Positions 1 to 64,000 of a stretch of DNA of 64,000 bases are shown piece after piece. Every line of letters starts with the position of its first letter. Position 1 is the stretch's first letter. This DNA comes from Candidatus Obscuribacteraceae bacterium (GTDB taxonomy: Bacteria; Cyanobacteriota; Vampirovibrionia; Obscuribacterales; Obscuribacteraceae): positions 672,001 to 736,000 of the forward strand of contig JBGAHS010000003.1 of NCBI GenBank assembly GCA_044226015.1, in the 5' to 3' direction. The translations under genes were made by a program, and so were the position numbers. Under the pieces are notes generated by a model, which worked only from the letters and a program-made list of their open reading frames with translations, had not been told where the DNA came from and made no database searches.

Positions 1-20
1 CAGACCAGGAGGTTTTGATT

Positions 21-1817
21 ATGTCTAACGAAAGAAAAGATCTCGGTCCGTACGAACGGATCGCGAGGTCAATCGAATTGCTCGATGAACGCATGACCCG
101 CGCTGGCAACCGCGTCGGGCTGCGGCCTTACCCGACCGAATACGAACTCGTCACCGACGAGCAGATGGTCGAACTCATTCCTTATGTGATGATGCCGGTT
201 CACTATCGTCACTGGCGATACGGCAAACAAGCACTGCAAGAGAAGAAGCGCGCCGGCACCTTCCACATCTTCGAGGCGGTGCTCAACACCGACCCGTCGA
301 TTTGCTACCTAGGCACCACCAACACGCTGGAAATGCAAGCTCTGGTGATGGGACACGCTAAGTGGGGTCACGTCGACTTCTTCGCCAACAACAAGCTCTT
401 CAAGGAGACCGGCGCTAACTCAGTCGTCAACCGCTTTGCTCTGGCAAAGCAGAAAATCGACGAGCTGATCGAAGACCCGAACTGGGGCTGGGAAGCTGTC
501 GAAGCCATTCTCGACGCCGCACACGCCCTGGAAGATCACGTTGCCTGGCTGCCCAGCATCGCTCAAACTTCCGACAAGGAAATGCGAGAAGAGGCTATGG
601 GACAGCTGCGGGAACTGCGTCGGCGCATCGCGGACGAAGGCTCGCGCTCTGAGCTGACCAAGCAAATGCTGGAGAAGGAAGCCGCCGACCTGCAAGCAAG
701 GCTGCTTCGCTACCCGCTTTTCCCCACGCAGGACATCCTCGGGTTCTTGATGGACCCCGCCAACACGCCCAAGCTACCGGAGGAAGCGCACACACTTCTT
801 TCCTTCGTGCGTGACCAGGCGCTCTACTTCCAGCCGCAAGGACGCACCAAGTTCATGAATGAAGGCTGGGCTTCGTACTGGGAAAAGCATCTGCTGCTGC
901 AGCCGGAGCTTTCGCTGCCGATCGACTTCCGTCTGTCGCTGGCGAAGTACTGGACCATGCACAGCCGGCAAGCGACCAACTGGTACCTCGACCCCTACGC
1001 GCTCGGGCTCAACGTCTTCGAATACATCGACGAAAAGTACGGTTACGACGAAGGCGAAGCCGAGATGGAAGTGAAGCCCATCATCATGGTGGACGACAAC
1101 ACCGTGGTAGAGGCGGACGAAACGCGCACCGTCAAGTACATGAAGCGAAATCGCGACAAGATGCTCGAAGTGCGCAAGCACTACGACGACAACCGCTTCC
1201 TCGAGGAATTCCTTAACGAAGAGCTCTTCGAGAAGATTAACCTGCAAGCGCTGGAGTGGGTGCGCCGGCTGATGAAGCAGATTTCTGGTCTGCTGCGCAA
1301 GAACGGCTGGAACCCCGGGCTTGCCCCCGACCCGCTGCCCATCACGCTCAACGGTTTGATGGAAGTAGTGGAACTCTGGTCCAACACTGCCGAAACCAGC
1401 CAGCAGATTCACGCCCAGTCTGGTGCGCCGCTCTTCCCGGTTCCGCCGCAGATTCTTCAAGAGCTTGCCACGGTGCTGCAGATTGTCGGTGCATTCGACG
1501 CCAACCCTCACAAGGCGCGTCGTCAGCTCGTCATGCGCACTGCGTATCACTCCAAGCCGATGATTTACATCGCGGACACCGGCCGTCGCACTGATGGCGT
1601 CTGGACCCTGAAGCACGAGTTCGACCCGAGCTTCGGTCCGCTGATGCAGTCGGAAGCGCGAGACACGCTCAAGTACTTCCGTCGCCTCTGCTGCGAGCCA
1701 GTTCGACTCGTGACGCTTGAACAGCGTACCGACAAGGATGGGCGCCCCACAGGACCGCTTCTGCCCTACGAATACCTCACCGAAGATGGTGTCACCGTGA
1801 AGGAGCGTTTCCTCTAA
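21..1817 (+). CDS. spoVR: SpoVR/YcgB family protein
   Basis: AGGAGG RBS before ATG 21. SpoVR motifs P-x-HYRHWRYGK, IFEAVLNTDP, HAKWGHVDFFANN, YFQPQGRTKFMNEGWASYW and PYALG. Confidence 0.85.
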   Translation: MSNERKDLGPYERIARSIELLDERMTRAGNRVGLRPYPTEYELVTDEQMVELIPYVMMPVHYRHWRYGKQALQEKKRAGTFHIFEAVLNTDPSICYLGTTNTLEMQALVMGHAKWGHVDFFANNKLFKETGANSVVNRFALAKQKIDELIEDPNWGWEAVEAILDAAHALEDHVAWLPSIAQTSDKEMREEAMGQLRELRRRIADEGSRSELTKQMLEKEAADLQARLLRYPLFPTQDILGFLMDPANTPKLPEEAHTLLSFVRDQALYFQPQGRTKFMNEGWASYWEKHLLLQPELSLPIDFRLSLAKYWTMHSRQATNWYLDPYALGLNVFEYIDEKYGYDEGEAEMEVKPIIMVDDNTVVEADETRTVKYMKRNRDKMLEVRKHYDDNRFLEEFLNEELFEKINLQALEWVRRLMKQISGLLRKNGWNPGLAPDPLPITLNGLMEVVELWSNTAETSQQIHAQSGAPLFPVPPQILQELATVLQIVGAFDANPHKARRQLVMRTAYHSKPMIYIADTGRRTDGVWTLKHEFDPSFGPLMQSEARDTLKYFRRLCCEPVRLVTLEQRTDKDGRPTGPLLPYEYLTEDGVTVKERFL

Positions 1818-1824
1818 GAAAAGC

Positions 1825-1860
1825 AAGAGAGAGCAGCGAGCAATCGTTGCTCTCTCTTTG
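1825..1860 (+). terminator. probable intrinsic terminator after spoVR-like gene
   Basis: 15-bp stem AAGAGAGAGCAGCGA / TCGTTGCTCTCTCTT with GCAA loop, 7 nt after the stop. Confidence 0.6.
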
Positions 1861-1927
1861 CTGAACGCTACTTCAAACCAACGTCTGAGAGTTTCTTCTC
1901 AACTGCTTCAAGATAGGAGAAAACTGT

Positions 1928-2563
1928 ATGAGGATCACAAAACCTCGCAGGCCCGGTGACATGATCATCGTGGACCTGGTGAAACCGAGCACGCTGTCTC
2001 CGGATGGCTGGCTCAAACCAATCGAGTTCGAACTCAACGAACCGCCCACGCTCTACGTCCGTGTTCCACATGGGCAATTCGCTGTTCGCGTCATGAGCAC
2101 TGCCGACACCGAAGTGATGATTCACATCGGCGGTGTGAAGGTGGTCGATGCGCGCGTCGGCAAGGGCATCCACATCTTCTCGCAAGACAGTGAAGGTCGC
2201 GCGTTTTCCTACGGAGACAGCGCCCCCACTGCCGAAACTGCTGCGCAAGAGCAACAGCTGCTGGTCGCAAACGAAGAGCATGACGCATGCGCCAACACGC
2301 ATGGTCAGGTTGCTGTTCATGTGCGCTTCGCTGATGAAGTGGACGCCGCCGGCAGCCCTCGTCCAGGTGTCAGCCGTGACTTCGCGCAGCCGGTCTTCTT
2401 CCAGATGAACCCGCCAGGTCAACACGAAGAAGCGCTGGCAGGTCTTCTGCGTCGTATGAAAGCGCCGCAGAAGCTAACTGAAGCCGACGACATCTTCTCT
2501 GAAAACGGCGACGCGAAGCCCGTGCCGAAGCGCATGTGCATCAACTGCGGGCACGAACACTAA
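1928..2563 (+). CDS. hypothetical protein, beta-rich, C-terminal CxxCGHxH
   Basis: AGGAG RBS, biased codon usage, ends CINCGHEH. Confidence 0.7.
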   Translation: MRITKPRRPGDMIIVDLVKPSTLSPDGWLKPIEFELNEPPTLYVRVPHGQFAVRVMSTADTEVMIHIGGVKVVDARVGKGIHIFSQDSEGRAFSYGDSAPTAETAAQEQQLLVANEEHDACANTHGQVAVHVRFADEVDAAGSPRPGVSRDFAQPVFFQMNPPGQHEEALAGLLRRMKAPQKLTEADDIFSENGDAKPVPKRMCINCGHEH

Positions 2564-2648
2564 TTCGTTCCTGAACAAGCGGCTTCTCCATCAGATTTCT
2601 GGTGGAGAAGCTCGCTTGCTTTTTCTTTTTCAAGACAAGGAGAAAGCC

Positions 2649-3032
2649 ATGAATTTTGACCCTGTTGAACTCGTGGGTTCTAGCAAGATCCCGTTTGTTA
2701 CCAAGATTCTCGCCCAAAGCGACGGTGCCACCATCACTGGTGTGCGCCTGGGCGAACAAATCGAAATCGCTCTGGAGGAAGACCAATACTCTGGTCGCCA
2801 ATGGGCTGTGAAATTCAACGAAGTGAATCTCACGCTCGTCGGCAAGGGCACCTTCACGGTAAACCCTCGCAATCCTCAATTCGGCATGCGCGTCTTTCGC
2901 TTCGATTGCTCTGGCTTTGGTCCGGGAGACATCGAGCTTCACGAGGTCGTATCCGAATTCGCCTTCAGTGATTTTGCAGGAACTGCGATTCCTGGCGGAA
3001 AAACCTTCCGCGTATGCATCGAAATCAACTAA
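2649..3032 (+). CDS. hypothetical protein
   Basis: AAGGAG RBS before ATG 2649. Hairpin (GCAGCATGAAAGA/TCTTTCATGCTGC) follows the stop. Confidence 0.7.
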   Translation: MNFDPVELVGSSKIPFVTKILAQSDGATITGVRLGEQIEIALEEDQYSGRQWAVKFNEVNLTLVGKGTFTVNPRNPQFGMRVFRFDCSGFGPGDIELHEVVSEFAFSDFAGTAIPGGKTFRVCIEIN

Positions 3033-3408
3033 CCTACTAAGCAGCATGAAAGACGGCTTCACACCCCTCTTTCATGCTGCTCTGGTTTTTTGCTAGGACC
3101 TACTACACCACTACGTACCTCAAAAAAAACAATGGTGCACTATTGTCCGAAAACGATTGAATAAGCGCCCTCTCATCGGAGACCCTTACCGGCAAGTAAC
3201 TTCGCAGAGTCGCGTATGCCCACGTGGGGGTTAGGCTGCAATACTCTTTCTCAAATCTAATCAGAAATGCATATGGTTGCCTTGATAGAGAGCAGTCGAA
3301 AGTTCTAATTTGCAAGGGTCATTTCTCACCCAACATCAATCAGGCGAACTTCACAACCCAAACCGACTTGATGCTAACAAAATTCTCTCAGATGAAAGGA
3401 GCATCACT

Positions 3409-4443
3409 ATGCAACTCGTCTGTTTAGCAGTCCCCTTGGGACTCGTCTTACTGTTTCTCTGGCTCTCCCGCAGGTCTTCGACAGCATGCCCGAGCGGCAT
3501 CGCCTCCGCACCGGAACCGAAGAAGAAAACCATCGCAACTCTAACCCGCGAGGGAATCAACTCCCTCGACGAACTGAGATTGGCGCTTCAATACGCCATT
3601 CAGCTCGAATTCTCGACAATTCCGCCCTACCTAACTGCAGAGTGGTCGATAAAGGATCAGAAGCAGCAAGCCCGCACTATCATTCATGAAATCGTAATTC
3701 AAGAAATGGTGCACATGGGCCTGGCATGCAACATGCTCAGCGCTATTGGCGGCAAAGCACGCCTGACACAGGCGGGCTTCGTTCCTTCCTATCCGTGCAC
3801 AGGATTGCCCGGGGGCGTTCATCCGGACCTGAAAGTCTCGCTGCTGCCACTCTCAGCAGAAGCACTCAAGATTTTCATGGAAATTGAAATGCCACAGCAT
3901 GGACCAATTGCAGCAGCCAGCGGTGTAAACATCGGCGACTTCTACGACGCCATAGCCGATGGCTTCAAGCGACTGAGCCCGACCTTTGGTGGTGGATTTC
4001 AGCTTGAGCACTCGTTTGCGGTAGGAGAACTCTTCCGCATCAACAATCTTGAAGATGCCCTCAAGGCGATTCGAACCATTAAGGACCAGGGAGAGGGCAG
4101 CCAACAAACCCCCATGCCAGAGGACTCACCCTCCGGCGAGCCTTCACACTACTATGCGTTTAAGCAATTGCTTGTCGGCAAACGCTTGCGCAAGGCTGAT
4201 GACGGCAGTTGGCACTTCGACGGAGAAGACATGCCACTACCTGCAGTGCACTCATTCGGCGTCGGCAGCGTGCCTGAGACAGCTGACTTCAACAGCACAC
4301 TGACTGCGCTTCTGAAAGCACTGGAAGATGTTTGGGGCAACGGAGCGCCCTTTCATCAAGCGATGCAAGCCATGATGCGCATGCGCAAACAGGGCATCGG
4401 CTTGATGGAGCGTGGAATTCTGCCAGACTTCCATCCACAATAA
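3409..4443 (+). CDS. ferritin-like domain protein (VioB/RebD C-terminal-like) with N-terminal TM anchor
   Basis: AAAGGAG RBS. Motifs LQYAIQLEFSTIPPYLTA, EMVHMGLACNML, IGDFY, QGEG and SHYYAF. Hydrophobic N-terminus. Confidence 0.8.
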   Translation: MQLVCLAVPLGLVLLFLWLSRRSSTACPSGIASAPEPKKKTIATLTREGINSLDELRLALQYAIQLEFSTIPPYLTAEWSIKDQKQQARTIIHEIVIQEMVHMGLACNMLSAIGGKARLTQAGFVPSYPCTGLPGGVHPDLKVSLLPLSAEALKIFMEIEMPQHGPIAAASGVNIGDFYDAIADGFKRLSPTFGGGFQLEHSFAVGELFRINNLEDALKAIRTIKDQGEGSQQTPMPEDSPSGEPSHYYAFKQLLVGKRLRKADDGSWHFDGEDMPLPAVHSFGVGSVPETADFNSTLTALLKALEDVWGNGAPFHQAMQAMMRMRKQGIGLMERGILPDFHPQ

Positions 4444-4707
4444 TTGCGCCAGACTGAAGCAAGACCGCAAAAGCAGAAGATGACATTGAACCACGTGTTC
4501 TTTGCCATCTTCTCGCTTTTTGCGCTTTTACAGCTACTACTATAGCGATTCGTATCAATCAAAAAAAACGGAAGTTCCATGACCTCAAAATAGACATTCA
4601 TCACAAAATCCCTCTGAAATCAAAGAACTGACAATTCGTATTCTCCCCATGTAAATCGGAGCAGGATTTCTTAGAATCAGCTCAGGGTTTGTTTGGGGAT
4701 TGGGTAA

Positions 4708-5130
4708 ATGAGCGACAAGAATTTTCAACTGTCAGATAGTCCAAAACTTGATATAGAGAACGGCAAAGCCGCTGCCACTCTGTTAAGTTCTGACGCCTGG
4801 TCCGAGCCATTAAATCGAGTTGGCTTTGGACAGCACGGCAAAGACATCGCAATTGCTACTGCTAGCGGTGCTGCAGCAGGAACTCTAGTTGGCATTGGAA
4901 TCGGAGCAGCCAACGACTCCATAAGCAGAGTCATGTCCGAAGTTACCCGCGTTCCGATGCAGACGCTTTTCTCTGCCATGAGTGGAAAAGCAATTGTACT
5001 TGAGCCACTTGTCTTAGAAAGTTCCATTCCGCGAATAGCCAGCAGAGGCGGACTTATCGGTGCAGCAACAGCACTGGCGGCATACGGCGCATATGAGCTG
5101 TATGAGAATTACAAGCATAAAGACAAATAG
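4708..5130 (+). CDS. hypothetical membrane protein with glycine-zipper-like helices
   Basis: 140-aa ORF with two Gly/Ala-rich hydrophobic segments. Confidence 0.55.
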   Translation: MSDKNFQLSDSPKLDIENGKAAATLLSSDAWSEPLNRVGFGQHGKDIAIATASGAAAGTLVGIGIGAANDSISRVMSEVTRVPMQTLFSAMSGKAIVLEPLVLESSIPRIASRGGLIGAATALAAYGAYELYENYKHKDK

Positions 5131-5265
5131 AGTGAACTAATAGTCGTGTTTTCTTCTGCATGGCTGCGAACTCTCTAAGCCGATTATTTTCAGAGCTAAT
5201 ACATTTGCTTTCCATGAGCGTAAAATGAACACTCGGCGATTCGCCGCGCTTACTGGAGGCAAACC

Positions 5266-6237
5266 ATGGAATATTTGAATTCAATCGCAGAAGCAGTGGG
5301 AAACACACCGCTAATTCGATTGAACCATTTCAATATCTCAGCAAACCATAGAATTTTTTTGAAATGCGAATTTCTCAACCCTGGTGGCTCAGTCAAAGAC
5401 AGAATTGCCTTTCACATGGTAGAAGAAGCAGAAAGAAGCGGAAAGCTTAAGCCCGGTGGATTGATGGTCGAGGCAACCGGAGGAAACACCGGAATAGGAT
5501 TGGCAATGGCAGCTAATCTTAAAGGCTATAAACTACTTTGCGTGATGACCGAGAAGGTCGGAAAAAAGAAGGTTTCTTTGATGAAAATTCTCGGCGCGGA
5601 ATGCATTGTCGTTCCGGGCGGAAAGAGCATTGCAGACCCAGAACACTACATCAACAAAGCAAAACAAATTGCTCAAGAAAAGGGCGCCTGGTTCGTTGGT
5701 CAATTTGAAAACCAAGCAAATCTCGAAGCTCACTACAATACAACAGGACCAGAGCTTTGGGAGCAGACAGGAGGCAAGATTGATGCGTTCGTGGCTGGTA
5801 TAGGCACTGGTGGCACTCTCTGCGGCGCGGGAAGATATCTCAAAGAGAAGAAACCAGCGGTAGAACTTATCCTGGCTGACCCAGAAGGAAGCTTACTGGC
5901 AGCCTGGTTAAACCATTCGAAGGAGACCCCGGGCTCTTACCTTGTTGAAGGAATTGGCGGAGACTTCATTCCCGACATCGTAGACCTTTCGTTGATCGAC
6001 AAAGCAATAACGATTTCAGACAGAGAGTCGATAGAAACGACACACAAACTGGCAAGAGAAGAGTCCATTTTTGTTGGTGGCTCAGCAGGATGCATTGTCG
6101 CAGCAGCTGTCCACTACTGCCTCTCATCAAGAAAAGAAGAACTCAACGTTGTCGCAGTTTTACCAAGTACCGGGCATCTTTACACCGACACTGTATTTGA
6201 TACCAACTGGCTAGACCTGAAGTTGCCAAAGCAGTAA
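5266..6237 (+). CDS. cysK: cysteine synthase / cystathionine beta-synthase family PLP enzyme
   Basis: GNTPL, NPGGSVKDR (PLP lysine), EATGGNTG, GIGTGGT and VEGIG motifs; GGAGG RBS. CysK and CBS-like cannot be distinguished by eye. Confidence 0.85.
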   Translation: MEYLNSIAEAVGNTPLIRLNHFNISANHRIFLKCEFLNPGGSVKDRIAFHMVEEAERSGKLKPGGLMVEATGGNTGIGLAMAANLKGYKLLCVMTEKVGKKKVSLMKILGAECIVVPGGKSIADPEHYINKAKQIAQEKGAWFVGQFENQANLEAHYNTTGPELWEQTGGKIDAFVAGIGTGGTLCGAGRYLKEKKPAVELILADPEGSLLAAWLNHSKETPGSYLVEGIGGDFIPDIVDLSLIDKAITISDRESIETTHKLAREESIFVGGSAGCIVAAAVHYCLSSRKEELNVVAVLPSTGHLYTDTVFDTNWLDLKLPKQ

Positions 6238-6518
6238 ATGAACTGTGCCAGAAAGCTCTGAGCTTCGTCCCTAAGTCGCGGATTTTCTGCATCGCTCATA
6301 GAAGCAAAAACGCACCGGCTTTCGCCAGTGCGTTTTTACATCGGGTTGGTTGGGCTGGTGAATTCAATATAGTTTTCCAAACTGACATGAGCGTGACACA
6401 GCTGCACACAATTTGAGAAATTGCGGAGATGCGGAACGCACCTACTACACGCCTTCGTATACGAAAAGAAAAAAGCAACCCCTGAAGAAAGGCATGTGCC
6501 AATCTCCAGGGGTGCTCC

Positions 6519-6971
6519 TTAAGCCGAACGGAAATCCAGAGCAAAGTACAGCGCACAGAATCGATAGCCAAACGGCAAACGAATATACGCCTTGCCCAGA
6601 TACAAGCCCGGCTCAATCATGCGAATTTCGTCGCGGATGTAGAAAGCGATGAACGAGGTCTTCAGGTAATCGATGATAATCGCATCACCGCCGTCAGACC
6701 AACTCTTGCCGCGAAAAACTTCCGCATGCACGAACTTCAGCCCGAGAATCTTGTTCACCAGAGCCGCATAGCCTGGACGTTCTCGTGTAAAGACCTTGCC
6801 CCGCCAGACCATATTAGCGAGCAGGGAAAACAACTCACCGATGATCGTTCCGTTGCCAAAGATGGCCACCCCATTGGCGTCGCCATCCGGAACCTCAGGT
6901 ATAGTGCATCGTTCGTAAAGACTCGAAAGCACTTGATTTTTCAAAACTGCCACTTGATTCAACGTAACCAC
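6519..6971 (-). CDS. conserved hypothetical protein (WxGKxF ... IRDEIR ... PGLYLG family)
   Basis: ORF with WRGKVF, IIIDY and IRDEIRMIEPGLYLGKAY. Start uncertain (GTG 6971 after AAGGA; ORF is open to 7052). Confidence 0.7.
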   Translation of the reverse strand: MVTLNQVAVLKNQVLSSLYERCTIPEVPDGDANGVAIFGNGTIIGELFSLLANMVWRGKVFTRERPGYAALVNKILGLKFVHAEVFRGKSWSDGGDAIIIDYLKTSFIAFYIRDEIRMIEPGLYLGKAYIRLPFGYRFCALYFALDFRSA

Positions 6972-7035
6972 GATCCTTAGTTCCTTAGAAAAAAACGGAG
7001 AGGAGAGACAAGCGCCTCTCCTCTCCAACAACGAA

Positions 7036-7521
7036 TCACACAAGTTCTCCACGCATGCACAGCTCGTCGAAAGCCTCCCGCTCGAGCTTGCCTTCGAGCT
7101 TTTTCAGCTCGCTGACGAGTTCGAGGTAACGAGCGACTTGCTTGCGAGCCTTCCGCTTGCGGTAGAGTTCACGACGCCGAGCCAGCTTCCGCTGGTGCTC
7201 CGTTTCCATCTCATCGAGCAGCTCCTTCAGGTCGAAGTTGTCAGACTCGAGGAGTTCAACGGGGTCAAGCTCGGCGAGGTCGACGGTGCTGCCGCAGTAC
7301 TCCTCGGAGTTGCCACACCAGTAACCCCCATCCATGTCTTGCGAACGCTCATCGAGTTCGTAGCAGATCTCATCCGTCTGATCCGCGATCTCCTTCTGAG
7401 CGGCCATTCGCATGCGCTTATGCGCCAACTTCTTGTAGCTCTTGCGCCAGCCACGCGTGAAGTCAGTACTGTTGCCGCGCCCCGTGATGATGAGACGCAA
7501 ATTCGCGCTGCGGTCGAGCAT
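7036..7521 (-). CDS. hypothetical protein, highly charged, coiled-coil C-terminus
   Basis: AAAGGAG RBS and GC3-biased codons. Confidence 0.65.
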   Translation of the reverse strand: MLDRSANLRLIITGRGNSTDFTRGWRKSYKKLAHKRMRMAAQKEIADQTDEICYELDERSQDMDGGYWCGNSEEYCGSTVDLAELDPVELLESDNFDLKELLDEMETEHQRKLARRRELYRKRKARKQVARYLELVSELKKLEGKLEREAFDELCMRGELV

Positions 7522-8261
7522 TCAGCTCTCCTTTCGGGCAGGGAGGGACAGGTCAAAACCTGAAGCCACAGTTCTAAGATGTTCAAGAAATATTTGATGT
7601 GACTTGAGGCTTTTTACCGGTAAACGCTTTGGGGGAGAAATGATGCTTCATCCTCCAACTCTTCCAACTGCCTTTTCCGTCTAGATGAAGCCCAAACGAA
7701 AATAAGTCACATTCACGTAGGCGGTTTTTACTAAAGAACCTTCAAACATGCTTATGCGAACCGCCGCTAAGTTCTTCCAAGACCAAATATCAAGCCCCAA
7801 CCAGCTTAAGCGCTGCTAAACAAGCGGTGTTAAAAATCTCATTCTTCGACTACAGATTTGCACAGTTCCACAGTGTTGATATCACCCGTGGTGCAGCATC
7901 GCTAGTTATGATCCTGAAAATAAACGAAAAAAAGGGCATTTACTTAGAACACTACTGCATGCGCTTTAAATTTAAAGCGGCTGCAATGCCCACACGGCAA
8001 GCGCTGTGGGACGTGGTTACAAGACCGCAGTACAAAAGTGAAGGTTTCATTTAGATTCTCAAAATTCGTAAGGTGAATTATAACTTTCACTTCTCGCCAC
8101 AAGAACAACCAGGCAAATCGCACCGCTAACTACCAAACACACACAAGAAATTACTTCCAGACAACAGGAGAGGTTGTTTGGACAGTTCAAGTGTGTGGGC
8201 GTTGCGAAGAAGTGATTGAAGCTCTCCTGGTTCCACATACCATATCCTATGAGGTAGACCC

Positions 8262-9344
8262 ATGGTCACTCTTTCTTCTCCTGCTGCAATCAAGGCTGCC
8301 CTCGACGAAGTCGTCATCGGACAGCACATGGCGAAGCTGATGCTTTCGGTCGGCGCCTACAACCACTATGCTCGCGCGATTCGTGCCCAGGAGGTGCAGC
8401 GCGGGATTCTGCCGACCAACGCCATCGAGGTCGAGAAGTCGAACATCCTGCTCTGCGGTCCCACCGGTTCCGGCAAGACCCACCTCACCCGTGCGCTCGC
8501 TCGCATCCTCGCGGTTCCTTTCGGCACCGCCGATGCGACGAAGATCACCGAGGCGGGCTATGTCGGCGAAGACGTCGAGAACGTCGTTCTGCCGATGCTG
8601 GCCAGCGCGAACTACAACATCGAGCAGGCGCAGTTCGGCATCGTCTACATCGATGAGATCGACAAGAAGGCTCGCAAGGGCGAAAACGTGTCGATCACGC
8701 GCGATGTCAGCGGCGAAGGCGTCCAGCAGGCTCTGCTGACGCTGCTCGAGGGCACGGTGCTCAACGTTCCGCCGAATGGTGGTCGCAAGCATCCGCAGCA
8801 GGATTTCCTCAAGCTCGACACGACGAACATCCTGTTCATCGTCGGCGGCGCCTTCGTCGGTCTGGACAAGATCGTCGCTGCGCGCAAGGAGACCCGCGGC
8901 GCCAGCATGGGCTTCAACGCGAAAATCGTCGAGAAGGACGAGAACGCGGACACGTCGCATCTCTATCAGGAAATCACCGACCGCGACCTGGTTCAGTTCG
9001 GACTCATCCCCGAGCTGGTCGGTCGTATTCCGGTTCGTGCTGGTCTGCTCCCGCTGACCATGGACGACCTGGTGCGCATCCTGACGGAGCCCAAGAATGC
9101 GATCGTCGCTCAGCAGAAGGCTCTGCTGTCCGGCGATGTCGAACTCACTTTCGAGGACGACGCGCTGCTCGCCATCGCCGAGGAAGCCACCCTGACTCGC
9201 ACCGGTGCTCGCGGTCTGCGCGGCATCATCGAGGAGGTCATGCTCCCCATCAACTACCTGCGCCCGAAGTCCGTCACGATCACCCGCAAGGATGTCATCG
9301 AGCGGCGCAAGGCGATCGACTCCCTCTGCCAGTCTGTTGCGTGA
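8262..9344 (+). CDS. clpX: ClpX-family AAA+ unfoldase lacking the N-terminal zinc-binding domain
   Basis: [15 protein letters not shown] (Walker A), GYVGEDVE pore loop, IVYIDEIDK (Walker B), [22 protein letters not shown] ClpP-docking loop and TGARGLR. Confidence 0.92.
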
Positions 9345-9602
9345 GGTGAGTTGATGAGGCACACGAACAGGGTGAATGGACAGAACCCATAAGCTGGGTT
9401 TGTCCGTTCACCTGAGTAGGGGGGGTGCACGATTCTTACGACTACCCAACTTCGCCAAAGGAGCAAATGCTGCAATCTGTGCAGCGTTTGCTCCTTGTCT
9501 GCGTCTTTTGGTTTTTTCGGGCCATCTACGATTGCGAGTAGTATAAAGAGAACTCAAGGACTGTATACTGATTCCTTCCGTTCCACCCAAAAGAAGCAAG
9601 CA

Positions 9603-10931
9603 ATGAGCATCAACACATTCCTCATCAAAAGCAGCACCGTAGGAGCCCTTGGTGGGTTGCTCTTCGGATTTGACACTGCAGTTATTTCTGGAACAACAAC
9701 TGCTCTCACTAAAGAATACAATCTGACACCAGACTTATTGGGGTTCGCTGTTTCTAGCGCTCTCTGGGGAACTGTCATCAGTTCAATGCTCGCTGGAATT
9801 CCCGGTGATAAATATGGTGCACGCGACACACTTCGCATCGCAGCAGTTATGTACGTTGTCTCTGCCGTGGGCTGCGCACTCGCTTGGAACTTACCATCTC
9901 TTCTTTTCTTTCGATTTATTGGCGGCTTGGGAATCGGCTGCTCATCGGTCTTAGGCCCCGTCTACATCGCAGAAATAGCACCGGCACAATGGCGCGGCAG
10001 ACTCGTTGGTTTATTTCAAACAAACATTGTCTTAGGAATTCTTGTTGCATATGCATCAAATTACCTGATTGGAACAATGGGATTGGGCGATTTAGAATGG
10101 CGTTGGAAACTCGGTGTTTCAGGTATTCCCGCAGCTCTTTTTCTGGCAATGTTGTTTGGTATTCCGCGCAGCCCTCGCTGGTTGGTGGCAAGAAACCACA
10201 TAGATGAGGCCCGCGATGTTCTGCGACTTACGGGCGTTGAAAACTACGAGCAAGAGCTGAATGAAATTGTTGAAAACATTCAGCATGAACACTCACAATC
10301 AAAAGAGCCACTGTTTTGCAAGAAATATCGCTTTCCGATTTTTCTTGCTATAGCGGTTGGCATGTTCAATCAACTATCAGGTATCAATGCAATTCTCTAC
10401 TACTTAAACGACATCTTTGCGCTTGCTGGTTTTTCCAAAATGTCTGGCGACCTTCAAGCAGTCATAATCGGCACCACAAACCTGGTCTTTTGTTTGCTTG
10501 CTATGTCGCTTATAGACAAGATAGGAAGGCGCACCCTCTTACTCATTGGAGCTGTCGGCACCGCTGTATGCATGGGTGGAGTTGCCGCTGTATTTTTCAC
10601 TCAACAAAATCTTAGCTTGCTAGTCTGGCTTCTGGTGGGCTTCATAGGCTTCTTCTCTTTTTCACAGGGCGCAGTAATCTGGGTGTACATTTCCGAAATT
10701 TTCCCCACTCCGGTTCGCGCAAAAGGTCAGAGCTTGGGCAGCTTTACACATTGGATTATGAACGCTTTGATTTCGTGGATTTTTCCAATCATGGCAAAAT
10801 CATCGGGTGCATACCCATTCGCCTTTTTCTCTCTGATGATGCTCTTGCAATTTTTCGTCGTATGGAAATTCTTCCCAGAAACTAAGGGGATCACGCTTGA
10901 AGAAATGGAACATACATTGAAGATCTCATAG
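9603..10931 (+). CDS. MFS sugar porter (AraE/XylE/GalP-like)
   Basis: GGLLFGFDTAVISG, DKYG, PRSPRW, QLSGINAILYY, IDKIGRR, SEIFP and PETKG motifs; about 12 TM segments. Confidence 0.92.
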   Translation: MSINTFLIKSSTVGALGGLLFGFDTAVISGTTTALTKEYNLTPDLLGFAVSSALWGTVISSMLAGIPGDKYGARDTLRIAAVMYVVSAVGCALAWNLPSLLFFRFIGGLGIGCSSVLGPVYIAEIAPAQWRGRLVGLFQTNIVLGILVAYASNYLIGTMGLGDLEWRWKLGVSGIPAALFLAMLFGIPRSPRWLVARNHIDEARDVLRLTGVENYEQELNEIVENIQHEHSQSKEPLFCKKYRFPIFLAIAVGMFNQLSGINAILYYLNDIFALAGFSKMSGDLQAVIIGTTNLVFCLLAMSLIDKIGRRTLLLIGAVGTAVCMGGVAAVFFTQQNLSLLVWLLVGFIGFFSFSQGAVIWVYISEIFPTPVRAKGQSLGSFTHWIMNALISWIFPIMAKSSGAYPFAFFSLMMLLQFFVVWKFFPETKGITLEEMEHTLKIS

Positions 10932-11078
10932 CTCAATCGCCGCAGCAATGCCATCGCCTGTGGTGCCGATGGCAAATGAGCAACAGGCACCCAACGCAGC
11001 TGCAGCCTGTCAATATAAAAAAACCGCTCCGCATGCGCTAAAATTTCCTGGTCGTCTCTGTGGTAATTTCAAACAGCA

Positions 11079-11771
11079 ATGAAAAACAAATTTTCCACCC
11101 AGAAGTTTTTGATAGCAATTCTTGCTGCCTTTTCTTTTTTAGCTGTTTCATTTTCTTCTAGCAGAGCTGAAGAGCTCAATCTGAGCAGATTTGAACAAGA
11201 CATAAAGAACTTCCAGAACAAAGATCAAAAACAAAAGAGAAGTTCTGCTGAAACAGTCTTTGTCGGCAGTTCAACGTTTACAATGTGGAAAAAGCTCGAA
11301 TCTGAATTCAGCGAGTTCAAGGCAATAAACCGTGGCTTTGGCGGCTCAACATTGCCAGAAATCAATCACTACTTTGATCAACTTGTTTGTAACTACAAGC
11401 CAAAAAGGGTAGTGCTTTACGCCGGTACGAACGACATCGCCGAGTTGCATCATACAGGCAAGGAAGTCGCAAAAGACGTGGAGGCATTCTACAGCAAGCT
11501 GTCTTCTTGCTGTCCTGAAGCCGAATTTTACTTTGTTTCTATGAGCATGGCACCTTGCAGAACTGAATTTGAGAATCAGTATGATGAGGGAAACAAAGCC
11601 GTCCTTGAGTTCGTGAAACGCACAAAGCATGCGCATTACATCAATGTTGTACCGCTAATGCGAAACAAGCAAAACAGACTGCGTGCAGAATTGTTCGGTC
11701 CTGATCACCTGCACATGACGGAATCAGGCTATGCGCTCTGGAAACCAGCCATTTTGAAGGCACTCCGCTAG
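11079..11771 (+). CDS. secreted SGNH/GDSL-family hydrolase
   Basis: Signal peptide. Blocks FVGSST, NRGFGG, YAGTND and DHLH. Confidence 0.88.
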   Translation: MKNKFSTQKFLIAILAAFSFLAVSFSSSRAEELNLSRFEQDIKNFQNKDQKQKRSSAETVFVGSSTFTMWKKLESEFSEFKAINRGFGGSTLPEINHYFDQLVCNYKPKRVVLYAGTNDIAELHHTGKEVAKDVEAFYSKLSSCCPEAEFYFVSMSMAPCRTEFENQYDEGNKAVLEFVKRTKHAHYINVVPLMRNKQNRLRAELFGPDHLHMTESGYALWKPAILKALR

Positions 11772-12292
11772 AGTCGTCCTTCATGAATGCGGGAAATCCG
11801 TTGTTGATGTCTTCCGGAATCAAGGGATTGGCAAAGTCATCCCATCCTGAGCGCCTCATCATGCAAAGGCTTCGACTTGAACACATAGCGAGGCTTGCAT
11901 TGTTTCACACAAACGGCTGCATTAAAGCTCATGCGAGCTTGTCAAGAGAACCTCACGCAAACCGCGCGAGGGCTCTAACTCACGATTTAATCTAACCCCA
12001 GAGAGCCAGGCATTTGTGAGCGCGTGGCCCAGCGCGCCTTGGAGGGATCCACAGAAGCCCACCGTGACTCGCGCCTACGCATTTCCCGCAGTCCACAGGG
12101 TTGACCTGCCCTGCCCCCGAACCGCAGGGTGGGGATATCACTGTTTCTTCACCACCCAACACAAGGAGTTCATCGCCTCACAAACCCATTAGCCGCAAGG
12201 CCTTTTGTGACCTCTCTTTTCAGCAGTAGCTGGGCAGGGAGCTTGTGTCTTTTTTGCGAACAACCAAACCGCTCCTGAAAGGACAAAAACAC

Positions 12293-14203
12293 ATGACTAC
12301 CGCGAACATCAAGCTGGAAGCCGCTGCGCACAACAACGACTCGGTCACCATCATCGCCTGGGACTGGACGCACGGGAAGAAGATCGAGGGCTGCCTCGGC
12401 TTCGCCATCACCCGCATCTCCAAGTCCGGCAAGCGTGAAGTGATCGAGACGAAGTTGCCCTTCGACGGCCAGCAGAACCACGACTGGAAGAGCCAACCGA
12501 GCACGGTCTGGCCCGTTCAGCGCAAGTGGTGGATCGACTTCACCGGCAGCACCGGCGAAACGTACACCTACGAAATCCAGGCCATGGGCGGCACGCCGAA
12601 CAAGCTGGTCCCCATCGCCGGCGTCGTCGCCACGACGAACGCTGTCACCCTGAGCACCACCGTCGACGAGACCTTCGATGTCGCGTTCACGCGCGGCATT
12701 CTCTCCACGCAGTGGCTCGCTCACGTCATCGGTCTCAACGCCGAAGGCGAACCGGACTTCCAGAAGATCATCGATGCGCTGGCTGACTACGAGAAGCCGG
12801 ACAACGTCATTCGCAAGCACCTGGTCGGCAACGTCCCCGGTCTGCTGATGGCGCCCATCGAGGACTGCAAGAAGGACGGCGGGCACGTCTATGCCGCGCT
12901 CTACGAACTCAGCTCGAAGCAGCTTGTGGACTTCCTCCTGAAGAACCTCAAGTATTTCTCGCTGATTCTCGGCAACACCGGCAAGGACGACCTGACCAAC
13001 ACCGCCTCCCGCAAGGCGCTGCACGCCGCCGGCGCGGACATCCACGACCGCACCATCGGTGAGTGGGGCATTCCGCACAACAAGAGCCAGGTTCGCTGCA
13101 ACAAGAGCGGGAAGCCCGTGGATGTGACGACCGGTTCGACGAACTGGACCGACACCGGCATGGGCTGCCAGGCGAACATGGTCGCTCGCGTCCGCAACGC
13201 GGAAGTGGCTGCGAACTTCAAGGACTACTGGGACCGTCTGCTCGCAGACAACTCGGTGCAGTCCCTCGAGTTCCGCAAGCGCAACGCTCGCGGTTACGAC
13301 CCGGTCAAGCTCAATGACGGCACCGTCATCGAGACCTGGTTCCAGCCCAGCATGCCCGACAAGACGAAGCCGCGCGACGCCGAGCTGTCGCCGTTCCTGA
13401 AGCGCGTCAAATCGCTGATGGAAGGCGCCAAGGAAGTGCTCTGCGGCGAAGTCTTCTACCCCGGAAGCCCGTCCGTGGTCCACTTCATGGCGGAAATCTG
13501 GGACAATCGTCCGGACCTCTACCAGTTCCTCACGGTCAGCACCCCCGACGCCCTGCGTGGCGTCAAGTGCAAGCGCCGCAAGGGACGGCAGCCGCTCTTC
13601 ACGCTGGCGACCGGTCGGGAGTCCGACTTCGCCGACTTCGTGAAGGAACTGCTCAAGCTGCCGGAAGCTCATGCCATCACGCATGGCAAGATCATCGTCA
13701 TCGACCCGTGGGGGGAGAAGCCGGTGGTCATCTTTGGCTCCGATAACCTCGGTGCCAAGGCGAGCTACGGCAACGACGAAAACGCGCTGATCGTCATCGG
13801 CAACAAGCGTCTCGCTCAGTTCGTTTTCGTGAACATGTTCGATGTGAACAAGCACTTCCAGTCGCGCGCCGCCTCTCGGGCTGCCCGCTTCGGAGGCAAC
13901 AAGTCCGGCTGGACCGGTCGCTTGAGCACGACGGACACCTGGCAGTCCTACTGGCTGGACGGTTACCACGCGCTCGAAGCCCAACTGCTTGCCACCGGCA
14001 AGTGGGACGGCAGCGGACTCGAGGACGACCCGAACGCCAAGCCGGAATTCGTGATTCCGTGGCAGCCGCGCCCGCGCAACGCTGCCATCGGTGCGGTTCC
14101 GTCCGACGACGACAACAGCGTGCTTGCCGGCGACCTCGAACATCTCCGCTTCGGCAACGTGCCGGCAGCGTTCATGGACGAGCCGCCGGTCGACTCGCAC
14201 TAA
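12293..14203 (+). CDS. phospholipase D / nuclease superfamily protein with two HKD-type motifs
   Basis: AAGGA RBS. Motif 1 HNKSQVRC...GSTNWT and motif 2 HGKIIVID...GSDNL...NDEN. N-terminal beta domain (CLGFAI.R, PVQRKWW.DF). Confidence 0.85.
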   Translation: MTTANIKLEAAAHNNDSVTIIAWDWTHGKKIEGCLGFAITRISKSGKREVIETKLPFDGQQNHDWKSQPSTVWPVQRKWWIDFTGSTGETYTYEIQAMGGTPNKLVPIAGVVATTNAVTLSTTVDETFDVAFTRGILSTQWLAHVIGLNAEGEPDFQKIIDALADYEKPDNVIRKHLVGNVPGLLMAPIEDCKKDGGHVYAALYELSSKQLVDFLLKNLKYFSLILGNTGKDDLTNTASRKALHAAGADIHDRTIGEWGIPHNKSQVRCNKSGKPVDVTTGSTNWTDTGMGCQANMVARVRNAEVAANFKDYWDRLLADNSVQSLEFRKRNARGYDPVKLNDGTVIETWFQPSMPDKTKPRDAELSPFLKRVKSLMEGAKEVLCGEVFYPGSPSVVHFMAEIWDNRPDLYQFLTVSTPDALRGVKCKRRKGRQPLFTLATGRESDFADFVKELLKLPEAHAITHGKIIVIDPWGEKPVVIFGSDNLGAKASYGNDENALIVIGNKRLAQFVFVNMFDVNKHFQSRAASRAARFGGNKSGWTGRLSTTDTWQSYWLDGYHALEAQLLATGKWDGSGLEDDPNAKPEFVIPWQPRPRNAAIGAVPSDDDNSVLAGDLEHLRFGNVPAAFMDEPPVDSH

Positions 14204-14312
14204 CAAGTGCGCAGTCTGAACTGACATGAACCCAGGACTGGAGGAGCGAAAGCTTCTCCTTTCCTGGGTTCTCTGTTTCTCATTTACAAACAACTTCAAA
14301 AGGAAACTCTGA

Positions 14313-14636
14313 ATGAAAACCTGCGACACGACCACCTGCGGCGCCACCTCTTGCTCCGGCGCCTGCGCCTGCTCCAAGGGCATCCGCACGCTCTACCTGC
14401 CGGCACGCGGTCCCAACGAGCGGCTCGGCGAATTCGGCATCGTGCGCTCCGCCGAGGCCAACATGGTCGAAGTCCCCAACAACTGGGACATCGTTCCCAG
14501 CAGCGTCAGCCCCTACCACCGGCATCTGGTCGATGGCAACGGCAAGCCGGTCTGCTGCATCCTCGACAAGTCGCTCGGCGGCGGCAGCTACCAGTTCACC
14601 TGCAGCGACAACTGCGCCGACGCGGCCAAGAGCTAA
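14313..14636 (+). CDS. small Cys/His-rich hypothetical protein (paralog of 16682-17011)
   Basis: AAGGA RBS, GC3-biased codons, clear paralog 2.4 kb downstream. Confidence 0.75.
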   Translation: MKTCDTTTCGATSCSGACACSKGIRTLYLPARGPNERLGEFGIVRSAEANMVEVPNNWDIVPSSVSPYHRHLVDGNGKPVCCILDKSLGGGSYQFTCSDNCADAAKS

Positions 14637-14690
14637 GCTCTCGACGCCATCCGAAGCACGGCACATCGCCGTAACTCACGGAGTTCACAA

Positions 14691-14942
14691 ATGACCCTCT
14701 GGCTCATCGCCGGAACCTTGTTCATCATCGGACTGGCTTCCGGCTTCTTTGCTGTCAAGTCGCAATTCAGCCGCAGCGACGCAGTCGTGCCCACGATACT
14801 ACTGGTGGTGCTCGCCCCGCTCTCCGGCTTCATGCTGTACAGCGGAACCGACGCCATCCAGTACATGGGACTGTATCTGCTGCTCTGCGTCGGACAGCTC
14901 ATCGGACTGCTGGTTCGGGGGCTGAATCTCCTCGAACGCTGA
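14691..14942 (+). CDS. small membrane protein (about 3 TM)
   Basis: GGAG RBS, three hydrophobic segments, followed by a hairpin and U-tract. Confidence 0.7.
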   Translation: MTLWLIAGTLFIIGLASGFFAVKSQFSRSDAVVPTILLVVLAPLSGFMLYSGTDAIQYMGLYLLLCVGQLIGLLVRGLNLLER

Positions 14943-15238
14943 ACTAGAAAACTGCCAATCGGAAGCGAAAGCTCTGGTTGGCAGTTTTTCTTTTGCACGC
15001 TTCTACTACCGGGAATCGTAGCACAGCAAACACACTCGGGGTCAAGCAAAAGCCTTGCATTCATTGTGCCTCCCAAGGCAAACCTTATGCATGCCTGAGC
15101 CACCGCTAGTGACACCAATGCAAGCGCAGCAGATTTCACAAAAGCTCAGCTAGAACCGCCATGATGGCGGCGCTCCCAGTCCCTTCTGAACAGCCAGAAG
15201 GATTGCGTTCCCAGCACCCTTGAACCCATCAACACAAT

Positions 15239-16318
15239 TTACTTCCCTGTGCCTGCAGCTGATTTTGCGCCGCCATTAGCAGCAGCAGCCGAGCTTCCTC
15301 CATACAGCATCGCAACAGTTTTCTTATCTCTCTCTGACATAATTCCTCTGGCTGCCTCGTAATTGGCTGCAGCAAACATCACATCATCTGGTCCGCTACT
15401 GTGCCCACCAATTCCAATAGCATGCCCTACTTCATGCAAGCAAACATGCCGCACATAGGTATCAGTAATACCATTGGTCATCATCGGATGCTGCGTCAAG
15501 ATTATCATTTCCACACGCATAATATGCCGGGTCGGATCTTGCAAAACTAGAGCTTGCCCGCCTTCCTGCGGATTCACCACATCTTTGATATTTGCAGACC
15601 ACTGACAGTTAACTCCGTTGTTTTGCATCGAGTCGACGAAATTAAATTGCAACTTTCCGCCGGAAGCATCGGACCATTGCTTGAAGGCTCCTTTCAAAAG
15701 TTCCACATACTCCGGCTTGAAGCCAGGGACATTTTCGCCCGACTTGATGTAAACATTCACTGGCATTTTAGCCCACGAGCCGCCACCACCGGCGATGGCT
15801 TCATTCAAGTAATTGTCTTGGCCTTTGCTGCTAACTCCTTTCATTCGATCTACTTCGATCTGCAACGTTTTTATCATCAGGTTTATGCGTGGAGCATATT
15901 GCCCCTTCGGAAAAGCAGCCAGATATTTCTTGTAAGTAGACAACGCTTCGGAGCTCTGACCGTTTAATTGATAAAGCTGCCCAATATTCACTAACACCAT
16001 TTCATCATTTGGGTGCAAAGCATCTGCTTTCTTAAGCTCTTCCAAGGCTTCAGCATTTCTTCCACGCAAAGCTAGCGCAGAGCCCAAATTTTGATGAGCA
16101 GCATAAAAATTTGGCAGCGCTTTAACTACAGTCTTTAGTTTTTCTATAGCTTGATCAGTCTTGCCAGTCTGCATGTCTGCCTGAGCACCGTTGAAAATGT
16201 TCATCAACTCCATGGTCATTCCCGGCGGTGCCTCGATGGTCTGTGCGGACACCGCAACTGAAAACAAAATCAACCCGAGAGAAATAGCAAGCGAGGATGA
16301 GAGTTTTGAAATGCGCAT
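15239..16318 (-). CDS. secreted TPR + matrixin (M10-like metzincin) protease
   Basis: Signal peptide, TPR-like helical repeats, HEVGHAIGIGGHS zinc motif and DVM Met-turn. Confidence 0.88.
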   Translation of the reverse strand: MRISKLSSSLAISLGLILFSVAVSAQTIEAPPGMTMELMNIFNGAQADMQTGKTDQAIEKLKTVVKALPNFYAAHQNLGSALALRGRNAEALEELKKADALHPNDEMVLVNIGQLYQLNGQSSEALSTYKKYLAAFPKGQYAPRINLMIKTLQIEVDRMKGVSSKGQDNYLNEAIAGGGGSWAKMPVNVYIKSGENVPGFKPEYVELLKGAFKQWSDASGGKLQFNFVDSMQNNGVNCQWSANIKDVVNPQEGGQALVLQDPTRHIMRVEMIILTQHPMMTNGITDTYVRHVCLHEVGHAIGIGGHSSGPDDVMFAAANYEAARGIMSERDKKTVAMLYGGSSAAAANGGAKSAAGTGK

Positions 16319-16681
16319 TCAAGGCTCCTGAAAAACTTTCCAGTGTGAACATTCCTCAATCTAAGCAAGCTAAAACACTGCATGTGTTCTGTGTGTTTGT
16401 GCAGTTGGCAGAGCTGGGCCGACTAACTTTTGTTAACTCCCGTAGATACACCATGCCCCTGCGCTTGAGGCGGCATGCCCCTGCCTGCAAGAGTGAGTCA
16501 CAACTCTTATCGCCTCGACACCAATAAACGCCATACCCAGAACACAGCCAGACCAATATTCATCCTTTACCAGCTTAGCGACTAGCGCTGAGCGAGGTGA
16601 ATTGTCGGCTGCGGCGATCTGAGTTTTTCGCTGACTTCCTTGAAGCCAGTAACTCTCAACGTGATAGCGAAAGGATACCCA

Positions 16682-17011
16682 ATGAGCAACGACACCACCG
16701 CCAAGACGAAGTGCGACGCCTGCGCCTGCGGCAATCTGAAGCATGTGCACATCCCGCCGCGCGGTCCCATCGACGAGCTCGTGGCTCGCGGCGCCAGGCG
16801 CACCTGCATGCCCGCGGACTTCCACAGCATCCAGATCGCGGTTCCGCGCGACTGGGCCATTCTGCCGACCGGCGTCAGCGACCTGCACGACCATCTCTGC
16901 GACGGCGAAGGCAACGTGATTGCCTGCATCCTCCGCAAGACCGGAAGCGGCGGCGCCGGCTCTTTCCAGATCGCCAGCAAGGACAACTGCGCCGAACTGG
17001 CGAACAGCTGA
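16682..17011 (+). CDS. small Cys/His-rich hypothetical protein (paralog of 14313-14636)
   Basis: AAGGA RBS before ATG 16682. Shares ACAC, PxRGP, VPxxWxIxP, HxHLxDGxG, CIL and DNCA with 14313-14636. Confidence 0.75.
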   Translation: MSNDTTAKTKCDACACGNLKHVHIPPRGPIDELVARGARRTCMPADFHSIQIAVPRDWAILPTGVSDLHDHLCDGEGNVIACILRKTGSGGAGSFQIASKDNCAELANS

Positions 17012-17113
17012 TTCCCGTGGTGCGTTGATTCACGTTGAACAACGCACTGCACGTTTCTCCCTGAGGCGGCTTCATACGAAGCCGCTTTCATTCCAACAAC
17101 TCGGAGCAAAACA

Positions 17114-17677
17114 ATGACTTCGGACGAAGCCAAGAAAGTCGTTATCAACTTCTTCAAGACCCTCCTCCTCGTCGACATCGGCTGGGCGGCAATTCTCGCC
17201 ACCCTTCAATCGCTGATTCTCGGTCAGGCGGGTGTCTCCATCGGCGCCAGCGGCGTCGCCACCACCGTCGCGGTCGGCACCAGCTGGATCATGACGTTCG
17301 TCCTCGGACTCTTCCAGGGCGCGCTGCTCCTGTTCTTCATCATGCTCATCTGGGGCGGCTGGTTCTACTTCTACCGCCTCGTGACGCACACGCTCGACCG
17401 CGGCGCGCAGCAAGCCATCGCCATGGTCTTCCTCGGCGTGGGCGCGCTTGACGTGCTCTGGGGCGTCCTCCAGGGTCTCTACTCCGCCGCGATCGTCGCG
17501 GGCATCGGCTCGGCCCCTGCGGTCAGCGCCAGCATGCCTGTTCTGATTTCGGCCTCGGTGCTGAGCTTCATCGTGTCGTTCGGCATCGGGCTCTTCTTCG
17601 CCGCCGTCGCCTTGACCGTTCTCGCGGCCTTCGGCATCGTCGGCATGATCATCTGGAGCTGGTTCACCAAGAAGTGA
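17114..17677 (+). CDS. hypothetical integral membrane protein
   Basis: GGAG RBS, 4-5 hydrophobic segments, followed by a hairpin (CAGAGAGGGT...ACCCTCTCTG) and U-tract. Confidence 0.75.
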   Translation: MTSDEAKKVVINFFKTLLLVDIGWAAILATLQSLILGQAGVSIGASGVATTVAVGTSWIMTFVLGLFQGALLLFFIMLIWGGWFYFYRLVTHTLDRGAQQAIAMVFLGVGALDVLWGVLQGLYSAAIVAGIGSAPAVSASMPVLISASVLSFIVSFGIGLFFAAVALTVLAAFGIVGMIIWSWFTKK

Positions 17678-18287
17678 ACTGAGGTCTGATGGCTGAACCA
17701 GAGAGGGTTGGGAACTAGCTCCCGACCCTCTCTGGATTTTGCAAACGGAAAAGGAGAAATTGGTGCTAAGCCAAGAACCCTTGGTACATCATATTTTTCC
17801 GCCCTACTGCTACAAGTATTAGTAGAATGCCAAAAAGGGGAAAACGGCAAAAAACTTCGCTCGAAAAATGCCACCATTATCGATACCAGCCATAACGATG
17901 ACAGAGTCGCTAAAACTCAAATTTGAAGTAACCCAGCACACGCTTCGATAGCTGCGCAAGCAAAGACAAAAAATGAGTTTCAGATCAGCTGCCACGTCGG
18001 GTAGCGCCGAAGCTAGCATCATCAGGCGCCAATGTAAGCATGCAGGCTGGGCGGCTTTTAAATCTTAAAGAGAACTTAGACCACAGCCTCCGCGGGCAGT
18101 TGCAGACTCAGCATCATGTCTGTTAGGTGTACTGCACCTACCCGTAACAGCAAACAACAGTTCGAAAAACACCAAGCAAGCCCACTTCGCATCAATGATT
18201 TTTTGAGAACCAGCAAATTCATTTGCTCAGTTCGAATTGCCTGTCTGCTGCATCTCACTGGCTTCTAACTTAACAACGGAGCTCCCT

Positions 18288-19604
18288 ATGGAACGCATAA
18301 CAGCGATCTTCGGGATGCTGACTATACTTGCTGTTTGTGTGCTCATTTCCGAGTCACAATCAAACATGCAAGAAACGTCGCGTCTCAAACGTTTCTTCAA
18401 GAGAGTTCAGGATGGCTTCCGCAGCGTCAATTGGCGACTTGTATGCACTGGAATCGCATGCAATTTCGTCCTTGCTGCAGTCATGCTGAAAGTGCCAGGA
18501 ACCAGCGATGCCGTCATGAGCATCGGCACTGGCATCGCCAAAATGATCGACTTCGCAATGGAAGGTGCAGTTTTTGTTCTCGGCGACACTCTCGTCCATG
18601 GCAAATTCTTCAAGCCCGGACAGGAAGTCGCTCAGCAAGAATTCATCTTCGCAATCAGAATCGGCTTCTCAATCATCTTCGTCTCAGGGCTGGTTTCAAT
18701 CGCCTATTACTTCGGGCTGCTGCAGCGCGTTGTGAAGCTATTCGCTCGCTTCTTGATGAAGTCTCTCGGACTTTCTGGTCCAGAGTCGCTCTCCTGCGCA
18801 GCGGCAGCGTTTGTCGGACAGGTCGAATGCCAGCTCTTGATCAAGCCCTACATGCCCAAGTTGACCCGGTCTGAGCTCTTCACTTCGATGACTGCGGCCA
18901 TGGCCACAACTGCCGGCTCGGCACTCGTAGTGTACGTGAGCATGGGAATGCCGGCGAACTTCCTGATAACCGCATCGCTGATGTCCGCACTCAACGGCAT
19001 CATTCTGGCGAAGATTGTTTGCCCCGAGAAAGAGCCTCACAAGCTCATTCGTGACTCGAACATCGAACTGTCAGTCGACGGCGTAAACGTCTTCGACGCA
19101 GCATCACACGGCGTAATGAGCGGCGCAGATATCGCGGTCAAAGTAATCACCATGGTGGCATTCGCAATCGGCTTCATGGCGATGGTCAACTTCGGCCTCG
19201 AGAAAGTTCTTGCATCGGTTGGCATTCATGCCACGGTCCAAGACATTCTAGCCTACCCGTTCATGCCAGTTGCATGGCTCATCGGCGTGCCCTGGCACGA
19301 GTGCTTCCACGTCGGCAGGCTCATGGCGACCGAACTGGTCTTCAACGAAGTCGTGTCTTACGGAGAACTCGCTCCTGTCATTCACGGCGCTGGACCATAC
19401 CTGCTTGCAGCGAAAACGCAGCTCATCGCTTCTGTAGCGCTCTGCGGCTTCGCGCACCTCGGCTCCATTGGTATCAACATTGGTGGCTTGGGTGCAATGG
19501 CTCCAGAACGCCGTGCCGAAATCGCAGGGATGGCATTCAAATCCATGATGGTCGCTAACATGGCCACCTGGTTGAGTGCTGCAATCTGCGGAATTCTTTA
19601 CTAA
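18288..19604 (+). CDS. nupC: CNT-family nucleoside transporter (NupC-like)
   Basis: FVGQVE, LTRSEL, MATTAGS, LVFNEVVSY and LCGFAHLGSIGINIGG motifs; GGAG RBS before ATG 18288. Confidence 0.9.
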   Translation: MERITAIFGMLTILAVCVLISESQSNMQETSRLKRFFKRVQDGFRSVNWRLVCTGIACNFVLAAVMLKVPGTSDAVMSIGTGIAKMIDFAMEGAVFVLGDTLVHGKFFKPGQEVAQQEFIFAIRIGFSIIFVSGLVSIAYYFGLLQRVVKLFARFLMKSLGLSGPESLSCAAAAFVGQVECQLLIKPYMPKLTRSELFTSMTAAMATTAGSALVVYVSMGMPANFLITASLMSALNGIILAKIVCPEKEPHKLIRDSNIELSVDGVNVFDAASHGVMSGADIAVKVITMVAFAIGFMAMVNFGLEKVLASVGIHATVQDILAYPFMPVAWLIGVPWHECFHVGRLMATELVFNEVVSYGELAPVIHGAGPYLLAAKTQLIASVALCGFAHLGSIGINIGGLGAMAPERRAEIAGMAFKSMMVANMATWLSAAICGILY

Positions 19605-19783
19605 GTCCGCATTTAACACCGAGAGCGCGTCTCTGGGCTCGCTCTCGGTTATGACCCCATGCTGCCACCTCCTCGTGGTGGGGTCGGAAATCATCTCCAC
19701 AGAAGAGATGAGCTAAGTGAAAGGTCAGGTGACCTTTCAAGCGCAGCCCAGAAAACTCTCAACACAACAGACAAAGGTAAAAC

Positions 19784-20077
19784 ATGAACACCCTGATCTT
19801 CACTCTCGTTGCGGCAAGCCTCGCTTCAGCAGCCAGCTACGCTCTCAGCGCCTGGTTCTGGAACACCGAGTATTCACGCACGAATCACAGTGGTGATGGC
19901 GGCGGACCTGCCGGCGGCGTCTGGTGCACCTTCGGCGGAACGGCCGCATCTCTCATCCTGCTGGCTAAATTCTGGCCCTCTTACATTCCTGCGGACCACG
20001 CAATCTGGGTGCTTGGGCTTGTAGCAGCTAGCTCTTTCATCGCAGGGTTCGTGCCCCTCTTCCGCAACAAGCGCTGA
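19784..20077 (+). CDS. small membrane protein
   Basis: AAAGGT RBS and three hydrophobic segments. Confidence 0.65.
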   Translation: MNTLIFTLVAASLASAASYALSAWFWNTEYSRTNHSGDGGGPAGGVWCTFGGTAASLILLAKFWPSYIPADHAIWVLGLVAASSFIAGFVPLFRNKR

Positions 20078-20622
20078 GCCCCATAAGGCTGAAAGCGCCT
20101 TAAGTTGAACTCGACGAGGGAATGGTATGGCAAATCTCTTGCCTATCATTCCCTCCTTCTTTCGTTCTTTTCGCTTTTCCAAACACTACTACGCCTGATA
20201 GCAGACCATAACACAACTCGAAAACTCAAGGATCAAGAGCGAAGCTGGGCGTACAAAGATCTGCAAAAGCGCTTGAATGACTAATTGAGATCCTTCTCAT
20301 TGTTCTGCAAATTCATGACACCAGGCACGGTGCAAATAAAGCATTCCTTAAGCTTTGAAAGACTTATACTTAGCGTTTCTTCAGTTTTTGCATTTGGCGG
20401 ATACTTTCTTGCGACAGAGGGATAAAGTTTATCCCGCCCTGGGGGTAGGGCATGCAGGGCTGCGCCAGGCTGCTTTAAATGAAAATACGCACAGCTACCA
20501 CACAGCCAGTGGATATAGGGGGCTCGTGTGTAAGAGGATATGGCGTCCATTTTTCATTACTCAGATACAGGAGCGAACCACCGAAACCCCCAAGCAACTG
20601 AAGTTCACGAAAGGAACAGCGA

Positions 20623-21132
20623 GTGCCTGAAATTCTTCTGTCTCTCATTCTCTCATCATCGCTTCTATTGCTCGTCGTCACAGCGCAGCTCTACACCGTC
20701 TTCGAACCGTACATAGCATATCGGCGAAGGACTGCTGATGCTGTCGAGCTCATCATGTACCACTCACAGGACAAGAAGTTGCACATCATCGCTGAATGGT
20801 GGGCAGCTCGTCTTTCGACTCCTGCAACGGCATGGTACGAAGAGGAAAACGATGACGCTCGCGCCCTCAAAGAATCAATTCTGGAAGGTCTCGTGCGTCA
20901 TCGATTTTTGTTCGGCGACGACCCCGTGAAACTTGAGTACGGAACTCGAGTTTCGCCTCTGCTGACTCGCGCTCTGATGCAGGTGCAGGCAGCGATGCCC
21001 GAGCTTGCTAAAGTCAACAGAGTAATGAGCGTGAAACCAAATGTGGTGACTGTCGATGGCAACATCTGCATCTGGCGAGGTCGACCACGTGAGTACAAGT
21101 CGCGCTTTTGCGACTTCTATCCAGAACCATAA
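20623..21132 (+). CDS. hypothetical protein with N-terminal TM helix
   Basis: AAGGA RBS before GTG; co-oriented with and close to the next gene. Confidence 0.6.
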   Translation: MPEILLSLILSSSLLLLVVTAQLYTVFEPYIAYRRRTADAVELIMYHSQDKKLHIIAEWWAARLSTPATAWYEEENDDARALKESILEGLVRHRFLFGDDPVKLEYGTRVSPLLTRALMQVQAAMPELAKVNRVMSVKPNVVTVDGNICIWRGRPREYKSRFCDFYPEP

Positions 21133-21159
21133 CAACAAGAATCCCGAAAGGATAGCATC

Positions 21160-21735
21160 ATGCATGACATGCACATGATGATGGGCGCAGCCTGCTGCTC
21201 ATCAGGACATTCCACCGAATGGATGTCTTATCTTGGACTCTTCCTCTCGATGCTGTTCGGAGCATTCCATGCTTCGCGCATGTTCCAGAAGACGTGCCGC
21301 CAGGGTGAAGACGCTTGCCACCTGTTCATGTATGCCGGCATGGCCTACATGTTCATTCCCAACCCTGAGCTTCACGTCATCCCCGGCTCGCTCTGGGCTC
21401 TGGCGTTCAGCATCACGGCGCTTCTTTCCGTCACCAAGATGTATCGCACTCAAAACGCTTCCACTAGCGGCGTCCTGCATACGCTCATGAACCTCGCCAT
21501 GGCCAGCATGTTCGTCGTGCTGCCAGGTGCAGAATTCACCAACACGCTCTGGAACGTGTTCTACGGCGTTTACATCGGCTTCTACGCGATCAAATTCTTC
21601 TCGCCCCAAGCTGCCATGGAAGGTGGCACCGGCGATCGCTTCAACCCTGCACTCGTCTACAACGTTTCCAACATCGTCATGGCAGCTCTGATGCTCGCTA
21701 TGACTCTCACCCCCATGTGCATGCACATGGGCTAA
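21160..21735 (+). CDS. Met/His-rich membrane protein (DUF5134-like)
   Basis: Repeated H-x-x-M-x-x-x-M-x-x-M helices (HLFMYAGMAYMF, HTLMNLAMASMF, NIVMAALMLAM). Met/His-rich termini. Confidence 0.7.
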   Translation: MHDMHMMMGAACCSSGHSTEWMSYLGLFLSMLFGAFHASRMFQKTCRQGEDACHLFMYAGMAYMFIPNPELHVIPGSLWALAFSITALLSVTKMYRTQNASTSGVLHTLMNLAMASMFVVLPGAEFTNTLWNVFYGVYIGFYAIKFFSPQAAMEGGTGDRFNPALVYNVSNIVMAALMLAMTLTPMCMHMG

Positions 21736-21770
21736 TTCAATCGCAAGCACAAAAAGAAAGGAAGAAACTC

Positions 21771-21956
21771 ATGCTCACAACCATCGCAACTCTGGCTTTC
21801 GGTGCCCTTTTCGGCATCGTCCTCGCGAAGAAGACCGCGGCTTGCTGCAGCACGCCCGACGGACAGAAGTTCAAGTTCGCGAACTTCTTCTCTGGCGGCT
21901 GCAAGTGCAAGTCATCTCCCGGCTCGCCTTGCCGCTGCGGTGACTGCAGCTGCTGA
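21771..21956 (+). CDS. 61-aa membrane-anchored Cys-rich, metallothionein-like peptide
   Basis: AAAGGA RBS before ATG 21771. N-terminal TM helix, then CC and CKC...CRCGDCSC (8 Cys). Terminator follows. Confidence 0.65.
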   Translation: MLTTIATLAFGALFGIVLAKKTAACCSTPDGQKFKFANFFSGGCKCKSSPGSPCRCGDCSC

Positions 21957-21977
21957 TGCGGCTGAATGAATAAAGCC

Positions 21978-22014
21978 AAGCAGTCTCGCTTCATAGCAGG
22001 CGAGACTGCTTTTT
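21978..22014 (+). terminator. intrinsic terminator
   Basis: Stem AAGCAGTCTCGC / GCGAGACTGCTT followed by T-tract. Confidence 0.65.
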
Positions 22015-22041
22015 CGCAAGAACTCAGGAAGGATTCCTCAG

Positions 22042-22506
22042 ATGACTGACAACACCGACACCACATCCGATACCAAGACTCTCGCTCAACTCATCGAGTT
22101 CGCTCGAGAGTCAGGTCGCCACATTCGCGCTCAAGCTACCAGGACGGGCTATGCCAGCATCGTCGAGATGGAGCAGCGTGAAGGCGACGCCGGCATGTGT
22201 GCCATTCGCGCGCAGGCTACGATTGCCCAGGTGCCGCTTCTGGTAGCACGGGCGATCGCCTGCTCGTGGGAGCAGCAGATCGAGGTTCCTGTCATGGTGC
22301 TGAACCAGGCGGACTTTCCCGGTCCGAGCTGTCGTTCGCCGCACACCATGGCGCCCTCCATGCTGACTCCGTCGCAACTCGGCTCGGCCGGCAAGGTGGT
22401 CTTCGACTATCTGGCCGCTGAGGGCATGGAGCCGCGCCTCAAGTACGTCTATGACGGCATGACGCGGACCTTCACCCTGCAGATCGCAATTCCGATCAGC
22501 TTCTGA
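22042..22506 (+). CDS. hypothetical protein
   Basis: AAGGA RBS, GC3 bias, terminator follows. Confidence 0.65.
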   Translation: MTDNTDTTSDTKTLAQLIEFARESGRHIRAQATRTGYASIVEMEQREGDAGMCAIRAQATIAQVPLLVARAIACSWEQQIEVPVMVLNQADFPGPSCRSPHTMAPSMLTPSQLGSAGKVVFDYLAAEGMEPRLKYVYDGMTRTFTLQIAIPISF

Positions 22507-22512
22507 TTTCCT

Positions 22513-22557
22513 GGAAGAAGGCGGCTCTCACGAGTCGCCTTCTTCCTCTTCTTTTTT
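22513..22557 (+). terminator. intrinsic terminator
   Basis: GGAAGAAGGCGGCTC-TCAC-GAGTCGCCTTCTTCC followed by a pyrimidine/T tract. Confidence 0.7.
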
Positions 22558-23175
22558 ACTTTTAAACCGCTTTTTGAAACCCGGTTTACGCTGTACGCAC
22601 GCTTTTTTGTATCAGTTGTCTTCGGTTCGACAAAAGTTGCTGCTACCACCAATAACACCATAACCTCACAGCAGCGATTACCAGAAATGGTACGCAAAAC
22701 TGTCACCTCAGCAGCAAACATTAACCAGTAAGGCACTGGGAAATTCCACCAACTTTTCCATTTTAAAGTGCCGCAAAGATCTGTAATCTTGTAAACAACT
22801 GCTTATTACCTATTTGCTAATCAGAGCAAGAAAAAACCGAAAACGGCTTAATACCATACGTCACGCCCAAGTGTTCGATATGCCATGTGCAAGCTGGGCC
22901 AGGAATACTTAGGCTACAAAAAAACTAAGAGCCGCAGCATATACCGCATAAAGTCACGCTTTCCGGTGCCGCCAGAGCGCAGCTGCATTTGACTGAGGCA
23001 ACGCAATCATAATAAACCATGACTGTCTCTCTCATTTCGTTCAGCATCAGGTCCCTCCAAACAGACCGTCCTACCACAAAAAACGAAGCGACCTCATGCC
23101 TACGCCGTGTGAGAGATAGACAGCCATGTTCGCGTTCGGACAGTTCAACCCCCAACTCCGCAACAGGAGAGCACT

Positions 23176-23259
23176 ATGCCCAACAACAACCAGACCACCG
23201 TCCTCATCTACATCGCGCTGATGTTCCTCTTCATCTTCGCGATGTCCGGTCACCACTGA
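23176..23259 (+). CDS. 27-aa hydrophobic micropeptide, copy 1 (MPNNNQTTVLIYIALMFLFIFAMSGHH)
   Basis: CAGGAG RBS, ATG..TGA in frame, single TM-length hydrophobic stretch, GC3-biased codons. Confidence 0.75.
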   Translation: MPNNNQTTVLIYIALMFLFIFAMSGHH

Positions 23260-23320
23260 CCGCCGGCCACTCGCAATTCGGCGAGCAGTCCATCCACCCG
23301 CTCCGCAACAGGAGAGCACT

Positions 23321-23404
23321 ATGCCCAACGGCAATCAGGTCTACGTCCTCATCTACATCGCCATGATGTTCCTCTTCATCTTCGCGATGTCCGGTCACCA
23401 CTGA
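23321..23404 (+). CDS. 27-aa hydrophobic micropeptide, copy 2 (MPNGNQVYVLIYIAMMFLFIFAMSGHH)
   Basis: CAGGAG RBS; frame and length conserved with copy 1. Confidence 0.75.
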   Translation: MPNGNQVYVLIYIAMMFLFIFAMSGHH

Positions 23405-23469
23405 CCGCCGGCCCGCTCGCAATTCGGCGAGCTAGCCACCATCCACCCACTCCGCAACAGGAGATCACC

Positions 23470-23553
23470 ATGCCCAACGGCAACCAGGTCTACGTCCTCA
23501 TCTACATCGCCATGATGTTCCTCTTCATCTTCGCGATGTCCGGTCACCACTGA
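23470..23553 (+). CDS. 27-aa hydrophobic micropeptide, copy 3 (same peptide as copy 2)
   Basis: CAGGAG RBS; differs from copy 2 only by a synonymous AAT/AAC change. Confidence 0.75.
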   Translation: MPNGNQVYVLIYIAMMFLFIFAMSGHH

Positions 23554-24435
23554 CCGTCGACAGACTACTCAGTCTTCATTGACTGAGTGAGGATTCTTCC
23601 TGTTCACGTTTCAACCAGACCGGGATGAAGCGGAAAGGGTGCTTAACAGCACCCTTTCTTGCTTCCGAGCGTTAGTGTCTTTATGAATCAGTAAACCGTC
23701 GCTGAGATTTTACATTTTTTTCGCCACTTTTTTGTCCTTTTCGCCGCTGTTTGGTACCATGCGGCGCCATGAGGATCGTATTTCCAAGGCAAATAAAGTC
23801 GACGGCCAATTTCATTGAGCCAGTCCAATTTCTTTTTGCATTTTAAATCGCAAATTGGCGAGTACTGTTTTTGAATTTACTCTGTTCCAAACCACGCATA
23901 GCATGCCGACTCATTCTCTATTCCGGAATAGACAGCTGCATATAAACAAGCTGATTGCCAAATCAACCAACAGCAAATTTAGCAGTCAGAACTACAATTA
24001 CCCACAGTTGTCTGCAAGAGGATCCACACCCTAGCAAGGCCCTGCTAAGCAACGAAATGTGACAATGCTTCTATTCGTTGAATGCGCATTGCACCAGCGC
24101 GCAAGACGCCTTAGGGTAATAATAACCTTTCACTGTACGTAGCACTCCCGAATTTTCCAGAAACAACGACCTGATATCACAAACCAGCACATTGATGTGA
24201 CAACACCACATCTGGTATCAGTCGTCTGGCGTGCAGGAGGAAGGCTTGAGTCATACCCGCACGACCGGCATGTCCGCTCGATGACGGCACTTTGGCGCAA
24301 ATAGCAGTTAAACGCGACAGGCTTCGGCTTGCCGCTAAACAGGGCTATTTGCGATGCTGCGTTTGAAAGAGCAAATACAGACAGTCCTGCTTGGCACCAG
24401 AAAGACCTGTCGCTTCAAATGCGAAGGGTCTAAAA

Positions 24436-25119
24436 ATGTCTAAGCAGTGCCACAGCAATTCCAAGAAGGTCTTCACCGTTTACCTGGCTGGTGACCTTTG
24501 GACTCACAAGGATCTCGTTGGAAACGCGATTCTTGCGGAATACATCAACAAAGTCTCTCGCGGTCGATACCAGTGCGTCCTTCCTCAGGATCTCGAAGAG
24601 CCCGTCCACAGAACGGTTGACATCAGGAATGTCGACTTGAAACACGTCCTCACTTCGGACATGGCTATCTTCAATTTCGACGGCTCCTATCTTGATTCAG
24701 GAACGGTCGTAGAGTTCATCTACGCCAAGATGCTCGACATTCCGTCGGTGATTTTGCGCACCGATTTCAGAGCATCAGGTGAAGGTAGCAAGGACCAGGA
24801 CCCCTGGAACCTGATGGCCTCTAACTGGCCTCGCGCCAAAGTTTTGTGCCTGCATGGCATGGCCGAGTACCAGAAGGTCAGAAAGGCGGGTCCCCTTGCA
24901 AAAACGTTGAAGCTTCTCTACACAAGCCTTGCCAAAAATCTCATCGAAAAGCTCGATGAAGCTCGTGCCGAAACGCCTCTTATTGCTGACCCCAGGAAGA
25001 TGGCTATGATCTACGATTGGGCTGTGAACTGCCCCGGCGCAGGCTACAGCGACCTTTTCGAAGGTGAACAAATTGAGACGATCCTGAAAGACAAGTCCAA
25101 GAAAGGCTTGCTCGCCTGA
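24436..25119 (+). CDS. nucleoside 2-deoxyribosyltransferase / Rcl-like family protein
   Basis: VYLAG, PQD and FDG-x3-DSGTVVEF-x-YA motifs, then IP...LRTDFR and PWNLM. Confidence 0.85.
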   Translation: MSKQCHSNSKKVFTVYLAGDLWTHKDLVGNAILAEYINKVSRGRYQCVLPQDLEEPVHRTVDIRNVDLKHVLTSDMAIFNFDGSYLDSGTVVEFIYAKMLDIPSVILRTDFRASGEGSKDQDPWNLMASNWPRAKVLCLHGMAEYQKVRKAGPLAKTLKLLYTSLAKNLIEKLDEARAETPLIADPRKMAMIYDWAVNCPGAGYSDLFEGEQIETILKDKSKKGLLA

Positions 25120-25192
25120 CGTGGACATCACTAAAGGAAATGAACAGGGGGCGGTGATACTCACCGCTCCCACAAAGATAAAGAGAACGCCT

Positions 25193-26020
25193 ATGCTTGA
25201 AAAAAGCACATGCCCCCCGCTGCCATCAGCTCTCGTCCATGACAGCTGGGGTGCTTACCTGCAGCGCACTTCAGTCTCAGACGCAGGCGACCCCCAACAG
25301 AGGGAAGATCTGAAGAGCTGCTGGTTTCGCCTGAACCGAATTCTGCCGCCCAACGATCGACTGTTCAGGCAGCTTCATGCCGCTTGCGAAGCCACTCAAC
25401 TCATCGATGGGTTGCCACGCCACGACGCAGAAATCAGCGAAGAAGATATCGCGCGGATCGCTGCCATCCATTTCCTTCGGGAAACTCCGCATGCTGTGTT
25501 TTCAGTTGCGCAAGAGCTGAAACACATCAACGAATGTGCGGCACGCGCAGTCACCAAGATTACAGGTGTTTTGCGTGGTCAGAAGAAGGCGCTTCTGTCT
25601 GATCGCCTGACTCGGCTGTCCGACGAAATCGAAGAGCTCGAGGCGCTGTTCAAAGCAGAACAGGCGGAACAAGCCATTCTTCCGCGCCAGCCCTATCAGC
25701 TGCGACAGCTCATTTTGGCAGAGCTGGTGATTAGCATCGAAGCGATGCTGAGTGAGCTGACTCCGCTCCGGCAGGCTCTGCATGGCAGTAGCTATGCGCT
25801 TGGCGAGACGATTCGCTGCCACGAAGCAAGGTTGTTTTGGTGGCGGCGCAAAATCAAGAAGCTCCGCGACAATCCCAGTCAACGCCAGACCGCAACTCTT
25901 CTGGCAGCGAAGGAAGAACTTACAGTGATTTGCCGGGACTTCGCGGCTCTGAAAGATCGCTGTTTCCACGACTGCAAAGAATTCGGATACGCGTTCTTCG
26001 ACCGCGGCGGCCCAAGGTGA
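25193..26020 (+). CDS. hypothetical helical protein
   Basis: Long ORF following the NDT gene, start uncertain (GTG 25121 is the alternative). Long hairpin at 26023-26070 follows. Confidence 0.6.
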   Translation: MLEKSTCPPLPSALVHDSWGAYLQRTSVSDAGDPQQREDLKSCWFRLNRILPPNDRLFRQLHAACEATQLIDGLPRHDAEISEEDIARIAAIHFLRETPHAVFSVAQELKHINECAARAVTKITGVLRGQKKALLSDRLTRLSDEIEELEALFKAEQAEQAILPRQPYQLRQLILAELVISIEAMLSELTPLRQALHGSSYALGETIRCHEARLFWWRRKIKKLRDNPSQRQTATLLAAKEELTVICRDFAALKDRCFHDCKEFGYAFFDRGGPR

Positions 26021-26681
26021 GCAGCAAGAAAGAATGTGGAGCGAGGCAACTCGTTCCGCATTCTTTCTGCCATCTCCTGCCCTTTTGGCATTTTAAATCT
26101 ACCTTTTGCAATTTCATGCCACTAAAGCACCAAATTCTGGTACTCAAATCAGCTACAAAAGCGAGAACTCAACACTTCAATCGAAGCCAGAGAATTTCAC
26201 AGCACTTTTTGACTTTTAAAATACAAAAAGCCAGGCAAATTTACGCCCTGTTTAAAGTCCACCTTACACAGTCACAAGCGGTATTTGCCAAATTCTTCCT
26301 CAAGCTTATCCCTCTCACTCACTTCGGCTATGGCTCCTGCCGTGCAGGCTGTCAGGGCGCAAATCGTGAGCACAGCCAATCGATTAAGCATTTTCAAAAT
26401 CCTCTAGTAGTAAGATTCCTTGTTTGCAAAATTTGCCTGAACACTCTAACAGCTGAATAGTTGCCCTAAAAATCATCGCGACTTTTTGCATTTTAAAAGT
26501 CAAAAAGTACAAAAGTAAGTTGGAAAAAGGCATTTAAAAGTCAAAAAGCGGCATGAAGCAAGAATGCTCCACACCGCTCTTAGATAGCAAATCACCCAGG
26601 AGGGTGCGACTGATGATTCAGTGCACCACTCCTGGATGACCGCTAGTCAGGCGAGCCAGTTCAGGCGCCGGCGAAGAAGGG

Positions 26682-27407
26682 TTACTTCTTCTCCGACTCC
26701 TTCTTCAGCTCGTCGAGCGCGTCCTGACCTTCCTTCTTCTTCTTCTCTTCCTCGAGGCGGTCCTTGGCGCTGTCCTTGTCCATGTCGCGCTTGGCGCGCT
26801 CCTTCTCCAGCTCTTCGTCGATCTGCTTGTCGGCGTCGGCGAAGCCGCCCATGCCGTCCTGGATCTCCTTCAGCTGGTCGCGGACCTCGTTCTCGATGCG
26901 CAGCGCCGCCGTCAGCTCGACCTTGCCTTCGTTGGTCTGGATCTGGTCGGCAGCCTTGGACAGCAGCTCCGCCGTCGAAGCCAGCGCCTTGCGCGATTCC
27001 TCGGCCGACGCGTTGAACTCGGCGACGGTCTTCTTGTAGTTCTCGACCTTCGCGGCGGCGGCCTTCCAGTCGCGGGCGAGCGACTGCTGGTCGGCCTCGC
27101 TCATGTTCATCTTGACGGCGTCGAGCGCGCGCTGCTTGGCGGCGTCGGAAGCTTCCTGCAGCTTGTCGAGCTGCTTCTTCGCTTCGACCGACTTGGCGAT
27201 GGACGACGCGACCGAGTCACGCTGCTTCTTCGAGAGCGCCACGAGCTGGGCGTACTGCTGCTTCTGCTTCTCCAGCGGCGTGGTCGAGCCCTTCACGAGC
27301 TTGTTCCACCAGATGCTGATCGCATCGCGGGTCGGCTTGTGGAAAACGGCAACGCCCACGGCGAGAGCAGCGGCGCCAGCGATGATGAGGTTCGTGTCGA
27401 TGACCAT
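26682..27407 (-). CDS. PspA/IM30-like coiled-coil protein with N-terminal TM helix, copy 1 (241 aa)
   Basis: AAGGAG RBS before ATG 27407. TM helix, amphipathic helix, TTP hinge, long coiled coil with ALDA...LA, and C-terminal LDELKK, matching the PspA layout. Confidence 0.7.
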   Translation of the reverse strand: MVIDTNLIIAGAAALAVGVAVFHKPTRDAISIWWNKLVKGSTTPLEKQKQQYAQLVALSKKQRDSVASSIAKSVEAKKQLDKLQEASDAAKQRALDAVKMNMSEADQQSLARDWKAAAAKVENYKKTVAEFNASAEESRKALASTAELLSKAADQIQTNEGKVELTAALRIENEVRDQLKEIQDGMGGFADADKQIDEELEKERAKRDMDKDSAKDRLEEEKKKKEGQDALDELKKESEKK

Positions 27408-27525
27408 ACGTATTCTCCTTCGTGCAGTGTTCTGCAAAAATTGATGCCCGAATTTGTTGAGCGCGTGAGCAAGGTCCGCGCTGTAAGCAGGAACGGCACA
27501 AGCACCCGGCGGAAGCCGAGCGACT

Positions 27526-27600
27526 CATGCCACTACAAATGGTGTCGTTCCATCTGCAGTAGAAACCTCTCCGTAAGGAGAAAAGGTTTCTGCCGCAGAC
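27526..27600 (-). promoter_or_regulatory. conserved structured leader element upstream of PspA-like copy 1
   Basis: Minus strand reads GTCTGCGGCAG-[hairpin]-CTACTGCAGATGG-loop-CCATTTGTAGTGG. A homologous element lies at 28574-28656. Confidence 0.5.
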
Positions 27601-27693
27601 TGACGCTCAGGGTGGCAGCCTGGCAATGCCAAACTGCCACCCCTTGCGTTTTAGTCAGAACTCAGCGAGTCGAGTCCAGCCGGCGAAGAAGGG

Positions 27694-28419
27694 TTACTTC
27701 TTCTCGCCTTCCTTCTTCAGCTCGTCGAGCGCGTCCTGGCCGTCCTTCTTCTTCTTCTCGTCTTCGAGGCGGTCCTTGGCGCTGTCCTTGTCCATGTCGC
27801 GCTTGGCGCGCTCCTTCTCCAGCTCTTCGTCGATCTGCTTCTCGGCATCGTTGAAGCCGCCCATGCCGTCCTGGATCTCCTTGAGCTGGTCGCGGACCTG
27901 GTTCTCGATGCGCAGGGCCTCGGTCAGTTCGACCTTGCCTTCGTTCGTCTGGATCTGGTCGGCGGCCTGCTGCAGCAGCTGGGCGGTGGCGACGAGAGCC
28001 TTGCGGGCTTCGTCGGCCGACGCGTTGAACTCGGCGACGGTCTTCTTGTAGTTCTCGACCTTCGCGGCCGCGGCCTTCCAGTCGCGGGCGAGCGACTGCT
28101 GGTCAGCCTCGCTCATGTTCAGGCGGACGGCGTCGAGCGCGCGCTGCTTGGCGGCGTCGGACTCCTCCTGCAGCTTGTCGAAGCGCTTCTTCGCCACGAC
28201 CGACTTGGCGATCGAGCTGGCGACGTTGTCGCGCTGCTTCTTCGAGAGGACCACCAGCTCCTGGTAGCGCTTCTTCTGCTTCTCGAGCGGCGTGGTGGCG
28301 CCGTTGATGAGCTTGTTGTACCAGATGCTGATCGCGTCGCGCGTCGGCTTGTGGAAGATGGCCACGCCAACGGCGAGAGCAGCGGCGCCAGCGATGATGA
28401 GGTTCGTGTCGATAACCAT
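27694..28419 (-). CDS. PspA/IM30-like coiled-coil protein, copy 2 (241 aa, more diverged)
   Basis: AAGGAG RBS before ATG 28419; collinear paralog of copies 1 and 3. Confidence 0.7.
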   Translation of the reverse strand: MVIDTNLIIAGAAALAVGVAIFHKPTRDAISIWYNKLINGATTPLEKQKKRYQELVVLSKKQRDNVASSIAKSVVAKKRFDKLQEESDAAKQRALDAVRLNMSEADQQSLARDWKAAAAKVENYKKTVAEFNASADEARKALVATAQLLQQAADQIQTNEGKVELTEALRIENQVRDQLKEIQDGMGGFNDAEKQIDEELEKERAKRDMDKDSAKDRLEDEKKKKDGQDALDELKKEGEKK

Positions 28420-28573
28420 AGTCAAATTCTCCTTAGTGCAGCGTTGTAGCTGCGGTTTGGTGCTGTCCATTGTTTGCGAAAGCGCGTGGACAGCGAGGCG
28501 CGCTGTGAACAGAAACGACATTGCATCCGGTCTTGCATCCTTTGCCGAAGCAGCGGAAACCAGTCCAGAAGCA

Positions 28574-28656
28574 CATGACACTACAGACAGTGGCGACCAT
28601 CTGCAGTAGGAGTTGCTAGCACCCGTTATGGATTGCTAACAACCACTGCCGCAGAC
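28574..28656 (-). promoter_or_regulatory. conserved structured leader element upstream of PspA-like copy 2
   Basis: Same GTCTGCGGCAG and CTACTGCAGATGG segments. The inner hairpin differs in sequence but still pairs. Confidence 0.5.
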
Positions 28657-28706
28657 GAGACGGCAGCCCAGATAAATCTGAGCTACCGCCCGCCTTCAGA
28701 ACGACT

Positions 28707-29054
28707 TCAGTTCTTGACGAACAGGCGTCCGACCATCGCCGCGATGAACAGGCTCATGCTGGCACCGTAAGTGCCCTGCAGGATGAACATCGGAATGGTG
28801 GCGCCGGCGTACCAGAGACCGCCAAGAACAGCAGCAACGAGCAGCGCCGGAACCAGCCGCTTCAGAGCCTCGCTGCCGGACGGACCAGCGTAGAGGTAGA
28901 GCGAAAAGTAGGCGCTGACCAGCAGTCCAACAGCCGCACCAGCCGCACCGCTGACGTAGTCAACGGTCGGACCAAGGCTGAAGAGAAAGCCAGTGATGAC
29001 GCCCGACACCATCCACGTGGTGGCAATCGGGTTATTCTTGATCCACTGAATCAT
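28707..29054 (-). CDS. small membrane protein (about 4 TM) inside the PspA-like cluster
   Basis: AAGGA RBS; four hydrophobic segments. Confidence 0.7.
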   Translation of the reverse strand: MIQWIKNNPIATTWMVSGVITGFLFSLGPTVDYVSGAAGAAVGLLVSAYFSLYLYAGPSGSEALKRLVPALLVAAVLGGLWYAGATIPMFILQGTYGASMSLFIAAMVGRLFVKN

Positions 29055-29173
29055 GGATAAGCAGTCCTTTCTTTGCTTTGAGATTTGTTGTTCAACGAAA
29101 ACACCCGAGAGTGCGATGATTGCTCACCAACACTCCCGGGTGTGACGTCAGTTCAGGCGCCGGCGAAGAAGGG

Positions 29174-29899
29174 TTACTTCTTCTCCGACTCCTTCTTCAG
29201 CTCGTCGAGCGCGTCCTGACCTTCCTTCTTCTTCTTCTCTTCCTCGAGGCGGTCCTTGGCGCTGTCCTTGTCCATGTCGCGCTTGGCGCGCTCCTTCTCC
29301 AGCTCTTCGTCGATCTGCTTGTCGGCGTCGGCGAAGCCGCCCATGCCGTCCTGGATCTCCTTCAGCTGGTCGCGGACCTCGTTCTCGATGCGCAGCGCCG
29401 CCGTCAGCTCGACCTTGCCCTCGTTCGTCTGGATCTGGTCGGCAGCCTTGGACAGCAGCTCAGCCGTCGAAGCCAGCGCCTTGCGCGACTCCTCGGCCGA
29501 CGCGTTGAACTCGGCGACGGTCTTCTTGTAGTTCTCGACCTTCGCGGCCGCGGCCTTCCAGTCGCGGGCGAGCGACTGCTGGTCGGCCTCGCTCATGTTC
29601 ATCTTGACGGCATCGAGCGCGCGCTGCTTGGCGGCGTCGGACTCCTCCTGCAGCTTGTCGAGGTGCTTCTTCGCTCCGACCGACTTGGCGATGGACGACG
29701 CGACCGAGTCACGCTGCTTCTTCGAGAGCGCCACGAGCTGCGCGTACTGCTGCTTCTGCTTCTCGAGCGGCGTGGTCGAGCCCTTCACGAGCTTGTTCCA
29801 CCAGATGCTGATCGCATCGCGGGTCGGCTTGTGGAAGACGGCGACGCCCACGGCGAGGGCAGCAGCACCAGCGATGATGAGGTTGATGTCGATGGTCAT
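29174..29899 (-). CDS. PspA/IM30-like coiled-coil protein, copy 3 (241 aa)
   Basis: GGAG RBS. Differs from copy 1 at 5 residues by my count. Confidence 0.7.
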   Translation of the reverse strand: MTIDINLIIAGAAALAVGVAVFHKPTRDAISIWWNKLVKGSTTPLEKQKQQYAQLVALSKKQRDSVASSIAKSVGAKKHLDKLQEESDAAKQRALDAVKMNMSEADQQSLARDWKAAAAKVENYKKTVAEFNASAEESRKALASTAELLSKAADQIQTNEGKVELTAALRIENEVRDQLKEIQDGMGGFADADKQIDEELEKERAKRDMDKDSAKDRLEEEKKKKEGQDALDELKKESEKK

Positions 29900-30082
29900 A
29901 GTGATTTCTCCAGTTTGTGCAGCGTTCTAAGCTGCGGATTGTGAATGGGTTGAGAAACTCTCGCGTCTTCTTCACAGAAGTCGCGAATGCAATTCATTAG
30001 AGGAAGGGAAATGCCGTGCGTGTTTCTCAGATGAGTGCGAACACTCACCCGATAGCACGCACGGCATGACTGCGACTTCTAC

Positions 30083-33000
30083 TTAGTAGTTGTCGCCACC
30101 CGACGGGGTACCGCCGACGTTGCCACCACCCGAAGGAGTGCCACCGCCCCAGTTGCCGCCGCCAGAGTTGTTGTTGTCGTCACGGCGACGACGGTCTTCT
30201 TCTTCGCGACGCCGGCGATCTTCCTCTTCGCGACGACGACGCTCTTCCGCTTCACGCCGACGATTCTCCTCGTCGATGCGGCGCTGTTCCTCCTGCCACT
30301 CGCGGATCTGCTCCTGAATGGCAGCAGCGAGCTGAGCGTCAGCCCAGCGTTCGGCGCTGTCTGCAGCCGAGTCAGCGCGACGGATGCTGTTGCGAGCACC
30401 TTCGTAGTCACGGCTGCGAATCTCGGCGCTAGCCTGACCGAGATAACGCTGCGCTTCGCTGAGGTCCAGCGTGATCGGAATGACGATCACACGGGAGCGG
30501 CCGCCCCACGTAGCGGTCTGCGTCCAGGAGCGAATCTTGAGCGCGGTGATGCGCGATTCGACCTGGGACAGCTCACTGCGCGCCGTGTTGGCGAGCGACT
30601 TGTCGGCTTCGGCCAGACGCTTCGCTTCGTCAGCCACCGTCTTCTTCGATTCCGCCTGGCGCGACAGAGCCTGCCAGTCAGACTTGGCCACACGGTAGCT
30701 CGCCTCCAGTTCCGCGAGGACCTGGTTGGCGTCGGTCAGCTTCTGACGCGCCGGAGTGCGCACGTCAGGGTGGTCGACGGACTGAGACGCCGAGGAGATG
30801 GCGCTCTTCACAGCCGCGATGCGCTCACCAGCAAGCTGGTAGTCGCGCTTCTCGCTGTCGATGCTGCCATCGACCTTCTTCAGGTCTGCGAACAGCTTGT
30901 CGGCAGCTTCGGCAGCAGCCGGCCAGTCGGTGATGTCCTTGGCGACATCGCTCTTCTGGTTGCGGAGCACCGGCAGCAGCGCAGCGTAGGCGCCGTCCGT
31001 CTGCTTGGAGGTGGTGAACGAATTGGCTTCCAGCTTCGACTTCAGCGAGGTGCTGAACTGGTCGCTATTGGCCACGGTCGACTTCGCGTGCGACCGCAGG
31101 TTACGCAGTTGCTTCAGCCGAGTGGAGATCTCGACCAGGGCGTTGCGGCTGCCCTGCACGTCCGAACCAGCGTTCTCCATGAGCTTGCGAGCCGCGACGT
31201 AGCGCTGCTCGAAGTACGCCGCACGCACCTTGGCCAGCTCAGCAGCAGTCGCCTCGCTCACCTTGGTCGCACGAACGAGCTTCTCCGGCTCACCCTGGAA
31301 GTTCTTCGCCAGGAAGTCCGCCTTGAGGGCATCGACATCCTTGCCGGACGCCGGAAGTTCAGCAGTCAGCTTGCCCAGGTTGTCCCGGACAGCCGGCACC
31401 GACTTCTCGACAGCAGCCTTGGCAGCGATAACGGTATCGACAGTCGCGACCGCCGCAGCCGAAGCCTTGGACGACGCCGCCTTCTCCGCTTCCGCCTTCA
31501 CCAGGTCACCAGCGAGCAACGCCTTGTGAGCGTCATCGAGGTGCTGCTGCGACTCGTCGAGCTGCGAGTCCGGATTGGCGCCCGCTTCGTTCAGCAGGAA
31601 CTTCTCCGCGACGCCCGCCGGAACTTCGCCCTGTTCCGGGTAGTTGTAGCCGGCCTTCTGAGCCCGCACTTCAGAGACACGCTTGCGCGCGTTCTTCAGC
31701 TCGGTCTCGGTGCCGCCCAACTGGTCCTTCAGCTTCAGGGCATGCTCGATGTCACCCTTCAGCGCTTCGGCTTCCTTCTCGACGGTCTCGGAGTCCGAGA
31801 ACGCCGCCAGCGGGTCGCTCTGGAGGATATCCAGGAACGCCTTCTGGTCCGCCTTGATCTTCTGATAGCGCGGCTCGTAGGGCGAGAAGTCGAGCCCCTT
31901 CTCCTTGATGCTGGCGCGCAGGTCGTCGACCGCCTTGGTGATGGCTTCGATTTCCTGACGGTTCGTCTCCGCTCCGCGGAAGCTCTTGCGGATGGAGCCG
32001 AGGGCCTGGCCGGTCTTGCTGAACAGGTCGGCCATGGAGGCGAAGAGTTCCTCCGGCGTCAGCACGGTCTGCGTCACTTCGCTGCCGAAGTAGTCGCGGT
32101 CTTCGACCGGGATCTTGTCACCGTTGATGGTGACCTTCTCCGTGGTCAGCAGGGCGATGGCACGCTCGGCGCCGGCGACGCTGAAGATGTTCGCCTTGGC
32201 AGCAGCGGCCTTGGCTTCGGCGAGTAGAGCCTTCGCCACTTCGTTCTGAGCGCTGAGGTTCGCCCAGAAGCCGACCGCCTCGGTATAGACCTTGAGGGTC
32301 TTGTTCTTGAACTTCGACTTCCAGTCGGTGCCCTGCGAGACGAGGAACGGCTTGTACTCGCCCTCGAGCTCGATGTAGTTGCCGTTGGACTTGTTGAACT
32401 TCTCTTCGGTGTCCTTGATGAGCGCTTCGGCACGAGCCTTGGCGCGACGCAGACGCAGGAACAGGAAGAGGAAGAGACCGATCACCGCAGCGCTCGGCAC
32501 GCCGATCATCACGATGGTGGTCATCTGCTTCTGACGCTCGGCAGCATCGAGGACAGCCTTCTCGTGGTCGATGCGGTCTTGCTCGGCACGCGCTTGAGCA
32601 TCACGCTCGGCGGCCTGACGAGCCTGTTCGGCACGAATGCGGTCTTGCTCGGCAGCTTCACGAGCCGCGATCGTCCGGTCGATGCCGCTGTTCACGTTCT
32701 TGATCACCTGCAGCATCGCCGCACGAGGATTCGACGGCATGAACTGCTTCAGCGCAGGCGTCACCGGACCGTTGATCTTGTCGCTCAGTCGCGCGTGGTC
32801 GAAACCATAGCTCACGAGCGTAGGACCGGAGTAAGCAGCGACCGAACCCTTGTTGGGGTTCTGCGCGTTGCGGACCCAGACCACGACCATGAAGTTCTGG
32901 TTCGGGAAGTTCGACAGCCCGGACCAGCGCGGAACGAGGTCGTCGACCACATCACGAGCAGGAACACCGGTGGTGTTCAAGTCGTAGTCGCGCTCGACGG

Positions 33001-33235
33001 CAATGACGAAGACCTCGAGCTTGTGAGCCTTCTGAAGAGTCTTCACCTCGTCGTTCATGCCGCTGAAGTCGACGGGATAGGAGGAATGATGTTCGAGCGC
33101 CGGGTCCACGTAGACGTGGGTGGCGGGGTCGAACTTCGGCAGCCAGTTACTCGCGGCTTGTGCCGAGGCGGGGGCGATGGCTGCGACAAGCAGCAGCATC
33201 ATCCCCACAATGAGACGTTGCAAATTTTGGAACAT
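30083..33235 (-). CDS. 1050-aa membrane protein: signal peptide, TPM-like extracytoplasmic domain, TM helix, very long coiled coil, R/E-rich repeat, Gly-rich tail
   Basis: GGAG RBS. AxA signal peptide, alpha/beta domain (HVYVDP, LEVFVIAV, VDDLVPRW, MVVVWV), TM (IVMIGVPSAAVIGLFLFLFL-RLRR), (RRREEED)n and GGGNWGGGTPSGGG tail. Confidence 0.75.
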   Translation of the reverse strand: MFQNLQRLIVGMMLLLVAAIAPASAQAASNWLPKFDPATHVYVDPALEHHSSYPVDFSGMNDEVKTLQKAHKLEVFVIAVERDYDLNTTGVPARDVVDDLVPRWSGLSNFPNQNFMVVVWVRNAQNPNKGSVAAYSGPTLVSYGFDHARLSDKINGPVTPALKQFMPSNPRAAMLQVIKNVNSGIDRTIAAREAAEQDRIRAEQARQAAERDAQARAEQDRIDHEKAVLDAAERQKQMTTIVMIGVPSAAVIGLFLFLFLRLRRAKARAEALIKDTEEKFNKSNGNYIELEGEYKPFLVSQGTDWKSKFKNKTLKVYTEAVGFWANLSAQNEVAKALLAEAKAAAAKANIFSVAGAERAIALLTTEKVTINGDKIPVEDRDYFGSEVTQTVLTPEELFASMADLFSKTGQALGSIRKSFRGAETNRQEIEAITKAVDDLRASIKEKGLDFSPYEPRYQKIKADQKAFLDILQSDPLAAFSDSETVEKEAEALKGDIEHALKLKDQLGGTETELKNARKRVSEVRAQKAGYNYPEQGEVPAGVAEKFLLNEAGANPDSQLDESQQHLDDAHKALLAGDLVKAEAEKAASSKASAAAVATVDTVIAAKAAVEKSVPAVRDNLGKLTAELPASGKDVDALKADFLAKNFQGEPEKLVRATKVSEATAAELAKVRAAYFEQRYVAARKLMENAGSDVQGSRNALVEISTRLKQLRNLRSHAKSTVANSDQFSTSLKSKLEANSFTTSKQTDGAYAALLPVLRNQKSDVAKDITDWPAAAEAADKLFADLKKVDGSIDSEKRDYQLAGERIAAVKSAISSASQSVDHPDVRTPARQKLTDANQVLAELEASYRVAKSDWQALSRQAESKKTVADEAKRLAEADKSLANTARSELSQVESRITALKIRSWTQTATWGGRSRVIVIPITLDLSEAQRYLGQASAEIRSRDYEGARNSIRRADSAADSAERWADAQLAAAIQEQIREWQEEQRRIDEENRRREAEERRRREEEDRRRREEEDRRRRDDNNNSGGGNWGGGTPSGGGNVGGTPSGGDNY

Positions 33236-34667
33236 TCACTTTCTCCAGTTAGAGGTTGTGAGAACACAACGCTTCACAGCGCTGCTGTCCACTGGTTAGG
33301 CTGCAACCGAAGATGCAACCATGAGAAACTCAACACCGACTCTCAACCGAAACACCCCGCACGACCTGTTGATCGTTGTTTTGCAAATTTTTGACTTGAG
33401 GTAGAAATCGTGTGGGGGTTGCTGCGTTGTGGTTTTCGAGAGAGAAGACGTGTTGGAACATCACCCTAACCAAAAGGGTTGGAACAGATCAGCATATAGT
33501 TACGGGAACTTGACATTGTTACAGGCACTGGTCGCACACACATTCCATGCCAAAATCGCTGCCAACACAGCAAACAACAGGCTCCTTGAGATCCTGAACA
33601 AAACCTTTATTTAAGTGGTTTTATCTCCGCTTGACTAGTGGAGCTATGCGTTATCAGAGCTAGCGGATTTTCTCATTTCATCCAATAGCGCAAAAGCAGA
33701 TATATTGGCTATACAAGCGGCTTGGGAAGCACAGGCCAATACTGCAAAATCTGCAGAAATATATTGCATTCATATGCACGTGTGCAAAGCAGAAAGAACA
33801 GTGCAAGAACGGCTTCAAATGCAGAACTTCACGACTGTTCTGTAAAGACATAAGTCATCTGTCTGAAAAAGCAATTCAGAGATTATCTACTGAATGAGTG
33901 CTTAAGCCCTATATTCAGCCGCTACAAAACGATCCGAGAATCCCTTTGTTTAACTATGCCGAATGAAGTCCGTCCCAACGCGTTGCGTTTCTTTCGGCCT
34001 AACTGCTGTATTAGGAAGAGGAAAGGACTATCAGTTTGAACTTAATCGGCCATAGTGAGATCCTCGACTATCATGCTTTCAGCAGTAGAGCTTAGCTCAA
34101 TCAACTTTGCTTCAACGGAACTTGAAATTGCAGTTGAACTACCAGCTTTTGATGTGACAGCCGCTGGCAATACGGCAAATTCTTGGAAGCAGGTTGGAAG
34201 CCACTTAGAAGGGCTTTGGCAAAGCGCCCTCAATATGGCTGGAAACGAGAATGCAAGACCTACAAACAAAGGCAAAATGACCAGAAGAGCTCGCAAAATA
34301 GCCAGACTTAAGAAGATCGCCTGAGATTGTGACCTCATCGACTTACAAAATCACAATAGTCCGGTCCAGTGAAAATCACGTGTGAAAGAGACCCAAAATT
34401 TGACCGGCTTTCCAACTTCAACAAAGCATCCGTGAGGCAGCTGACTCTAGCAAGCAAGAGTGAGAAGACTCGTACCCAAGCCGAATTTCACAAAGAACAT
34501 ACAAGAGCATTAGTTCTCTAAATTGGCATCAGGAATACAAAAGGATATTGTTCTACGCAACGTTATAGTATGACAATCGAAAAAAGTCATGTGATGGAAA
34601 TGCCCGAAGGCACTCCACCACACGACCGAAGTCTAGCGTGTTACTGCGTCAAGCGCAGGTTTACCGC

Positions 34668-35090
34668 TTACTTCTTCGCATCACCGACGATGGCGGCGAG
34701 GCGCGCGCGAAGAGCCAGAGCGCGGGTGCGCTCGTAGTCTTCGGCGGAATCGAGGCCGGCGCGGGCCTTGTCGAGAGCAGCGCGAGCCACTTCGAAGGCC
34801 TTGAGCGAGGCATCGAGTTCCGCGATCTTCGCAGACGCAGTGTCCTTGTCGACGTTGCCGGTGCCGGTGGCGACCGCGAGCAGGGCGAGTTCACCGGTCA
34901 GAGCCGAGAAACCGACAGAGCTGGCAGCAGCGGACGACGCGAGAGCAGCAGCAGCCTCGCCGGAAACGGCGTTGGAGACGGCGGCTTCGGCAGCGAGGTG
35001 CTTCGTGTGCAGGTCAGCCTTGGCGGCTTCGTACGCAGCGAGAGCGCCCTGGAACGTTGCGAGAGCGGAGGGAATGTTGGTGGTGGACAT
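34668..35090 (-). CDS. Ala-rich helical hypothetical protein
   Basis: AAAGG RBS, strong GC3 bias, hairpin after the stop. Confidence 0.7.
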   Translation of the reverse strand: MSTTNIPSALATFQGALAAYEAAKADLHTKHLAAEAAVSNAVSGEAAAALASSAAASSVGFSALTGELALLAVATGTGNVDKDTASAKIAELDASLKAFEVARAALDKARAGLDSAEDYERTRALALRARLAAIVGDAKK

Positions 35091-36313
35091 AGGTATTTGC
35101 CTTTCTGGGTTTGGTTCTTAGAACCGTTTAGAACAGACAGACTCCAGACGTTTGCCTGAAGTACTAGACCTGAAATCCCACATTCAATACGAATCGGCAC
35201 ACATCAAAGCGCACTAAACGGGAGTTAAATTGTTCGGGTTGCTTTGAAGTTGCCGGGTTTCGAAAGAAGAGAGAGGAATAACAGGTAGGACTCGAAGATA
35301 GCCTGTTTAGACAAGCGAAACCAAGAACAATTTCAAGCGTTCCAGATCGGCTGAAGAGCTAGACCTGCATGACTTCTCGGGCTGTTGCTCGGGTCGGAGA
35401 TGTCAGGTTTTTTACTGAACCGGTCGCTATCGCAGCTATGACAGCCACTAAAGATTATCCTCCTTTTGATTCTGCTCCCTAGCTGCCAGCATATACGTGA
35501 TTTGCGCTAGCCATCTCTTCGAAGGCTAGCGGGATTTGTATAGTGCTCACGATGTCGCCAGGATGGTCGCGTCCGAGGTTTCGGATCCCAAAGGGATGGC
35601 CTCGCCCCCAGGATTCCAAATTGATCTATATGATCAGGAGTTGCTTGCCTGCCCCCTGCCCCAAATCATACTACGCGCTTTAGTACAACAATCAAAAACA
35701 CCAGCTCGAAAGTTCTTCCGAACCGCAAGAAGAAAAATCCTATACATAGGATCCAAAACAGCCACTCTCAGCTGACTTACAGCCATTCGTAAAATACGAT
35801 TTTCATTAACGGCCTAACGAAGCGAGCCTCTCAGAAAACCTCTTGAGAACTGAGCAAATATCGATTTGGTAAGCCGCGCTAATACGCTGGGCATCAGAGT
35901 TTTACTTAGAAAGCGATAATGAGACCATTCAATATCAAAAGCCATCTCACAACAAATTCCTAATATTTGGGGCTTTACAGCCTTTTTTGCCACGTCTATC
36001 ACCCCTACGCCCAAGGGCATACTGAGCAATTAATATTTTGCATTGAAGTAAACGCTCTTCTTAATATTGTAATTACCCAGTTAACAAATCCCAGCCCCCC
36101 CTCAGAAACCAGCCCCCAAAAGCGTTCCCAAAAAAGTTCAATTAACAGATTGCCTCTAAAAGAGTGCACAGAGCTAAACCGCTCACTGGAATCTGACCAA
36201 GGCTGTTTAAGAGGAGCAAGCTGCTTCTCTAGTCCCTCGCAAGAAGGACCGTTTTTCACCAGCAAGCCGCCCGTGTGTGGCTGGCAACTTTTTTCCTCAA
36301 CCGGAGAAAACAC

Positions 36314-37303
36314 ATGCATGTACCAATCTTTCTTCATCCGGTCGTCGGCATCGCGACTGGACTCATCGGGCTCGGAGTACTCTGGGCTCGAAGCAGAAGG
36401 CAGCCCGCAGTGCAGCACTCACAGGTCGGTATCCACACCAACCTGCGAAGCTTCCCACTGGTCGGCTGGCTGCCTTCGTTGTTCTACCTCTGCCTCATCG
36501 CTTCTCTGTCCGGGCTGCTCGCCTGGCCTGTGTTCAAAGAAAGCGTTGAGCAGCGGCACGTCGAAACGCGGGATGTCCTGCTGAGCGTTGACCAATCGGG
36601 TTCGATGGGTGGCGCGATTCAGGCCGGCCCTCCGCAAGACCTCAACTGGCCCCCAGACAAAGGAACATTCCGGCGACTGGACCTGGCACAATACGCAGTG
36701 CAACTGTTCGTCTCAAAGCGAGCTGGTGACCGCGTCGGTCTCACTGTCTTCGACGACAAGACCTATCGGCACTACCCGATGACAGACGACTTGAAGATCA
36801 TCATCCGTAAAGCCGAGTTGATCAGCAAGAACACCGGCGGTGGCACCAACTTCGAAAGTCCTACCGGACCAATCGCCACAGCCATCGAGCACTTCCGAAC
36901 CTGGGGCAAAGCCAAAACCAAAGTCCTGATTCTGGTCACGGACGGTGAAGCTCCAATTTCAGATGAGCGGATGGCCGAGCTCGTGAAAGAGATGAAGGCT
37001 GTCGGCGGAAAAATCTATGTCCTCGGCATCGGTGAGGACTGGACTAACCCGTCGGACTTCACGAGCAGCCAAACTGAACCACTCCGCAAGATTGTCGCAG
37101 CCCTCGGTGGCAAATGTTTCGCTGTCGGAGACGCGAAGCAAATGGCAGAGGCGCTATCGGTGGTCGATCAACTCGAAAAATCGCAGGTCGTGCTCGAGCG
37201 CAGCACGGTCTACCAGGACGCCTACCAGTACTTCGCTGCGGCGTCGGTTCTTTCTCTTCTCCTGCTAGCCGCGTCGGTGCTCGTCACCCGCGAGCTGGTC
37301 TAA
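36314..37303 (+). CDS. membrane-anchored vWA protein (MxaC/BatA-like), cluster 1
   Basis: GGAG RBS. Two N-terminal TMs, MIDAS DQSGS, GDRVGL, GGTN, TDGE and a C-terminal TM. Confidence 0.88.
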   Translation: MHVPIFLHPVVGIATGLIGLGVLWARSRRQPAVQHSQVGIHTNLRSFPLVGWLPSLFYLCLIASLSGLLAWPVFKESVEQRHVETRDVLLSVDQSGSMGGAIQAGPPQDLNWPPDKGTFRRLDLAQYAVQLFVSKRAGDRVGLTVFDDKTYRHYPMTDDLKIIIRKAELISKNTGGGTNFESPTGPIATAIEHFRTWGKAKTKVLILVTDGEAPISDERMAELVKEMKAVGGKIYVLGIGEDWTNPSDFTSSQTEPLRKIVAALGGKCFAVGDAKQMAEALSVVDQLEKSQVVLERSTVYQDAYQYFAAASVLSLLLLAASVLVTRELV

Positions 37304-37322
37304 CCAAAAGGAGCCTACACCT

Positions 37323-37958
37323 ATGAAAATGTTCAAGAAATGGCGCCAGCTCACCGGGCTGGTGCTCGCCGCAGTGCTTGGAGGCGTGCTGCTCTTCGGG
37401 TCGAGCAAACTCAACTCGTGGGAGTCGCCCCAGGTCATTGCCTACAACCATGGCATCGCTGCTATGAAGGAAGGCAAGGTCGATGAGGCCATGCTTGCCT
37501 TCGACAAGAGCCTCGATGCCTACGCATCCATGGCGCAACGAGAGAGCACGGAATCCAAGCTCTACCCGAGCCGTTCCACTGAACTCGCTGCGCTTGCTCA
37601 GAGCAAGAAAGCGATTCTCTACCTGATGAAGCAGAAGCCCGAACTCGCGGTGAAAGCTTTCAAGGAGAGCATCCAACTCAACCCGGGAAGCATTGAAAGC
37701 GAGCAGCTGAGCCAGCTGTTCGTGGACGAACCGCTTACCAGCAACGACATCAGTCGCCTGAGCGACCAGTCCAGCGTGGTCAAACACAACCTGGAGCTGT
37801 TGTTCAAGAAGAACCAATCTCTCGCACAGGGCGAAGGGAAAGGCAAGGGCAAGGGCAAAGGCAAGCCCGGCGACAAAGAAGGAAAAGAAGGAAACGAGCC
37901 AGCTCCGGGCAGCAAACCTGGTCCTGGTTCCGGCAAGAGCAACCCTAACGCCATCTAA
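37323..37958 (+). CDS. membrane-anchored TPR-like protein (MxaK/BatC-like), cluster 1
   Basis: AAGGAG RBS. N-terminal TM, YNHG TPR-like helices, HNLELL and a G/K/P-rich disordered tail. Confidence 0.75.
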   Translation: MKMFKKWRQLTGLVLAAVLGGVLLFGSSKLNSWESPQVIAYNHGIAAMKEGKVDEAMLAFDKSLDAYASMAQRESTESKLYPSRSTELAALAQSKKAILYLMKQKPELAVKAFKESIQLNPGSIESEQLSQLFVDEPLTSNDISRLSDQSSVVKHNLELLFKKNQSLAQGEGKGKGKGKGKPGDKEGKEGNEPAPGSKPGPGSGKSNPNAI

Positions 37959-37977
37959 CTGGCAGGAGGAACAAGCC

Positions 37978-39033
37978 ATGCATTTTACTCACATGGAATT
38001 TGCCTGGCTCGCTCTCTTGCTGCCAGTTCTGGGCGCGGCGCTCTACGCCGGGCACAAGCTGCGCATGCAAGCAAAGCGAGTTTACGGCACAGAAAACCTG
38101 CTGGAACGCTTCCAGCAAACTCAAAAACGCACGCTGCCGAGCTGGATCCACATGCTCGGTATCTTCTGCGTGGGTGCTTTACTCGTCATCGCTGCGATGG
38201 GTCCGACAACGAACCTGACCAAGCAGCGCGTCTCAGACGGCTCGGTGCAAGCCGTAGTCGTCCTGGACGTTTCTCGCTCTATGGCTGCTGAAGATTATCG
38301 GGAATCGATGCCAGCTGACGCTGGACAGAAACCCGACCTGAATCAGCCCTGGGGTAGCCGACTCGACATGGCGAAGTACCAGATTCTCAAAGTGATGCAA
38401 TCGATTCAGGGCAACCAGTTGGGCATCGTCAATTACGCCGAAAAGGGCTTCCCTCAGGCGGACTTGACCCCCGACTTCACTGCTCTGGATTTCATTGTCA
38501 GAAACTGGGTGACTCAGGGAAATGCACCGGGCGAAGGCTCGCACTACGACAACGGCATCAACGAAGCGCTCGAGATGTTCAAGCGCGATGCTGACCCGTC
38601 TAAAAAGAAGGTGCTCATCCTCATGTCTGACGGCGGCTTCGACGGGAAACCGGACGAGCTTGCCAAAGTCGTTGAGGAACTCAACAAGCAAAACGTGAAG
38701 GTCGTTATCATCGGACTCGGCATGCCGGGAGCCAACGCTATCCCCATCTATGTGGACGGCAAGCTCACGGGCTACATGAAGGCTGAGGACAAAGTGATCA
38801 CGACCTCTTACGAGGAAGACAACCTGCGTCAGCTGGCTGCGATGACGCACGGGTCGTACCACCACGTGGACACGACTCCTGGCAGCCAAAAAATCGCGAT
38901 TGACTGGAGCAACGAAGTTGGTGGTTCGCGCATTGAAATGCGCGGTACGCCGCTTTTCCCTTACTTCGGTGGGGCGGCGCTCGGTCTCGCGGTGATTCTT
39001 TCCATTGCCGGTTTAGTGCGCAAGAAGGACTGA
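37978..39033 (+). CDS. membrane-anchored vWA protein (MxaL/BatB-like), cluster 1
   Basis: AGGAGG RBS. MIDAS DVSRSMAAED, SRLDMAK, LT.DF, SDGG, L.QLA..T.G.Y, and N- and C-terminal TMs. Confidence 0.88.
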   Translation: MHFTHMEFAWLALLLPVLGAALYAGHKLRMQAKRVYGTENLLERFQQTQKRTLPSWIHMLGIFCVGALLVIAAMGPTTNLTKQRVSDGSVQAVVVLDVSRSMAAEDYRESMPADAGQKPDLNQPWGSRLDMAKYQILKVMQSIQGNQLGIVNYAEKGFPQADLTPDFTALDFIVRNWVTQGNAPGEGSHYDNGINEALEMFKRDADPSKKKVLILMSDGGFDGKPDELAKVVEELNKQNVKVVIIGLGMPGANAIPIYVDGKLTGYMKAEDKVITTSYEEDNLRQLAAMTHGSYHHVDTTPGSQKIAIDWSNEVGGSRIEMRGTPLFPYFGGAALGLAVILSIAGLVRKKD

Positions 39034-39160
39034 GCACAAATCAGCAGGTGAGTGCCTGCTGCAGTTTCTTCCCCCAGAGCGGAGTCGTGTTGACTCCGCT
39101 TCTTTGCGCTGGCTTATCGCTCGAACACTCGAGCCAAACCTTTTCACTGGAGTTTTGAAC

Positions 39161-40195
39161 ATGACTGCTAACACCATCATCAACCCGATCAGCCGCACCC
39201 TGACCCAGGTCCGCAAGGTCGTCATCGGTTACCCGACCATGACCGAACTCGTGGCCTACGCTCTCTACGCCGACGGTCACGTCCTTCTCGAAGGTCTGCC
39301 CGGTCTGGCCAAAACGGTGACGGCTCGCGGCTTCGGTCGCGCCATCGAAGGCGCCGAATGGTCCCGTATTCAGATGAAGCCCGACATCCTGCCGTCCGAC
39401 ATCGTCGGTGCGGAAGTCTTCAGCAAGAAGACGCAGGAATTCAGCGTCCGCAAGGGACCGATCTTCGCCAACATCGTCCTGGCGGACGAAATCAACCGTG
39501 CTGCTCCTCGCTCGCAGTCGGCTCTGCTGGAAGCCATGGCGGAAAAGAGCACCTCGCTCGCCGGTCAGACCTTCCGCATGCCCGACCTGTTCTGCGTGCT
39601 CGCCACCATGAACCCGATCGAGCAGGAAGGTACCTACCCGCTGCCCGAAGCGCAGCTGGACCGCTTCCTCTTCAAGGTCACGATGGGCTACGCTCCTCGT
39701 GATGCTTACAAGGCGATGCTGAACAACCAGAAGACGCTCAAGGGCAGCGACCCGCACAAGGACATCGTCGCGGACGTGACGGTGAACGAAGTGCTGGCTG
39801 CTCGCGCCGCCATCAACGAAGTGCACGTCAGCTCTGCCGCCCAGGACTACATCCTGGACTTGGTGGATGCCAGCCGTCCGTCGGACCAGATGTTCACCAA
39901 GTTCGTCTCGCTGACCGGTGCCGAAGGCAAGAAGTTTGCCGAAGCGGTGCAGGTCGGTGGCTCGCCTCGTGCTTACCAGGCTGTTCAGATCACCGCACAG
40001 GTGCGCGCCTTCCACATGGGCCGCAGCTTCGTGCTGCCGGAAGACATCCAGTACGTCGCTGGCTCTGTGCTCCGTCACCGCCTGATCCTGAACCGCAAGG
40101 CTCGCATGGACGGCAAGTACACCACGGACGATGCCGTCAAGGCGCTGGTCGCCGGCGTGCCGTTCCACAACAACCTGGCTGACTACCAGGGCTAA
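39161..40195 (+). CDS. moxR: MoxR-family AAA+ ATPase, cluster 1
   Basis: GHVLLEGLPGLAKT, RIQ..PDILPSDIVG, GPIFANIVLADEINRA, ATMNPIEQEGTYPLPEAQLDRF, SPRA and VLRHRL. Confidence 0.95.
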   Translation: MTANTIINPISRTLTQVRKVVIGYPTMTELVAYALYADGHVLLEGLPGLAKTVTARGFGRAIEGAEWSRIQMKPDILPSDIVGAEVFSKKTQEFSVRKGPIFANIVLADEINRAAPRSQSALLEAMAEKSTSLAGQTFRMPDLFCVLATMNPIEQEGTYPLPEAQLDRFLFKVTMGYAPRDAYKAMLNNQKTLKGSDPHKDIVADVTVNEVLAARAAINEVHVSSAAQDYILDLVDASRPSDQMFTKFVSLTGAEGKKFAEAVQVGGSPRAYQAVQITAQVRAFHMGRSFVLPEDIQYVAGSVLRHRLILNRKARMDGKYTTDDAVKALVAGVPFHNNLADYQG

Positions 40196-40350
40196 GCCCC
40201 CGTCAAAGCAGGCTCGTCGCCTGCCCACCCATGCCACCATCATCGGTGGCATGGGTAGCGGGTTGGCCTGCTTCTTTTCTCAGACCTGTCTCGCGAGCTG
40301 GCACATCGCCAGCCGTTAGAAAGGGCAACGTTTTTGAGAGGACCAATCTT

Positions 40351-41292
40351 ATGAAAACACAGACCGAACTGGAGATTGAAAACATTCTCCAGCGCATCGC
40401 GTTCTGCGCTATTCCGATCAACTGGAAGTCGGAAAACCCGATGCCCGGTGTCGGAGAGCGCAAGAGTCGCTATCGCGGTCCGGGGGCTGACTACGTGGAG
40501 TTCGTGCCATTCGAAGATGGTGACGACCCACGCCACATCAACTGGGCAATGACGGCACGCGCTACCGATGACGATGTCATCTGGCGTACCGTTCATCAGG
40601 AAGAGAAGGAAATTCGGAGCGTGGTGCTGGTGAAAGCCGGCCACTCGATGGATTTCGGCACGGTGCGCACGACCAAGCGCCACGTGGCTGCGGAGATGGC
40701 TGCGTCCATCTACTTCGCGCTGGACAAGACCCGTGACAAAGCGGGGCTCATCTTGTACTCGCGTGATGCCGTACTTCAGGACCTGCCTTGCCGTCAGGCG
40801 ATGAGCACCCTCTACCCTGCGCTGGAATCAATCATCGAATGCGACCCTTACGCACCCACTGCAATCGAGCAGCAAGGTGACGGGTTGTCTAAAGCGCTCA
40901 GCGGATTGCCGACGCAACGCTCGCTCGTCTTCATCGTCTCCGACTTCGAAGACATGAGTGAGAAAGACTGGCGTGAACTGGGCAACGCCGCTTGCTATCA
41001 CGACGTGGTCTGCATCTACGTGCAAGACCGTCGTGAGCGCGAGCTTCCCCCACTGCCGGGCATGCTCGGCTTCCTGGGCTGCTTCTACCGGATTCAGGAC
41101 TACAGCGGCCGCTCTCGTCTCATCTGGAATAACGCCCGCACCCGCCGTATCTACAGCGACAACTTCAAGAAGCACGAGGCGAAAATCCTCTCTGCTCTGG
41201 AAGAACGTCTCTGCCAGACGATGGTTGTGAGCACCGAAGAGGGCGATGCAGCCATCCCCAAAATCCTCGACCTGTTCACAGGTCACTGCTGA
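40351..41292 (+). CDS. DUF58 / MxaS-like degenerate vWA protein, cluster 1
   Basis: G.G.DY.E, GDDPRHINW..TAR, SMDFGT...TK, D..GL and FIVSDF. Confidence 0.88.
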   Translation: MKTQTELEIENILQRIAFCAIPINWKSENPMPGVGERKSRYRGPGADYVEFVPFEDGDDPRHINWAMTARATDDDVIWRTVHQEEKEIRSVVLVKAGHSMDFGTVRTTKRHVAAEMAASIYFALDKTRDKAGLILYSRDAVLQDLPCRQAMSTLYPALESIIECDPYAPTAIEQQGDGLSKALSGLPTQRSLVFIVSDFEDMSEKDWRELGNAACYHDVVCIYVQDRRERELPPLPGMLGFLGCFYRIQDYSGRSRLIWNNARTRRIYSDNFKKHEAKILSALEERLCQTMVVSTEEGDAAIPKILDLFTGHC

Positions 41293-41303
41293 AAGGTAAA
41301 CAC

Positions 41304-42341
41304 ATGAAAAACAACAAATTCCTTTCTATGATGTTCGCCGCCCTCTTCGCGATTGGGTTCTTCGCCGCTGGCAACAGCCCGGCGATGGCCCAGTCGGAAG
41401 ACGATGGCTTCCCGTTTCCACCGCAGCAAGAAGCTGCGGCTCCGGCGCCCCAGAACCCGATGGTCAAGTCGATGGACTCGGGGCGCCTCATCATCGCCGT
41501 CGGTTCACCGCGTAACTTCGGTTACCGCATCGGCGACCTGATTCCCGTGACGATGGTGGTGTCCGCGGACAAGAACGTGCAAGTCAACCTCGAAGCGATT
41601 CGTCGCAAGACGCTAAGCTCGGAGGGCTCGGACTTCGAACTTGTCGGGGCACCATCGGTAGTGCAAGAGCAGCAAGGTGAGAAAACCATCTGGCGCGTGC
41701 AGCTCTTACTGCGCAGCTGGGTAATCAAACCGGTGCTCGTGTTCAACTGCGACTTCCACTTCGCCAGCGAGCTGCTGCCCGACGGTAAGACCCCCAACTG
41801 GCGGCCGGTCAGCTCACCTGACTTTGTTGTGGAGATGTCAAACATCGCTACCGAAGCAGCAAAGGAACTGCTGCCCGGCGACATGGACTTGAAGGAGAGT
41901 CCTAAGCCGGCGCTGGTGCAACCGCTGAAATATGCGGGTTATCTGGCGTTCTCGCTGCTGCCTGCATGGTTGCTCTGGCAGCTCTGGTGCCGCGTGCGTC
42001 CGCGTCGCCCGGTGACGACAGCTGAACGCGCCTGGATGGAGTTCGATCAGGTCATGGCAGATGCACAGTCTGCTGGTGGTCTGAAGTACGAACACCTCTT
42101 CCGTATCTCGGGCACTTTGCGCAGCTACCTGTGCATCGAAGCTGTACCGACTTCGGAAGTGGCCATCCCGCTTGAGCAGTTCTTCTCGATGCATGATGAC
42201 CGCCTCGAGCTGATGACCATCACGGTCAGTGCACTCTCCAAACTGGAACGCGCTCTCTACAGCAAGAGCGAACTCACCAGCGAAGAGCAGTTCACTCTGA
42301 TGCGCGAAATCGAGCGCATCGTGCCACGACCGCTCAACTAA
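41304..42341 (+). CDS. MxaA/BatD-like single-pass membrane protein, cluster 1
   Basis: Signal peptide, PRNFGYRIGD beta-rich domain, TM helix and a helical C-terminal domain (AW.E, LRSYL). Confidence 0.7.
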   Translation: MKNNKFLSMMFAALFAIGFFAAGNSPAMAQSEDDGFPFPPQQEAAAPAPQNPMVKSMDSGRLIIAVGSPRNFGYRIGDLIPVTMVVSADKNVQVNLEAIRRKTLSSEGSDFELVGAPSVVQEQQGEKTIWRVQLLLRSWVIKPVLVFNCDFHFASELLPDGKTPNWRPVSSPDFVVEMSNIATEAAKELLPGDMDLKESPKPALVQPLKYAGYLAFSLLPAWLLWQLWCRVRPRRPVTTAERAWMEFDQVMADAQSAGGLKYEHLFRISGTLRSYLCIEAVPTSEVAIPLEQFFSMHDDRLELMTITVSALSKLERALYSKSELTSEEQFTLMREIERIVPRPLN

Positions 42342-42541
42342 CCAAGACGAACGAGACGCTAAGAATCGTTCAATACCGCAACAGGGGTCCTCGGTAATTC
42401 ACTGAGGACCCCTGAGCTTTTCCCGAGTCAGCATCGAGCCAGAGTCCTCGCACCAAATGCGGTGCGGGGACTCTGGCGTTTCTCTGGAGTTTTTATCCCG
42501 CGACAGTCAGTCGCAACACCACTAGATTGGAGAGAATCCAA

Positions 42542-44059
42542 ATGAAAAAGACACTTTTGAGCTTTATTGCTCTCGGCGCGTTCGCCGTCGGCAGCATCTT
42601 CTACACCGCCCCGGTGAACGCTCAAGCTCCCGCAGGCGGTCCTGTCATCAACAGCCCGGCGGCACCACCTCCGGTGGCGAAGCCCCAAGCGGCGTTCGAT
42701 GGTCCGTCCCTCTACAAGGCTGCCTTCGAGCAGATCCGTGACTTGCACATCGAACTCAGCACTCCGGAGAAGGTCGCCGCCTTCACCAAGGAGTGGGAAC
42801 ATAAGTTCGACCAGACCGGAGAACTCAAAACTGAGGAAGGCACTGACAAAGCCATTCTCAAGATGATGCAGTCTCTCGGTCAACGCTTCGACTACAGCTT
42901 CGACAAGGAAGCCACCCAAGCCGAAGCCAACCAGGTCGACGCCACGCTCATCGGCATCGGCGCGACGATGAAGCTGAACAAGCTTGCCGAAATCGTCAAG
43001 TCACTGCCGAAGGACTCGAAGCCTGAGGACGTGAAGAAAGCAATCGCCATCAGCAATGAGAACCACTTGCTCATCGAAGAGCCTCTGGAAGGTGGACCTG
43101 CTGAAAAGGCAGGGTTGAAGCCTGGCGACATCGTCCGCAAGGTCGACGACAAAGACGTGAACGGCATGCAAATGACTGAAGCCATCAAGTCCATCAAGGG
43201 CAAGGAAGGCACCTCAGTCAAGCTCACGATTGAACGAACGACTGATGGCAAGACTGAAACCCTGGATGTGACTGTCGGTCGCGCCAAGGTGACGGTTCCG
43301 GATGCAACGTTCAAAGACCTGGGCGACGGCATGTCCTATGTCCGTCTGCGCGACTTCATGTCGAAAAACGCCGTCAAGGAAATGAATGACGCACTGAAGA
43401 AGGCAGCTAAGGGCAAGGGTCTCATCCTCGACCTGCGCGGTAACCCCGGCGGTAGCCTGACGGCTGTCCTGACGATGTGCGGCATGCTCATGGAAGATGG
43501 TCCGATTCTTGTGACTCGGTCTCGCAACGGTGACCGCATCACCGAAGAAGAAATCGTTCTGAACAAAAAGTTCGTACAGAACATTTCTCCGTCCGCCAGC
43601 GACCCCAACAACCTGGAAATCTCGGCTGGTCCTCGCACCAAGCTCATCATCCCCGCCGACATGCCCATCGTGGTGTTGGTTGATGAGGGCTCGGCAAGTG
43701 CTTCCGAAATTCTCTCGGGTGCTCTGCAACACAATCACCGCGCCACCGTTGTCGGCATGCCGACCGTTGGTAAGGGCGTTGGTCAAACCGTAGTGAAGTT
43801 GCCCTTCGGCCGCAGTCTCCATGTCACGAGCTTTGAATTCATCCCCGGTCGTACTCCCAACGACTGGATCGGTGTGATTCCCAACGTCAAAATCGAGCGC
43901 GGCGAAGACCCCAAGGTCGACGCTCAACTCGACAAGGCGAAGGAACTCATCGTTCCGATGATAAAGGCAGTGGAAGACACGCGCACTCAGCGCGACGAAC
44001 AACTCAAGAAGCATCATGAGGAGTTCGAGAAGGAACTGAAGGAACGCAACAAGAACTAA
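42542..44059 (+). CDS. ctpA: S41A C-terminal processing protease (CtpA/Prc-like) with PDZ, secreted
   Basis: Signal peptide, GIG PDZ loop, PAEKAGLKPGD, DLRGNPGG, SASASEI (catalytic Ser), T.GKG (catalytic Lys) and G..P. Confidence 0.92.
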   Translation: MKKTLLSFIALGAFAVGSIFYTAPVNAQAPAGGPVINSPAAPPPVAKPQAAFDGPSLYKAAFEQIRDLHIELSTPEKVAAFTKEWEHKFDQTGELKTEEGTDKAILKMMQSLGQRFDYSFDKEATQAEANQVDATLIGIGATMKLNKLAEIVKSLPKDSKPEDVKKAIAISNENHLLIEEPLEGGPAEKAGLKPGDIVRKVDDKDVNGMQMTEAIKSIKGKEGTSVKLTIERTTDGKTETLDVTVGRAKVTVPDATFKDLGDGMSYVRLRDFMSKNAVKEMNDALKKAAKGKGLILDLRGNPGGSLTAVLTMCGMLMEDGPILVTRSRNGDRITEEEIVLNKKFVQNISPSASDPNNLEISAGPRTKLIIPADMPIVVLVDEGSASASEILSGALQHNHRATVVGMPTVGKGVGQTVVKLPFGRSLHVTSFEFIPGRTPNDWIGVIPNVKIERGEDPKVDAQLDKAKELIVPMIKAVEDTRTQRDEQLKKHHEEFEKELKERNKN

Positions 44060-44098
44060 GTTTCTCGTGCTGAGACCGCAAGGTCTCGAACTCAACCA

Positions 44099-44135
44099 GG
44101 GGAGCCAGCATTGGGCTGGCTCCCCGTTTTTCTTT
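44099..44135 (+). terminator. intrinsic terminator between the two S41 genes
   Basis: GGGGAGCCAGC-ATTGG-GCTGGCTCCCC followed by GTTTTTCTTT. Confidence 0.7.
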
Positions 44136-44153
44136 CACAGGAGATTCTGTTTT

Positions 44154-45737
44154 ATGAAAATCACAACTGCAATCGCCGCTCTGCTGCTGACCCTGAGCAT
44201 GGGCACTGCCAATGCGCAGGTCCCGCAAGACGAGAGCCTCGCGCCGCCGTCTCAGGAGAACAACAAGCCCGCTGTGACGATGCCTCAGCAGCAGGCAGAG
44301 CCGACCGAAGACGAAGACGAAGAGATCATCATCATTCCCGGACCCAAAATCGGCAAGCCGGGCAAGCCGCAGATGACACCTGCGATGTTCGAGATGCTCT
44401 ACCAGGCTGTCTGGGCGAAGGTCGGCAAGGAATATCAGGACCCCTACAAGCTCAACGAATGGGCGTCCTGGCAGAACAAATACAAGGGCAAGCTGAAGAC
44501 GCCGGAAGACCTCGACGCAGCCATCAAGGACATGCTCGGCAGCTTGAAAGACCGCTGGACCGTTTACTACGCACCTAGCGACCTGAAGGCCCAAGAAAAG
44601 GCGCACAAGGAAGGCATGCTCAGCGTCGGCATGCTCGTTCGCAAGCACAGCGACAACCTCTGGCACATCGACAACCTCTCCTTCAACTCGCCAGCGATGC
44701 TGTCCAAGTTGCGGGAAGGTGATGTGATCAAGTCAGTCAATGGCAAGCAACTCGACACGCTCAACGCCAGCCAGGTTTCCGACCTGCTCAAAGGCAAGGA
44801 AGGGGAGAAGCTGGCCATCGTTGCGGTGATGGATGGTGCAGAGCAAACCGTCGAGTTGACATTTGCACCGCAAGGTGAGGATGAAGTCGCGCTTGGTATG
44901 CTTCCCGGCAACATCCTGTACATTCGGCTGCCCACCTTCGTTTCGGAAGAGACGGTAGGCGAGTTCATGCAGGCGCTGGGACAGGCCTGGGAAGCGTCGC
45001 AAGGACAAATCAACGGGCTTGTCTTCGACTTGCGTTACAACTCGGGGGGGCTGGTGACCATGGCACTCTCGGTCTCGTCGGCGTTCCTTGAGAATGGCAC
45101 CGTGACTGCTACCACGACTCGGCAGGACCGCAGCGTTCAGGAGACTCGTTACAACGTGATTCCTGTGCCGCATTACCTTGAGTCGCGAATGCCGAAGGAC
45201 GCGGCGATGTTCACACACTTCCTGCAGACGGTACCAATGGTGGTGCTGACCAACGGTTCAACTGCAAGTGCTTCGGAAATCACCACCGGTGCTCTGAAGG
45301 ATAACGGACGAGCCTATGTCATCGGAACCCACACTTTCGGAAAAGCAGTGGGCTACACTCGGGAAGGAATGCCGAACGGTGGGGTGCTGCAGGTCACAAA
45401 CCTCAGCTATCTCACGCCGAACGGTTCCAACATCGCAGACAAGGGCATCATGCCCGACAAGGTTGTGAACCAACCTCGTGGTCAAGCCATCATGGGTGAA
45501 AACGACGAGCAACTGCAAGCCGCTCACGAGCATCTGATGAAGATTGCCGTTCAGCGTGCTAAGCAGCTCGCCGACGCTCAGAAGCTGTCCACGAAGGGAC
45601 ACACCGATGTCGACGCAAAGAAGTCCGCGCCATTTGTCTGGCATCCGCTGTACATCCTACTTGCCACTGTCGGCGGTAGCTCTGTACTGCTGCTTGTTCT
45701 CTTTGGCGCAAGCAAGCTGAAGCGCAGCAAGCGCTAA
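44154..45737 (+). CDS. ctpA: S41A protease with PDZ and C-terminal TM anchor
   Basis: CAGGAG RBS, signal peptide, DLRYNSGG, TASASEI, TFGKA, C-terminal TM and SKLKRSKR tail. Confidence 0.9.
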   Translation: MKITTAIAALLLTLSMGTANAQVPQDESLAPPSQENNKPAVTMPQQQAEPTEDEDEEIIIIPGPKIGKPGKPQMTPAMFEMLYQAVWAKVGKEYQDPYKLNEWASWQNKYKGKLKTPEDLDAAIKDMLGSLKDRWTVYYAPSDLKAQEKAHKEGMLSVGMLVRKHSDNLWHIDNLSFNSPAMLSKLREGDVIKSVNGKQLDTLNASQVSDLLKGKEGEKLAIVAVMDGAEQTVELTFAPQGEDEVALGMLPGNILYIRLPTFVSEETVGEFMQALGQAWEASQGQINGLVFDLRYNSGGLVTMALSVSSAFLENGTVTATTTRQDRSVQETRYNVIPVPHYLESRMPKDAAMFTHFLQTVPMVVLTNGSTASASEITTGALKDNGRAYVIGTHTFGKAVGYTREGMPNGGVLQVTNLSYLTPNGSNIADKGIMPDKVVNQPRGQAIMGENDEQLQAAHEHLMKIAVQRAKQLADAQKLSTKGHTDVDAKKSAPFVWHPLYILLATVGGSSVLLLVLFGASKLKRSKR

Positions 45738-45837
45738 GCACACGACAACCAGAGAGAGGGTCGATACAATACTCGACCCTCTCTTCTGGCTCGGCTTTCA
45801 TACCAGTTCAAACAAACACTAACCTGGAGGCAGAGTC

Positions 45838-46188
45838 ATGCGCGTTCCACAATACTTCGGACTGAACGATTGGGCAAAGAAGCTCGTGACAAGGAAACAG
45901 AAGGTCCGCGAGTTCGGCGTACAGGTCTTCGCTGACGGCAAGCGCAAGCGCTTCAACCGCTGGCGTCGGGTTCCTGTCGCGCGAGTGCAAGATGCCGGCG
46001 TCATCAAAGGCATCGGACACATCGTCGCCAAACTTCATCGCTACACTCTTCCCGGCGGCGAGGTGCTTACCGAATACGTCCAAGCTGTGGTTCCCTGCGG
46101 CGGACCTTGCTACTACATCGCACTCAAAGACAAACACGGCAAGGTCGTACAAGAGTCGCTCTGGAGCAAAGACGAACTCACGGGTTGA
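45838..46188 (+). CDS. basic hypothetical protein
   Basis: GGAGG RBS. Followed by hairpin AGAAAGTGGCGCAGAGC-GAAA-GCTTTGCGTCACTTTTT. Confidence 0.7.
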   Translation: MRVPQYFGLNDWAKKLVTRKQKVREFGVQVFADGKRKRFNRWRRVPVARVQDAGVIKGIGHIVAKLHRYTLPGGEVLTEYVQAVVPCGGPCYYIALKDKHGKVVQESLWSKDELTG

Positions 46189-46413
46189 ACCGGTGTAGTT
46201 CCAGCAAGGTGCTAAACACACACTGCTGAGGCAAGAGAAAGTGGCGCAGAGCGAAAGCTTTGCGTCACTTTTTCTGCTTTTTCATCTTTTTGGATTCTCA
46301 GGGCAAAATCCAATTCAAGAAAAAAATGAGGCTTTATACTATATGCCTAAATAGATCAAACGGAAAGAAAGAAGGATGCGAAAGGGGCATTTGCAGCCCC
46401 TCTCGCAAAACCT

Positions 46414-46800
46414 TCAGTCCTTCTTCTCCTTATCCTCAGGGCAGCGACGGCGAGCCATGCGCCAGAGCGCTTCGTTGAAGCGGCGATGGCTTTCGCGACG
46501 GTTCTTCACTTCTTCCCGAGCCATAGCGCCCATCAGCATGACGGCCGCTGAAATGGGAATCAGGAAGAATGAGATGAAGAGCGACGCAACGCCGATGGCT
46601 GCGAAGGGAACCCAGGTGAAGACGAACTCGGGAGAGCGCATCAAAGTCACCGCGAAGATGACGAAGAAAACGCAAGCCCCGTTGAACCATGAGCTGAAGA
46701 AGCCGTTCCACCCCTGGCCCTCCCCCCAGTAGCGCTCGAATGAGTTGCGCGTCTGACGGAAGAACCAGTAGTCGGGATGAAGTGCTCTGAGCCATTCCAT
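46414..46800 (-). CDS. hypothetical 2-TM membrane protein
   Basis: GGAG RBS, two hydrophobic segments, hairpin after the stop. Confidence 0.65.
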   Translation of the reverse strand: MEWLRALHPDYWFFRQTRNSFERYWGEGQGWNGFFSSWFNGACVFFVIFAVTLMRSPEFVFTWVPFAAIGVASLFISFFLIPISAAVMLMGAMAREEVKNRRESHRRFNEALWRMARRRCPEDKEKKD

Positions 46801-47146
46801 GGCAGAACTCCGTATTTGAAGCTTCTATTTTGTTTGCTTTGCTCTCAGGTAAGTCCAGATTTCCAAATCCGAGAAGATGGACTTAGAAGCAACAGGATTC
46901 AGGCTAGTTGGATTTGAGAGTTTTCCTGATTGCCTCGAAAGAAAAGAAATTGAACTAAGAGCAGTCTCCACTTTAGAAAGTTTGGGCTCATGAATTCAAG
47001 TTTTTCTGGACTGGGCCGATGCAAATTAGCTCTGGAACGGGCTTTCTTAGAGCGTTTAAAATACAAAAAGCGAAATAGCGCAGGGCTGGCAAGTCAAAGA
47101 CTGCCAGCCCCGTGCTTCTTTCTAGCCTAGCGAATGCGCTTGATGC

Positions 47147-47674
47147 TCAGCTCTGCTTGAAGCTGAAGAGCCCATCGAGGAACGACCAGAGCGGCGCCAG
47201 TTCGAAGTCGCTGGGGTCATAGAGAGCGGCGCGGAACTCGGGATACTCCTGGCAATAGCGCTGGAATTTCTCGGGCTTGTTCTTGCGGCTGCTCACGCCG
47301 TTGGCACCGCGGTCGCAGAGCTTGACGATGATGGACTTGCGATTGGAAGCGATGCGCGGAAGGCTGATCTTCTTCTTCTCTTCGCGAGTACCCGTTTTGG
47401 GATCGCTCAGGCAATCGACGATGGCGCAGACGGTCGCCGGGAAGCCGACATTGTACATGTCGCGCACCGAACGCCCCGTGTCTTCCGGCACGTCATGAGC
47501 CTGACAGCCCATCATGACTTCGAGGTCGTCACCGAAGCCGAACGCAACAGCGAAGCTGGCGACAATGTCGAGATGACCTTCGCCGTAGCTCTTGCCCTCG
47601 TAGTCCTGACCGACACGACGGTGTTGTTCGTGACACCAGTGTCGCGCCTTTTTGTAACTTATTGTTCCAGACAT
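47147..47674 (-). CDS. stand-alone HD-domain hydrolase of the RelA/SpoT (small alarmone hydrolase, Mesh1-like) type
   Basis: H...GQ.Y...Y..H, HDVPEDT, V..LSD and VKLCDR.AN motifs; GGGAG RBS before ATG 47674. Confidence 0.82.
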   Translation of the reverse strand: MSGTISYKKARHWCHEQHRRVGQDYEGKSYGEGHLDIVASFAVAFGFGDDLEVMMGCQAHDVPEDTGRSVRDMYNVGFPATVCAIVDCLSDPKTGTREEKKKISLPRIASNRKSIIVKLCDRGANGVSSRKNKPEKFQRYCQEYPEFRAALYDPSDFELAPLWSFLDGLFSFKQS

Positions 47675-47739
47675 GAGATTTCTCCCTTGCAGAAAACATC
47701 TGAGAGTCACCACGGATGGTGACTCTCTGTTTGCGGCGA

Positions 47740-47976
47740 CTAGCGTCGACGCGAGTTGACAGCCGGACGCAACACCGGGGGCATAAGCCCACCGGCAGCG
47801 ACGGCCGCGAGCGCCTCGGCGAAGCTCGCCACGGGCGGCACGTAGATGGCCGGCACCTGGTTGCGAATCAGCCGAAAGCGCGCGTTGAACTCCTCGACAC
47901 GGCGCAGGCGACCGAAGACGGGGCGCTCGAAGTCGCGGTTGTCGACGACGACGGACGGACGGAAACCATTGCTCAT
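47740..47976 (-). CDS. small hypothetical protein
   Basis: CAGGAG RBS, GC3 bias, sits in a co-oriented run. Confidence 0.55.
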   Translation of the reverse strand: MSNGFRPSVVVDNRDFERPVFGRLRRVEEFNARFRLIRNQVPAIYVPPVASFAEALAAVAAGGLMPPVLRPAVNSRRR

Positions 47977-48017
47977 GTTTTGCTCCTGTGTTTCAGTGTG
48001 ACAGAATCGTGAAGCGA

Positions 48018-48497
48018 TCAGGCAGCGAGAATCTGCTGCAGACGGTCGCTCGTGAGTTCACCATCGCGCTGCAGCTCGGCGCTGATCGTGTCGATGAGCC
48101 CGCGATTGTCGTTGATGAGATTGCAGGCATTCACCATGCAATCCACCAGAATCTGCCGGTCATAGTCCGGGCTTTCGCAGCGCCAGTTGGGCTTCGTCGT
48201 GTCGGCACAGCGCAGCGCAAGCTCCCTGGCCTGGTCCATCTCGGAGCCAAAGCTGGTCATCTGGCTCTCGGGGTCGAAGAGGCGCTCGGCGACGAAGCCG
48301 CTGACAGCGACGGTGATCTGGCGCCGCATCTCCTGTTCGGAGATTTCGGCGACAGCGTCGGTGCCAGCGAAGTGAACGAACGCTTCCTCGTCCGGCGGGT
48401 CGAGCTTCAGCAGCGTGACCGGGGGTCCGTCGAGAGCCGCGTTGATCATCGTAATCGCGCTGACGTGCATCGCGACGGCAAGATTGGACTGATTCAT
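48018..48497 (-). CDS. M41 (FtsH protease domain)-like protein, probably catalytically degenerate
   Basis: I.V.VSGFVAE.LF, GSEMDQA and I..I..EL...GELT motifs resemble stand-alone M41 domains. The HEAGH position reads HVSAI. Confidence 0.55.
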   Translation of the reverse strand: MNQSNLAVAMHVSAITMINAALDGPPVTLLKLDPPDEEAFVHFAGTDAVAEISEQEMRRQITVAVSGFVAERLFDPESQMTSFGSEMDQARELALRCADTTKPNWRCESPDYDRQILVDCMVNACNLINDNRGLIDTISAELQRDGELTSDRLQQILAA

Positions 48498-48570
48498 CTT
48501 TCACCTTGAGTTGGAAGTTTTGCCAACGAAGCCACCACCAGCGGTGACTCCCATTCTGCGGCGTCTGCGC

Positions 48571-49326
48571 TCAGGAAGCCGAAACTTCGCTGAGCGTGCC
48601 GCGGCGAATCAGGCACGACAGGAGATGCATGCGCCCGGAGAAGGCTTTCGCCTCGTTGAGAACGCGCGCCGCTGCGCTCATATCGCGCGCCTCGACATGC
48701 GACTGCACACGCTCGAGAGCAGCACGCGATTTCTCGCGCAGCTCGGACGGGTCGGCCGCGAACGTGATGAAGCCACGAAGCGAGTTGCTGGAGTCCGTCT
48801 CGTCGGTGGACTTCAGAGTACGAGCCTCGACCTTGCTGTCACGCTCGAACGCACGCCGGGCATTGACGAGTTCGTCGAGGAACCAGTTGGCCGTGCGAAT
48901 GTCGCCGTCGACCTGGAACTGCAGCAAGAAGGCCTTGTCGATGTCGGCACAGACGGAGGGATCCACCGCGACCAGACCGGACTCATCGAGCAGATGGCTG
49001 TACGAGGAAGTGCTGGCGAGCGAGTCGGCGATCCCCTTTTCGAAGGCGCTCACGTCGAAGCCCCGAGCCGCAAGCCGGGTCAACTCGGTGCGGATGCGCT
49101 CGCCGACGCCGAAGTAGGAGCTCGAGATCGTGCCGAAGTCACGGAACTCCAGGTCGACGATGTCGTCGTCGGCAGCGAAATTCCCGGCGGGGAAGTCCAC
49201 GAAGAGGCAGGCGTGCTCGCTCGGGTCGCGCCCGATGAAATTGCAGACCGGTCCGCTCGGGAACTCCCCATCACGAACCAGCTCGTTGAAGTCGCCGACA
49301 ACGAAATCGAGGGTTTGATCAACCAT
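48571..49326 (-). CDS. acidic hypothetical protein
   Basis: CAGGAG RBS before ATG 49326; GC3 bias. Confidence 0.65.
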   Translation of the reverse strand: MVDQTLDFVVGDFNELVRDGEFPSGPVCNFIGRDPSEHACLFVDFPAGNFAADDDIVDLEFRDFGTISSSYFGVGERIRTELTRLAARGFDVSAFEKGIADSLASTSSYSHLLDESGLVAVDPSVCADIDKAFLLQFQVDGDIRTANWFLDELVNARRAFERDSKVEARTLKSTDETDSSNSLRGFITFAADPSELREKSRAALERVQSHVEARDMSAAARVLNEAKAFSGRMHLLSCLIRRGTLSEVSAS

Positions 49327-49395
49327 GATGATTTCTCCTGCTTGGAAGGCACTTTGTGCCCTGGGTTTCATCAAAAGATCGGCCGCCTGAAGAGG

Positions 49396-49698
49396 TCAGT
49401 CGATGTGAAGTTCCAGCCGCAGCTCAGCTGCTACAGCCTCGGCAAGAGCAAGAACCTTGCCCTCGTCGTCAGTCCAGCACTCGAAAGCGCTGAAACCTTC
49501 ATGGCGAATCTGGTTGAACACCAGCGGTATGCCAGACTTCTTCGCCAGATCAGTCACGGTGTACTCGAAGTCCCAACGCTCAGAATCTGGAATTTCCAGA
49601 GAGCAGGGCCGGTGAGCGACAAAGCCACTGTCGTTAGCAAGGTTTTCACCGAGCAAGAACCAGTGATTGCCGTCGTACTTGTTGAGTCGCAATTTCAT
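49396..49698 (-). CDS. hypothetical protein
   Basis: CAGGAG RBS upstream; first gene of the minus-strand run. Confidence 0.6.
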   Translation of the reverse strand: MKLRLNKYDGNHWFLLGENLANDSGFVAHRPCSLEIPDSERWDFEYTVTDLAKKSGIPLVFNQIRHEGFSAFECWTDDEGKVLALAEAVAAELRLELHID

Positions 49699-50265
49699 CG
49701 CATGTTTCTCCTGTTAGTCTTGCAATCAGCAGAGAACCGCAAGGGAAACGGCAAATAGTCAGCATTCTGACTGCTTGCCGTTTCTCTCATGCTCTTAACA
49801 GAAAGCGAAGACGCGCGATTGTTTGTTAGTGAACGAGACAAGGAGATCCATCAAGATGGTAAGAAGACTAGAGGCAAGAAGCTTGATGGATAGATGTTTG
49901 TAGAGGATCTCCCTGGTGTTTGCGAAAGGCAATGAAAGTGTGATTTAAACCTAACAAAATCTATGGCCCAAACAAAATTCTCTGCGTCGTGCCCACAGAG
50001 CACAAGCCAGTGTTCATGCGCCTTTCCGGCGAGCACCGTTCTACCCATGGCAACAACACGTAGTAGCCTGGCTAGTACATCCTAAATGAGCACTCAGTTG
50101 CAGCGAAAATGCACATACAGAAACTGAAAATGAGTGTCTTTATTTAAGGAAAAACTGCATATTTAGCCAGCTGTAAAAGCCCTGCTATAGGTTACCAAGA
50201 AAGACCTTTATTGGGTTTGTGTGGTAAATTCATCAGCTATTCGGTCGACTGATGAGCGGAAGAAA

Positions 50266-51720
50266 ATGGAATTCCCAATTGCACTTGATCCCGAATCACC
50301 TATTCCAATCTACCTTCAGATTTCAAAAGCGCTGAAGGAGCACATCTTGTCTGGGGCTCTGGCAAAGGGAAGCAAGCTACCATCGACGCAATCACTTGCA
50401 GAGACCTTATCAGTCGGACGCAGTACAGTCGTGAAAGCATATGAGGATTTGAATAGTCAGGGATATTCAGTTGCTGTCGCCGGTGGCGGAACCTTCGTAA
50501 GTAATCGAGCAATTAAAATCACTGGCGCAGTTGCACCACAGAGAGACTTCCGCAATGCAAGTTTATCCAAATACGGAAAAGAACTTCTCCACATTGCTGG
50601 AAGCGGCGCAACATCAGTAGAAAACGAAATGCTGAACTATGGCGCACCTCCAGTAGACCTACTGCCTATAAAAAGCTGGAAGCAGCTTCTAATAAGCGAA
50701 TGCGAGGAATTCGATATTCAAAGCGGCGATTGGATTCCTGAGCCCTTTGGACTCTATCGCTGCCGCGCTGCAGTAGCCGAGTTCCTCTGCAGAAACAAGG
50801 GGCTCAAATGCAGTCCCGAGCAAGTGATGATTTTCGCTGGCTGCAAGGAGTCTTTTGCAGTCGCCACCAAGTTGCTGGTTGACCCAGGTGACGCAGTAGC
50901 GATCGAGAACCCGAGTTATGAAGATCCCCGGAATTTGTTCGCGTTATCTAGAGCAGAGATTCAGCCAATAAATTGCGATGACCAGGGCATGATTGTGGAC
51001 GAACTCTTTGCGCAAAATAGACCTGCGCGATTTGTTTACGTCACGCCATCCCAGGACCCCACGGGAGTTGTGATGCCAATGAACAGGCGCAAAGCGCTGA
51101 TGGATTGGGCTCAAGAGAATGACACCTATATATGGGAAGAGGGATGGGATAGCGACTATAGCTATGGCTCAGCTCCACTACCTGCGGTGCAGAGCCTGGA
51201 CACACGCGGCAATGTTATTTACTCATACAGCTTCTGGAAAACACTCTATCCTTTAGTAACCCTCGGTGTACTTGTTTTACCGCCGCAACTGATCAACAGT
51301 TTTGAAAAGGCCAGACAAATCGGCGATATTCAGTTCTCCATGTTAGAGCAAAAAGCGCTAGCTAAATTTATTCAGGGTGGACACATGGAAAAGCACCTGA
51401 AGAAAACCAAACGAATTTTTGAAGAGCGGCGAAAAATTCTGCTTGAATGCTTGCTTCAAGAATTTCGCGGCAATATCGAAATTCCGAAGCAGAGTGCGGC
51501 CCTTCACCTTTGCGTGCGCTTTGCCAGCAGTTTCGAAAGAAAGAATTTGATCGCAGCGGCGCAGGCATGCAAACTTCCGTTTTATCCCAGCGCTGGATAT
51601 TACATGCAGGACGAACGCAATAACGAATTTCTGATGCCCTTTACTCTGCTTACCAGCGAAGCTCTTATTCAGAGGGTTCGAGATTTTGTGAATACGCTTC
51701 AAAGTACAGCCAGAGCCTGA
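50266..51720 (+). CDS. MocR/GabR-family regulator (GntR wHTH + PLP aminotransferase-like domain)
   Basis: PIYLQI...KLPST..LA..L.V.R.TV..AY..L...GY...GGGTFV wHTH. Also IENPSY, YVTPS.QDPTG and SFWK (PLP Lys position). Confidence 0.92.
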   Translation: MEFPIALDPESPIPIYLQISKALKEHILSGALAKGSKLPSTQSLAETLSVGRSTVVKAYEDLNSQGYSVAVAGGGTFVSNRAIKITGAVAPQRDFRNASLSKYGKELLHIAGSGATSVENEMLNYGAPPVDLLPIKSWKQLLISECEEFDIQSGDWIPEPFGLYRCRAAVAEFLCRNKGLKCSPEQVMIFAGCKESFAVATKLLVDPGDAVAIENPSYEDPRNLFALSRAEIQPINCDDQGMIVDELFAQNRPARFVYVTPSQDPTGVVMPMNRRKALMDWAQENDTYIWEEGWDSDYSYGSAPLPAVQSLDTRGNVIYSYSFWKTLYPLVTLGVLVLPPQLINSFEKARQIGDIQFSMLEQKALAKFIQGGHMEKHLKKTKRIFEERRKILLECLLQEFRGNIEIPKQSAALHLCVRFASSFERKNLIAAAQACKLPFYPSAGYYMQDERNNEFLMPFTLLTSEALIQRVRDFVNTLQSTARA

Positions 51721-52953
51721 GCCAAAATCACACAATTACACAGTTTCGCATGTGAGGATTCGCAGTCTGTGATATCGCCGCTACGCCTGCGCGCTGCGCT
51801 ACCATGCGTGGTATCACGTAGATCTTCGGGCCGTTTTTTCGGATCCAGAAAGTGCATCGCATCTGCTCAGAGAGACTCTCGTTTCAGCAGGCGCTTATCC
51901 GGCAGAATCCCGATGGATAGCCGCTTATAGCGACACAAGACTCTAGACACAGTTCAAAGATCATAGAGTCCGGACAAAAAAACTTCGGGAAAACAAAAAT
52001 GAGTCGAAAACAAAAATGAGGCACTTTGAATTGTAACGCGCCTTCGATTGAGCTTATGGACCGAGATTGCCCATAAAGGAAAAACAAATTCTTGAGCAAG
52101 CGATTTTGAAAAAAATGCAAAAACAGAAACTACTGCGATCAAAAAGTGACGAGAAAACGGAAAAACTCCAATTTTGTAAATCGGAGATCAGCTCGCTTGA
52201 GACGCGGATTTCAGGATGCAACGATTTGCGTAACAGCTAGCAGTCTTCACAATTTCAAGAAAAGTTGTTTCTGTTAGCGCTAGTAAAAGCTGTTTGCAGT
52301 ACAGGCAAAAAAGCAGTTTGTACCTGGGCCAGAATCGGCTGAACAAGCTGATTTCACTAGAGCACTGTGTAAAAACCGATCTGCACAATTACACAGTCTC
52401 GATCTGTGAATGGTATCAGATCAAACAGCTATTTCCAAAATCTCGCAGATCCTGTAGTCAGAAGGCTTTCGGGGTCTGCGAAGCTGCGATAAACATCAAT
52501 CATTTCACTTCTTGTGTAAAGAATGCAAAGCATTGTAAAGAGATTCTCCATGCAGCCCTTTTGCAGTGCCGAAAACGCTTGCTATCACTACGTCATGGAT
52601 CAATCAAAAACACGAGCGAGAAAAATTGCGTTCTGAATCTACCTAAAAGGAAGTTTTGGATCTGCGCGTACATATTGCTACTCTGAACTCACGTTTCGTT
52701 TTTCTTTATCTTTCGGAAATTCCCTCAACCCCTTTTCCCAACAAACTTTCATTCGAACATTTCGCTACCCAGTAGGGTGCAGTTCAGTACGCCAGCTACG
52801 TTCGACACATGTTCGAGCCTGCTAGGTTCATAACGCGTGTCGAAACGGACGCGCTCTGACTGCAATGTCTGCGGACAAAGTGTACAGACCGTGTCCTTAA
52901 CCTAACTGGCGTTGCAGGAAGCAATGTCGGTATCTCTCTTCATGGAGGTTCTA

Positions 52954-54069
52954 ATGACCGAACTCTTCCTGAGGCCTTATGCCGTGATCTTCCTCATCCT
53001 GGTCGCACCCTTCGTCTTCGGGTGGGCTCACAGGCAGATCACGATTCGTCATTCGTCCCTTAAGCCTCAGAAGGGACTGCGGACTCACAGCCTGCTCATC
53101 ATGGCAGCGTCTGTCTGTCTTGCACTTATGACGACCAACCTCACCATCGCTCTGATGGGACCCAAAGTCCCCGATGCGAAGGTGGAACACATCGCTGTTA
53201 TTCGGAAGGTCTGCCTCTTCATCGACCGCTCCGGTTCCATGACAGCGGTTCTCACCGAAGGCGCGAAAGAGCTGTCCGAAGACGAAGCTGCCGCCAAGTC
53301 TACCGCTGGTGCTACCGTCGGCGGCGGCGGCAACGACAAGCTCAGCCTCAACAGCGGCAACGGCGAAGATACAGAGGGCAAGTCCGACAAGGACCTGACC
53401 CGCATCGATGCTGCCCAGCTCGCGGCGCGTTACATCATCCGCAACCGGATGACGGACAACCCGAACGAGACGGACCAGTTCTGCATCTGGACCTTCGACA
53501 CCGATTCCTATAATCTGGCTCCGCTCAGCAACGACAAAAACGCGCTGCTGAAACGCGCCACGCACATCAGCGAGAACGTCGGCGGCGGCACCAACTTCGC
53601 TGGACCGTACGGCTACATCTCGGGAATCGGACCGTTGCAGAAGGCGTCGGACTTCTTCGGCAAGTACGCCACGCCCGACAGCGTCTCGGTGGTGATTCTC
53701 ATCACCGACGGTGAGGACGGCTTCCCGGAGGAACGCAAAAATCAGCTCCTCCAGCTGTTCAAGCAGCAGAAGCTGCGATTCTATGTCATCGGTCTCGGCG
53801 ACGGATGGAAAGAGGGTAACAACCTCGACCTCCAGAAATTCGCTGACGCGATTCATAAGGATGACCCGACCAACGGACTCGTTTTCCGTGCGTCGAATCC
53901 TGGTGCGATGCGCGCTGCGATGGAGACCATCAACAAGCTCGAGAAGGCGCAAGAGGTTGTGCTGGACCAGCAGGAATATAAGGAGATCTTCCAATACTTC
54001 TTGTATGCCGCCGCTGCGTTCGGTGCTCTTTTCGTGCTGCTCGCGCTAGCCGCGCGGCGTGTCCCGTAA
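52954..54069 (+). CDS. membrane-anchored vWA protein (MxaC/BatA-like), cluster 2
   Basis: GGAGG RBS. MIDAS DRSGSM, GGGTNF, ITDGE, I.KLEK, and N- and C-terminal TMs. Paralog of 36314-37303. Confidence 0.88.
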   Translation: MTELFLRPYAVIFLILVAPFVFGWAHRQITIRHSSLKPQKGLRTHSLLIMAASVCLALMTTNLTIALMGPKVPDAKVEHIAVIRKVCLFIDRSGSMTAVLTEGAKELSEDEAAAKSTAGATVGGGGNDKLSLNSGNGEDTEGKSDKDLTRIDAAQLAARYIIRNRMTDNPNETDQFCIWTFDTDSYNLAPLSNDKNALLKRATHISENVGGGTNFAGPYGYISGIGPLQKASDFFGKYATPDSVSVVILITDGEDGFPEERKNQLLQLFKQQKLRFYVIGLGDGWKEGNNLDLQKFADAIHKDDPTNGLVFRASNPGAMRAAMETINKLEKAQEVVLDQQEYKEIFQYFLYAAAAFGALFVLLALAARRVP

Positions 54070-54082
54070 AGGAGGACTGATT

Positions 54083-54664
54083 ATGAAGCATCTGAAAAGC
54101 CCGAGAAGCTGGGTGATCATCAGCTTCCTGGTCGGGTTCGTCCTGACCATGACAGGCTGGGTCTGGTGGGAACAGCAAACCCCCCAGACGCAGTACTACA
54201 ACAAGGGTCTCATCGCCTACAACACGGGCAACTGGGACCTGGCAGTTCGGCACTTCGACCGCTCGGTCGCAGAGTTCAACTCCGCCGACACTGCCGACAA
54301 AAGCGTCCTCAAGGCGCCGGCGTCGGTCGAGATGGCAGCTCTGGCTCAGTTCCACAAGTTCATGGCTCTCCTGAAAATGAAGAACGCCAAGTTGGCGGTC
54401 GACGCTATTAAGGAAAGCCTGAAGCTGAGCAGCGAGATGAACCTGAAGAAGTACCAGCTCAGCGACAGCGAACTGCGTCGCATCCAGGAACAGCGCTTCG
54501 ACGCGCAGACGGACCTGGAGATTCTCTTCAAGCAACAGGAGCAGATGGCACAGGGTGAAGGCAAGAACGGGAAGAAGCCCGGTCAGCCGCAGCCTGGCGA
54601 CAAGCCTGCCGACGACCCGGGCAATCAGCAGGGTTCCGGAAAGGGCAATCGCAACCAGCTCTAG
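54083..54664 (+). CDS. membrane-anchored TPR-like protein (MxaK/BatC-like), cluster 2
   Basis: AGGAGG RBS, TM helix, YNKG, LAV.A.KES..L and AQGEGK...GSGK tail. Paralog of 37323-37958. Confidence 0.75.
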   Translation: MKHLKSPRSWVIISFLVGFVLTMTGWVWWEQQTPQTQYYNKGLIAYNTGNWDLAVRHFDRSVAEFNSADTADKSVLKAPASVEMAALAQFHKFMALLKMKNAKLAVDAIKESLKLSSEMNLKKYQLSDSELRRIQEQRFDAQTDLEILFKQQEQMAQGEGKNGKKPGQPQPGDKPADDPGNQQGSGKGNRNQL

Positions 54665-54677
54665 ATAGGAGACCACC

Positions 54678-55805
54678 ATGCTTGGTATCTCATTCATGGT
54701 GCCCTATCTGTTCTGGATAGGGGCACCACTCGTGCTCCTTGCCGGACTCGCTCTGGCTTGGTACAGCACTAAGCTCACCGAGAGCACTCGTTCGTATTTC
54801 GGTGAGCTTGCTCTTCTTGGTCCGCTGAGCCCGAAGACGGTGAAGCAGACCCGTTCGCTCTGGGCACAGTGGATCGCGTTCTTCGTGATTCTCGTGACCG
54901 CTGCCGCTGGTCCCAGTGGCAATGACACGCCGTCGCTGGCACGTGCCGGCGCTCTGCAGGTCATGATGGTCTACGATGTGTCCAACTCGTGCGGCGCGGA
55001 AGACTACCGCGCCTACGTCCCGCCTGCACCCGGTCAAGAAGTACCTGGCTCGATGTACGCGTGGGGAACTCGCTGCGACATGGCGAGGCTCATCACCGAG
55101 CGCGACCTGCTTCCGATGTTGAAAGACAACGAAGTCGGTCTCGTCACGGTGGCGGGCGTCGGCTACAACATGTGGGACCTCACCAGGGACCACGGAGGTG
55201 CGCTCAAGTACGAGTTGCAGAACTTCCTGAAACCTGGTGCCGCTCCTGGTGGCGGTGCTGATTACACCAGCGGACTGCGAACCGCGCTCAAGGGTTTCGA
55301 CTCGATGGGCAAAGACGACAGCAAAGAGCGCTTCATCGTGCTTTTCGCTGACGGCGGTTTCACCGGCGACCCGGCTGAACTGGACAAGGTTCTGGCTGAG
55401 TTGAACAAGCGCAAGATTCACCTCCTCATCGTGGGGCTCGGCGGTTTGACACCGATTTCGGTGCCGACTTACGACTCGACGACCAAGCAGCGCAACGGTG
55501 CCTACGAAGGTACGACTGCTTACGAGAAGGCGACTCTCGAGCACATGCGCGATGTGGTGCAGGGCTCTGTCCTCATCCACGCCGCTCCGGGTTCTGGTCC
55601 GGTCACGTACAACTTCCCTGCCAAGGCGGGTGGGCTGTACGCTGTGCCGAAGCAGTCCAACCTCTACCCCTGGCTTCTGCTGGTCGACATGCTGCTCCTC
55701 GTGAGCATCACGTTCGGCGGCGGTGGCTTGCCTCGTCGCAGCCTGGTCGTGCCGCTCTTCAAAGAGCCGTACGACTGGGTCAAGGGGAAAATCAGCCGGT
55801 CCTAG
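54678..55805 (+). CDS. membrane-anchored vWA protein (MxaL/BatB-like), cluster 2
   Basis: MIDAS DVSNSCGAEDYR, WGTR.DMA, DLT.D and DGGF.G.P.EL.KV..ELNK. Paralog of 37978-39033. Confidence 0.85.
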   Translation: MLGISFMVPYLFWIGAPLVLLAGLALAWYSTKLTESTRSYFGELALLGPLSPKTVKQTRSLWAQWIAFFVILVTAAAGPSGNDTPSLARAGALQVMMVYDVSNSCGAEDYRAYVPPAPGQEVPGSMYAWGTRCDMARLITERDLLPMLKDNEVGLVTVAGVGYNMWDLTRDHGGALKYELQNFLKPGAAPGGGADYTSGLRTALKGFDSMGKDDSKERFIVLFADGGFTGDPAELDKVLAELNKRKIHLLIVGLGGLTPISVPTYDSTTKQRNGAYEGTTAYEKATLEHMRDVVQGSVLIHAAPGSGPVTYNFPAKAGGLYAVPKQSNLYPWLLLVDMLLLVSITFGGGGLPRRSLVVPLFKEPYDWVKGKISRS

Positions 55806-55867
55806 TACCGCGCAGTTTCTTCAACTCACGGCAAGGATTCCCCTTGCATACAAGAAGGATTGAAATC

Positions 55868-56944
55868 ATGACGAATCTCTCGCATGACGAACTCCGCGCG
55901 AAGTGCCAGAAGGTGCTGGCGGAGTACAACAAGTATGTCTACGGCTACGAAGACATCGGTCAGAAGCTGCTGATCGCGATCATCGCCGGTCGCGTCTGCC
56001 ACATCCTGACCGAAGGCGTTCCCGGTCTCGCCAAGACGCACAGCGTCAAGGTGATGTCCTACGCCATCGACGGCATGAGCTCCACGCGCATCCAGTTCAC
56101 CCCGGACATGATGCCCAAGGAGATCACCGGCGCCAAGATTCTCGACCTCGAGACCCGCAAGTCCCACATCGAATGGGGACCGATCCGCGGCGTCAACCTG
56201 GTCGTTGCCGACGAAATCAACCGCGGCAAGACCAACACGCAGTCGGCTCTTCTGGAGGCGATGGGTGAAGGTCAGGTCACGGTCGCCGGCGTTCGCGAAA
56301 AGATGGCCAACCCCTTCGTGGTCATGGCCACGCAGAACCCCATCGAACAGGAAGGCACCAACCCGCTGCCCGAAGCGCAGCACGACCGCTTCCTGTTCAA
56401 GATCGTCTTCGACTACGCCAGCGAAGACGCCGAGCTCAAGATTCTCGAGAACTCGGACCTCGGCGACTCCTCGGTCTACGACAAGATCGAGGCGCACATG
56501 TCGAAGGACGAAATCCTCGCCGCGCGCGCCTTCGTGGACTCGAGCATCAACGCGTCTCGCACGTTCAACAACTACCTGCTCAAGGTCTGCCGGACCACCC
56601 GTCCGGACAAGCCCGAGTTCAAGGAGTTCTGCGAGAAGCACCCGGAGCTGGCCAAGATCATGAACATGGTCAAGGTCGGCGTCGGTCCTCGTGCTCTGCA
56701 GGGTCTGCAGCGCGCGTGCAAGGTGCAGGCGTTCCTCTTCGGCAAGACCGAGGACGGCGCCGCGCGCGACTACGTCATGCCGGAAGACCTCAAGGCTCTC
56801 GCGCATGCCGTTCTTCGCCACCGCATCATCATGAAGGAGGAGGCTGCCTACACCAAGGGCGGTGCCGTCACTTCCGATGATGTGATCAAGGCGATTCTCG
56901 ACAACGTCTTCCCGATCGAGGACGTTCGCGAGTACAAGCGGTAA
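55868..56944 (+). CDS. moxR: MoxR-family AAA+ ATPase, cluster 2
   Basis: EGVPGLAKT, RIQFTPDMMP, VVADEINR, ATQNPIEQEGTNPLPEAQHDRF, GPRA and VLRHRI. Confidence 0.95.
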   Translation: MTNLSHDELRAKCQKVLAEYNKYVYGYEDIGQKLLIAIIAGRVCHILTEGVPGLAKTHSVKVMSYAIDGMSSTRIQFTPDMMPKEITGAKILDLETRKSHIEWGPIRGVNLVVADEINRGKTNTQSALLEAMGEGQVTVAGVREKMANPFVVMATQNPIEQEGTNPLPEAQHDRFLFKIVFDYASEDAELKILENSDLGDSSVYDKIEAHMSKDEILAARAFVDSSINASRTFNNYLLKVCRTTRPDKPEFKEFCEKHPELAKIMNMVKVGVGPRALQGLQRACKVQAFLFGKTEDGAARDYVMPEDLKALAHAVLRHRIIMKEEAAYTKGGAVTSDDVIKAILDNVFPIEDVREYKR

Positions 56945-57067
56945 GAAGTTCTCCCGGGCTGGGTCATAGACTCGACATGTTCGAGCACTAGACCCAGCCT
57001 TGCCTGTTGGGCGAGGGGGATTTACCGCGGTTTCTGATTCCCCAATGTCCAACAGTGGAGACTTCCA

Positions 57068-58084
57068 ATGGACCGCGAAGAAAATCTCGACATCATTCTC
57101 GACCTTCGGCGAAAGATTGCAGAAGGGGAACTCACCATCCGCTGGCCCTCGAGCGAAATGCTCGCCAGCGCGCTCTTCCGCCGCAGCAACCGCAAGGGGC
57201 CCGGCGATGATCAGGATGGTCTCAAGGAATACGAGGCTGGCGATGACCTCCGGCACGCCGACTGGATCGCAACCGCGTCCGAGTCGGACCCGAGCATGGT
57301 CATCATCAAGACCTTCCACGAACCGCGGGTGGTGCGCTTCAACGTGCTGATGGACGTTCACCCGTCCATGAGCTTCGGCACCACCGGTTCGCTCAAGAGT
57401 CGTCTGGGCGCACTCTGCGCCGGCTGCGGACTGATCACCGCTGCCAAGGCGCGCGAGAGAATCAGCTACGTCACGTTTGCTGGGCAACCGGTGACCGTGC
57501 GCAGGAACCAGAGCGCGACCCGCGTTCTGACTGATTTCCTCATGCACGCCATCGAGGACGGCGATGCTGCCAACAAGGCGGCGGCGAACTCGGAAGGCGG
57601 CGGCATGGCTGCTGCCTTCGACACGATCAACAAGAAGCAGCGTTCGTTCGTGCTTCTTGTCTCCGACTTCGTCAACATGTCGGAGGACGACTGGGAGGCG
57701 CTGCGCGTGTCCGGCTTCAAGAACGACACCGTCGCGGTGTTCGTTCAGGACATCCGCGAGCGAGAGTTGCCTGAGGTTCCCTGGCCGGGAGCCAGCTACG
57801 CCTTCGAAGACCCGAGCGGCAACAAGAAAACGCTCTGGGTCACTCCGGACCATTCGCCCAAGATTCTCGCGGGCATCACCGGCTTCATCTCGAAGCTGGC
57901 GGCGCGTCTGCTCAAAGCTGACAGCGTCACCAGCCGCGAGAAGTACCGGCAGAACTTCCGGAAGCACGAGGCTCAGGTACTCGACCGCCTCGAATCCTAC
58001 GGCATCAAGACCGTGGTCGTGAGCACCGAAGCGGAGATGGACTCTGTTCATTCCCTGCTCAGGGTGCTGGCTAACAAGCGCTAG
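57068..58084 (+). CDS. DUF58 / MxaS-like protein, cluster 2
   Basis: GPG, EY..GDDLRHADW..TA, DVHPSMSFGT, LVSDF and D.RERELP. Confidence 0.88.
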   Translation: MDREENLDIILDLRRKIAEGELTIRWPSSEMLASALFRRSNRKGPGDDQDGLKEYEAGDDLRHADWIATASESDPSMVIIKTFHEPRVVRFNVLMDVHPSMSFGTTGSLKSRLGALCAGCGLITAAKARERISYVTFAGQPVTVRRNQSATRVLTDFLMHAIEDGDAANKAAANSEGGGMAAAFDTINKKQRSFVLLVSDFVNMSEDDWEALRVSGFKNDTVAVFVQDIRERELPEVPWPGASYAFEDPSGNKKTLWVTPDHSPKILAGITGFISKLAARLLKADSVTSREKYRQNFRKHEAQVLDRLESYGIKTVVVSTEAEMDSVHSLLRVLANKR

Positions 58085-58094
58085 GAGAAGCGAT

Positions 58095-59177
58095 ATGTTC
58101 AAAATGATCAGAAAGTTGACTCTGGCGCTGTCGTTGGCTGCACTCTCTTTCGCGGGAGTCGCATTCGCCGATGACAGCAGCTCGAAGCTCCCCGAACCGG
58201 TTTCGCCGGAGCGGGGCGCTGTCGTCGACGGGCGTGTCAACGTCTACATCGGAACGCCGCGCGTCAATGCCTACGGCATCGGCGACAGCATTCCGGTGAC
58301 GCTCGTCTTCGAGATGATTCCACCCAAGCCGGAGGAGCTCAACAGCACCCCGGCTGCTCCTACCCCCGAAGCTTCCAAGCCCGGCGAGCCCATCAAGGCA
58401 CCGGAGAAGAAGCTGCTGCCGATGCCGCGCATCGATGTCGAAGGTCTTCTCATGCAGGTTCAGTCTGCTGAGAAACTCGATGTCGACATGCTCGGCGGCG
58501 CCCAAGAGGTGCAGCGCTACACGCGCGACGGCAAGGAATATCTGCGTGTGGTGTTCTACGTCTGGACCTTCGTCACGACGAAGCAGACCCAGGTCGACGT
58601 GAAGGCGGACTTCATGTACGCCTATCAGGCCCTGGAAGACGGAACGCCCGACTGGAAGAAGGCAAGCTCGCCAACCATCCACGTCGGCATCCGCAAGACC
58701 GCCGCAGACAACCAGACCAGGATGCGCGAGGGTGACCTCACGCTGAAGGCGAGCCCTCGGGTCGCCGCAGCGCCGTACGCCCTGGTCGGCGGTGTTCTGC
58801 TTCTGCTGCCGCTCTTCGGCGCGCTCGCCTTGACCGGCTACCGCCGCTACATGGAGCCCAAGAAGCTGAACGCCAACGAAAGTGCCTGGGCCGAACTCGA
58901 CGCCATCTTCAACGAGGCGGCGAAGTCTGGCTACAACATCGACGTGTACAAGAGCATCTTCTTCGTGCTGCGCCGGCGCTTCAACGTGCTGGCTCTGGAC
59001 GGCAAGGAACTCTTCGCTGCAGTCAAGGCGCACCCGGACCTGGCGTCGGCTCAGTTCAGTGACATCGAAGCGGTCTTCGGCATGGAAGCCATCTTCTACG
59101 CCAAGAACGCCCGCGTCACCGACGAGCAGAACCTGGCATTCGTGGAGGGCATCAAGAAGCTCATCCCGCGCCACTAG
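58095..59177 (+). CDS. MxaA/BatD-like single-pass membrane protein, cluster 2
   Basis: Signal peptide, GTPRVNAYGIGDSIPVT, DG.TPDW...SSP, TM helix and E.AW.E.D. Paralog of 41304-42341. Confidence 0.7.
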   Translation: MFKMIRKLTLALSLAALSFAGVAFADDSSSKLPEPVSPERGAVVDGRVNVYIGTPRVNAYGIGDSIPVTLVFEMIPPKPEELNSTPAAPTPEASKPGEPIKAPEKKLLPMPRIDVEGLLMQVQSAEKLDVDMLGGAQEVQRYTRDGKEYLRVVFYVWTFVTTKQTQVDVKADFMYAYQALEDGTPDWKKASSPTIHVGIRKTAADNQTRMREGDLTLKASPRVAAAPYALVGGVLLLLPLFGALALTGYRRYMEPKKLNANESAWAELDAIFNEAAKSGYNIDVYKSIFFVLRRRFNVLALDGKELFAAVKAHPDLASAQFSDIEAVFGMEAIFYAKNARVTDEQNLAFVEGIKKLIPRH

Positions 59178-59236
59178 CCTGAGCCCCCAGGTGGGAGGCT
59201 CAGGTCTTCCACCTGGTTTCAACAAAGGAAAATGCC

Positions 59237-60832
59237 ATGAGAAAGATCATCTCAGGCGTGCTTGCCGCGACTCTCATGTCCGGCAGCATGCTTTTCTCGG
59301 GCGGGCAGGCTCTGGCTGCGGCACCGTATTGCCAGGCACTGAACCCGCAACCCGACACCCCGGAAGCTGCCCAGTTCTTGCAGCTCCTCAAGCAGTCGAG
59401 CGACCCCCATGTGGTCGCCGCGCAGATTCTCGACAAGGTCGCCCCGCTGCCGCCCGAAGCGCTGCAGCAGATCTACGACGAGACCTTCCAGTTCCTCGTC
59501 AACCACTACATCGACGACAGCAAGCTGGAGCACTTGAAAGAGTACCAGCATAAATATGATGGGAAGATTCAGACGCGCAAAGACCTCGAGTTGGCGCTGA
59601 AGGATCTGACCACGTCGATGGGCGACCGCTGGACCTGGTCGAAGGGCGCCTCGGACACCGTCAAGAGTGTCATGATGGCAATCTCGAAGCAGGTCAACTT
59701 CGGCATCAGCTTGCGCAAGCAGGATGATGGCAGCTTCAAGATCGAGGCGATGATGTACGGCTCGACGGCTCAGGCTTCCGGTCTGCGCGAGGGCGACACC
59801 GTTCTCTCGGTCAACGGGCGTGAGCTCAAGGGTCTCGACAAGGACACGGCGGAAGCCCTGCTCATCGGACCCATCGGCAACTCGCTCAAGGTGACCAGCA
59901 TTCAGGACGGCAAGACGGTGGAAGCCAGCTACACGCTGAGCGCCCCCGTGCCCAACGATGCCGGCGCCAAGCTGCTCGAGAACAATCTCGCCTACCTGAA
60001 GTTGCCCAACTTCATGAGCGACGAAGACTTCCAGAAGCTCGTCGGCTCCATGGGCGATATGGCTGCCACCACCCCCGGTGGTCTCCAGGGCATCGTGCTT
60101 GACCTCCGCTACAACGGCGGCGGTCAGGTCGAGATGGCCAAGACGCTGATTCGGCTGCTCATGTCGGAAGGCGTCGTGATTCAGGAGCTGGCTCGCGATG
60201 GTCGCGACCAGACCGAAACGAAGCTGACGCTGCGTCCGTACAACAGCATGGACACTCTGAAGTATCCGCCCAAGGTTATGGAGGTGCTGCAAGAGCTGCA
60301 GAAGCTTCCGCTGGTCATCCTGGTCAACGGCTCGTCCGCTTCGGCAGCGGAAATCACGACCGGCGCGCTGATGGACAGCCGTCCGAACACGCTGGTCATC
60401 GGTGAGCAGACCTTCGGCAAGTTCACCGAAATGCTGATGCAGGAACTGCCGACCTGTGGCAGCATCGCCGTCACCTCTGGGCGTTACACCACGCCCGACG
60501 GCAAGTGGCTGCAGAACGCCGGCATCACGCCGAACGTCATCGTGCATCAGCCGCGCGGCTCTACGGAAGACGCGCAGATGAAGGCGGCTATCGACTTCCT
60601 CGAGAAGAAGACCGCTTTCAACCCGGCCAACGTGGTGCAGAAGCCCGTGGACACGAAGGAATACTTCGGTCCCGTGCCCGCGCGCCCCGAGCCGCCCCAG
60701 GCCGACACCGACTATGTGCAGCTGGCGCGGGAAAACCGCACGTTGCTCATGCAGGTCGGCGTGGGTACGTTCCTGTCCGCAATTCTCGGCATCTTCCTGC
60801 TGCTCTCGCGGCGCCGGAAGGACGAGAAGTAA
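59237..60832 (+). CDS. ctpA: S41A protease with PDZ and C-terminal TM anchor, cluster 2
   Basis: Signal peptide, DRWT, GLREGD, DLRYNGGG, SASAAEI, TFGK, GITP, C-terminal TM and SRRRKDEK tail. Confidence 0.9.
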   Translation: MRKIISGVLAATLMSGSMLFSGGQALAAAPYCQALNPQPDTPEAAQFLQLLKQSSDPHVVAAQILDKVAPLPPEALQQIYDETFQFLVNHYIDDSKLEHLKEYQHKYDGKIQTRKDLELALKDLTTSMGDRWTWSKGASDTVKSVMMAISKQVNFGISLRKQDDGSFKIEAMMYGSTAQASGLREGDTVLSVNGRELKGLDKDTAEALLIGPIGNSLKVTSIQDGKTVEASYTLSAPVPNDAGAKLLENNLAYLKLPNFMSDEDFQKLVGSMGDMAATTPGGLQGIVLDLRYNGGGQVEMAKTLIRLLMSEGVVIQELARDGRDQTETKLTLRPYNSMDTLKYPPKVMEVLQELQKLPLVILVNGSSASAAEITTGALMDSRPNTLVIGEQTFGKFTEMLMQELPTCGSIAVTSGRYTTPDGKWLQNAGITPNVIVHQPRGSTEDAQMKAAIDFLEKKTAFNPANVVQKPVDTKEYFGPVPARPEPPQADTDYVQLARENRTLLMQVGVGTFLSAILGIFLLLSRRRKDEK

Positions 60833-60904
60833 CGCCACCGCTGGTGGTGCTCTAACCGACAAGGCAAAGGCACCACCAGCCTTCCCTTGAGGAGGTACTT
60901 ATCT

Positions 60905-62152
60905 ATGGTCAATCGCAAGCTCGTTGCGGTCTGCCTGACGACGATCTCCATCCTGGGAGGCGCGCTGGCATACTGCTTCATCGGCGGCAACGCCGAAGGT
61001 CCCGACGTGAGGGACATGCTCAATGCGCCCAAGACGCGCATGCAGATGAACTTCTACGGAGCGGCTAAGACCGACTCCGGCAAGAGCGTCAGCGGGCTGA
61101 GCATCGGCTACGAGTACTACGACGATGCCGGAAAGCATCTGCGCAGTGCTCTGGAATACGAAGACGGCGCCACGGAAGACGTGTTCTACCGTGCCAACGG
61201 CACAAAAGACTGGAGCCGCGATTTCTACGCGGCTGCCGGCTCAGAGCGCGCGATTCTGCGCTCCAACGCCTGGTTTGCAGCAGACGGCAAGACCTACATC
61301 AAGCACGATGTCTATCATAAGGATGGCAGCATCGAGCGGCAGGGTCGCCTTCTGGCTGATGGGAAATATGAGCAGACGTACTTCTGCGCCGATGGCAAAA
61401 CCATTCAGCGCCAGCAGCTCTTCGGCTCGACCAGGAACTTCCTGTCGGAAAAGGCAATCTTCTGCGAGACGGGCAAAGCGATTCGCTCGGTCGAAGACGG
61501 CGAGTACGGCTCGAAGATTCTCACGCTCTTCCGCGAGGATGGCAGCATTGCCTCCAAGCAGACGATGCATGATGGCAGCGAATACGGACCCTTCTACACC
61601 GGTGACAGCTTCGACAAGGACGGCAAAATCGTCCTGCACTTCGAGCATGGTCCGTTCCAGAAAGAGGTGCAAACCCTGAAGGACGGCAAGCCGGATATGA
61701 AGTGGCTCGACGTGACTTACTACACCTACAAGCGCGAAATCTCGCGCCTCAATCCAGCCGACCCGAAGAAGAAGGTCTGGACACAGACCATAATGCCCGG
61801 CGAAAAGTACAGCCTGGATAACGGGAAGCTGAGCGTCATCACCGAATACGATGGCGAAGGAAAAGTCACCCGTGTAATCGAGATGAACGAGAACGGCAGC
61901 AAGCCGGCTCGCATCATCGTCTCGACTGCCGACGACAAGAAGAAGCTCGTCCACTACCTGGGCGATGACGGCAAAATCGTCAAAACAATGCTGCGCGACG
62001 ACAAGGACAAGAGCGAAACCCCGCAGGCGCTGCCCGCGGAGCTCGACTCGAAGATTCCCGTCGAAGAGCTGCAGAGCTACGCAAGACCGAGTTCTCCCGA
62101 ATGGGACGACGGTAACACGTCGACTAGCGACAAGGTCTACGACTTCCACTGA
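60905..62152 (+). CDS. exported beta-hairpin repeat protein (MORN/YwqK-like), paralog A
   Basis: GAGGAGG RBS, N-terminal hydrophobic segment, repeated (Y/F)-x-x-DG/NG turns. Confidence 0.72.
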   Translation: MVNRKLVAVCLTTISILGGALAYCFIGGNAEGPDVRDMLNAPKTRMQMNFYGAAKTDSGKSVSGLSIGYEYYDDAGKHLRSALEYEDGATEDVFYRANGTKDWSRDFYAAAGSERAILRSNAWFAADGKTYIKHDVYHKDGSIERQGRLLADGKYEQTYFCADGKTIQRQQLFGSTRNFLSEKAIFCETGKAIRSVEDGEYGSKILTLFREDGSIASKQTMHDGSEYGPFYTGDSFDKDGKIVLHFEHGPFQKEVQTLKDGKPDMKWLDVTYYTYKREISRLNPADPKKKVWTQTIMPGEKYSLDNGKLSVITEYDGEGKVTRVIEMNENGSKPARIIVSTADDKKKLVHYLGDDGKIVKTMLRDDKDKSETPQALPAELDSKIPVEELQSYARPSSPEWDDGNTSTSDKVYDFH

Positions 62153-62290
62153 GCCGCTTTGAAATCCGAGCTCGTAGCACAGCACCTGGGCACCGCCCAT
62201 GGTGCTGGCTGCAAGTTCCGAAGAGAAGTAGCTCCGTGCGATTCACGACTTAACCCAACGCGGAGATGCTCATAACAGGAAAGCACTGAT

Positions 62291-63679
62291 ATGAAACGCA
62301 CAACTGCAATTTCCTGCCTGGTGCTCGCCTGTCTTGCCGGCGTCACCACGGCAGCCTTGCAGGTTCGAACTCCTGCTCCGAATTCCGGACCGGACCTGCA
62401 AGACATGCTGAACACGCCGAAAACTGCGATGCAAATGCAGCTCTACTCGGCGAACCGCGACCCTGCCACAGGCAAGAGCGTCAGCGGCAAACAGCTCGGC
62501 TACGAGTACTACAAGAACGACGGCAAGACGAAATATCGCGCGAAGAACTTCTTCGAGAGCGGAGCAAGCGAAGAGCTCTACTTCCGCGATGACGGCAGCC
62601 TGGAAAAGGCTTTCGAATACTTCCCTCCCGTTGATGATGCCCCCGCCATTCTCAATGGCGCGGCGTCCTTCGAAGCTGACGGCAAGACCTACAAGAGCCA
62701 CCTCGTCTACAACGACAAGGGGGTTCGCGTGCGTCAGGGTCAGCTGCTCAGCTCAGGCGAATACCGGCAGACCTACTTCTGCGCCGATGGTTCCCGAGCA
62801 GAGAGCGAGCGCCTCTTCAATGCGAAGAAGGAGTTCGTCTCGGAGAAGCTCTACGACTGCTCCAACGGGCGGCTCATCGCCGAAATTCTGCCCAGCACTT
62901 ACTACGGGCAGCTGAAGGTTCTGCTCTACCGTGCCGATGGTACGCTCAAGGCAGACACGCTTCGCGACTACCAGGGCATCGGCGGCGTCGTCTACGACGT
63001 TGACGGACAGACCATCCTCTACGAATTCCGCGACGAACTCAGCTCTCGGTCGGTGAAGAAATTCACTCCCGACGGCAAGTTGATCGAGGAGTCGGCAAGC
63101 TCTTTCGGGCGCACCAGAATTGCCACGTACAATCCGACCACTGGCAAGCGAATTCGCTACCAGGAATGGAAAGAACGTCCTGGCGAGAATGGCGGTCCGA
63201 AGAAGCTTCTGCTGAGCCAGGTCACCGAGTACAATGACGACGCAGAAAATTCGCCCACGCGCGTGATCGAGATGAGCGGCGACGGCAAGTTGCCCGCCAG
63301 CGTCTCCATGCCGCTTCCGGCGAGCGTCGACCTCAAGTCGCTGACCCTGCCGAAAGTAGAAGGCGGGTTGGAGCAGCTCGAGAAGCTACGTTCGCAGATG
63401 AATCTCGTCAAGACGTTGGCTCCGGACGGCACGGTCACCAAGACCGAGCTGACCATCAACTACCAGTCCTGGAACAACACCGTGCAGCCGTCGACTGCAA
63501 CCGAGCGAATTTCTATCGACCCGCAGCTGCTCCGCATGCCGCAGGGTCAGGTGGATCTGCCGCAATTCGACAAGCTCGGTCCTGACCGGGTCTACGATTA
63601 CGGAACCAACGACAACCCCAACTCCTGGCCGACCACGTATCAGCAACGGTACATGGGCTACGGGATGGGCGGTCCGTAA
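62291..63679 (+). CDS. exported beta-hairpin repeat protein (MORN/YwqK-like), paralog B
   Basis: CAGGA RBS. Shares GPD..DMLN.PKT.MQM, GKSVSG...GYEYY, ADGKTY, QTYFCADG and D.VYD with 60905-62152. Confidence 0.72.
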   Translation: MKRTTAISCLVLACLAGVTTAALQVRTPAPNSGPDLQDMLNTPKTAMQMQLYSANRDPATGKSVSGKQLGYEYYKNDGKTKYRAKNFFESGASEELYFRDDGSLEKAFEYFPPVDDAPAILNGAASFEADGKTYKSHLVYNDKGVRVRQGQLLSSGEYRQTYFCADGSRAESERLFNAKKEFVSEKLYDCSNGRLIAEILPSTYYGQLKVLLYRADGTLKADTLRDYQGIGGVVYDVDGQTILYEFRDELSSRSVKKFTPDGKLIEESASSFGRTRIATYNPTTGKRIRYQEWKERPGENGGPKKLLLSQVTEYNDDAENSPTRVIEMSGDGKLPASVSMPLPASVDLKSLTLPKVEGGLEQLEKLRSQMNLVKTLAPDGTVTKTELTINYQSWNNTVQPSTATERISIDPQLLRMPQGQVDLPQFDKLGPDRVYDYGTNDNPNSWPTTYQQRYMGYGMGGP

Positions 63680-63750
63680 AGCTCCTTCCTCAACAGGGTG
63701 ACCCAAGGTCACCCCTTATCTTCAACTCAGAGCTCATAAGGAGATTACCA

Positions 63751-64000
63751 ATGAGCAAGCAGAAAACTGTTCCGCTCTGGAGGAAGATCCTCTGGAGAGG
63801 GGTTGTGTTCCCCGTGTTCGCGCTCGGCATTCTCGCGGCCGGCAGCGTCGCCTATCTCGGCGGCATCACCGGTGGTGACAGCAACACCGTCCACAACGTC
63901 GTCGTCCTCGACGCGTCCAACGCCAAGTCCACCCAGGCCCAGATGCAGGCTGCTGCGCAGTCCGGCAAGCTGGTCTTCATGGAAATCTGCGACGGCGAGT
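63751..64000 (+). CDS. partial CDS: membrane-anchored, possibly thioredoxin-like protein (runs off window)
   Basis: AAGGAG RBS. MSKQKTVPLWRKILWRG, TM helix, then ...AAAQSGKLVFMEICDGE, which resembles the thioredoxin GKxVxxxF strand. Truncated. Confidence 0.55.
   Translation, partial: MSKQKTVPLWRKILWRGVVFPVFALGILAAGSVAYLGGITGGDSNTVHNVVVLDASNAKSTQAQMQAAAQSGKLVFMEICDGE

Follow-up and report, generated by a model that had tools for sequence, protein, structure and literature searches.

Three tandem copies of a putative 27-codon membrane-peptide gene in a genomic island of Candidatus Obscuribacteraceae

The window analysed here is the whole stretch of 64,000 nucleotides from Candidatus Obscuribacteraceae bacterium (G000:C6:672001-736000, G000 being the genome that carries the array), and positions given without a prefix refer to it. 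Between 22506 and 24391 we found the gap of about 1.9 kb without long genes that the preliminary description had reported, and inside it three head-to-tail ORFs of 27 codons, each with a ribosome site, an ATG and a TGA stop, at 23176-23259, 23321-23404 and 23470-23553. The features of the locus are:

22513-22556, + strand: intrinsic terminator of the upstream 154-aa gene (15-pair stem and T run)
22989-23018, + strand: weak promoter candidate TTGACT, 8/12 consensus matches (relaxed scan)
23018-23128, + strand: predicted long 5' leader hairpin (helices p 0.75-0.99; z -2.6)
23126-23221, + strand: possible leader ORF of 31 codons that overlaps copy 1 in another frame (ORF reading)
23156-23175, + strand: ribosome site of copy 1, its AGGAG in a 4-pair CUCC/GGAG hairpin (sequence, fold prediction)
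23176-23259, + strand: copy 1, a 27-aa predicted single-TM peptide (ORF, codon score, codon index, hydrophobicity)
23260-23320, + strand: spacer 1, with a hairpin at 23270-23285 and the ribosome site of copy 2 (motif count, fold prediction)
23321-23404, + strand: copy 2, a 27-aa peptide (ORF, codon score, codon index)
23405-23469, + strand: spacer 2, with a hairpin at 23410-23437 and the ribosome site of copy 3 (motif count, fold prediction)
23470-23553, + strand: copy 3, its peptide identical to that of copy 2 (ORF, codon score, codon index)
23567-23588, + strand: predicted hairpin 3' of copy 3, placed as the spacer hairpins are, without a U run (fold prediction)
23633-23665, no strand assigned: 11-pair hairpin that closes the unit, terminator-like and close to symmetric (fold prediction)

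The ribosome site CAACAGGAGA occurs at 23161, 23306 and 23455, and the start-to-start spacing gives the periods of 145 and 149 nt already described. The difference in unit length lies outside the ORFs, as had been claimed, since these are equal while the spacers measure 61 and 65 nt. The three peptides agree letter for letter with those first read. The peptide is identical in copies 2 and 3, which differ by the one synonymous change that had been noticed (codon 5), and copies 1 and 3 differ at 5 codons, four of them changing the amino acid (positions 4, 7, 8 and 15) and one synonymous; codons 16-27 are identical in all three. Concerning the extent of the repeat, the array itself stood but not its proposed start, as the repeated DNA runs from about 23141-23145 to 23559 and begins slightly earlier. 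The spacer hairpin is indeed present, twice against 0.09 times expected by chance, and the further hairpins are predicted at 23567-23588 and 23633-23658 with a pair probability of 0.96-0.98. The array is real and no assembly artefact, because both junctions are found in contigs from two independent studies: pieces from runs X1 and X2 cross junction 1-2 (23239-23365) and separate pieces cross junction 2-3 (23384-23514), in each case with zero letter differences, the support coming from separate pieces and no single one holding the whole array. Depth is raised over the shared stretches, to about twice that of the flank (X1 24.3, X2 25.5; flank about 12) and in X1 to nearly three times (33 vs about 12). 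No frameshift or premature stop appeared in the homologous repeats, every copy seen being intact.

Codon statistics single out the reading frame of the three ORFs: it scores +9.2 to +10.2, whereas the two remaining + strand frames score between -4.3 and -19.5; the mirror antisense frame is also positive (+6.2). The island-type codon index of the copies is 0.90-0.92, compared with 0.61-0.90 for 69 long island genes, and an index of at least 0.85 is reached by 1% of 1041 short ORFs led by a ribosome site. In copy 3, 22 of the 23 synonymous codons end in C or G (P 0.0014 even under island usage). This usage is a mark of island origin and not of high expression, for which the reference set is poor. 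The base changes between copies 1 and 3 are 7 non-synonymous vs 1 synonymous, and thus this pair gives no sign of purifying selection between copies. The ribosome site of copy 1 pairs with the 16S tail of G000 at -7.4 kcal/mol. The ORFs of the array are unannotated and the family has been missed by gene callers; neither window peptide is present in a collection of 15 billion proteins.

Residues 1-6 of the peptide form a polar head, followed by a stretch of 17-18 residues that is hydrophobic throughout and by a short tail. The peptide is devoid of K, R, D and E, with a mean hydrophobicity of about 1.0 and a hydrophobic moment of at most 0.23, and one membrane helix is predicted at residues about 7-24, so it reads as a single-pass helix and not as an amphipathic lytic or secreted peptide. 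The peptides of the staphylococcal psm-alpha operon are amphipathic, charged and exported. Both that operon and the array consist of consecutive very short peptide ORFs, each with a ribosome site, whereas the peptide described here is uniformly hydrophobic. Searches of Pfam at E 0.5 and of NCBIfam at E 1 gave zero matches, short queries limiting the sensitivity of both, and tests against the Ibs, Ldr/Fst, Hok, TisB and ZorO profiles and the Rfam antitoxins, with equally short queries, were negative as well. PHROGs returned one match (E 0.18), and the best Rfam hit (E 0.82) is far below the cut-offs. In the Atlas, the best score was 0.77, and 0.76 for the YncL cluster, below the level that shuffled proteins often reach. 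G000 contains genome-wide 18 similar tiny hydrophobic ORFs, 3 of them being the copies of the array.

A homolog is found in the same genus. G003 encodes a single-copy peptide of 24 aa (L004/L036), whose ORF has an ATG, a stop and a ribosome site of its own and which shares 12 invariant alignment columns with the array peptide; at the DNA level the coding part alone aligns (45/60 nt). The invariant residues concentrate at 14-22, but they fall on no single helix face with any clarity, a permutation test giving P 0.046-0.25, varying with the range used. Four tiny hydrophobic ORFs that are unrelated to one another (18, 32, 24 and 52 aa) follow each other in G003, and the homolog is the third of them; it stands between two related palindromes that occur nowhere else in G003, and gives no folding signal (z +0.4). 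That neighborhood (L036:3635-5612, G003:C24) holds, after a ClpP-like gene, the four tiny ORFs and two more of 69-77 aa, and the 52-aa ORF has a homolog at G000:C6:642922. An alignment-based protein search returned a single candidate, P0007, which is an upstream-extended call of a near-identical allele of the G003 gene (1/1). Two further studies (runs X12 and X16) contain an intact, diverged ORF that aligns through the stop. The X12 ORF shows 5 coding differences from copy 3, two of them synonymous, and its two amino-acid changes are the states of copy 1, all on single contigs at depth 2-3 in which sequence errors are possible. The spacers of X12/X16 have diverged beyond alignment, the hairpin core being kept with a new outer stem. 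Since the X12 ORF is flanked on either side by the same spacer motif, that relative apparently also carries a tandem array.

Beyond these relatives the range is narrow. The gene occurs in one of the 7 other genomes of the genus, namely G003, and matches at E <0.01 in 2/104 genomes of the family and 2/301 of the class, G000 counted. With E up to 1 the family search reached 32 other genomes, all except G003 being partial matches at E of at least 0.04. Three class-level hits (E 0.013-0.019) were set aside, not being ATG-led short ORFs, and two one-mismatch pattern matches, in G001 and G057, were not peptide-like. Confirmation was obtained for 1/145 pattern matches in the species-genome collection and 0/95 in viral contigs; among the metagenome matches listed, none of the 119 loci examined (L038-L156) was a relative. 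In the 11 genomes with a homolog of the upstream gene, no such peptide lies within 1.5 kb of that homolog, and the downstream gene was not found in 7 same-genus genomes. Titles and retrieved summaries of the literature gave nothing on small proteins or small ORFs of Obscuribacterales or on this peptide family, and papers on Obscuribacter genomic islands, by title or the start of the abstract, mention no such peptides. On this record, the micro-gene family is rare and undescribed. The island codon usage, the G003 homolog and the intact X12/X16 variant support that the 27-codon unit behaves as a real gene; the initial proposal of a small membrane-peptide gene multiplied in tandem is in turn supported by the junction contigs, codon usage, homologs and hydrophobicity.

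These comparisons bear on two other readings. It was proposed at first that the Met and His residues bind metal, and a membrane-anchored binder of Cu, Ni or Zn acting through the Met-Ser-Gly-His-His tail and the Met residues would agree with the identity of that tail in the three copies and in X12/X16 and with the Met/His/Cys-rich genes at 21160-21956. Nevertheless, the same-genus homolog stops short of the His pair, which weakens the idea: the pair, a putative ligand, is present in X12/X16 and absent in G003 and in P0007, so that it is not conserved across homologs. In addition, a hairpin predicted over the stop has the His codons as its loop, which may explain their retention, and between the metal-rich genes and the array lie terminators and a further gene, all of which leaves us considering a metal binder improbable. 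Of the genes at 21160-21956 (+ strand), one is a membrane ORF whose start is rich in Met, His and Cys (weak DUF5134, E 0.001), and the other is a TM ORF of 61 aa whose tail is rich in Cys; metal handling is possible. The second reading, a repeated structured non-coding RNA element in which the ORF is incidental, would be favoured by the far better folding of each unit than of its shuffles and by 36 nt of non-coding DNA at G000:C1:697320 that match part of the stop hairpin and the spacer. However, the G003 homolog keeps the peptide and not the fold, the ORFs carry a codon signal and there is no Rfam family, and we hold this reading to be very improbable. The 36-nt piece (G000:C1:697320-697355, L002; 92% match) lies near a LexA-like gene and is also found in runs X1 and X2.

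The terminator at 22513-22556 isolates the array from the upstream genes, and since this terminator and the hairpin at 23633-23658 bracket it, the array is probably a transcription unit of its own. A strict promoter scan yielded zero + strand promoters for it; the region of the candidate at 22989 is kept in X12/X16 with several changes. Changes of X12/X16 in the leader hairpin fall mostly within its loop (23059-23085), and this hairpin had no match in 103 other family genomes. The leader ORF at 23126 has a weak ribosome site (-3.8 kcal/mol), and its start and the next two codons are kept in one low-depth X12 contig in which the adjoining letters differ. The folding of the + strand (z -4.4 to -5.8 per unit against shuffles) suggests an unusually structured mRNA. 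The stretch 23560-23700 folds with z -5.2 on the + strand and -5.8 on the - strand, and the predicted hairpin at 23633-23665, absent from the list of a strict terminator scan, could act on either strand. Two candidates were rejected: TTTAAAAT as an antisense promoter, being a general intergenic motif of the island that is unoriented to gene starts, and a pairing of 23134-23144 with 23661-23670, which needs sequence past the likely terminator.

A type I toxin-like peptide was another early proposal. Each copy encodes a hydrophobic peptide with a predicted TM helix and a size within the 20-60 aa of such toxins, but an antitoxin did not emerge from the sequence. With ibs/sib, ldr/rdl, zorO/orzO and hok/sok, the array has in common a short hydrophobic ORF, tandem copies and a structured RNA, as well as a ribosome site predicted to lie in a hairpin, a long leader and a possible overlapping leader ORF. 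It differs from type I loci (Ibs, Ldr, ZorO, Hok) in that its three ORFs apparently share a single leader and terminator, its peptide lacks charged residues, and neither a family match nor an antitoxin candidate was found. The leader of about 150 nt and the strong folding of each unit would suit a toxin mRNA, and hairpins beyond copy 3 are symmetric; against this, the G003 homolog sits mid-cluster (z +0.4), where the structure and the leader are both missing. On the minus strand, a weak promoter candidate lies at 23966 (8/12), no promoter passes the strict threshold in or 3' of the array, and the units fold weakly (z -1.6 and -2.7); Rfam has no match. For an adjacent divergent antitoxin of the ZorO/TisB type, the best nearby duplex among 256 windows (-32.8 kcal/mol) does not stand out from the controls (1st percentile -33.4 kcal/mol, n=395), no exact 18-mer match exists elsewhere in G000, and no antitoxin candidate stands out by sequence in cis or nearby. 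The repeated cassette of 145-149 nt contains the peptide and leaves out leader and promoter. In ldr and ibs, toxin and antitoxin were duplicated together. The same is reported for zorO/zorP.

The screen by Fozo and colleagues looked for tandem tiny TM ORFs far from neighbours and yielded both the toxic ZorO and the non-toxic YhzE-2 (PMC2887945); the array, with such ORFs in an empty interval, repeats the pattern. Sequestration of the SD is a key feature in T1TAdb, as summarised there (PMC8594479). The ribosome sites of the array are predicted to be paired (unpaired probability 0.01-0.18) in an anti-SD hairpin that has 4 pairs in all copies and is a different hairpin in G003, yet this pairing is ordinary, at the 6th-32nd percentile of 121 island genes. 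The possible overlapping leader ORF at 23126, with its start kept in X12, recalls mok and ldrX (PMC4147584, in excerpt). Most type I toxins have positive C-terminal residues, which the array peptide lacks, although the excerpt that says so gives IbsC, ShoB and DinQ as exceptions (PMC8309996). Taken together, we regard a type I toxin locus as unlikely, if far from negligible. A toxin of new layout, in which a structured leader and an overlapping leader ORF would gate three uncharged toxin cistrons on one mRNA, drawn from shuffled island cassettes of ribosome site, peptide and hairpin, appears distinctly unlikely.

The array belongs to an island with SpoVR, vWA/MoxR, an S41 protease, a nucleoside transporter and many unnamed membrane genes. 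A prophage or an integrase-flanked element was discarded, as C6 600-750 kb holds no integrase match (the nearest at 408 kb) and no terminase, and there is no viral relative. G000:C6 600-750 kb, C8 700-735 kb, C9 0-50 kb and C1 1150-1275 kb share a distinct C/G-ending codon usage; these stretches are rich in unnamed small membrane genes and hold many of the tiny TM ORFs found, and a pair of tiny TM ORFs lies at C8:733722-734022. A T run followed by CATTTTAAA or a close variant, at 22749-22767 and 23830-23847 and at L036:3033, 4508 and 4611, is about ten-fold enriched in island intergenic DNA. At 26682-33235 (- strand), three coiled-coil ORFs (84-96% identical, 241-295 aa, N-terminal TM) follow a 1050-aa ORF, with a similar operon at G000:C8 720-725 kb; they are PspA-like by look alone, with no Pfam support. 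Other paralogs in the window are the Cys-rich ORFs of 107 and 123 aa at 14313-14633 and 16640-17011, two vWA-TPR clusters at 36275-41289 and 52912-55802, and two similar ORFs of 421 and 462 aa at 60887-63676. Families of intergenic tandem repeats of 50-140 nt occur in G000 (C1, C4, C6, C7 and C10), one around the palindrome CGGTACCG and another around GCGAAGCGATAGC.

Whether the triplication carries any benefit is a separate matter. The repeat may be neutral because one of the 7 same-genus genomes has the gene, in single copy, and because tandem duplication is common in G000, which holds 208 tandem arrays of period at least 45, and where a second triplication (the 241-295-aa gene) lies 3 kb away. 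The gene would then be real but dispensable, and its triplication the by-product of a duplication-prone genome without dose benefit. One X7 contig joins the start of copy 2 to the flank of copy 3, as in a two-copy strain, but this join may be a low-depth assembly chimera across 72 identical nt. Arguing also against neutrality, no copy seen is broken and the diverged X12 relative appears to share the tandem state, its changed spacer still with a hairpin, so we consider this reading rather unlikely. Two of the 208 arrays hold several hydrophobic short ORFs led by ribosome sites, and the present one alone has a whole gene of ribosome site plus hydrophobic ORF per unit, the other having nested starts in one frame.

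The explanation to which we give about an even chance is that the array encodes a non-toxic accessory peptide of a larger membrane protein, its output tripled by the repeats; among the options first proposed, a modulator of a transporter or protease fits best. A single hairpin-protected transcript, with ends near 23015 and 23660, would carry the three copies and a separate ribosome site for each of them, and the product would be an uncharged single-pass membrane peptide, by prediction, that may bind its partner through the invariant half A14-x-M-F-L-x-I-F-A22. The array may have grown by unequal recombination, codons 16-27 being presumably kept identical by recent duplication or gene conversion, and more copies would give a higher dose of peptide and a benefit. 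We infer selection for dose, and retention for this cause is favoured because no broken copy was seen and a diverged relative seemingly has the tandem state as well. An envelope role is the likeliest setting, because the island holds coiled-coil, vWA/MoxR and S41-protease genes. AcrZ, CydX, MgrB and KdpF are small accessory proteins with a single TM helix. The array peptide resembles these and YncL in length, in its uncharged helix and in having its own ribosome site, and differs in being multicopy, without homology to them and without an obvious partner alongside. Bacillus subtilis YhzE, which we take to be of the YjcZ/SscA family, is alike in size, in its one TM helix and in its tandem copies in one intergenic region; annotation missed both, and on paper both look like a type I toxin. 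Unlike the widespread YhzE, the array family is rare, shows no profile match to the YhzE/YjcZ type (Pfam and NCBIfam blank) and has one Gly or none at each end, whereas that type has Gly/aromatic-rich termini. For yhzE-2, a tandem gene whose 28-aa hydrophobic protein was not toxic on overproduction, an antisense RNA has been detected (PMC2887945), while no such RNA is known for the array.

The array adds an undescribed small-protein family missed by gene callers, and in the high-GC3 islands of these uncultured bacteria tiny membrane peptides come in runs, a ribosome site and a hairpin accompanying each of them. If the peptide is harmless, the locus would be a clean example of copy-number change in a micro-gene. 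If it is instead toxic and leader-gated, this non-photosynthetic lineage of cyanobacteria would have a type I toxin whose single mRNA carries several cistrons.

Follow-up and report, generated by a model that had tools for sequence, protein, structure and literature searches.

What does a MoxR machine act on when proteases are encoded beside it? To our knowledge, most MoxR–DUF58–vWA–TPR operons across bacteria have no known client, and the pairing of a cytoplasmic ATPase with periplasmic vWA proteins is unexplained. We analysed a window of 64,000 nt from Candidatus Obscuribacteraceae bacterium (GCA_044226015.1, JBGAHS010000003.1, 672,001–736,000, forward strand), a member of a group of uncultured, non-photosynthetic relatives of cyanobacteria in which the module is often multi-copy. 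The module here brings along an easily measured enzyme, an S41 tail-specific protease, and a short motif that is a candidate for interaction; the effect of MoxR ATP hydrolysis on the periplasm thereby becomes addressable by a protease assay in E. coli, for which the mxa genes offer a precedent. With somewhat less than even confidence, we favour the reading that a reordered Bat/Mxa-type module, long inherited with S41 proteases, is a machine of the inner membrane that uses ATP hydrolysis in the cytoplasm to control periplasmic proteolysis; its most likely role would be that of an ATP-driven periplasmic quality-control machine.

The window contains two clusters, whose 15 ORFs are all intact and on the + strand at the positions given here. 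Cluster a (36314–45737) comprises, by Pfam, vWA, TPR, vWA, MoxR (AAA_3), DUF58, a protein of no family, and two S41 proteins with PDZ domains. Specifically, vWA1a (36314–37303; Pfam VWA_2, NCBIfam BatA below cut-off) is BatA/MxaC-like, with two N-terminal transmembrane helices (TM), a vWA domain with MIDAS (DQSGS), and a C-terminal TM (hydropathy); TPRa (37323–37958; Pfam TPR_1) is BatC/MxaK-like, with an N-terminal anchor, TPR helices, and a disordered 40-residue tail ending in PNAI (model pLDDT of 40–58 in the tail; tail survey); vWA2a (37978–39033; Pfam, NCBIfam, hydropathy) is BatB/MxaL-like, with three TM and MIDAS (DVSRS); MoxRa (39161–40195; Pfam AAA_3, E 1.5e-56) is an AAA+ ATPase with intact Walker A, Walker B, and arginine finger (alignment); DUF58a (40351–41292; Pfam DUF58) is a cytoplasmic vWA-like adaptor with a degenerate MIDAS and no TM by hydropathy; and single-pass protein a (41304–42341) is of the MxaA or bat gene 3 type, with a signal helix, an Ig-like sandwich, a TM, and a DUF4381-like cytoplasmic helical bundle (model pLDDT 89.9; folds, hhalign, Atlas). 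Two intact S41 genes follow this six-gene core: S41-alpha (42542–44059; Pfam, alignment), with a signal peptide, a PDZ domain with a G-I-G loop, a Ser-Lys dyad, and a charged C-terminal helix without anchor, and S41-beta (a) (44154–45737; Pfam, hydropathy, alignment), with a signal peptide, a degenerate PDZ loop, a Ser-Lys dyad, and a C-terminal TM anchor. Cluster b (52954–60832) has the same order with one intact S41 gene: vWA1b (52954–54069) and vWA2b (54678–55805), both assigned by Pfam, paralogy, and hydropathy; TPRb (54083–54664, tail ending in RNQL) and DUF58b (57068–58084), by Pfam and paralogy; MoxRb (55868–56944), by Pfam, paralogy, and alignment; single-pass protein b (58095–59177), by paralogy and hydropathy; and S41-beta (b) (59237–60832; Pfam, hydropathy, alignment), which lies 59 bases 3′ of the single-pass gene and has a C-terminal TM anchor.

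The original prediction that one seven-position order is present twice, each position being a diverged paralog, is borne out by the ORFs in place and their Pfam domains, and by the fact that every position of cluster a finds its best paralog at the matching position of cluster b (identity of 26% for vWA1, 32% for TPR, 33% for vWA2, 39% for MoxR, 29% for DUF58, 23% for the single-pass protein, and 33% for S41). The S41 of cluster b pairs with the second S41 of cluster a, not with the first, and a third copy, of four genes, lies elsewhere on the same contig (C6:400670–404285). Doubling is common in the high-GC3 gene class of this genome (99 of 200 high-GC3 genes fall into 35 paralog families), so that two copies alone are weak proof. 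The same figure favours a reading in which the S41 genes hitch-hike, with no shared function, on a repeatedly copied foreign high-GC3 block, as does a huge phage with a related MoxR-DUF58-vWA-TPR-vWA run; against it, the S41 slot is retained while the flanks vary between clusters, the catalytic Ser and Lys are kept in 76/85 cluster S41 proteins, and six of eight cluster a proteins have no PHROG family, the other two giving only generic ATPase and PDZ-region hits. We consider hitch-hiking very improbable. A phage origin of the cluster was likewise set aside as unsupported by PHROGs; other viral scans returned 14 MoxR loci of a generic kind, none with the module, and one short, weak match, and two were empty. 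The GC3 of the cluster S41 genes (0.70–0.84) matches that of the operon, and 6/7 stand-alone S41 genes have values of 0.43–0.50.

Judged from sequence, the six genes correspond to a reordered core of a MoxR operon of the Bat or mxaRSACKL type, in keeping with the resemblance to both gene sets proposed originally. In particular, DUF58 adjoins MoxR in both clusters (Pfam); the BatA, B, C set is represented by a pair of MIDAS-bearing membrane vWA proteins plus a TPR protein (the NCBIfam BatA/B/C models match, but under their Leptospira cut-offs); and the single-pass protein matches the Parabacteroides distasonis bat gene between DUF58 and batA (L100:6885–7994; hhalign 91%, E 1.1e-6). A 'MxaA protein' cluster, an automatic name only, is the third Atlas look-alike of the single-pass protein (score 0.95), DUF4381 is weakly matched in 4/23 family members, and PRxxxYxIGD, which we take to be an MxaA motif, is present in the single-pass proteins of both clusters, as had been claimed. 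A Foldseek search with the single-pass model gave no clear PDB match; the best VIA Z-scores (9.6 for the helical bundle and ~8 for a pilin-type Ig domain) are within the range of common arrangements.

In the Bat operon (moxR, DUF58, gene 3, batA–E; Bacteroidota and spirochaetes), taking that of P. distasonis, MoxR, DUF58, gene 3, two three-TM vWA proteins, and the TPR protein all have matches in the window. The window clusters differ in being rotated, with vWA-TPR-vWA first, in lacking BatD and BatE (absent among the genes of both clusters, every one of which is assigned), in having S41 at the 3′ end, in occurring as several paralogous copies, and in a TPR tail ending in D/N-x-I/L rather than EKEW. 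moxR is not first in the window or in most relatives, and is first at three loci (L040, L041, and L068). The function of Bat is itself unsettled: in the available portions of the two sources, one finds no oxidative-stress role (PMC3557215) and the other a stress role (PMC11834572). The mxaRSACKL system, which, as far as the accessible text of PMC12276312 goes, inserts Ca2+ into the MxaFI methanol dehydrogenase, has the same six types of gene and likewise the order vWA-TPR-vWA; here the order is the circular permutation C-K-L-R-S-A, with proteases in place of the PQQ dehydrogenase, and the MxaA likeness rests on the Atlas name. We found no earlier description of a MoxR module with S41 in the open-access literature.

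The sequence motifs of the motor are well kept, with Walker A in 61/63, Walker B in 54/63, and DR[FL] in 60/63 MoxR sequences. Hydropathy supports the topology first proposed, of cytoplasmic MoxR and DUF58, a single-pass protein, and membrane-anchored vWA proteins; together with the precedent of BB0173, whose vWA domain is placed in the periplasm in the accessible part of PMC5700661, it predicts a cytoplasmic location for MoxR and DUF58 and a periplasmic one for the vWA, TPR, Ig, and protease domains. The label 'trans-envelope' does not hold, as such a machine spans the inner membrane and not the whole envelope.

The S41 link itself is conserved in one family. Of 62 full clusters that could be scored, 51, from about 21 genera (counted by hand), have an S41 gene directly 3′ of the single-pass gene, and among the loci surveyed the link is seen only in Obscuribacteraceae: it is found after 0/41 four-gene forms and 0/20 Acidobacteriota loci. 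The remaining 11/62 full clusters carry no S41, the slot holding a rhomboid in five and FtsH in one, so that the link is not obligatory. The alpha tree shares 18/22 supported splits with the five-gene core tree (2 conflicts) and the beta tree shares 22/28 (4 conflicts), an agreement comparable to that of the core genes among themselves, and the two beta proteases of the window cluster with their own cluster type from other genomes, not with each other. Neither a failure of S41 to be conserved beside homologous clusters nor its independent insertion was found, and the trees indicate long co-inheritance of the MoxR module and S41 tail-specific proteases of its own. Tree congruence is expected for any neighbours inherited together. 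Of the proposal that the linkage survived an old duplication, the congruent S41 link stands; alpha and beta S41 are not a single clade, and doubling is usual for this gene class. The types also differ in architecture (C-terminal TM in 40/40 beta and 0/38 alpha); all three window S41 proteins have a PDZ domain and a Ser-Lys dyad, and in beta, the sole protease type in cluster b, the PDZ loop is missing its first glycine.

Company alone is no proof of partnership, since 28/62 full clusters are also followed by a small gene, F1, that is unrelated. It is conceivable, if rather unlikely, that the S41 proteases share regulation with the module within an envelope-stress operon but have no physical link to it, the MoxR module serving another client: the core occurs at many loci without adjacent S41, other passengers (F1, F15, F16, X) are likewise retained near clusters of particular types, and the neighbourhoods are generally rich in proteases (FtsH, RseP, ClpP, rhomboid), but two dedicated S41 clades keep their architecture and position across paralogs only 23–39% identical, and the D/N-x-[ILM] tail described below follows the S41-bearing lineage. 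S41 state changes six times on the 51-row tree, giving only three independent pairs, which is not significant, and the four-gene state arose three times, its monophyly being rejected. Co-loss of motor and S41 was discarded as proof, owing to these few pairs and because partial duplication gives the same pattern. Upstream 'S41' hits in five four-gene loci (L012, L021, L038, L083, and L084; three read) are RseP-type M50, not S41, and were never counted as linked.

Two stem-loops (42382–42477, + strand; hairpin scan) lie in the gap before S41-alpha, and the first (42382–42414) had been proposed to terminate transcription partly. The hairpin is present; the caveat is weak. In both copies, the gap between MoxR and DUF58 holds stem-loops that are just as strong. 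Median hairpin energies are −29.5 after the single-pass gene, −30.0 after MoxR, and −22.7 after DUF58 (mostly coding), and a strong hairpin with at least four T follows the single-pass gene in 13/51 clusters; given the like medians after the single-pass gene and MoxR, the hairpin was rejected as a separator of S41 from the core. A scan of weak power detected no sigma-70-like site in either gap before S41.

Could the proteases instead be the clients, matured or unlocked by the module through metal insertion or removal of an inhibitory tail, much as MxaRSACKL serves methanol dehydrogenase, and thereafter independent? We think this doubtful: we know of no metal cofactor in S41A proteases, none of the seven stand-alone S41 genes in this genome adjoins such a module in the hits examined, and the rhomboid and FtsH of the same slot are structurally unrelated. 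S41A catalysis, moreover, uses a Ser-Lys dyad, according to the portion of PMC11021448 available. On the other side, the gene set equals the six-gene Ca2+ insertion system (PMC12276312, in part), MIDAS DxSxS is kept in 98/106 vWA1 and 99/106 vWA2, and the originally noted lack of a PQQ dehydrogenase client in the window extends to the genome (92% complete), where none is above cut-off (TIGR03075 best 38.7 bits against a cut-off of 480).

The reading in which the module controls S41 proteolysis gains a candidate contact in the TPR protein, a disordered tether carrying a conserved hydrophobic C-terminus. The terminal residue is I, L, or M in 47/47 S41 clusters, whereas the share across the called genes of the genome is 10.5%, and a D/N-x-[ILM] end is found in 46/47 S41 clusters versus 0/21 of the remaining four-gene forms; all 13 derived four-gene forms retain D/N-x-[IL]. 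The sequence pattern makes this C-terminus a candidate PDZ ligand. A hydrophobic end persists without adjacent S41 (32/34 four-gene forms, 7/8 other full clusters), which makes a core subunit a possible partner. In the accessible text of PMC11021448, the TPR adaptors LbcA and NlpI pair with S41 proteases, and CtpB and Prc are activated when PDZ binds a C-terminus. CtpA-LbcA, Prc-NlpI, and CtpB resemble the window in that a protease with a PDZ domain and a Ser-Lys dyad is found next to a TPR protein anchored in a membrane. The TPR protein of the window differs in being short, in having its anchor in the inner membrane, and in its tie to an AAA+ motor; there are two protease types, one TM-anchored, and the partnership is a putative one.

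The original proposal that the module matures, activates, or feeds S41 proteases may be pictured as follows. The MoxR ring would grip DUF58, through which the single-pass protein would be pulled by its cytoplasmic bundle. This pull would move the periplasmic complex of vWA1, vWA2, and TPR, in which the MIDAS sites would keep hold of a damaged or foreign protein of the envelope. Docking of the TPR tail in the PDZ domain of S41-alpha would tether and activate this protease, with anchored S41-beta nearby, and the client would be let go and then cut. In sister clusters, rhomboid or FtsH takes the S41 slot. Action on a periplasmic client has a precedent in MxaRSACKL (PMC12276312, as far as accessible). 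In its full form, an ATP-dependent periplasmic protease in which MoxR force passes through one TM helix to a vWA/TPR scaffold and a tethered peptide toggles soluble and anchored S41, with rhomboid and FtsH as exchangeable blades in sister clusters, this is rather unlikely; were it true, Bat-type systems in general would be trans-membrane extraction motors. Coupling as such would provide an energy-coupled proteolytic route in the periplasm, and recruitment or control of S41 would give an unsolved class of MoxR machine a testable job.

In the portions of PMC8926400 and PMC13036017 available, Pseudomonas Arc2 (PA4317-23) and NorQ/NorD also set MoxR and vWA proteins on membrane targets; they have other gene sets, with no S41 described there, NorD and NorQ are on the same membrane side, and the known likeness to Arc2 is the MoxR and vWA pair. 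A defence system that, Arc2-like, extracts and destroys attackers' toxins or attachment proteins at the inner membrane would overlap with quality control and differ in substrate. Arc2 guards against a pore-forming toxin (PMC8926400) and MoxR-vWA pairs sense epibionts in Actinomycetota (PMC13622651), each as described in the accessible text, and the clusters are patchy, multi-copy, fast-diverging, and in accessory DNA; they carry no effector or sensor domain, and we regard defence as distinctly unlikely.

Downstream of cluster b lie X1 and X2 (60905–63679, + strand; Pfam, paralogy, neighbourhood survey), which encode two paralogous N-anchored repeat proteins of no assigned family, 35% identical. 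Atlas look-alikes of X1, all under 0.9, are leads only; X1 and X2 are accessory genes of cluster b and of some related clusters.

Two collinear gene clusters, both on the forward strand, are present in the window, in a genome of 8.19 Mb on 13 contigs. According to Pfam, cluster a (36314-45737, +) comprises genes for a vWA protein (vWA1), a TPR protein, a second vWA protein (vWA2), MoxR, DUF58, a protein without a Pfam match (the single-pass protein), and two PDZ-bearing S41 proteases; cluster b (52954-60832, +) comprises the same six core genes in the same order, followed by one PDZ-bearing S41 protease. Start codons were chosen by us from ribosome-binding-like sequence upstream. The original prediction that this order occurs twice is upheld, with each gene being the best paralog of its counterpart in the other cluster (23-39% identity). 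In particular, the S41 protease of cluster b is, by paralog comparison, the counterpart of the second S41 protease of cluster a. A congener has both clusters with the order conserved, and a third copy on the window's contig, C6, comprises the vWA, TPR, vWA, and single-pass genes only (the four-gene form; C6:400670-404285).

A GntR-aminotransferase regulator lies between the clusters (window 50221-51720; GC3 0.48, host-like), as it does in the congener, and is found near 10 surveyed loci. Directly 3′ of cluster a is a gene for a 116-aa protein without an assigned family (window 45838-46188), a 64% identical paralog of which lies 3′ of the FtsH-like gene of cluster b (C6:738681-739037). The run of cluster b extends (window 60905-63679, and on to C6:739037) through two N-anchored repeat proteins, X1 and X2, a 213-aa protein, and this FtsH-like gene, just beyond the window end. 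Locus L002 has such a run with a single X gene, and X also occurs directly 3′ of a derived four-gene type.

The model of the single-pass protein (pLDDT 89.9), which we compared with its fold neighbours, comprises a signal helix, an Ig-like sandwich, a single TM helix, and a bundle of five helices. The third Atlas look-alike belongs to a cluster auto-named MxaA (score 0.95), and the single-pass profile matches (91%, E 1.1e-6) the gene, itself unnamed, that separates DUF58 from batA in the bat operon of Parabacteroides. On these matches, the six-gene set is, as judged by sequence, the core common to Bat and mxaRSACKL operons, in keeping with the resemblance claimed earlier; the window clusters differ from both in their rotated order, and from Bat operons in having no BatD/E. 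The claimed absence of a PQQ dehydrogenase client extends to the whole genome, a search of which gave none over the cut-off. The MIDAS motif DxSxS is conserved in 98/106 vWA1 and 99/106 vWA2 proteins, and the MoxR motifs in 54-61 of 63 sequences. Hydropathy and flanking basic residues predict that the vWA, TPR, Ig, and protease domains are outside and that MoxR and DUF58 are inside; the TM segment of the single-pass protein of cluster a is below the hydropathy threshold, yet is a helix (205-231) in the model. The experimental topology reported for a homologue, BB0173, agrees with the predicted outside placement (PMC5700661), and Bat function is described as disputed (PMC3557215; PMC11834572).

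We surveyed 24 regions around matches of a first search, 60 regions around single-pass profile matches (each genus represented by one genome or a few, drawn from part of the 150 matches listed, with 36 further matches beyond these), and 69 close vWA2 loci, and scored 116 single-pass genes after removal of duplicates and exclusion of the window's two. The predicted S41 adjacency stands for most full clusters and is absent from the scored four-gene forms and the Acidobacteriota loci examined. Specifically, where MoxR-DUF58 is directly 5′ of the single-pass gene, S41 is next in 51 of 62 scorable cases and not next in 11, and a contig end follows in 2 more; where vWA2 is directly 5′ (the four-gene form, including 4 with MoxR-DUF58 elsewhere in the cluster), S41 is next in 0/41 and a contig end in 7. 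Four single-pass genes have no visible upstream genes, 2 of these with S41. Acidobacteriota loci have S41 in 0/20 (best-scoring picks from 58 of 201 matching genomes; 6 cut by contig ends). The 11 full clusters without S41 have a rhomboid in five, an FtsH-like protease in one, a small gene of family F1 in two, and nothing labelled in three. Because an F1 gene also follows 28/62 full clusters, and because the S41 state undergoes 6 changes and the four-gene state 3 in a subset of 51 rows, with only 3 independent pairs, the S41 link should not be over-read.

The hairpin predicted before the cluster a protease is present, with a second directly after it. Over 51 clusters, the median for the strongest hairpin downstream of the single-pass gene is -29.5, equal to that after MoxR (-30.0), and at least 4 T lie behind the hairpin in 13 cases and 8 cases, respectively. 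We take these structures as probable stem-loops internal to a single operon. In cluster b, 59 bases separate the single-pass and S41 genes. A rival reading, in which the core and S41 are co-regulated and nothing more, we consider somewhat unlikely.

In the S41 tree, the soluble cluster proteases (alpha, present in cluster a) form a clade (support 98). The group with a C-terminal TM anchor (beta, present in both clusters) includes, on a long branch, a single stand-alone S41, and its monophyly is not rejected (p 0.35); a single clade of all cluster S41 proteases is rejected (p 0.005). The C-terminal TM is found in 40/40 beta and 0/38 alpha proteases, and the G-I-G of the PDZ loop is kept in alpha, with the first glycine mostly missing in beta. 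The tree-congruence check shows 18/22 supported splits in common (2 in conflict) between alpha and the five-gene core, and 22/28 (4 in conflict) between beta and the core. Core genes compared with one another share 15-16 of 19-22 and 19-20 of 22-27 splits, with 0-4 conflicts; the S41-core agreement equals that among core genes. Paralogous clusters group by type across genomes; the exception, L022, in which a b-type core is followed by its beta and then by an a-type alpha, shows shuffling. That the S41 genes merely hitch-hike is very improbable. Catalytic Ser and Lys are present in 76/85 cluster S41 proteases; the serine is missing from the remaining nine (two minor groups plus L013), which are likely pseudo-proteases. 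They occur at L006 (third S41), L013, L016, L033, L039, L043, L049, L180, and L183, five being second behind an alpha S41 and three the sole S41 of their cluster.

The modelled TPR protein comprises an anchor helix, TPR helices up to residue 169, and a low-confidence tail rich in G, P, K, and Q that ends in G-K-G-x-[RKP]-[DN]-x-[IL]. The TPR protein has I, L, or M at its very C-terminus in 47/47 S41 clusters, versus 10.5% of 5357 called genes. A D/N-x-[ILM] end is found in 46/47 S41 clusters and 13/13 four-gene copies derived from S41 clusters, in 4/8 other full clusters, and in 0/21 remaining four-gene forms; Parabacteroides BatC, in contrast, ends in EKEW. C-terminus binding to PDZ is reported to activate CtpB and Prc, and TPR proteins to be adaptors of Prc and CtpA (PMC11021448), making the TPR tail a candidate tethered PDZ ligand. 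Since 19 of the 21 remaining four-gene forms still end in I or L, a hydrophobic end persists without S41, and a core partner, such as the MIDAS site, is possible for the tail.

MoxR proteins are reported to act on a vWA partner by twisting and stretching it (PMC13036017), and Ca2+ loading of a periplasmic enzyme to need all six mxa genes (PMC12276312). We tentatively favour a chain in which a motor would act through an adaptor and a lever on a scaffold, with dedicated proteases at its end, a reading we regard as possible rather than probable. That the proteases are themselves the clients of the module is unlikely. Defence against attackers, suggested by comparison with Arc2 (PMC8926400; PMC13622651), would overlap with the motor-protease reading and is quite unlikely. 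Full-text searches of the open-access literature gave no description of MoxR linked to carboxyl-terminal or tail-specific proteases, nor did such a link show in the titles and opening abstract lines of the other papers listed, and no relevant open-access paper joining MoxR and Melainabacteria was found. The MoxR-core and S41 arrangement is real, undescribed in the open-access literature searched, and a variant of a known, unsolved type.

A vWA2-alignment scan of GTDB contigs gave 75 loci: 69 close, with record titles mostly Obscuribacterales, Obscuribacteraceae, Melainabacteria, or Cyanobacteria (some just "bacterium", three other phyla), and 6 distant (5 Acidobacteriota, 1 Micrococcales). The single-pass profile matches 67/104 Obscuribacteraceae genomes (26/37 genera, often several matches per genome), 1/3 genomes of the sister family, and 13/300 other genomes in a phylum sample, all weakly and in the C-terminal part only. 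The cluster genes have GC3 of 0.68-0.86 (medians in relatives 0.72-0.86), versus a genome mode of 0.40-0.50. Among 5130 genes called by our own simple script, 200 exceed GC3 0.65, in a few regions, and 99 of these fall in 35 paralog families; a second copy is thus usual in this class, and coupling is supported by the survey rather than by the duplication. The class occupies C6:400-840 kb (including the window), C1:1140-1265 kb, the C8 end, and the C9 start, in 5-10 kb blocks among ordinary genes. Whole modules are present in it two to four times, mostly at 24-64% identity: a lipid-type module of five genes has three copies, a large membrane protein accompanied by coiled-coil proteins has at least two, and there are three FtsH-like genes.

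Window 26682-33235 (-) encodes a 1050-aa membrane protein together with three coiled-coil proteins that are almost identical (84-98%) and hydrophobic near the N-terminus. These proteins are reminiscent of PspA and TPM-domain proteins; a Pfam search of them gave no PspA or TPM-domain match. A comparable set is found at C8:720-725 kb. Window 2616-3032 has a weak Pfam match to chagasin-type inhibitors, and members of its family, F15, are found 5′ of many type-a clusters in relatives.

Among the surveyed loci, a sister full-cluster type ends in a rhomboid protease (L014, L018, L069, L070/L071, L075/L076), preceded by a small exported protein in four cases. L053 (3233-10948) has the order vWA-TPR-vWA-single-pass-MoxR-DUF58-single-pass-FtsH, with two single-pass genes in one cluster, and could represent an intermediate of the rotated order. 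Four-gene loci (e.g. L012, L038, L083) often have a gene for a holin-IV-like membrane protein or an amidase_3 3′ of them, and genes for proteases resembling FtsH and RseP, together with a deacetylase, 3-8 kb upstream. The huge phage LR756511.1 (595 kb; L099:6834-12936) encodes MoxR, DUF58, a 474-aa membrane protein without a significant match to the single-pass family, vWA, a TPR-like protein (by eye), and vWA, with no S41 within the 24.8 kb region. This run has the mxaRSACKL order and lies amid phage replication genes.
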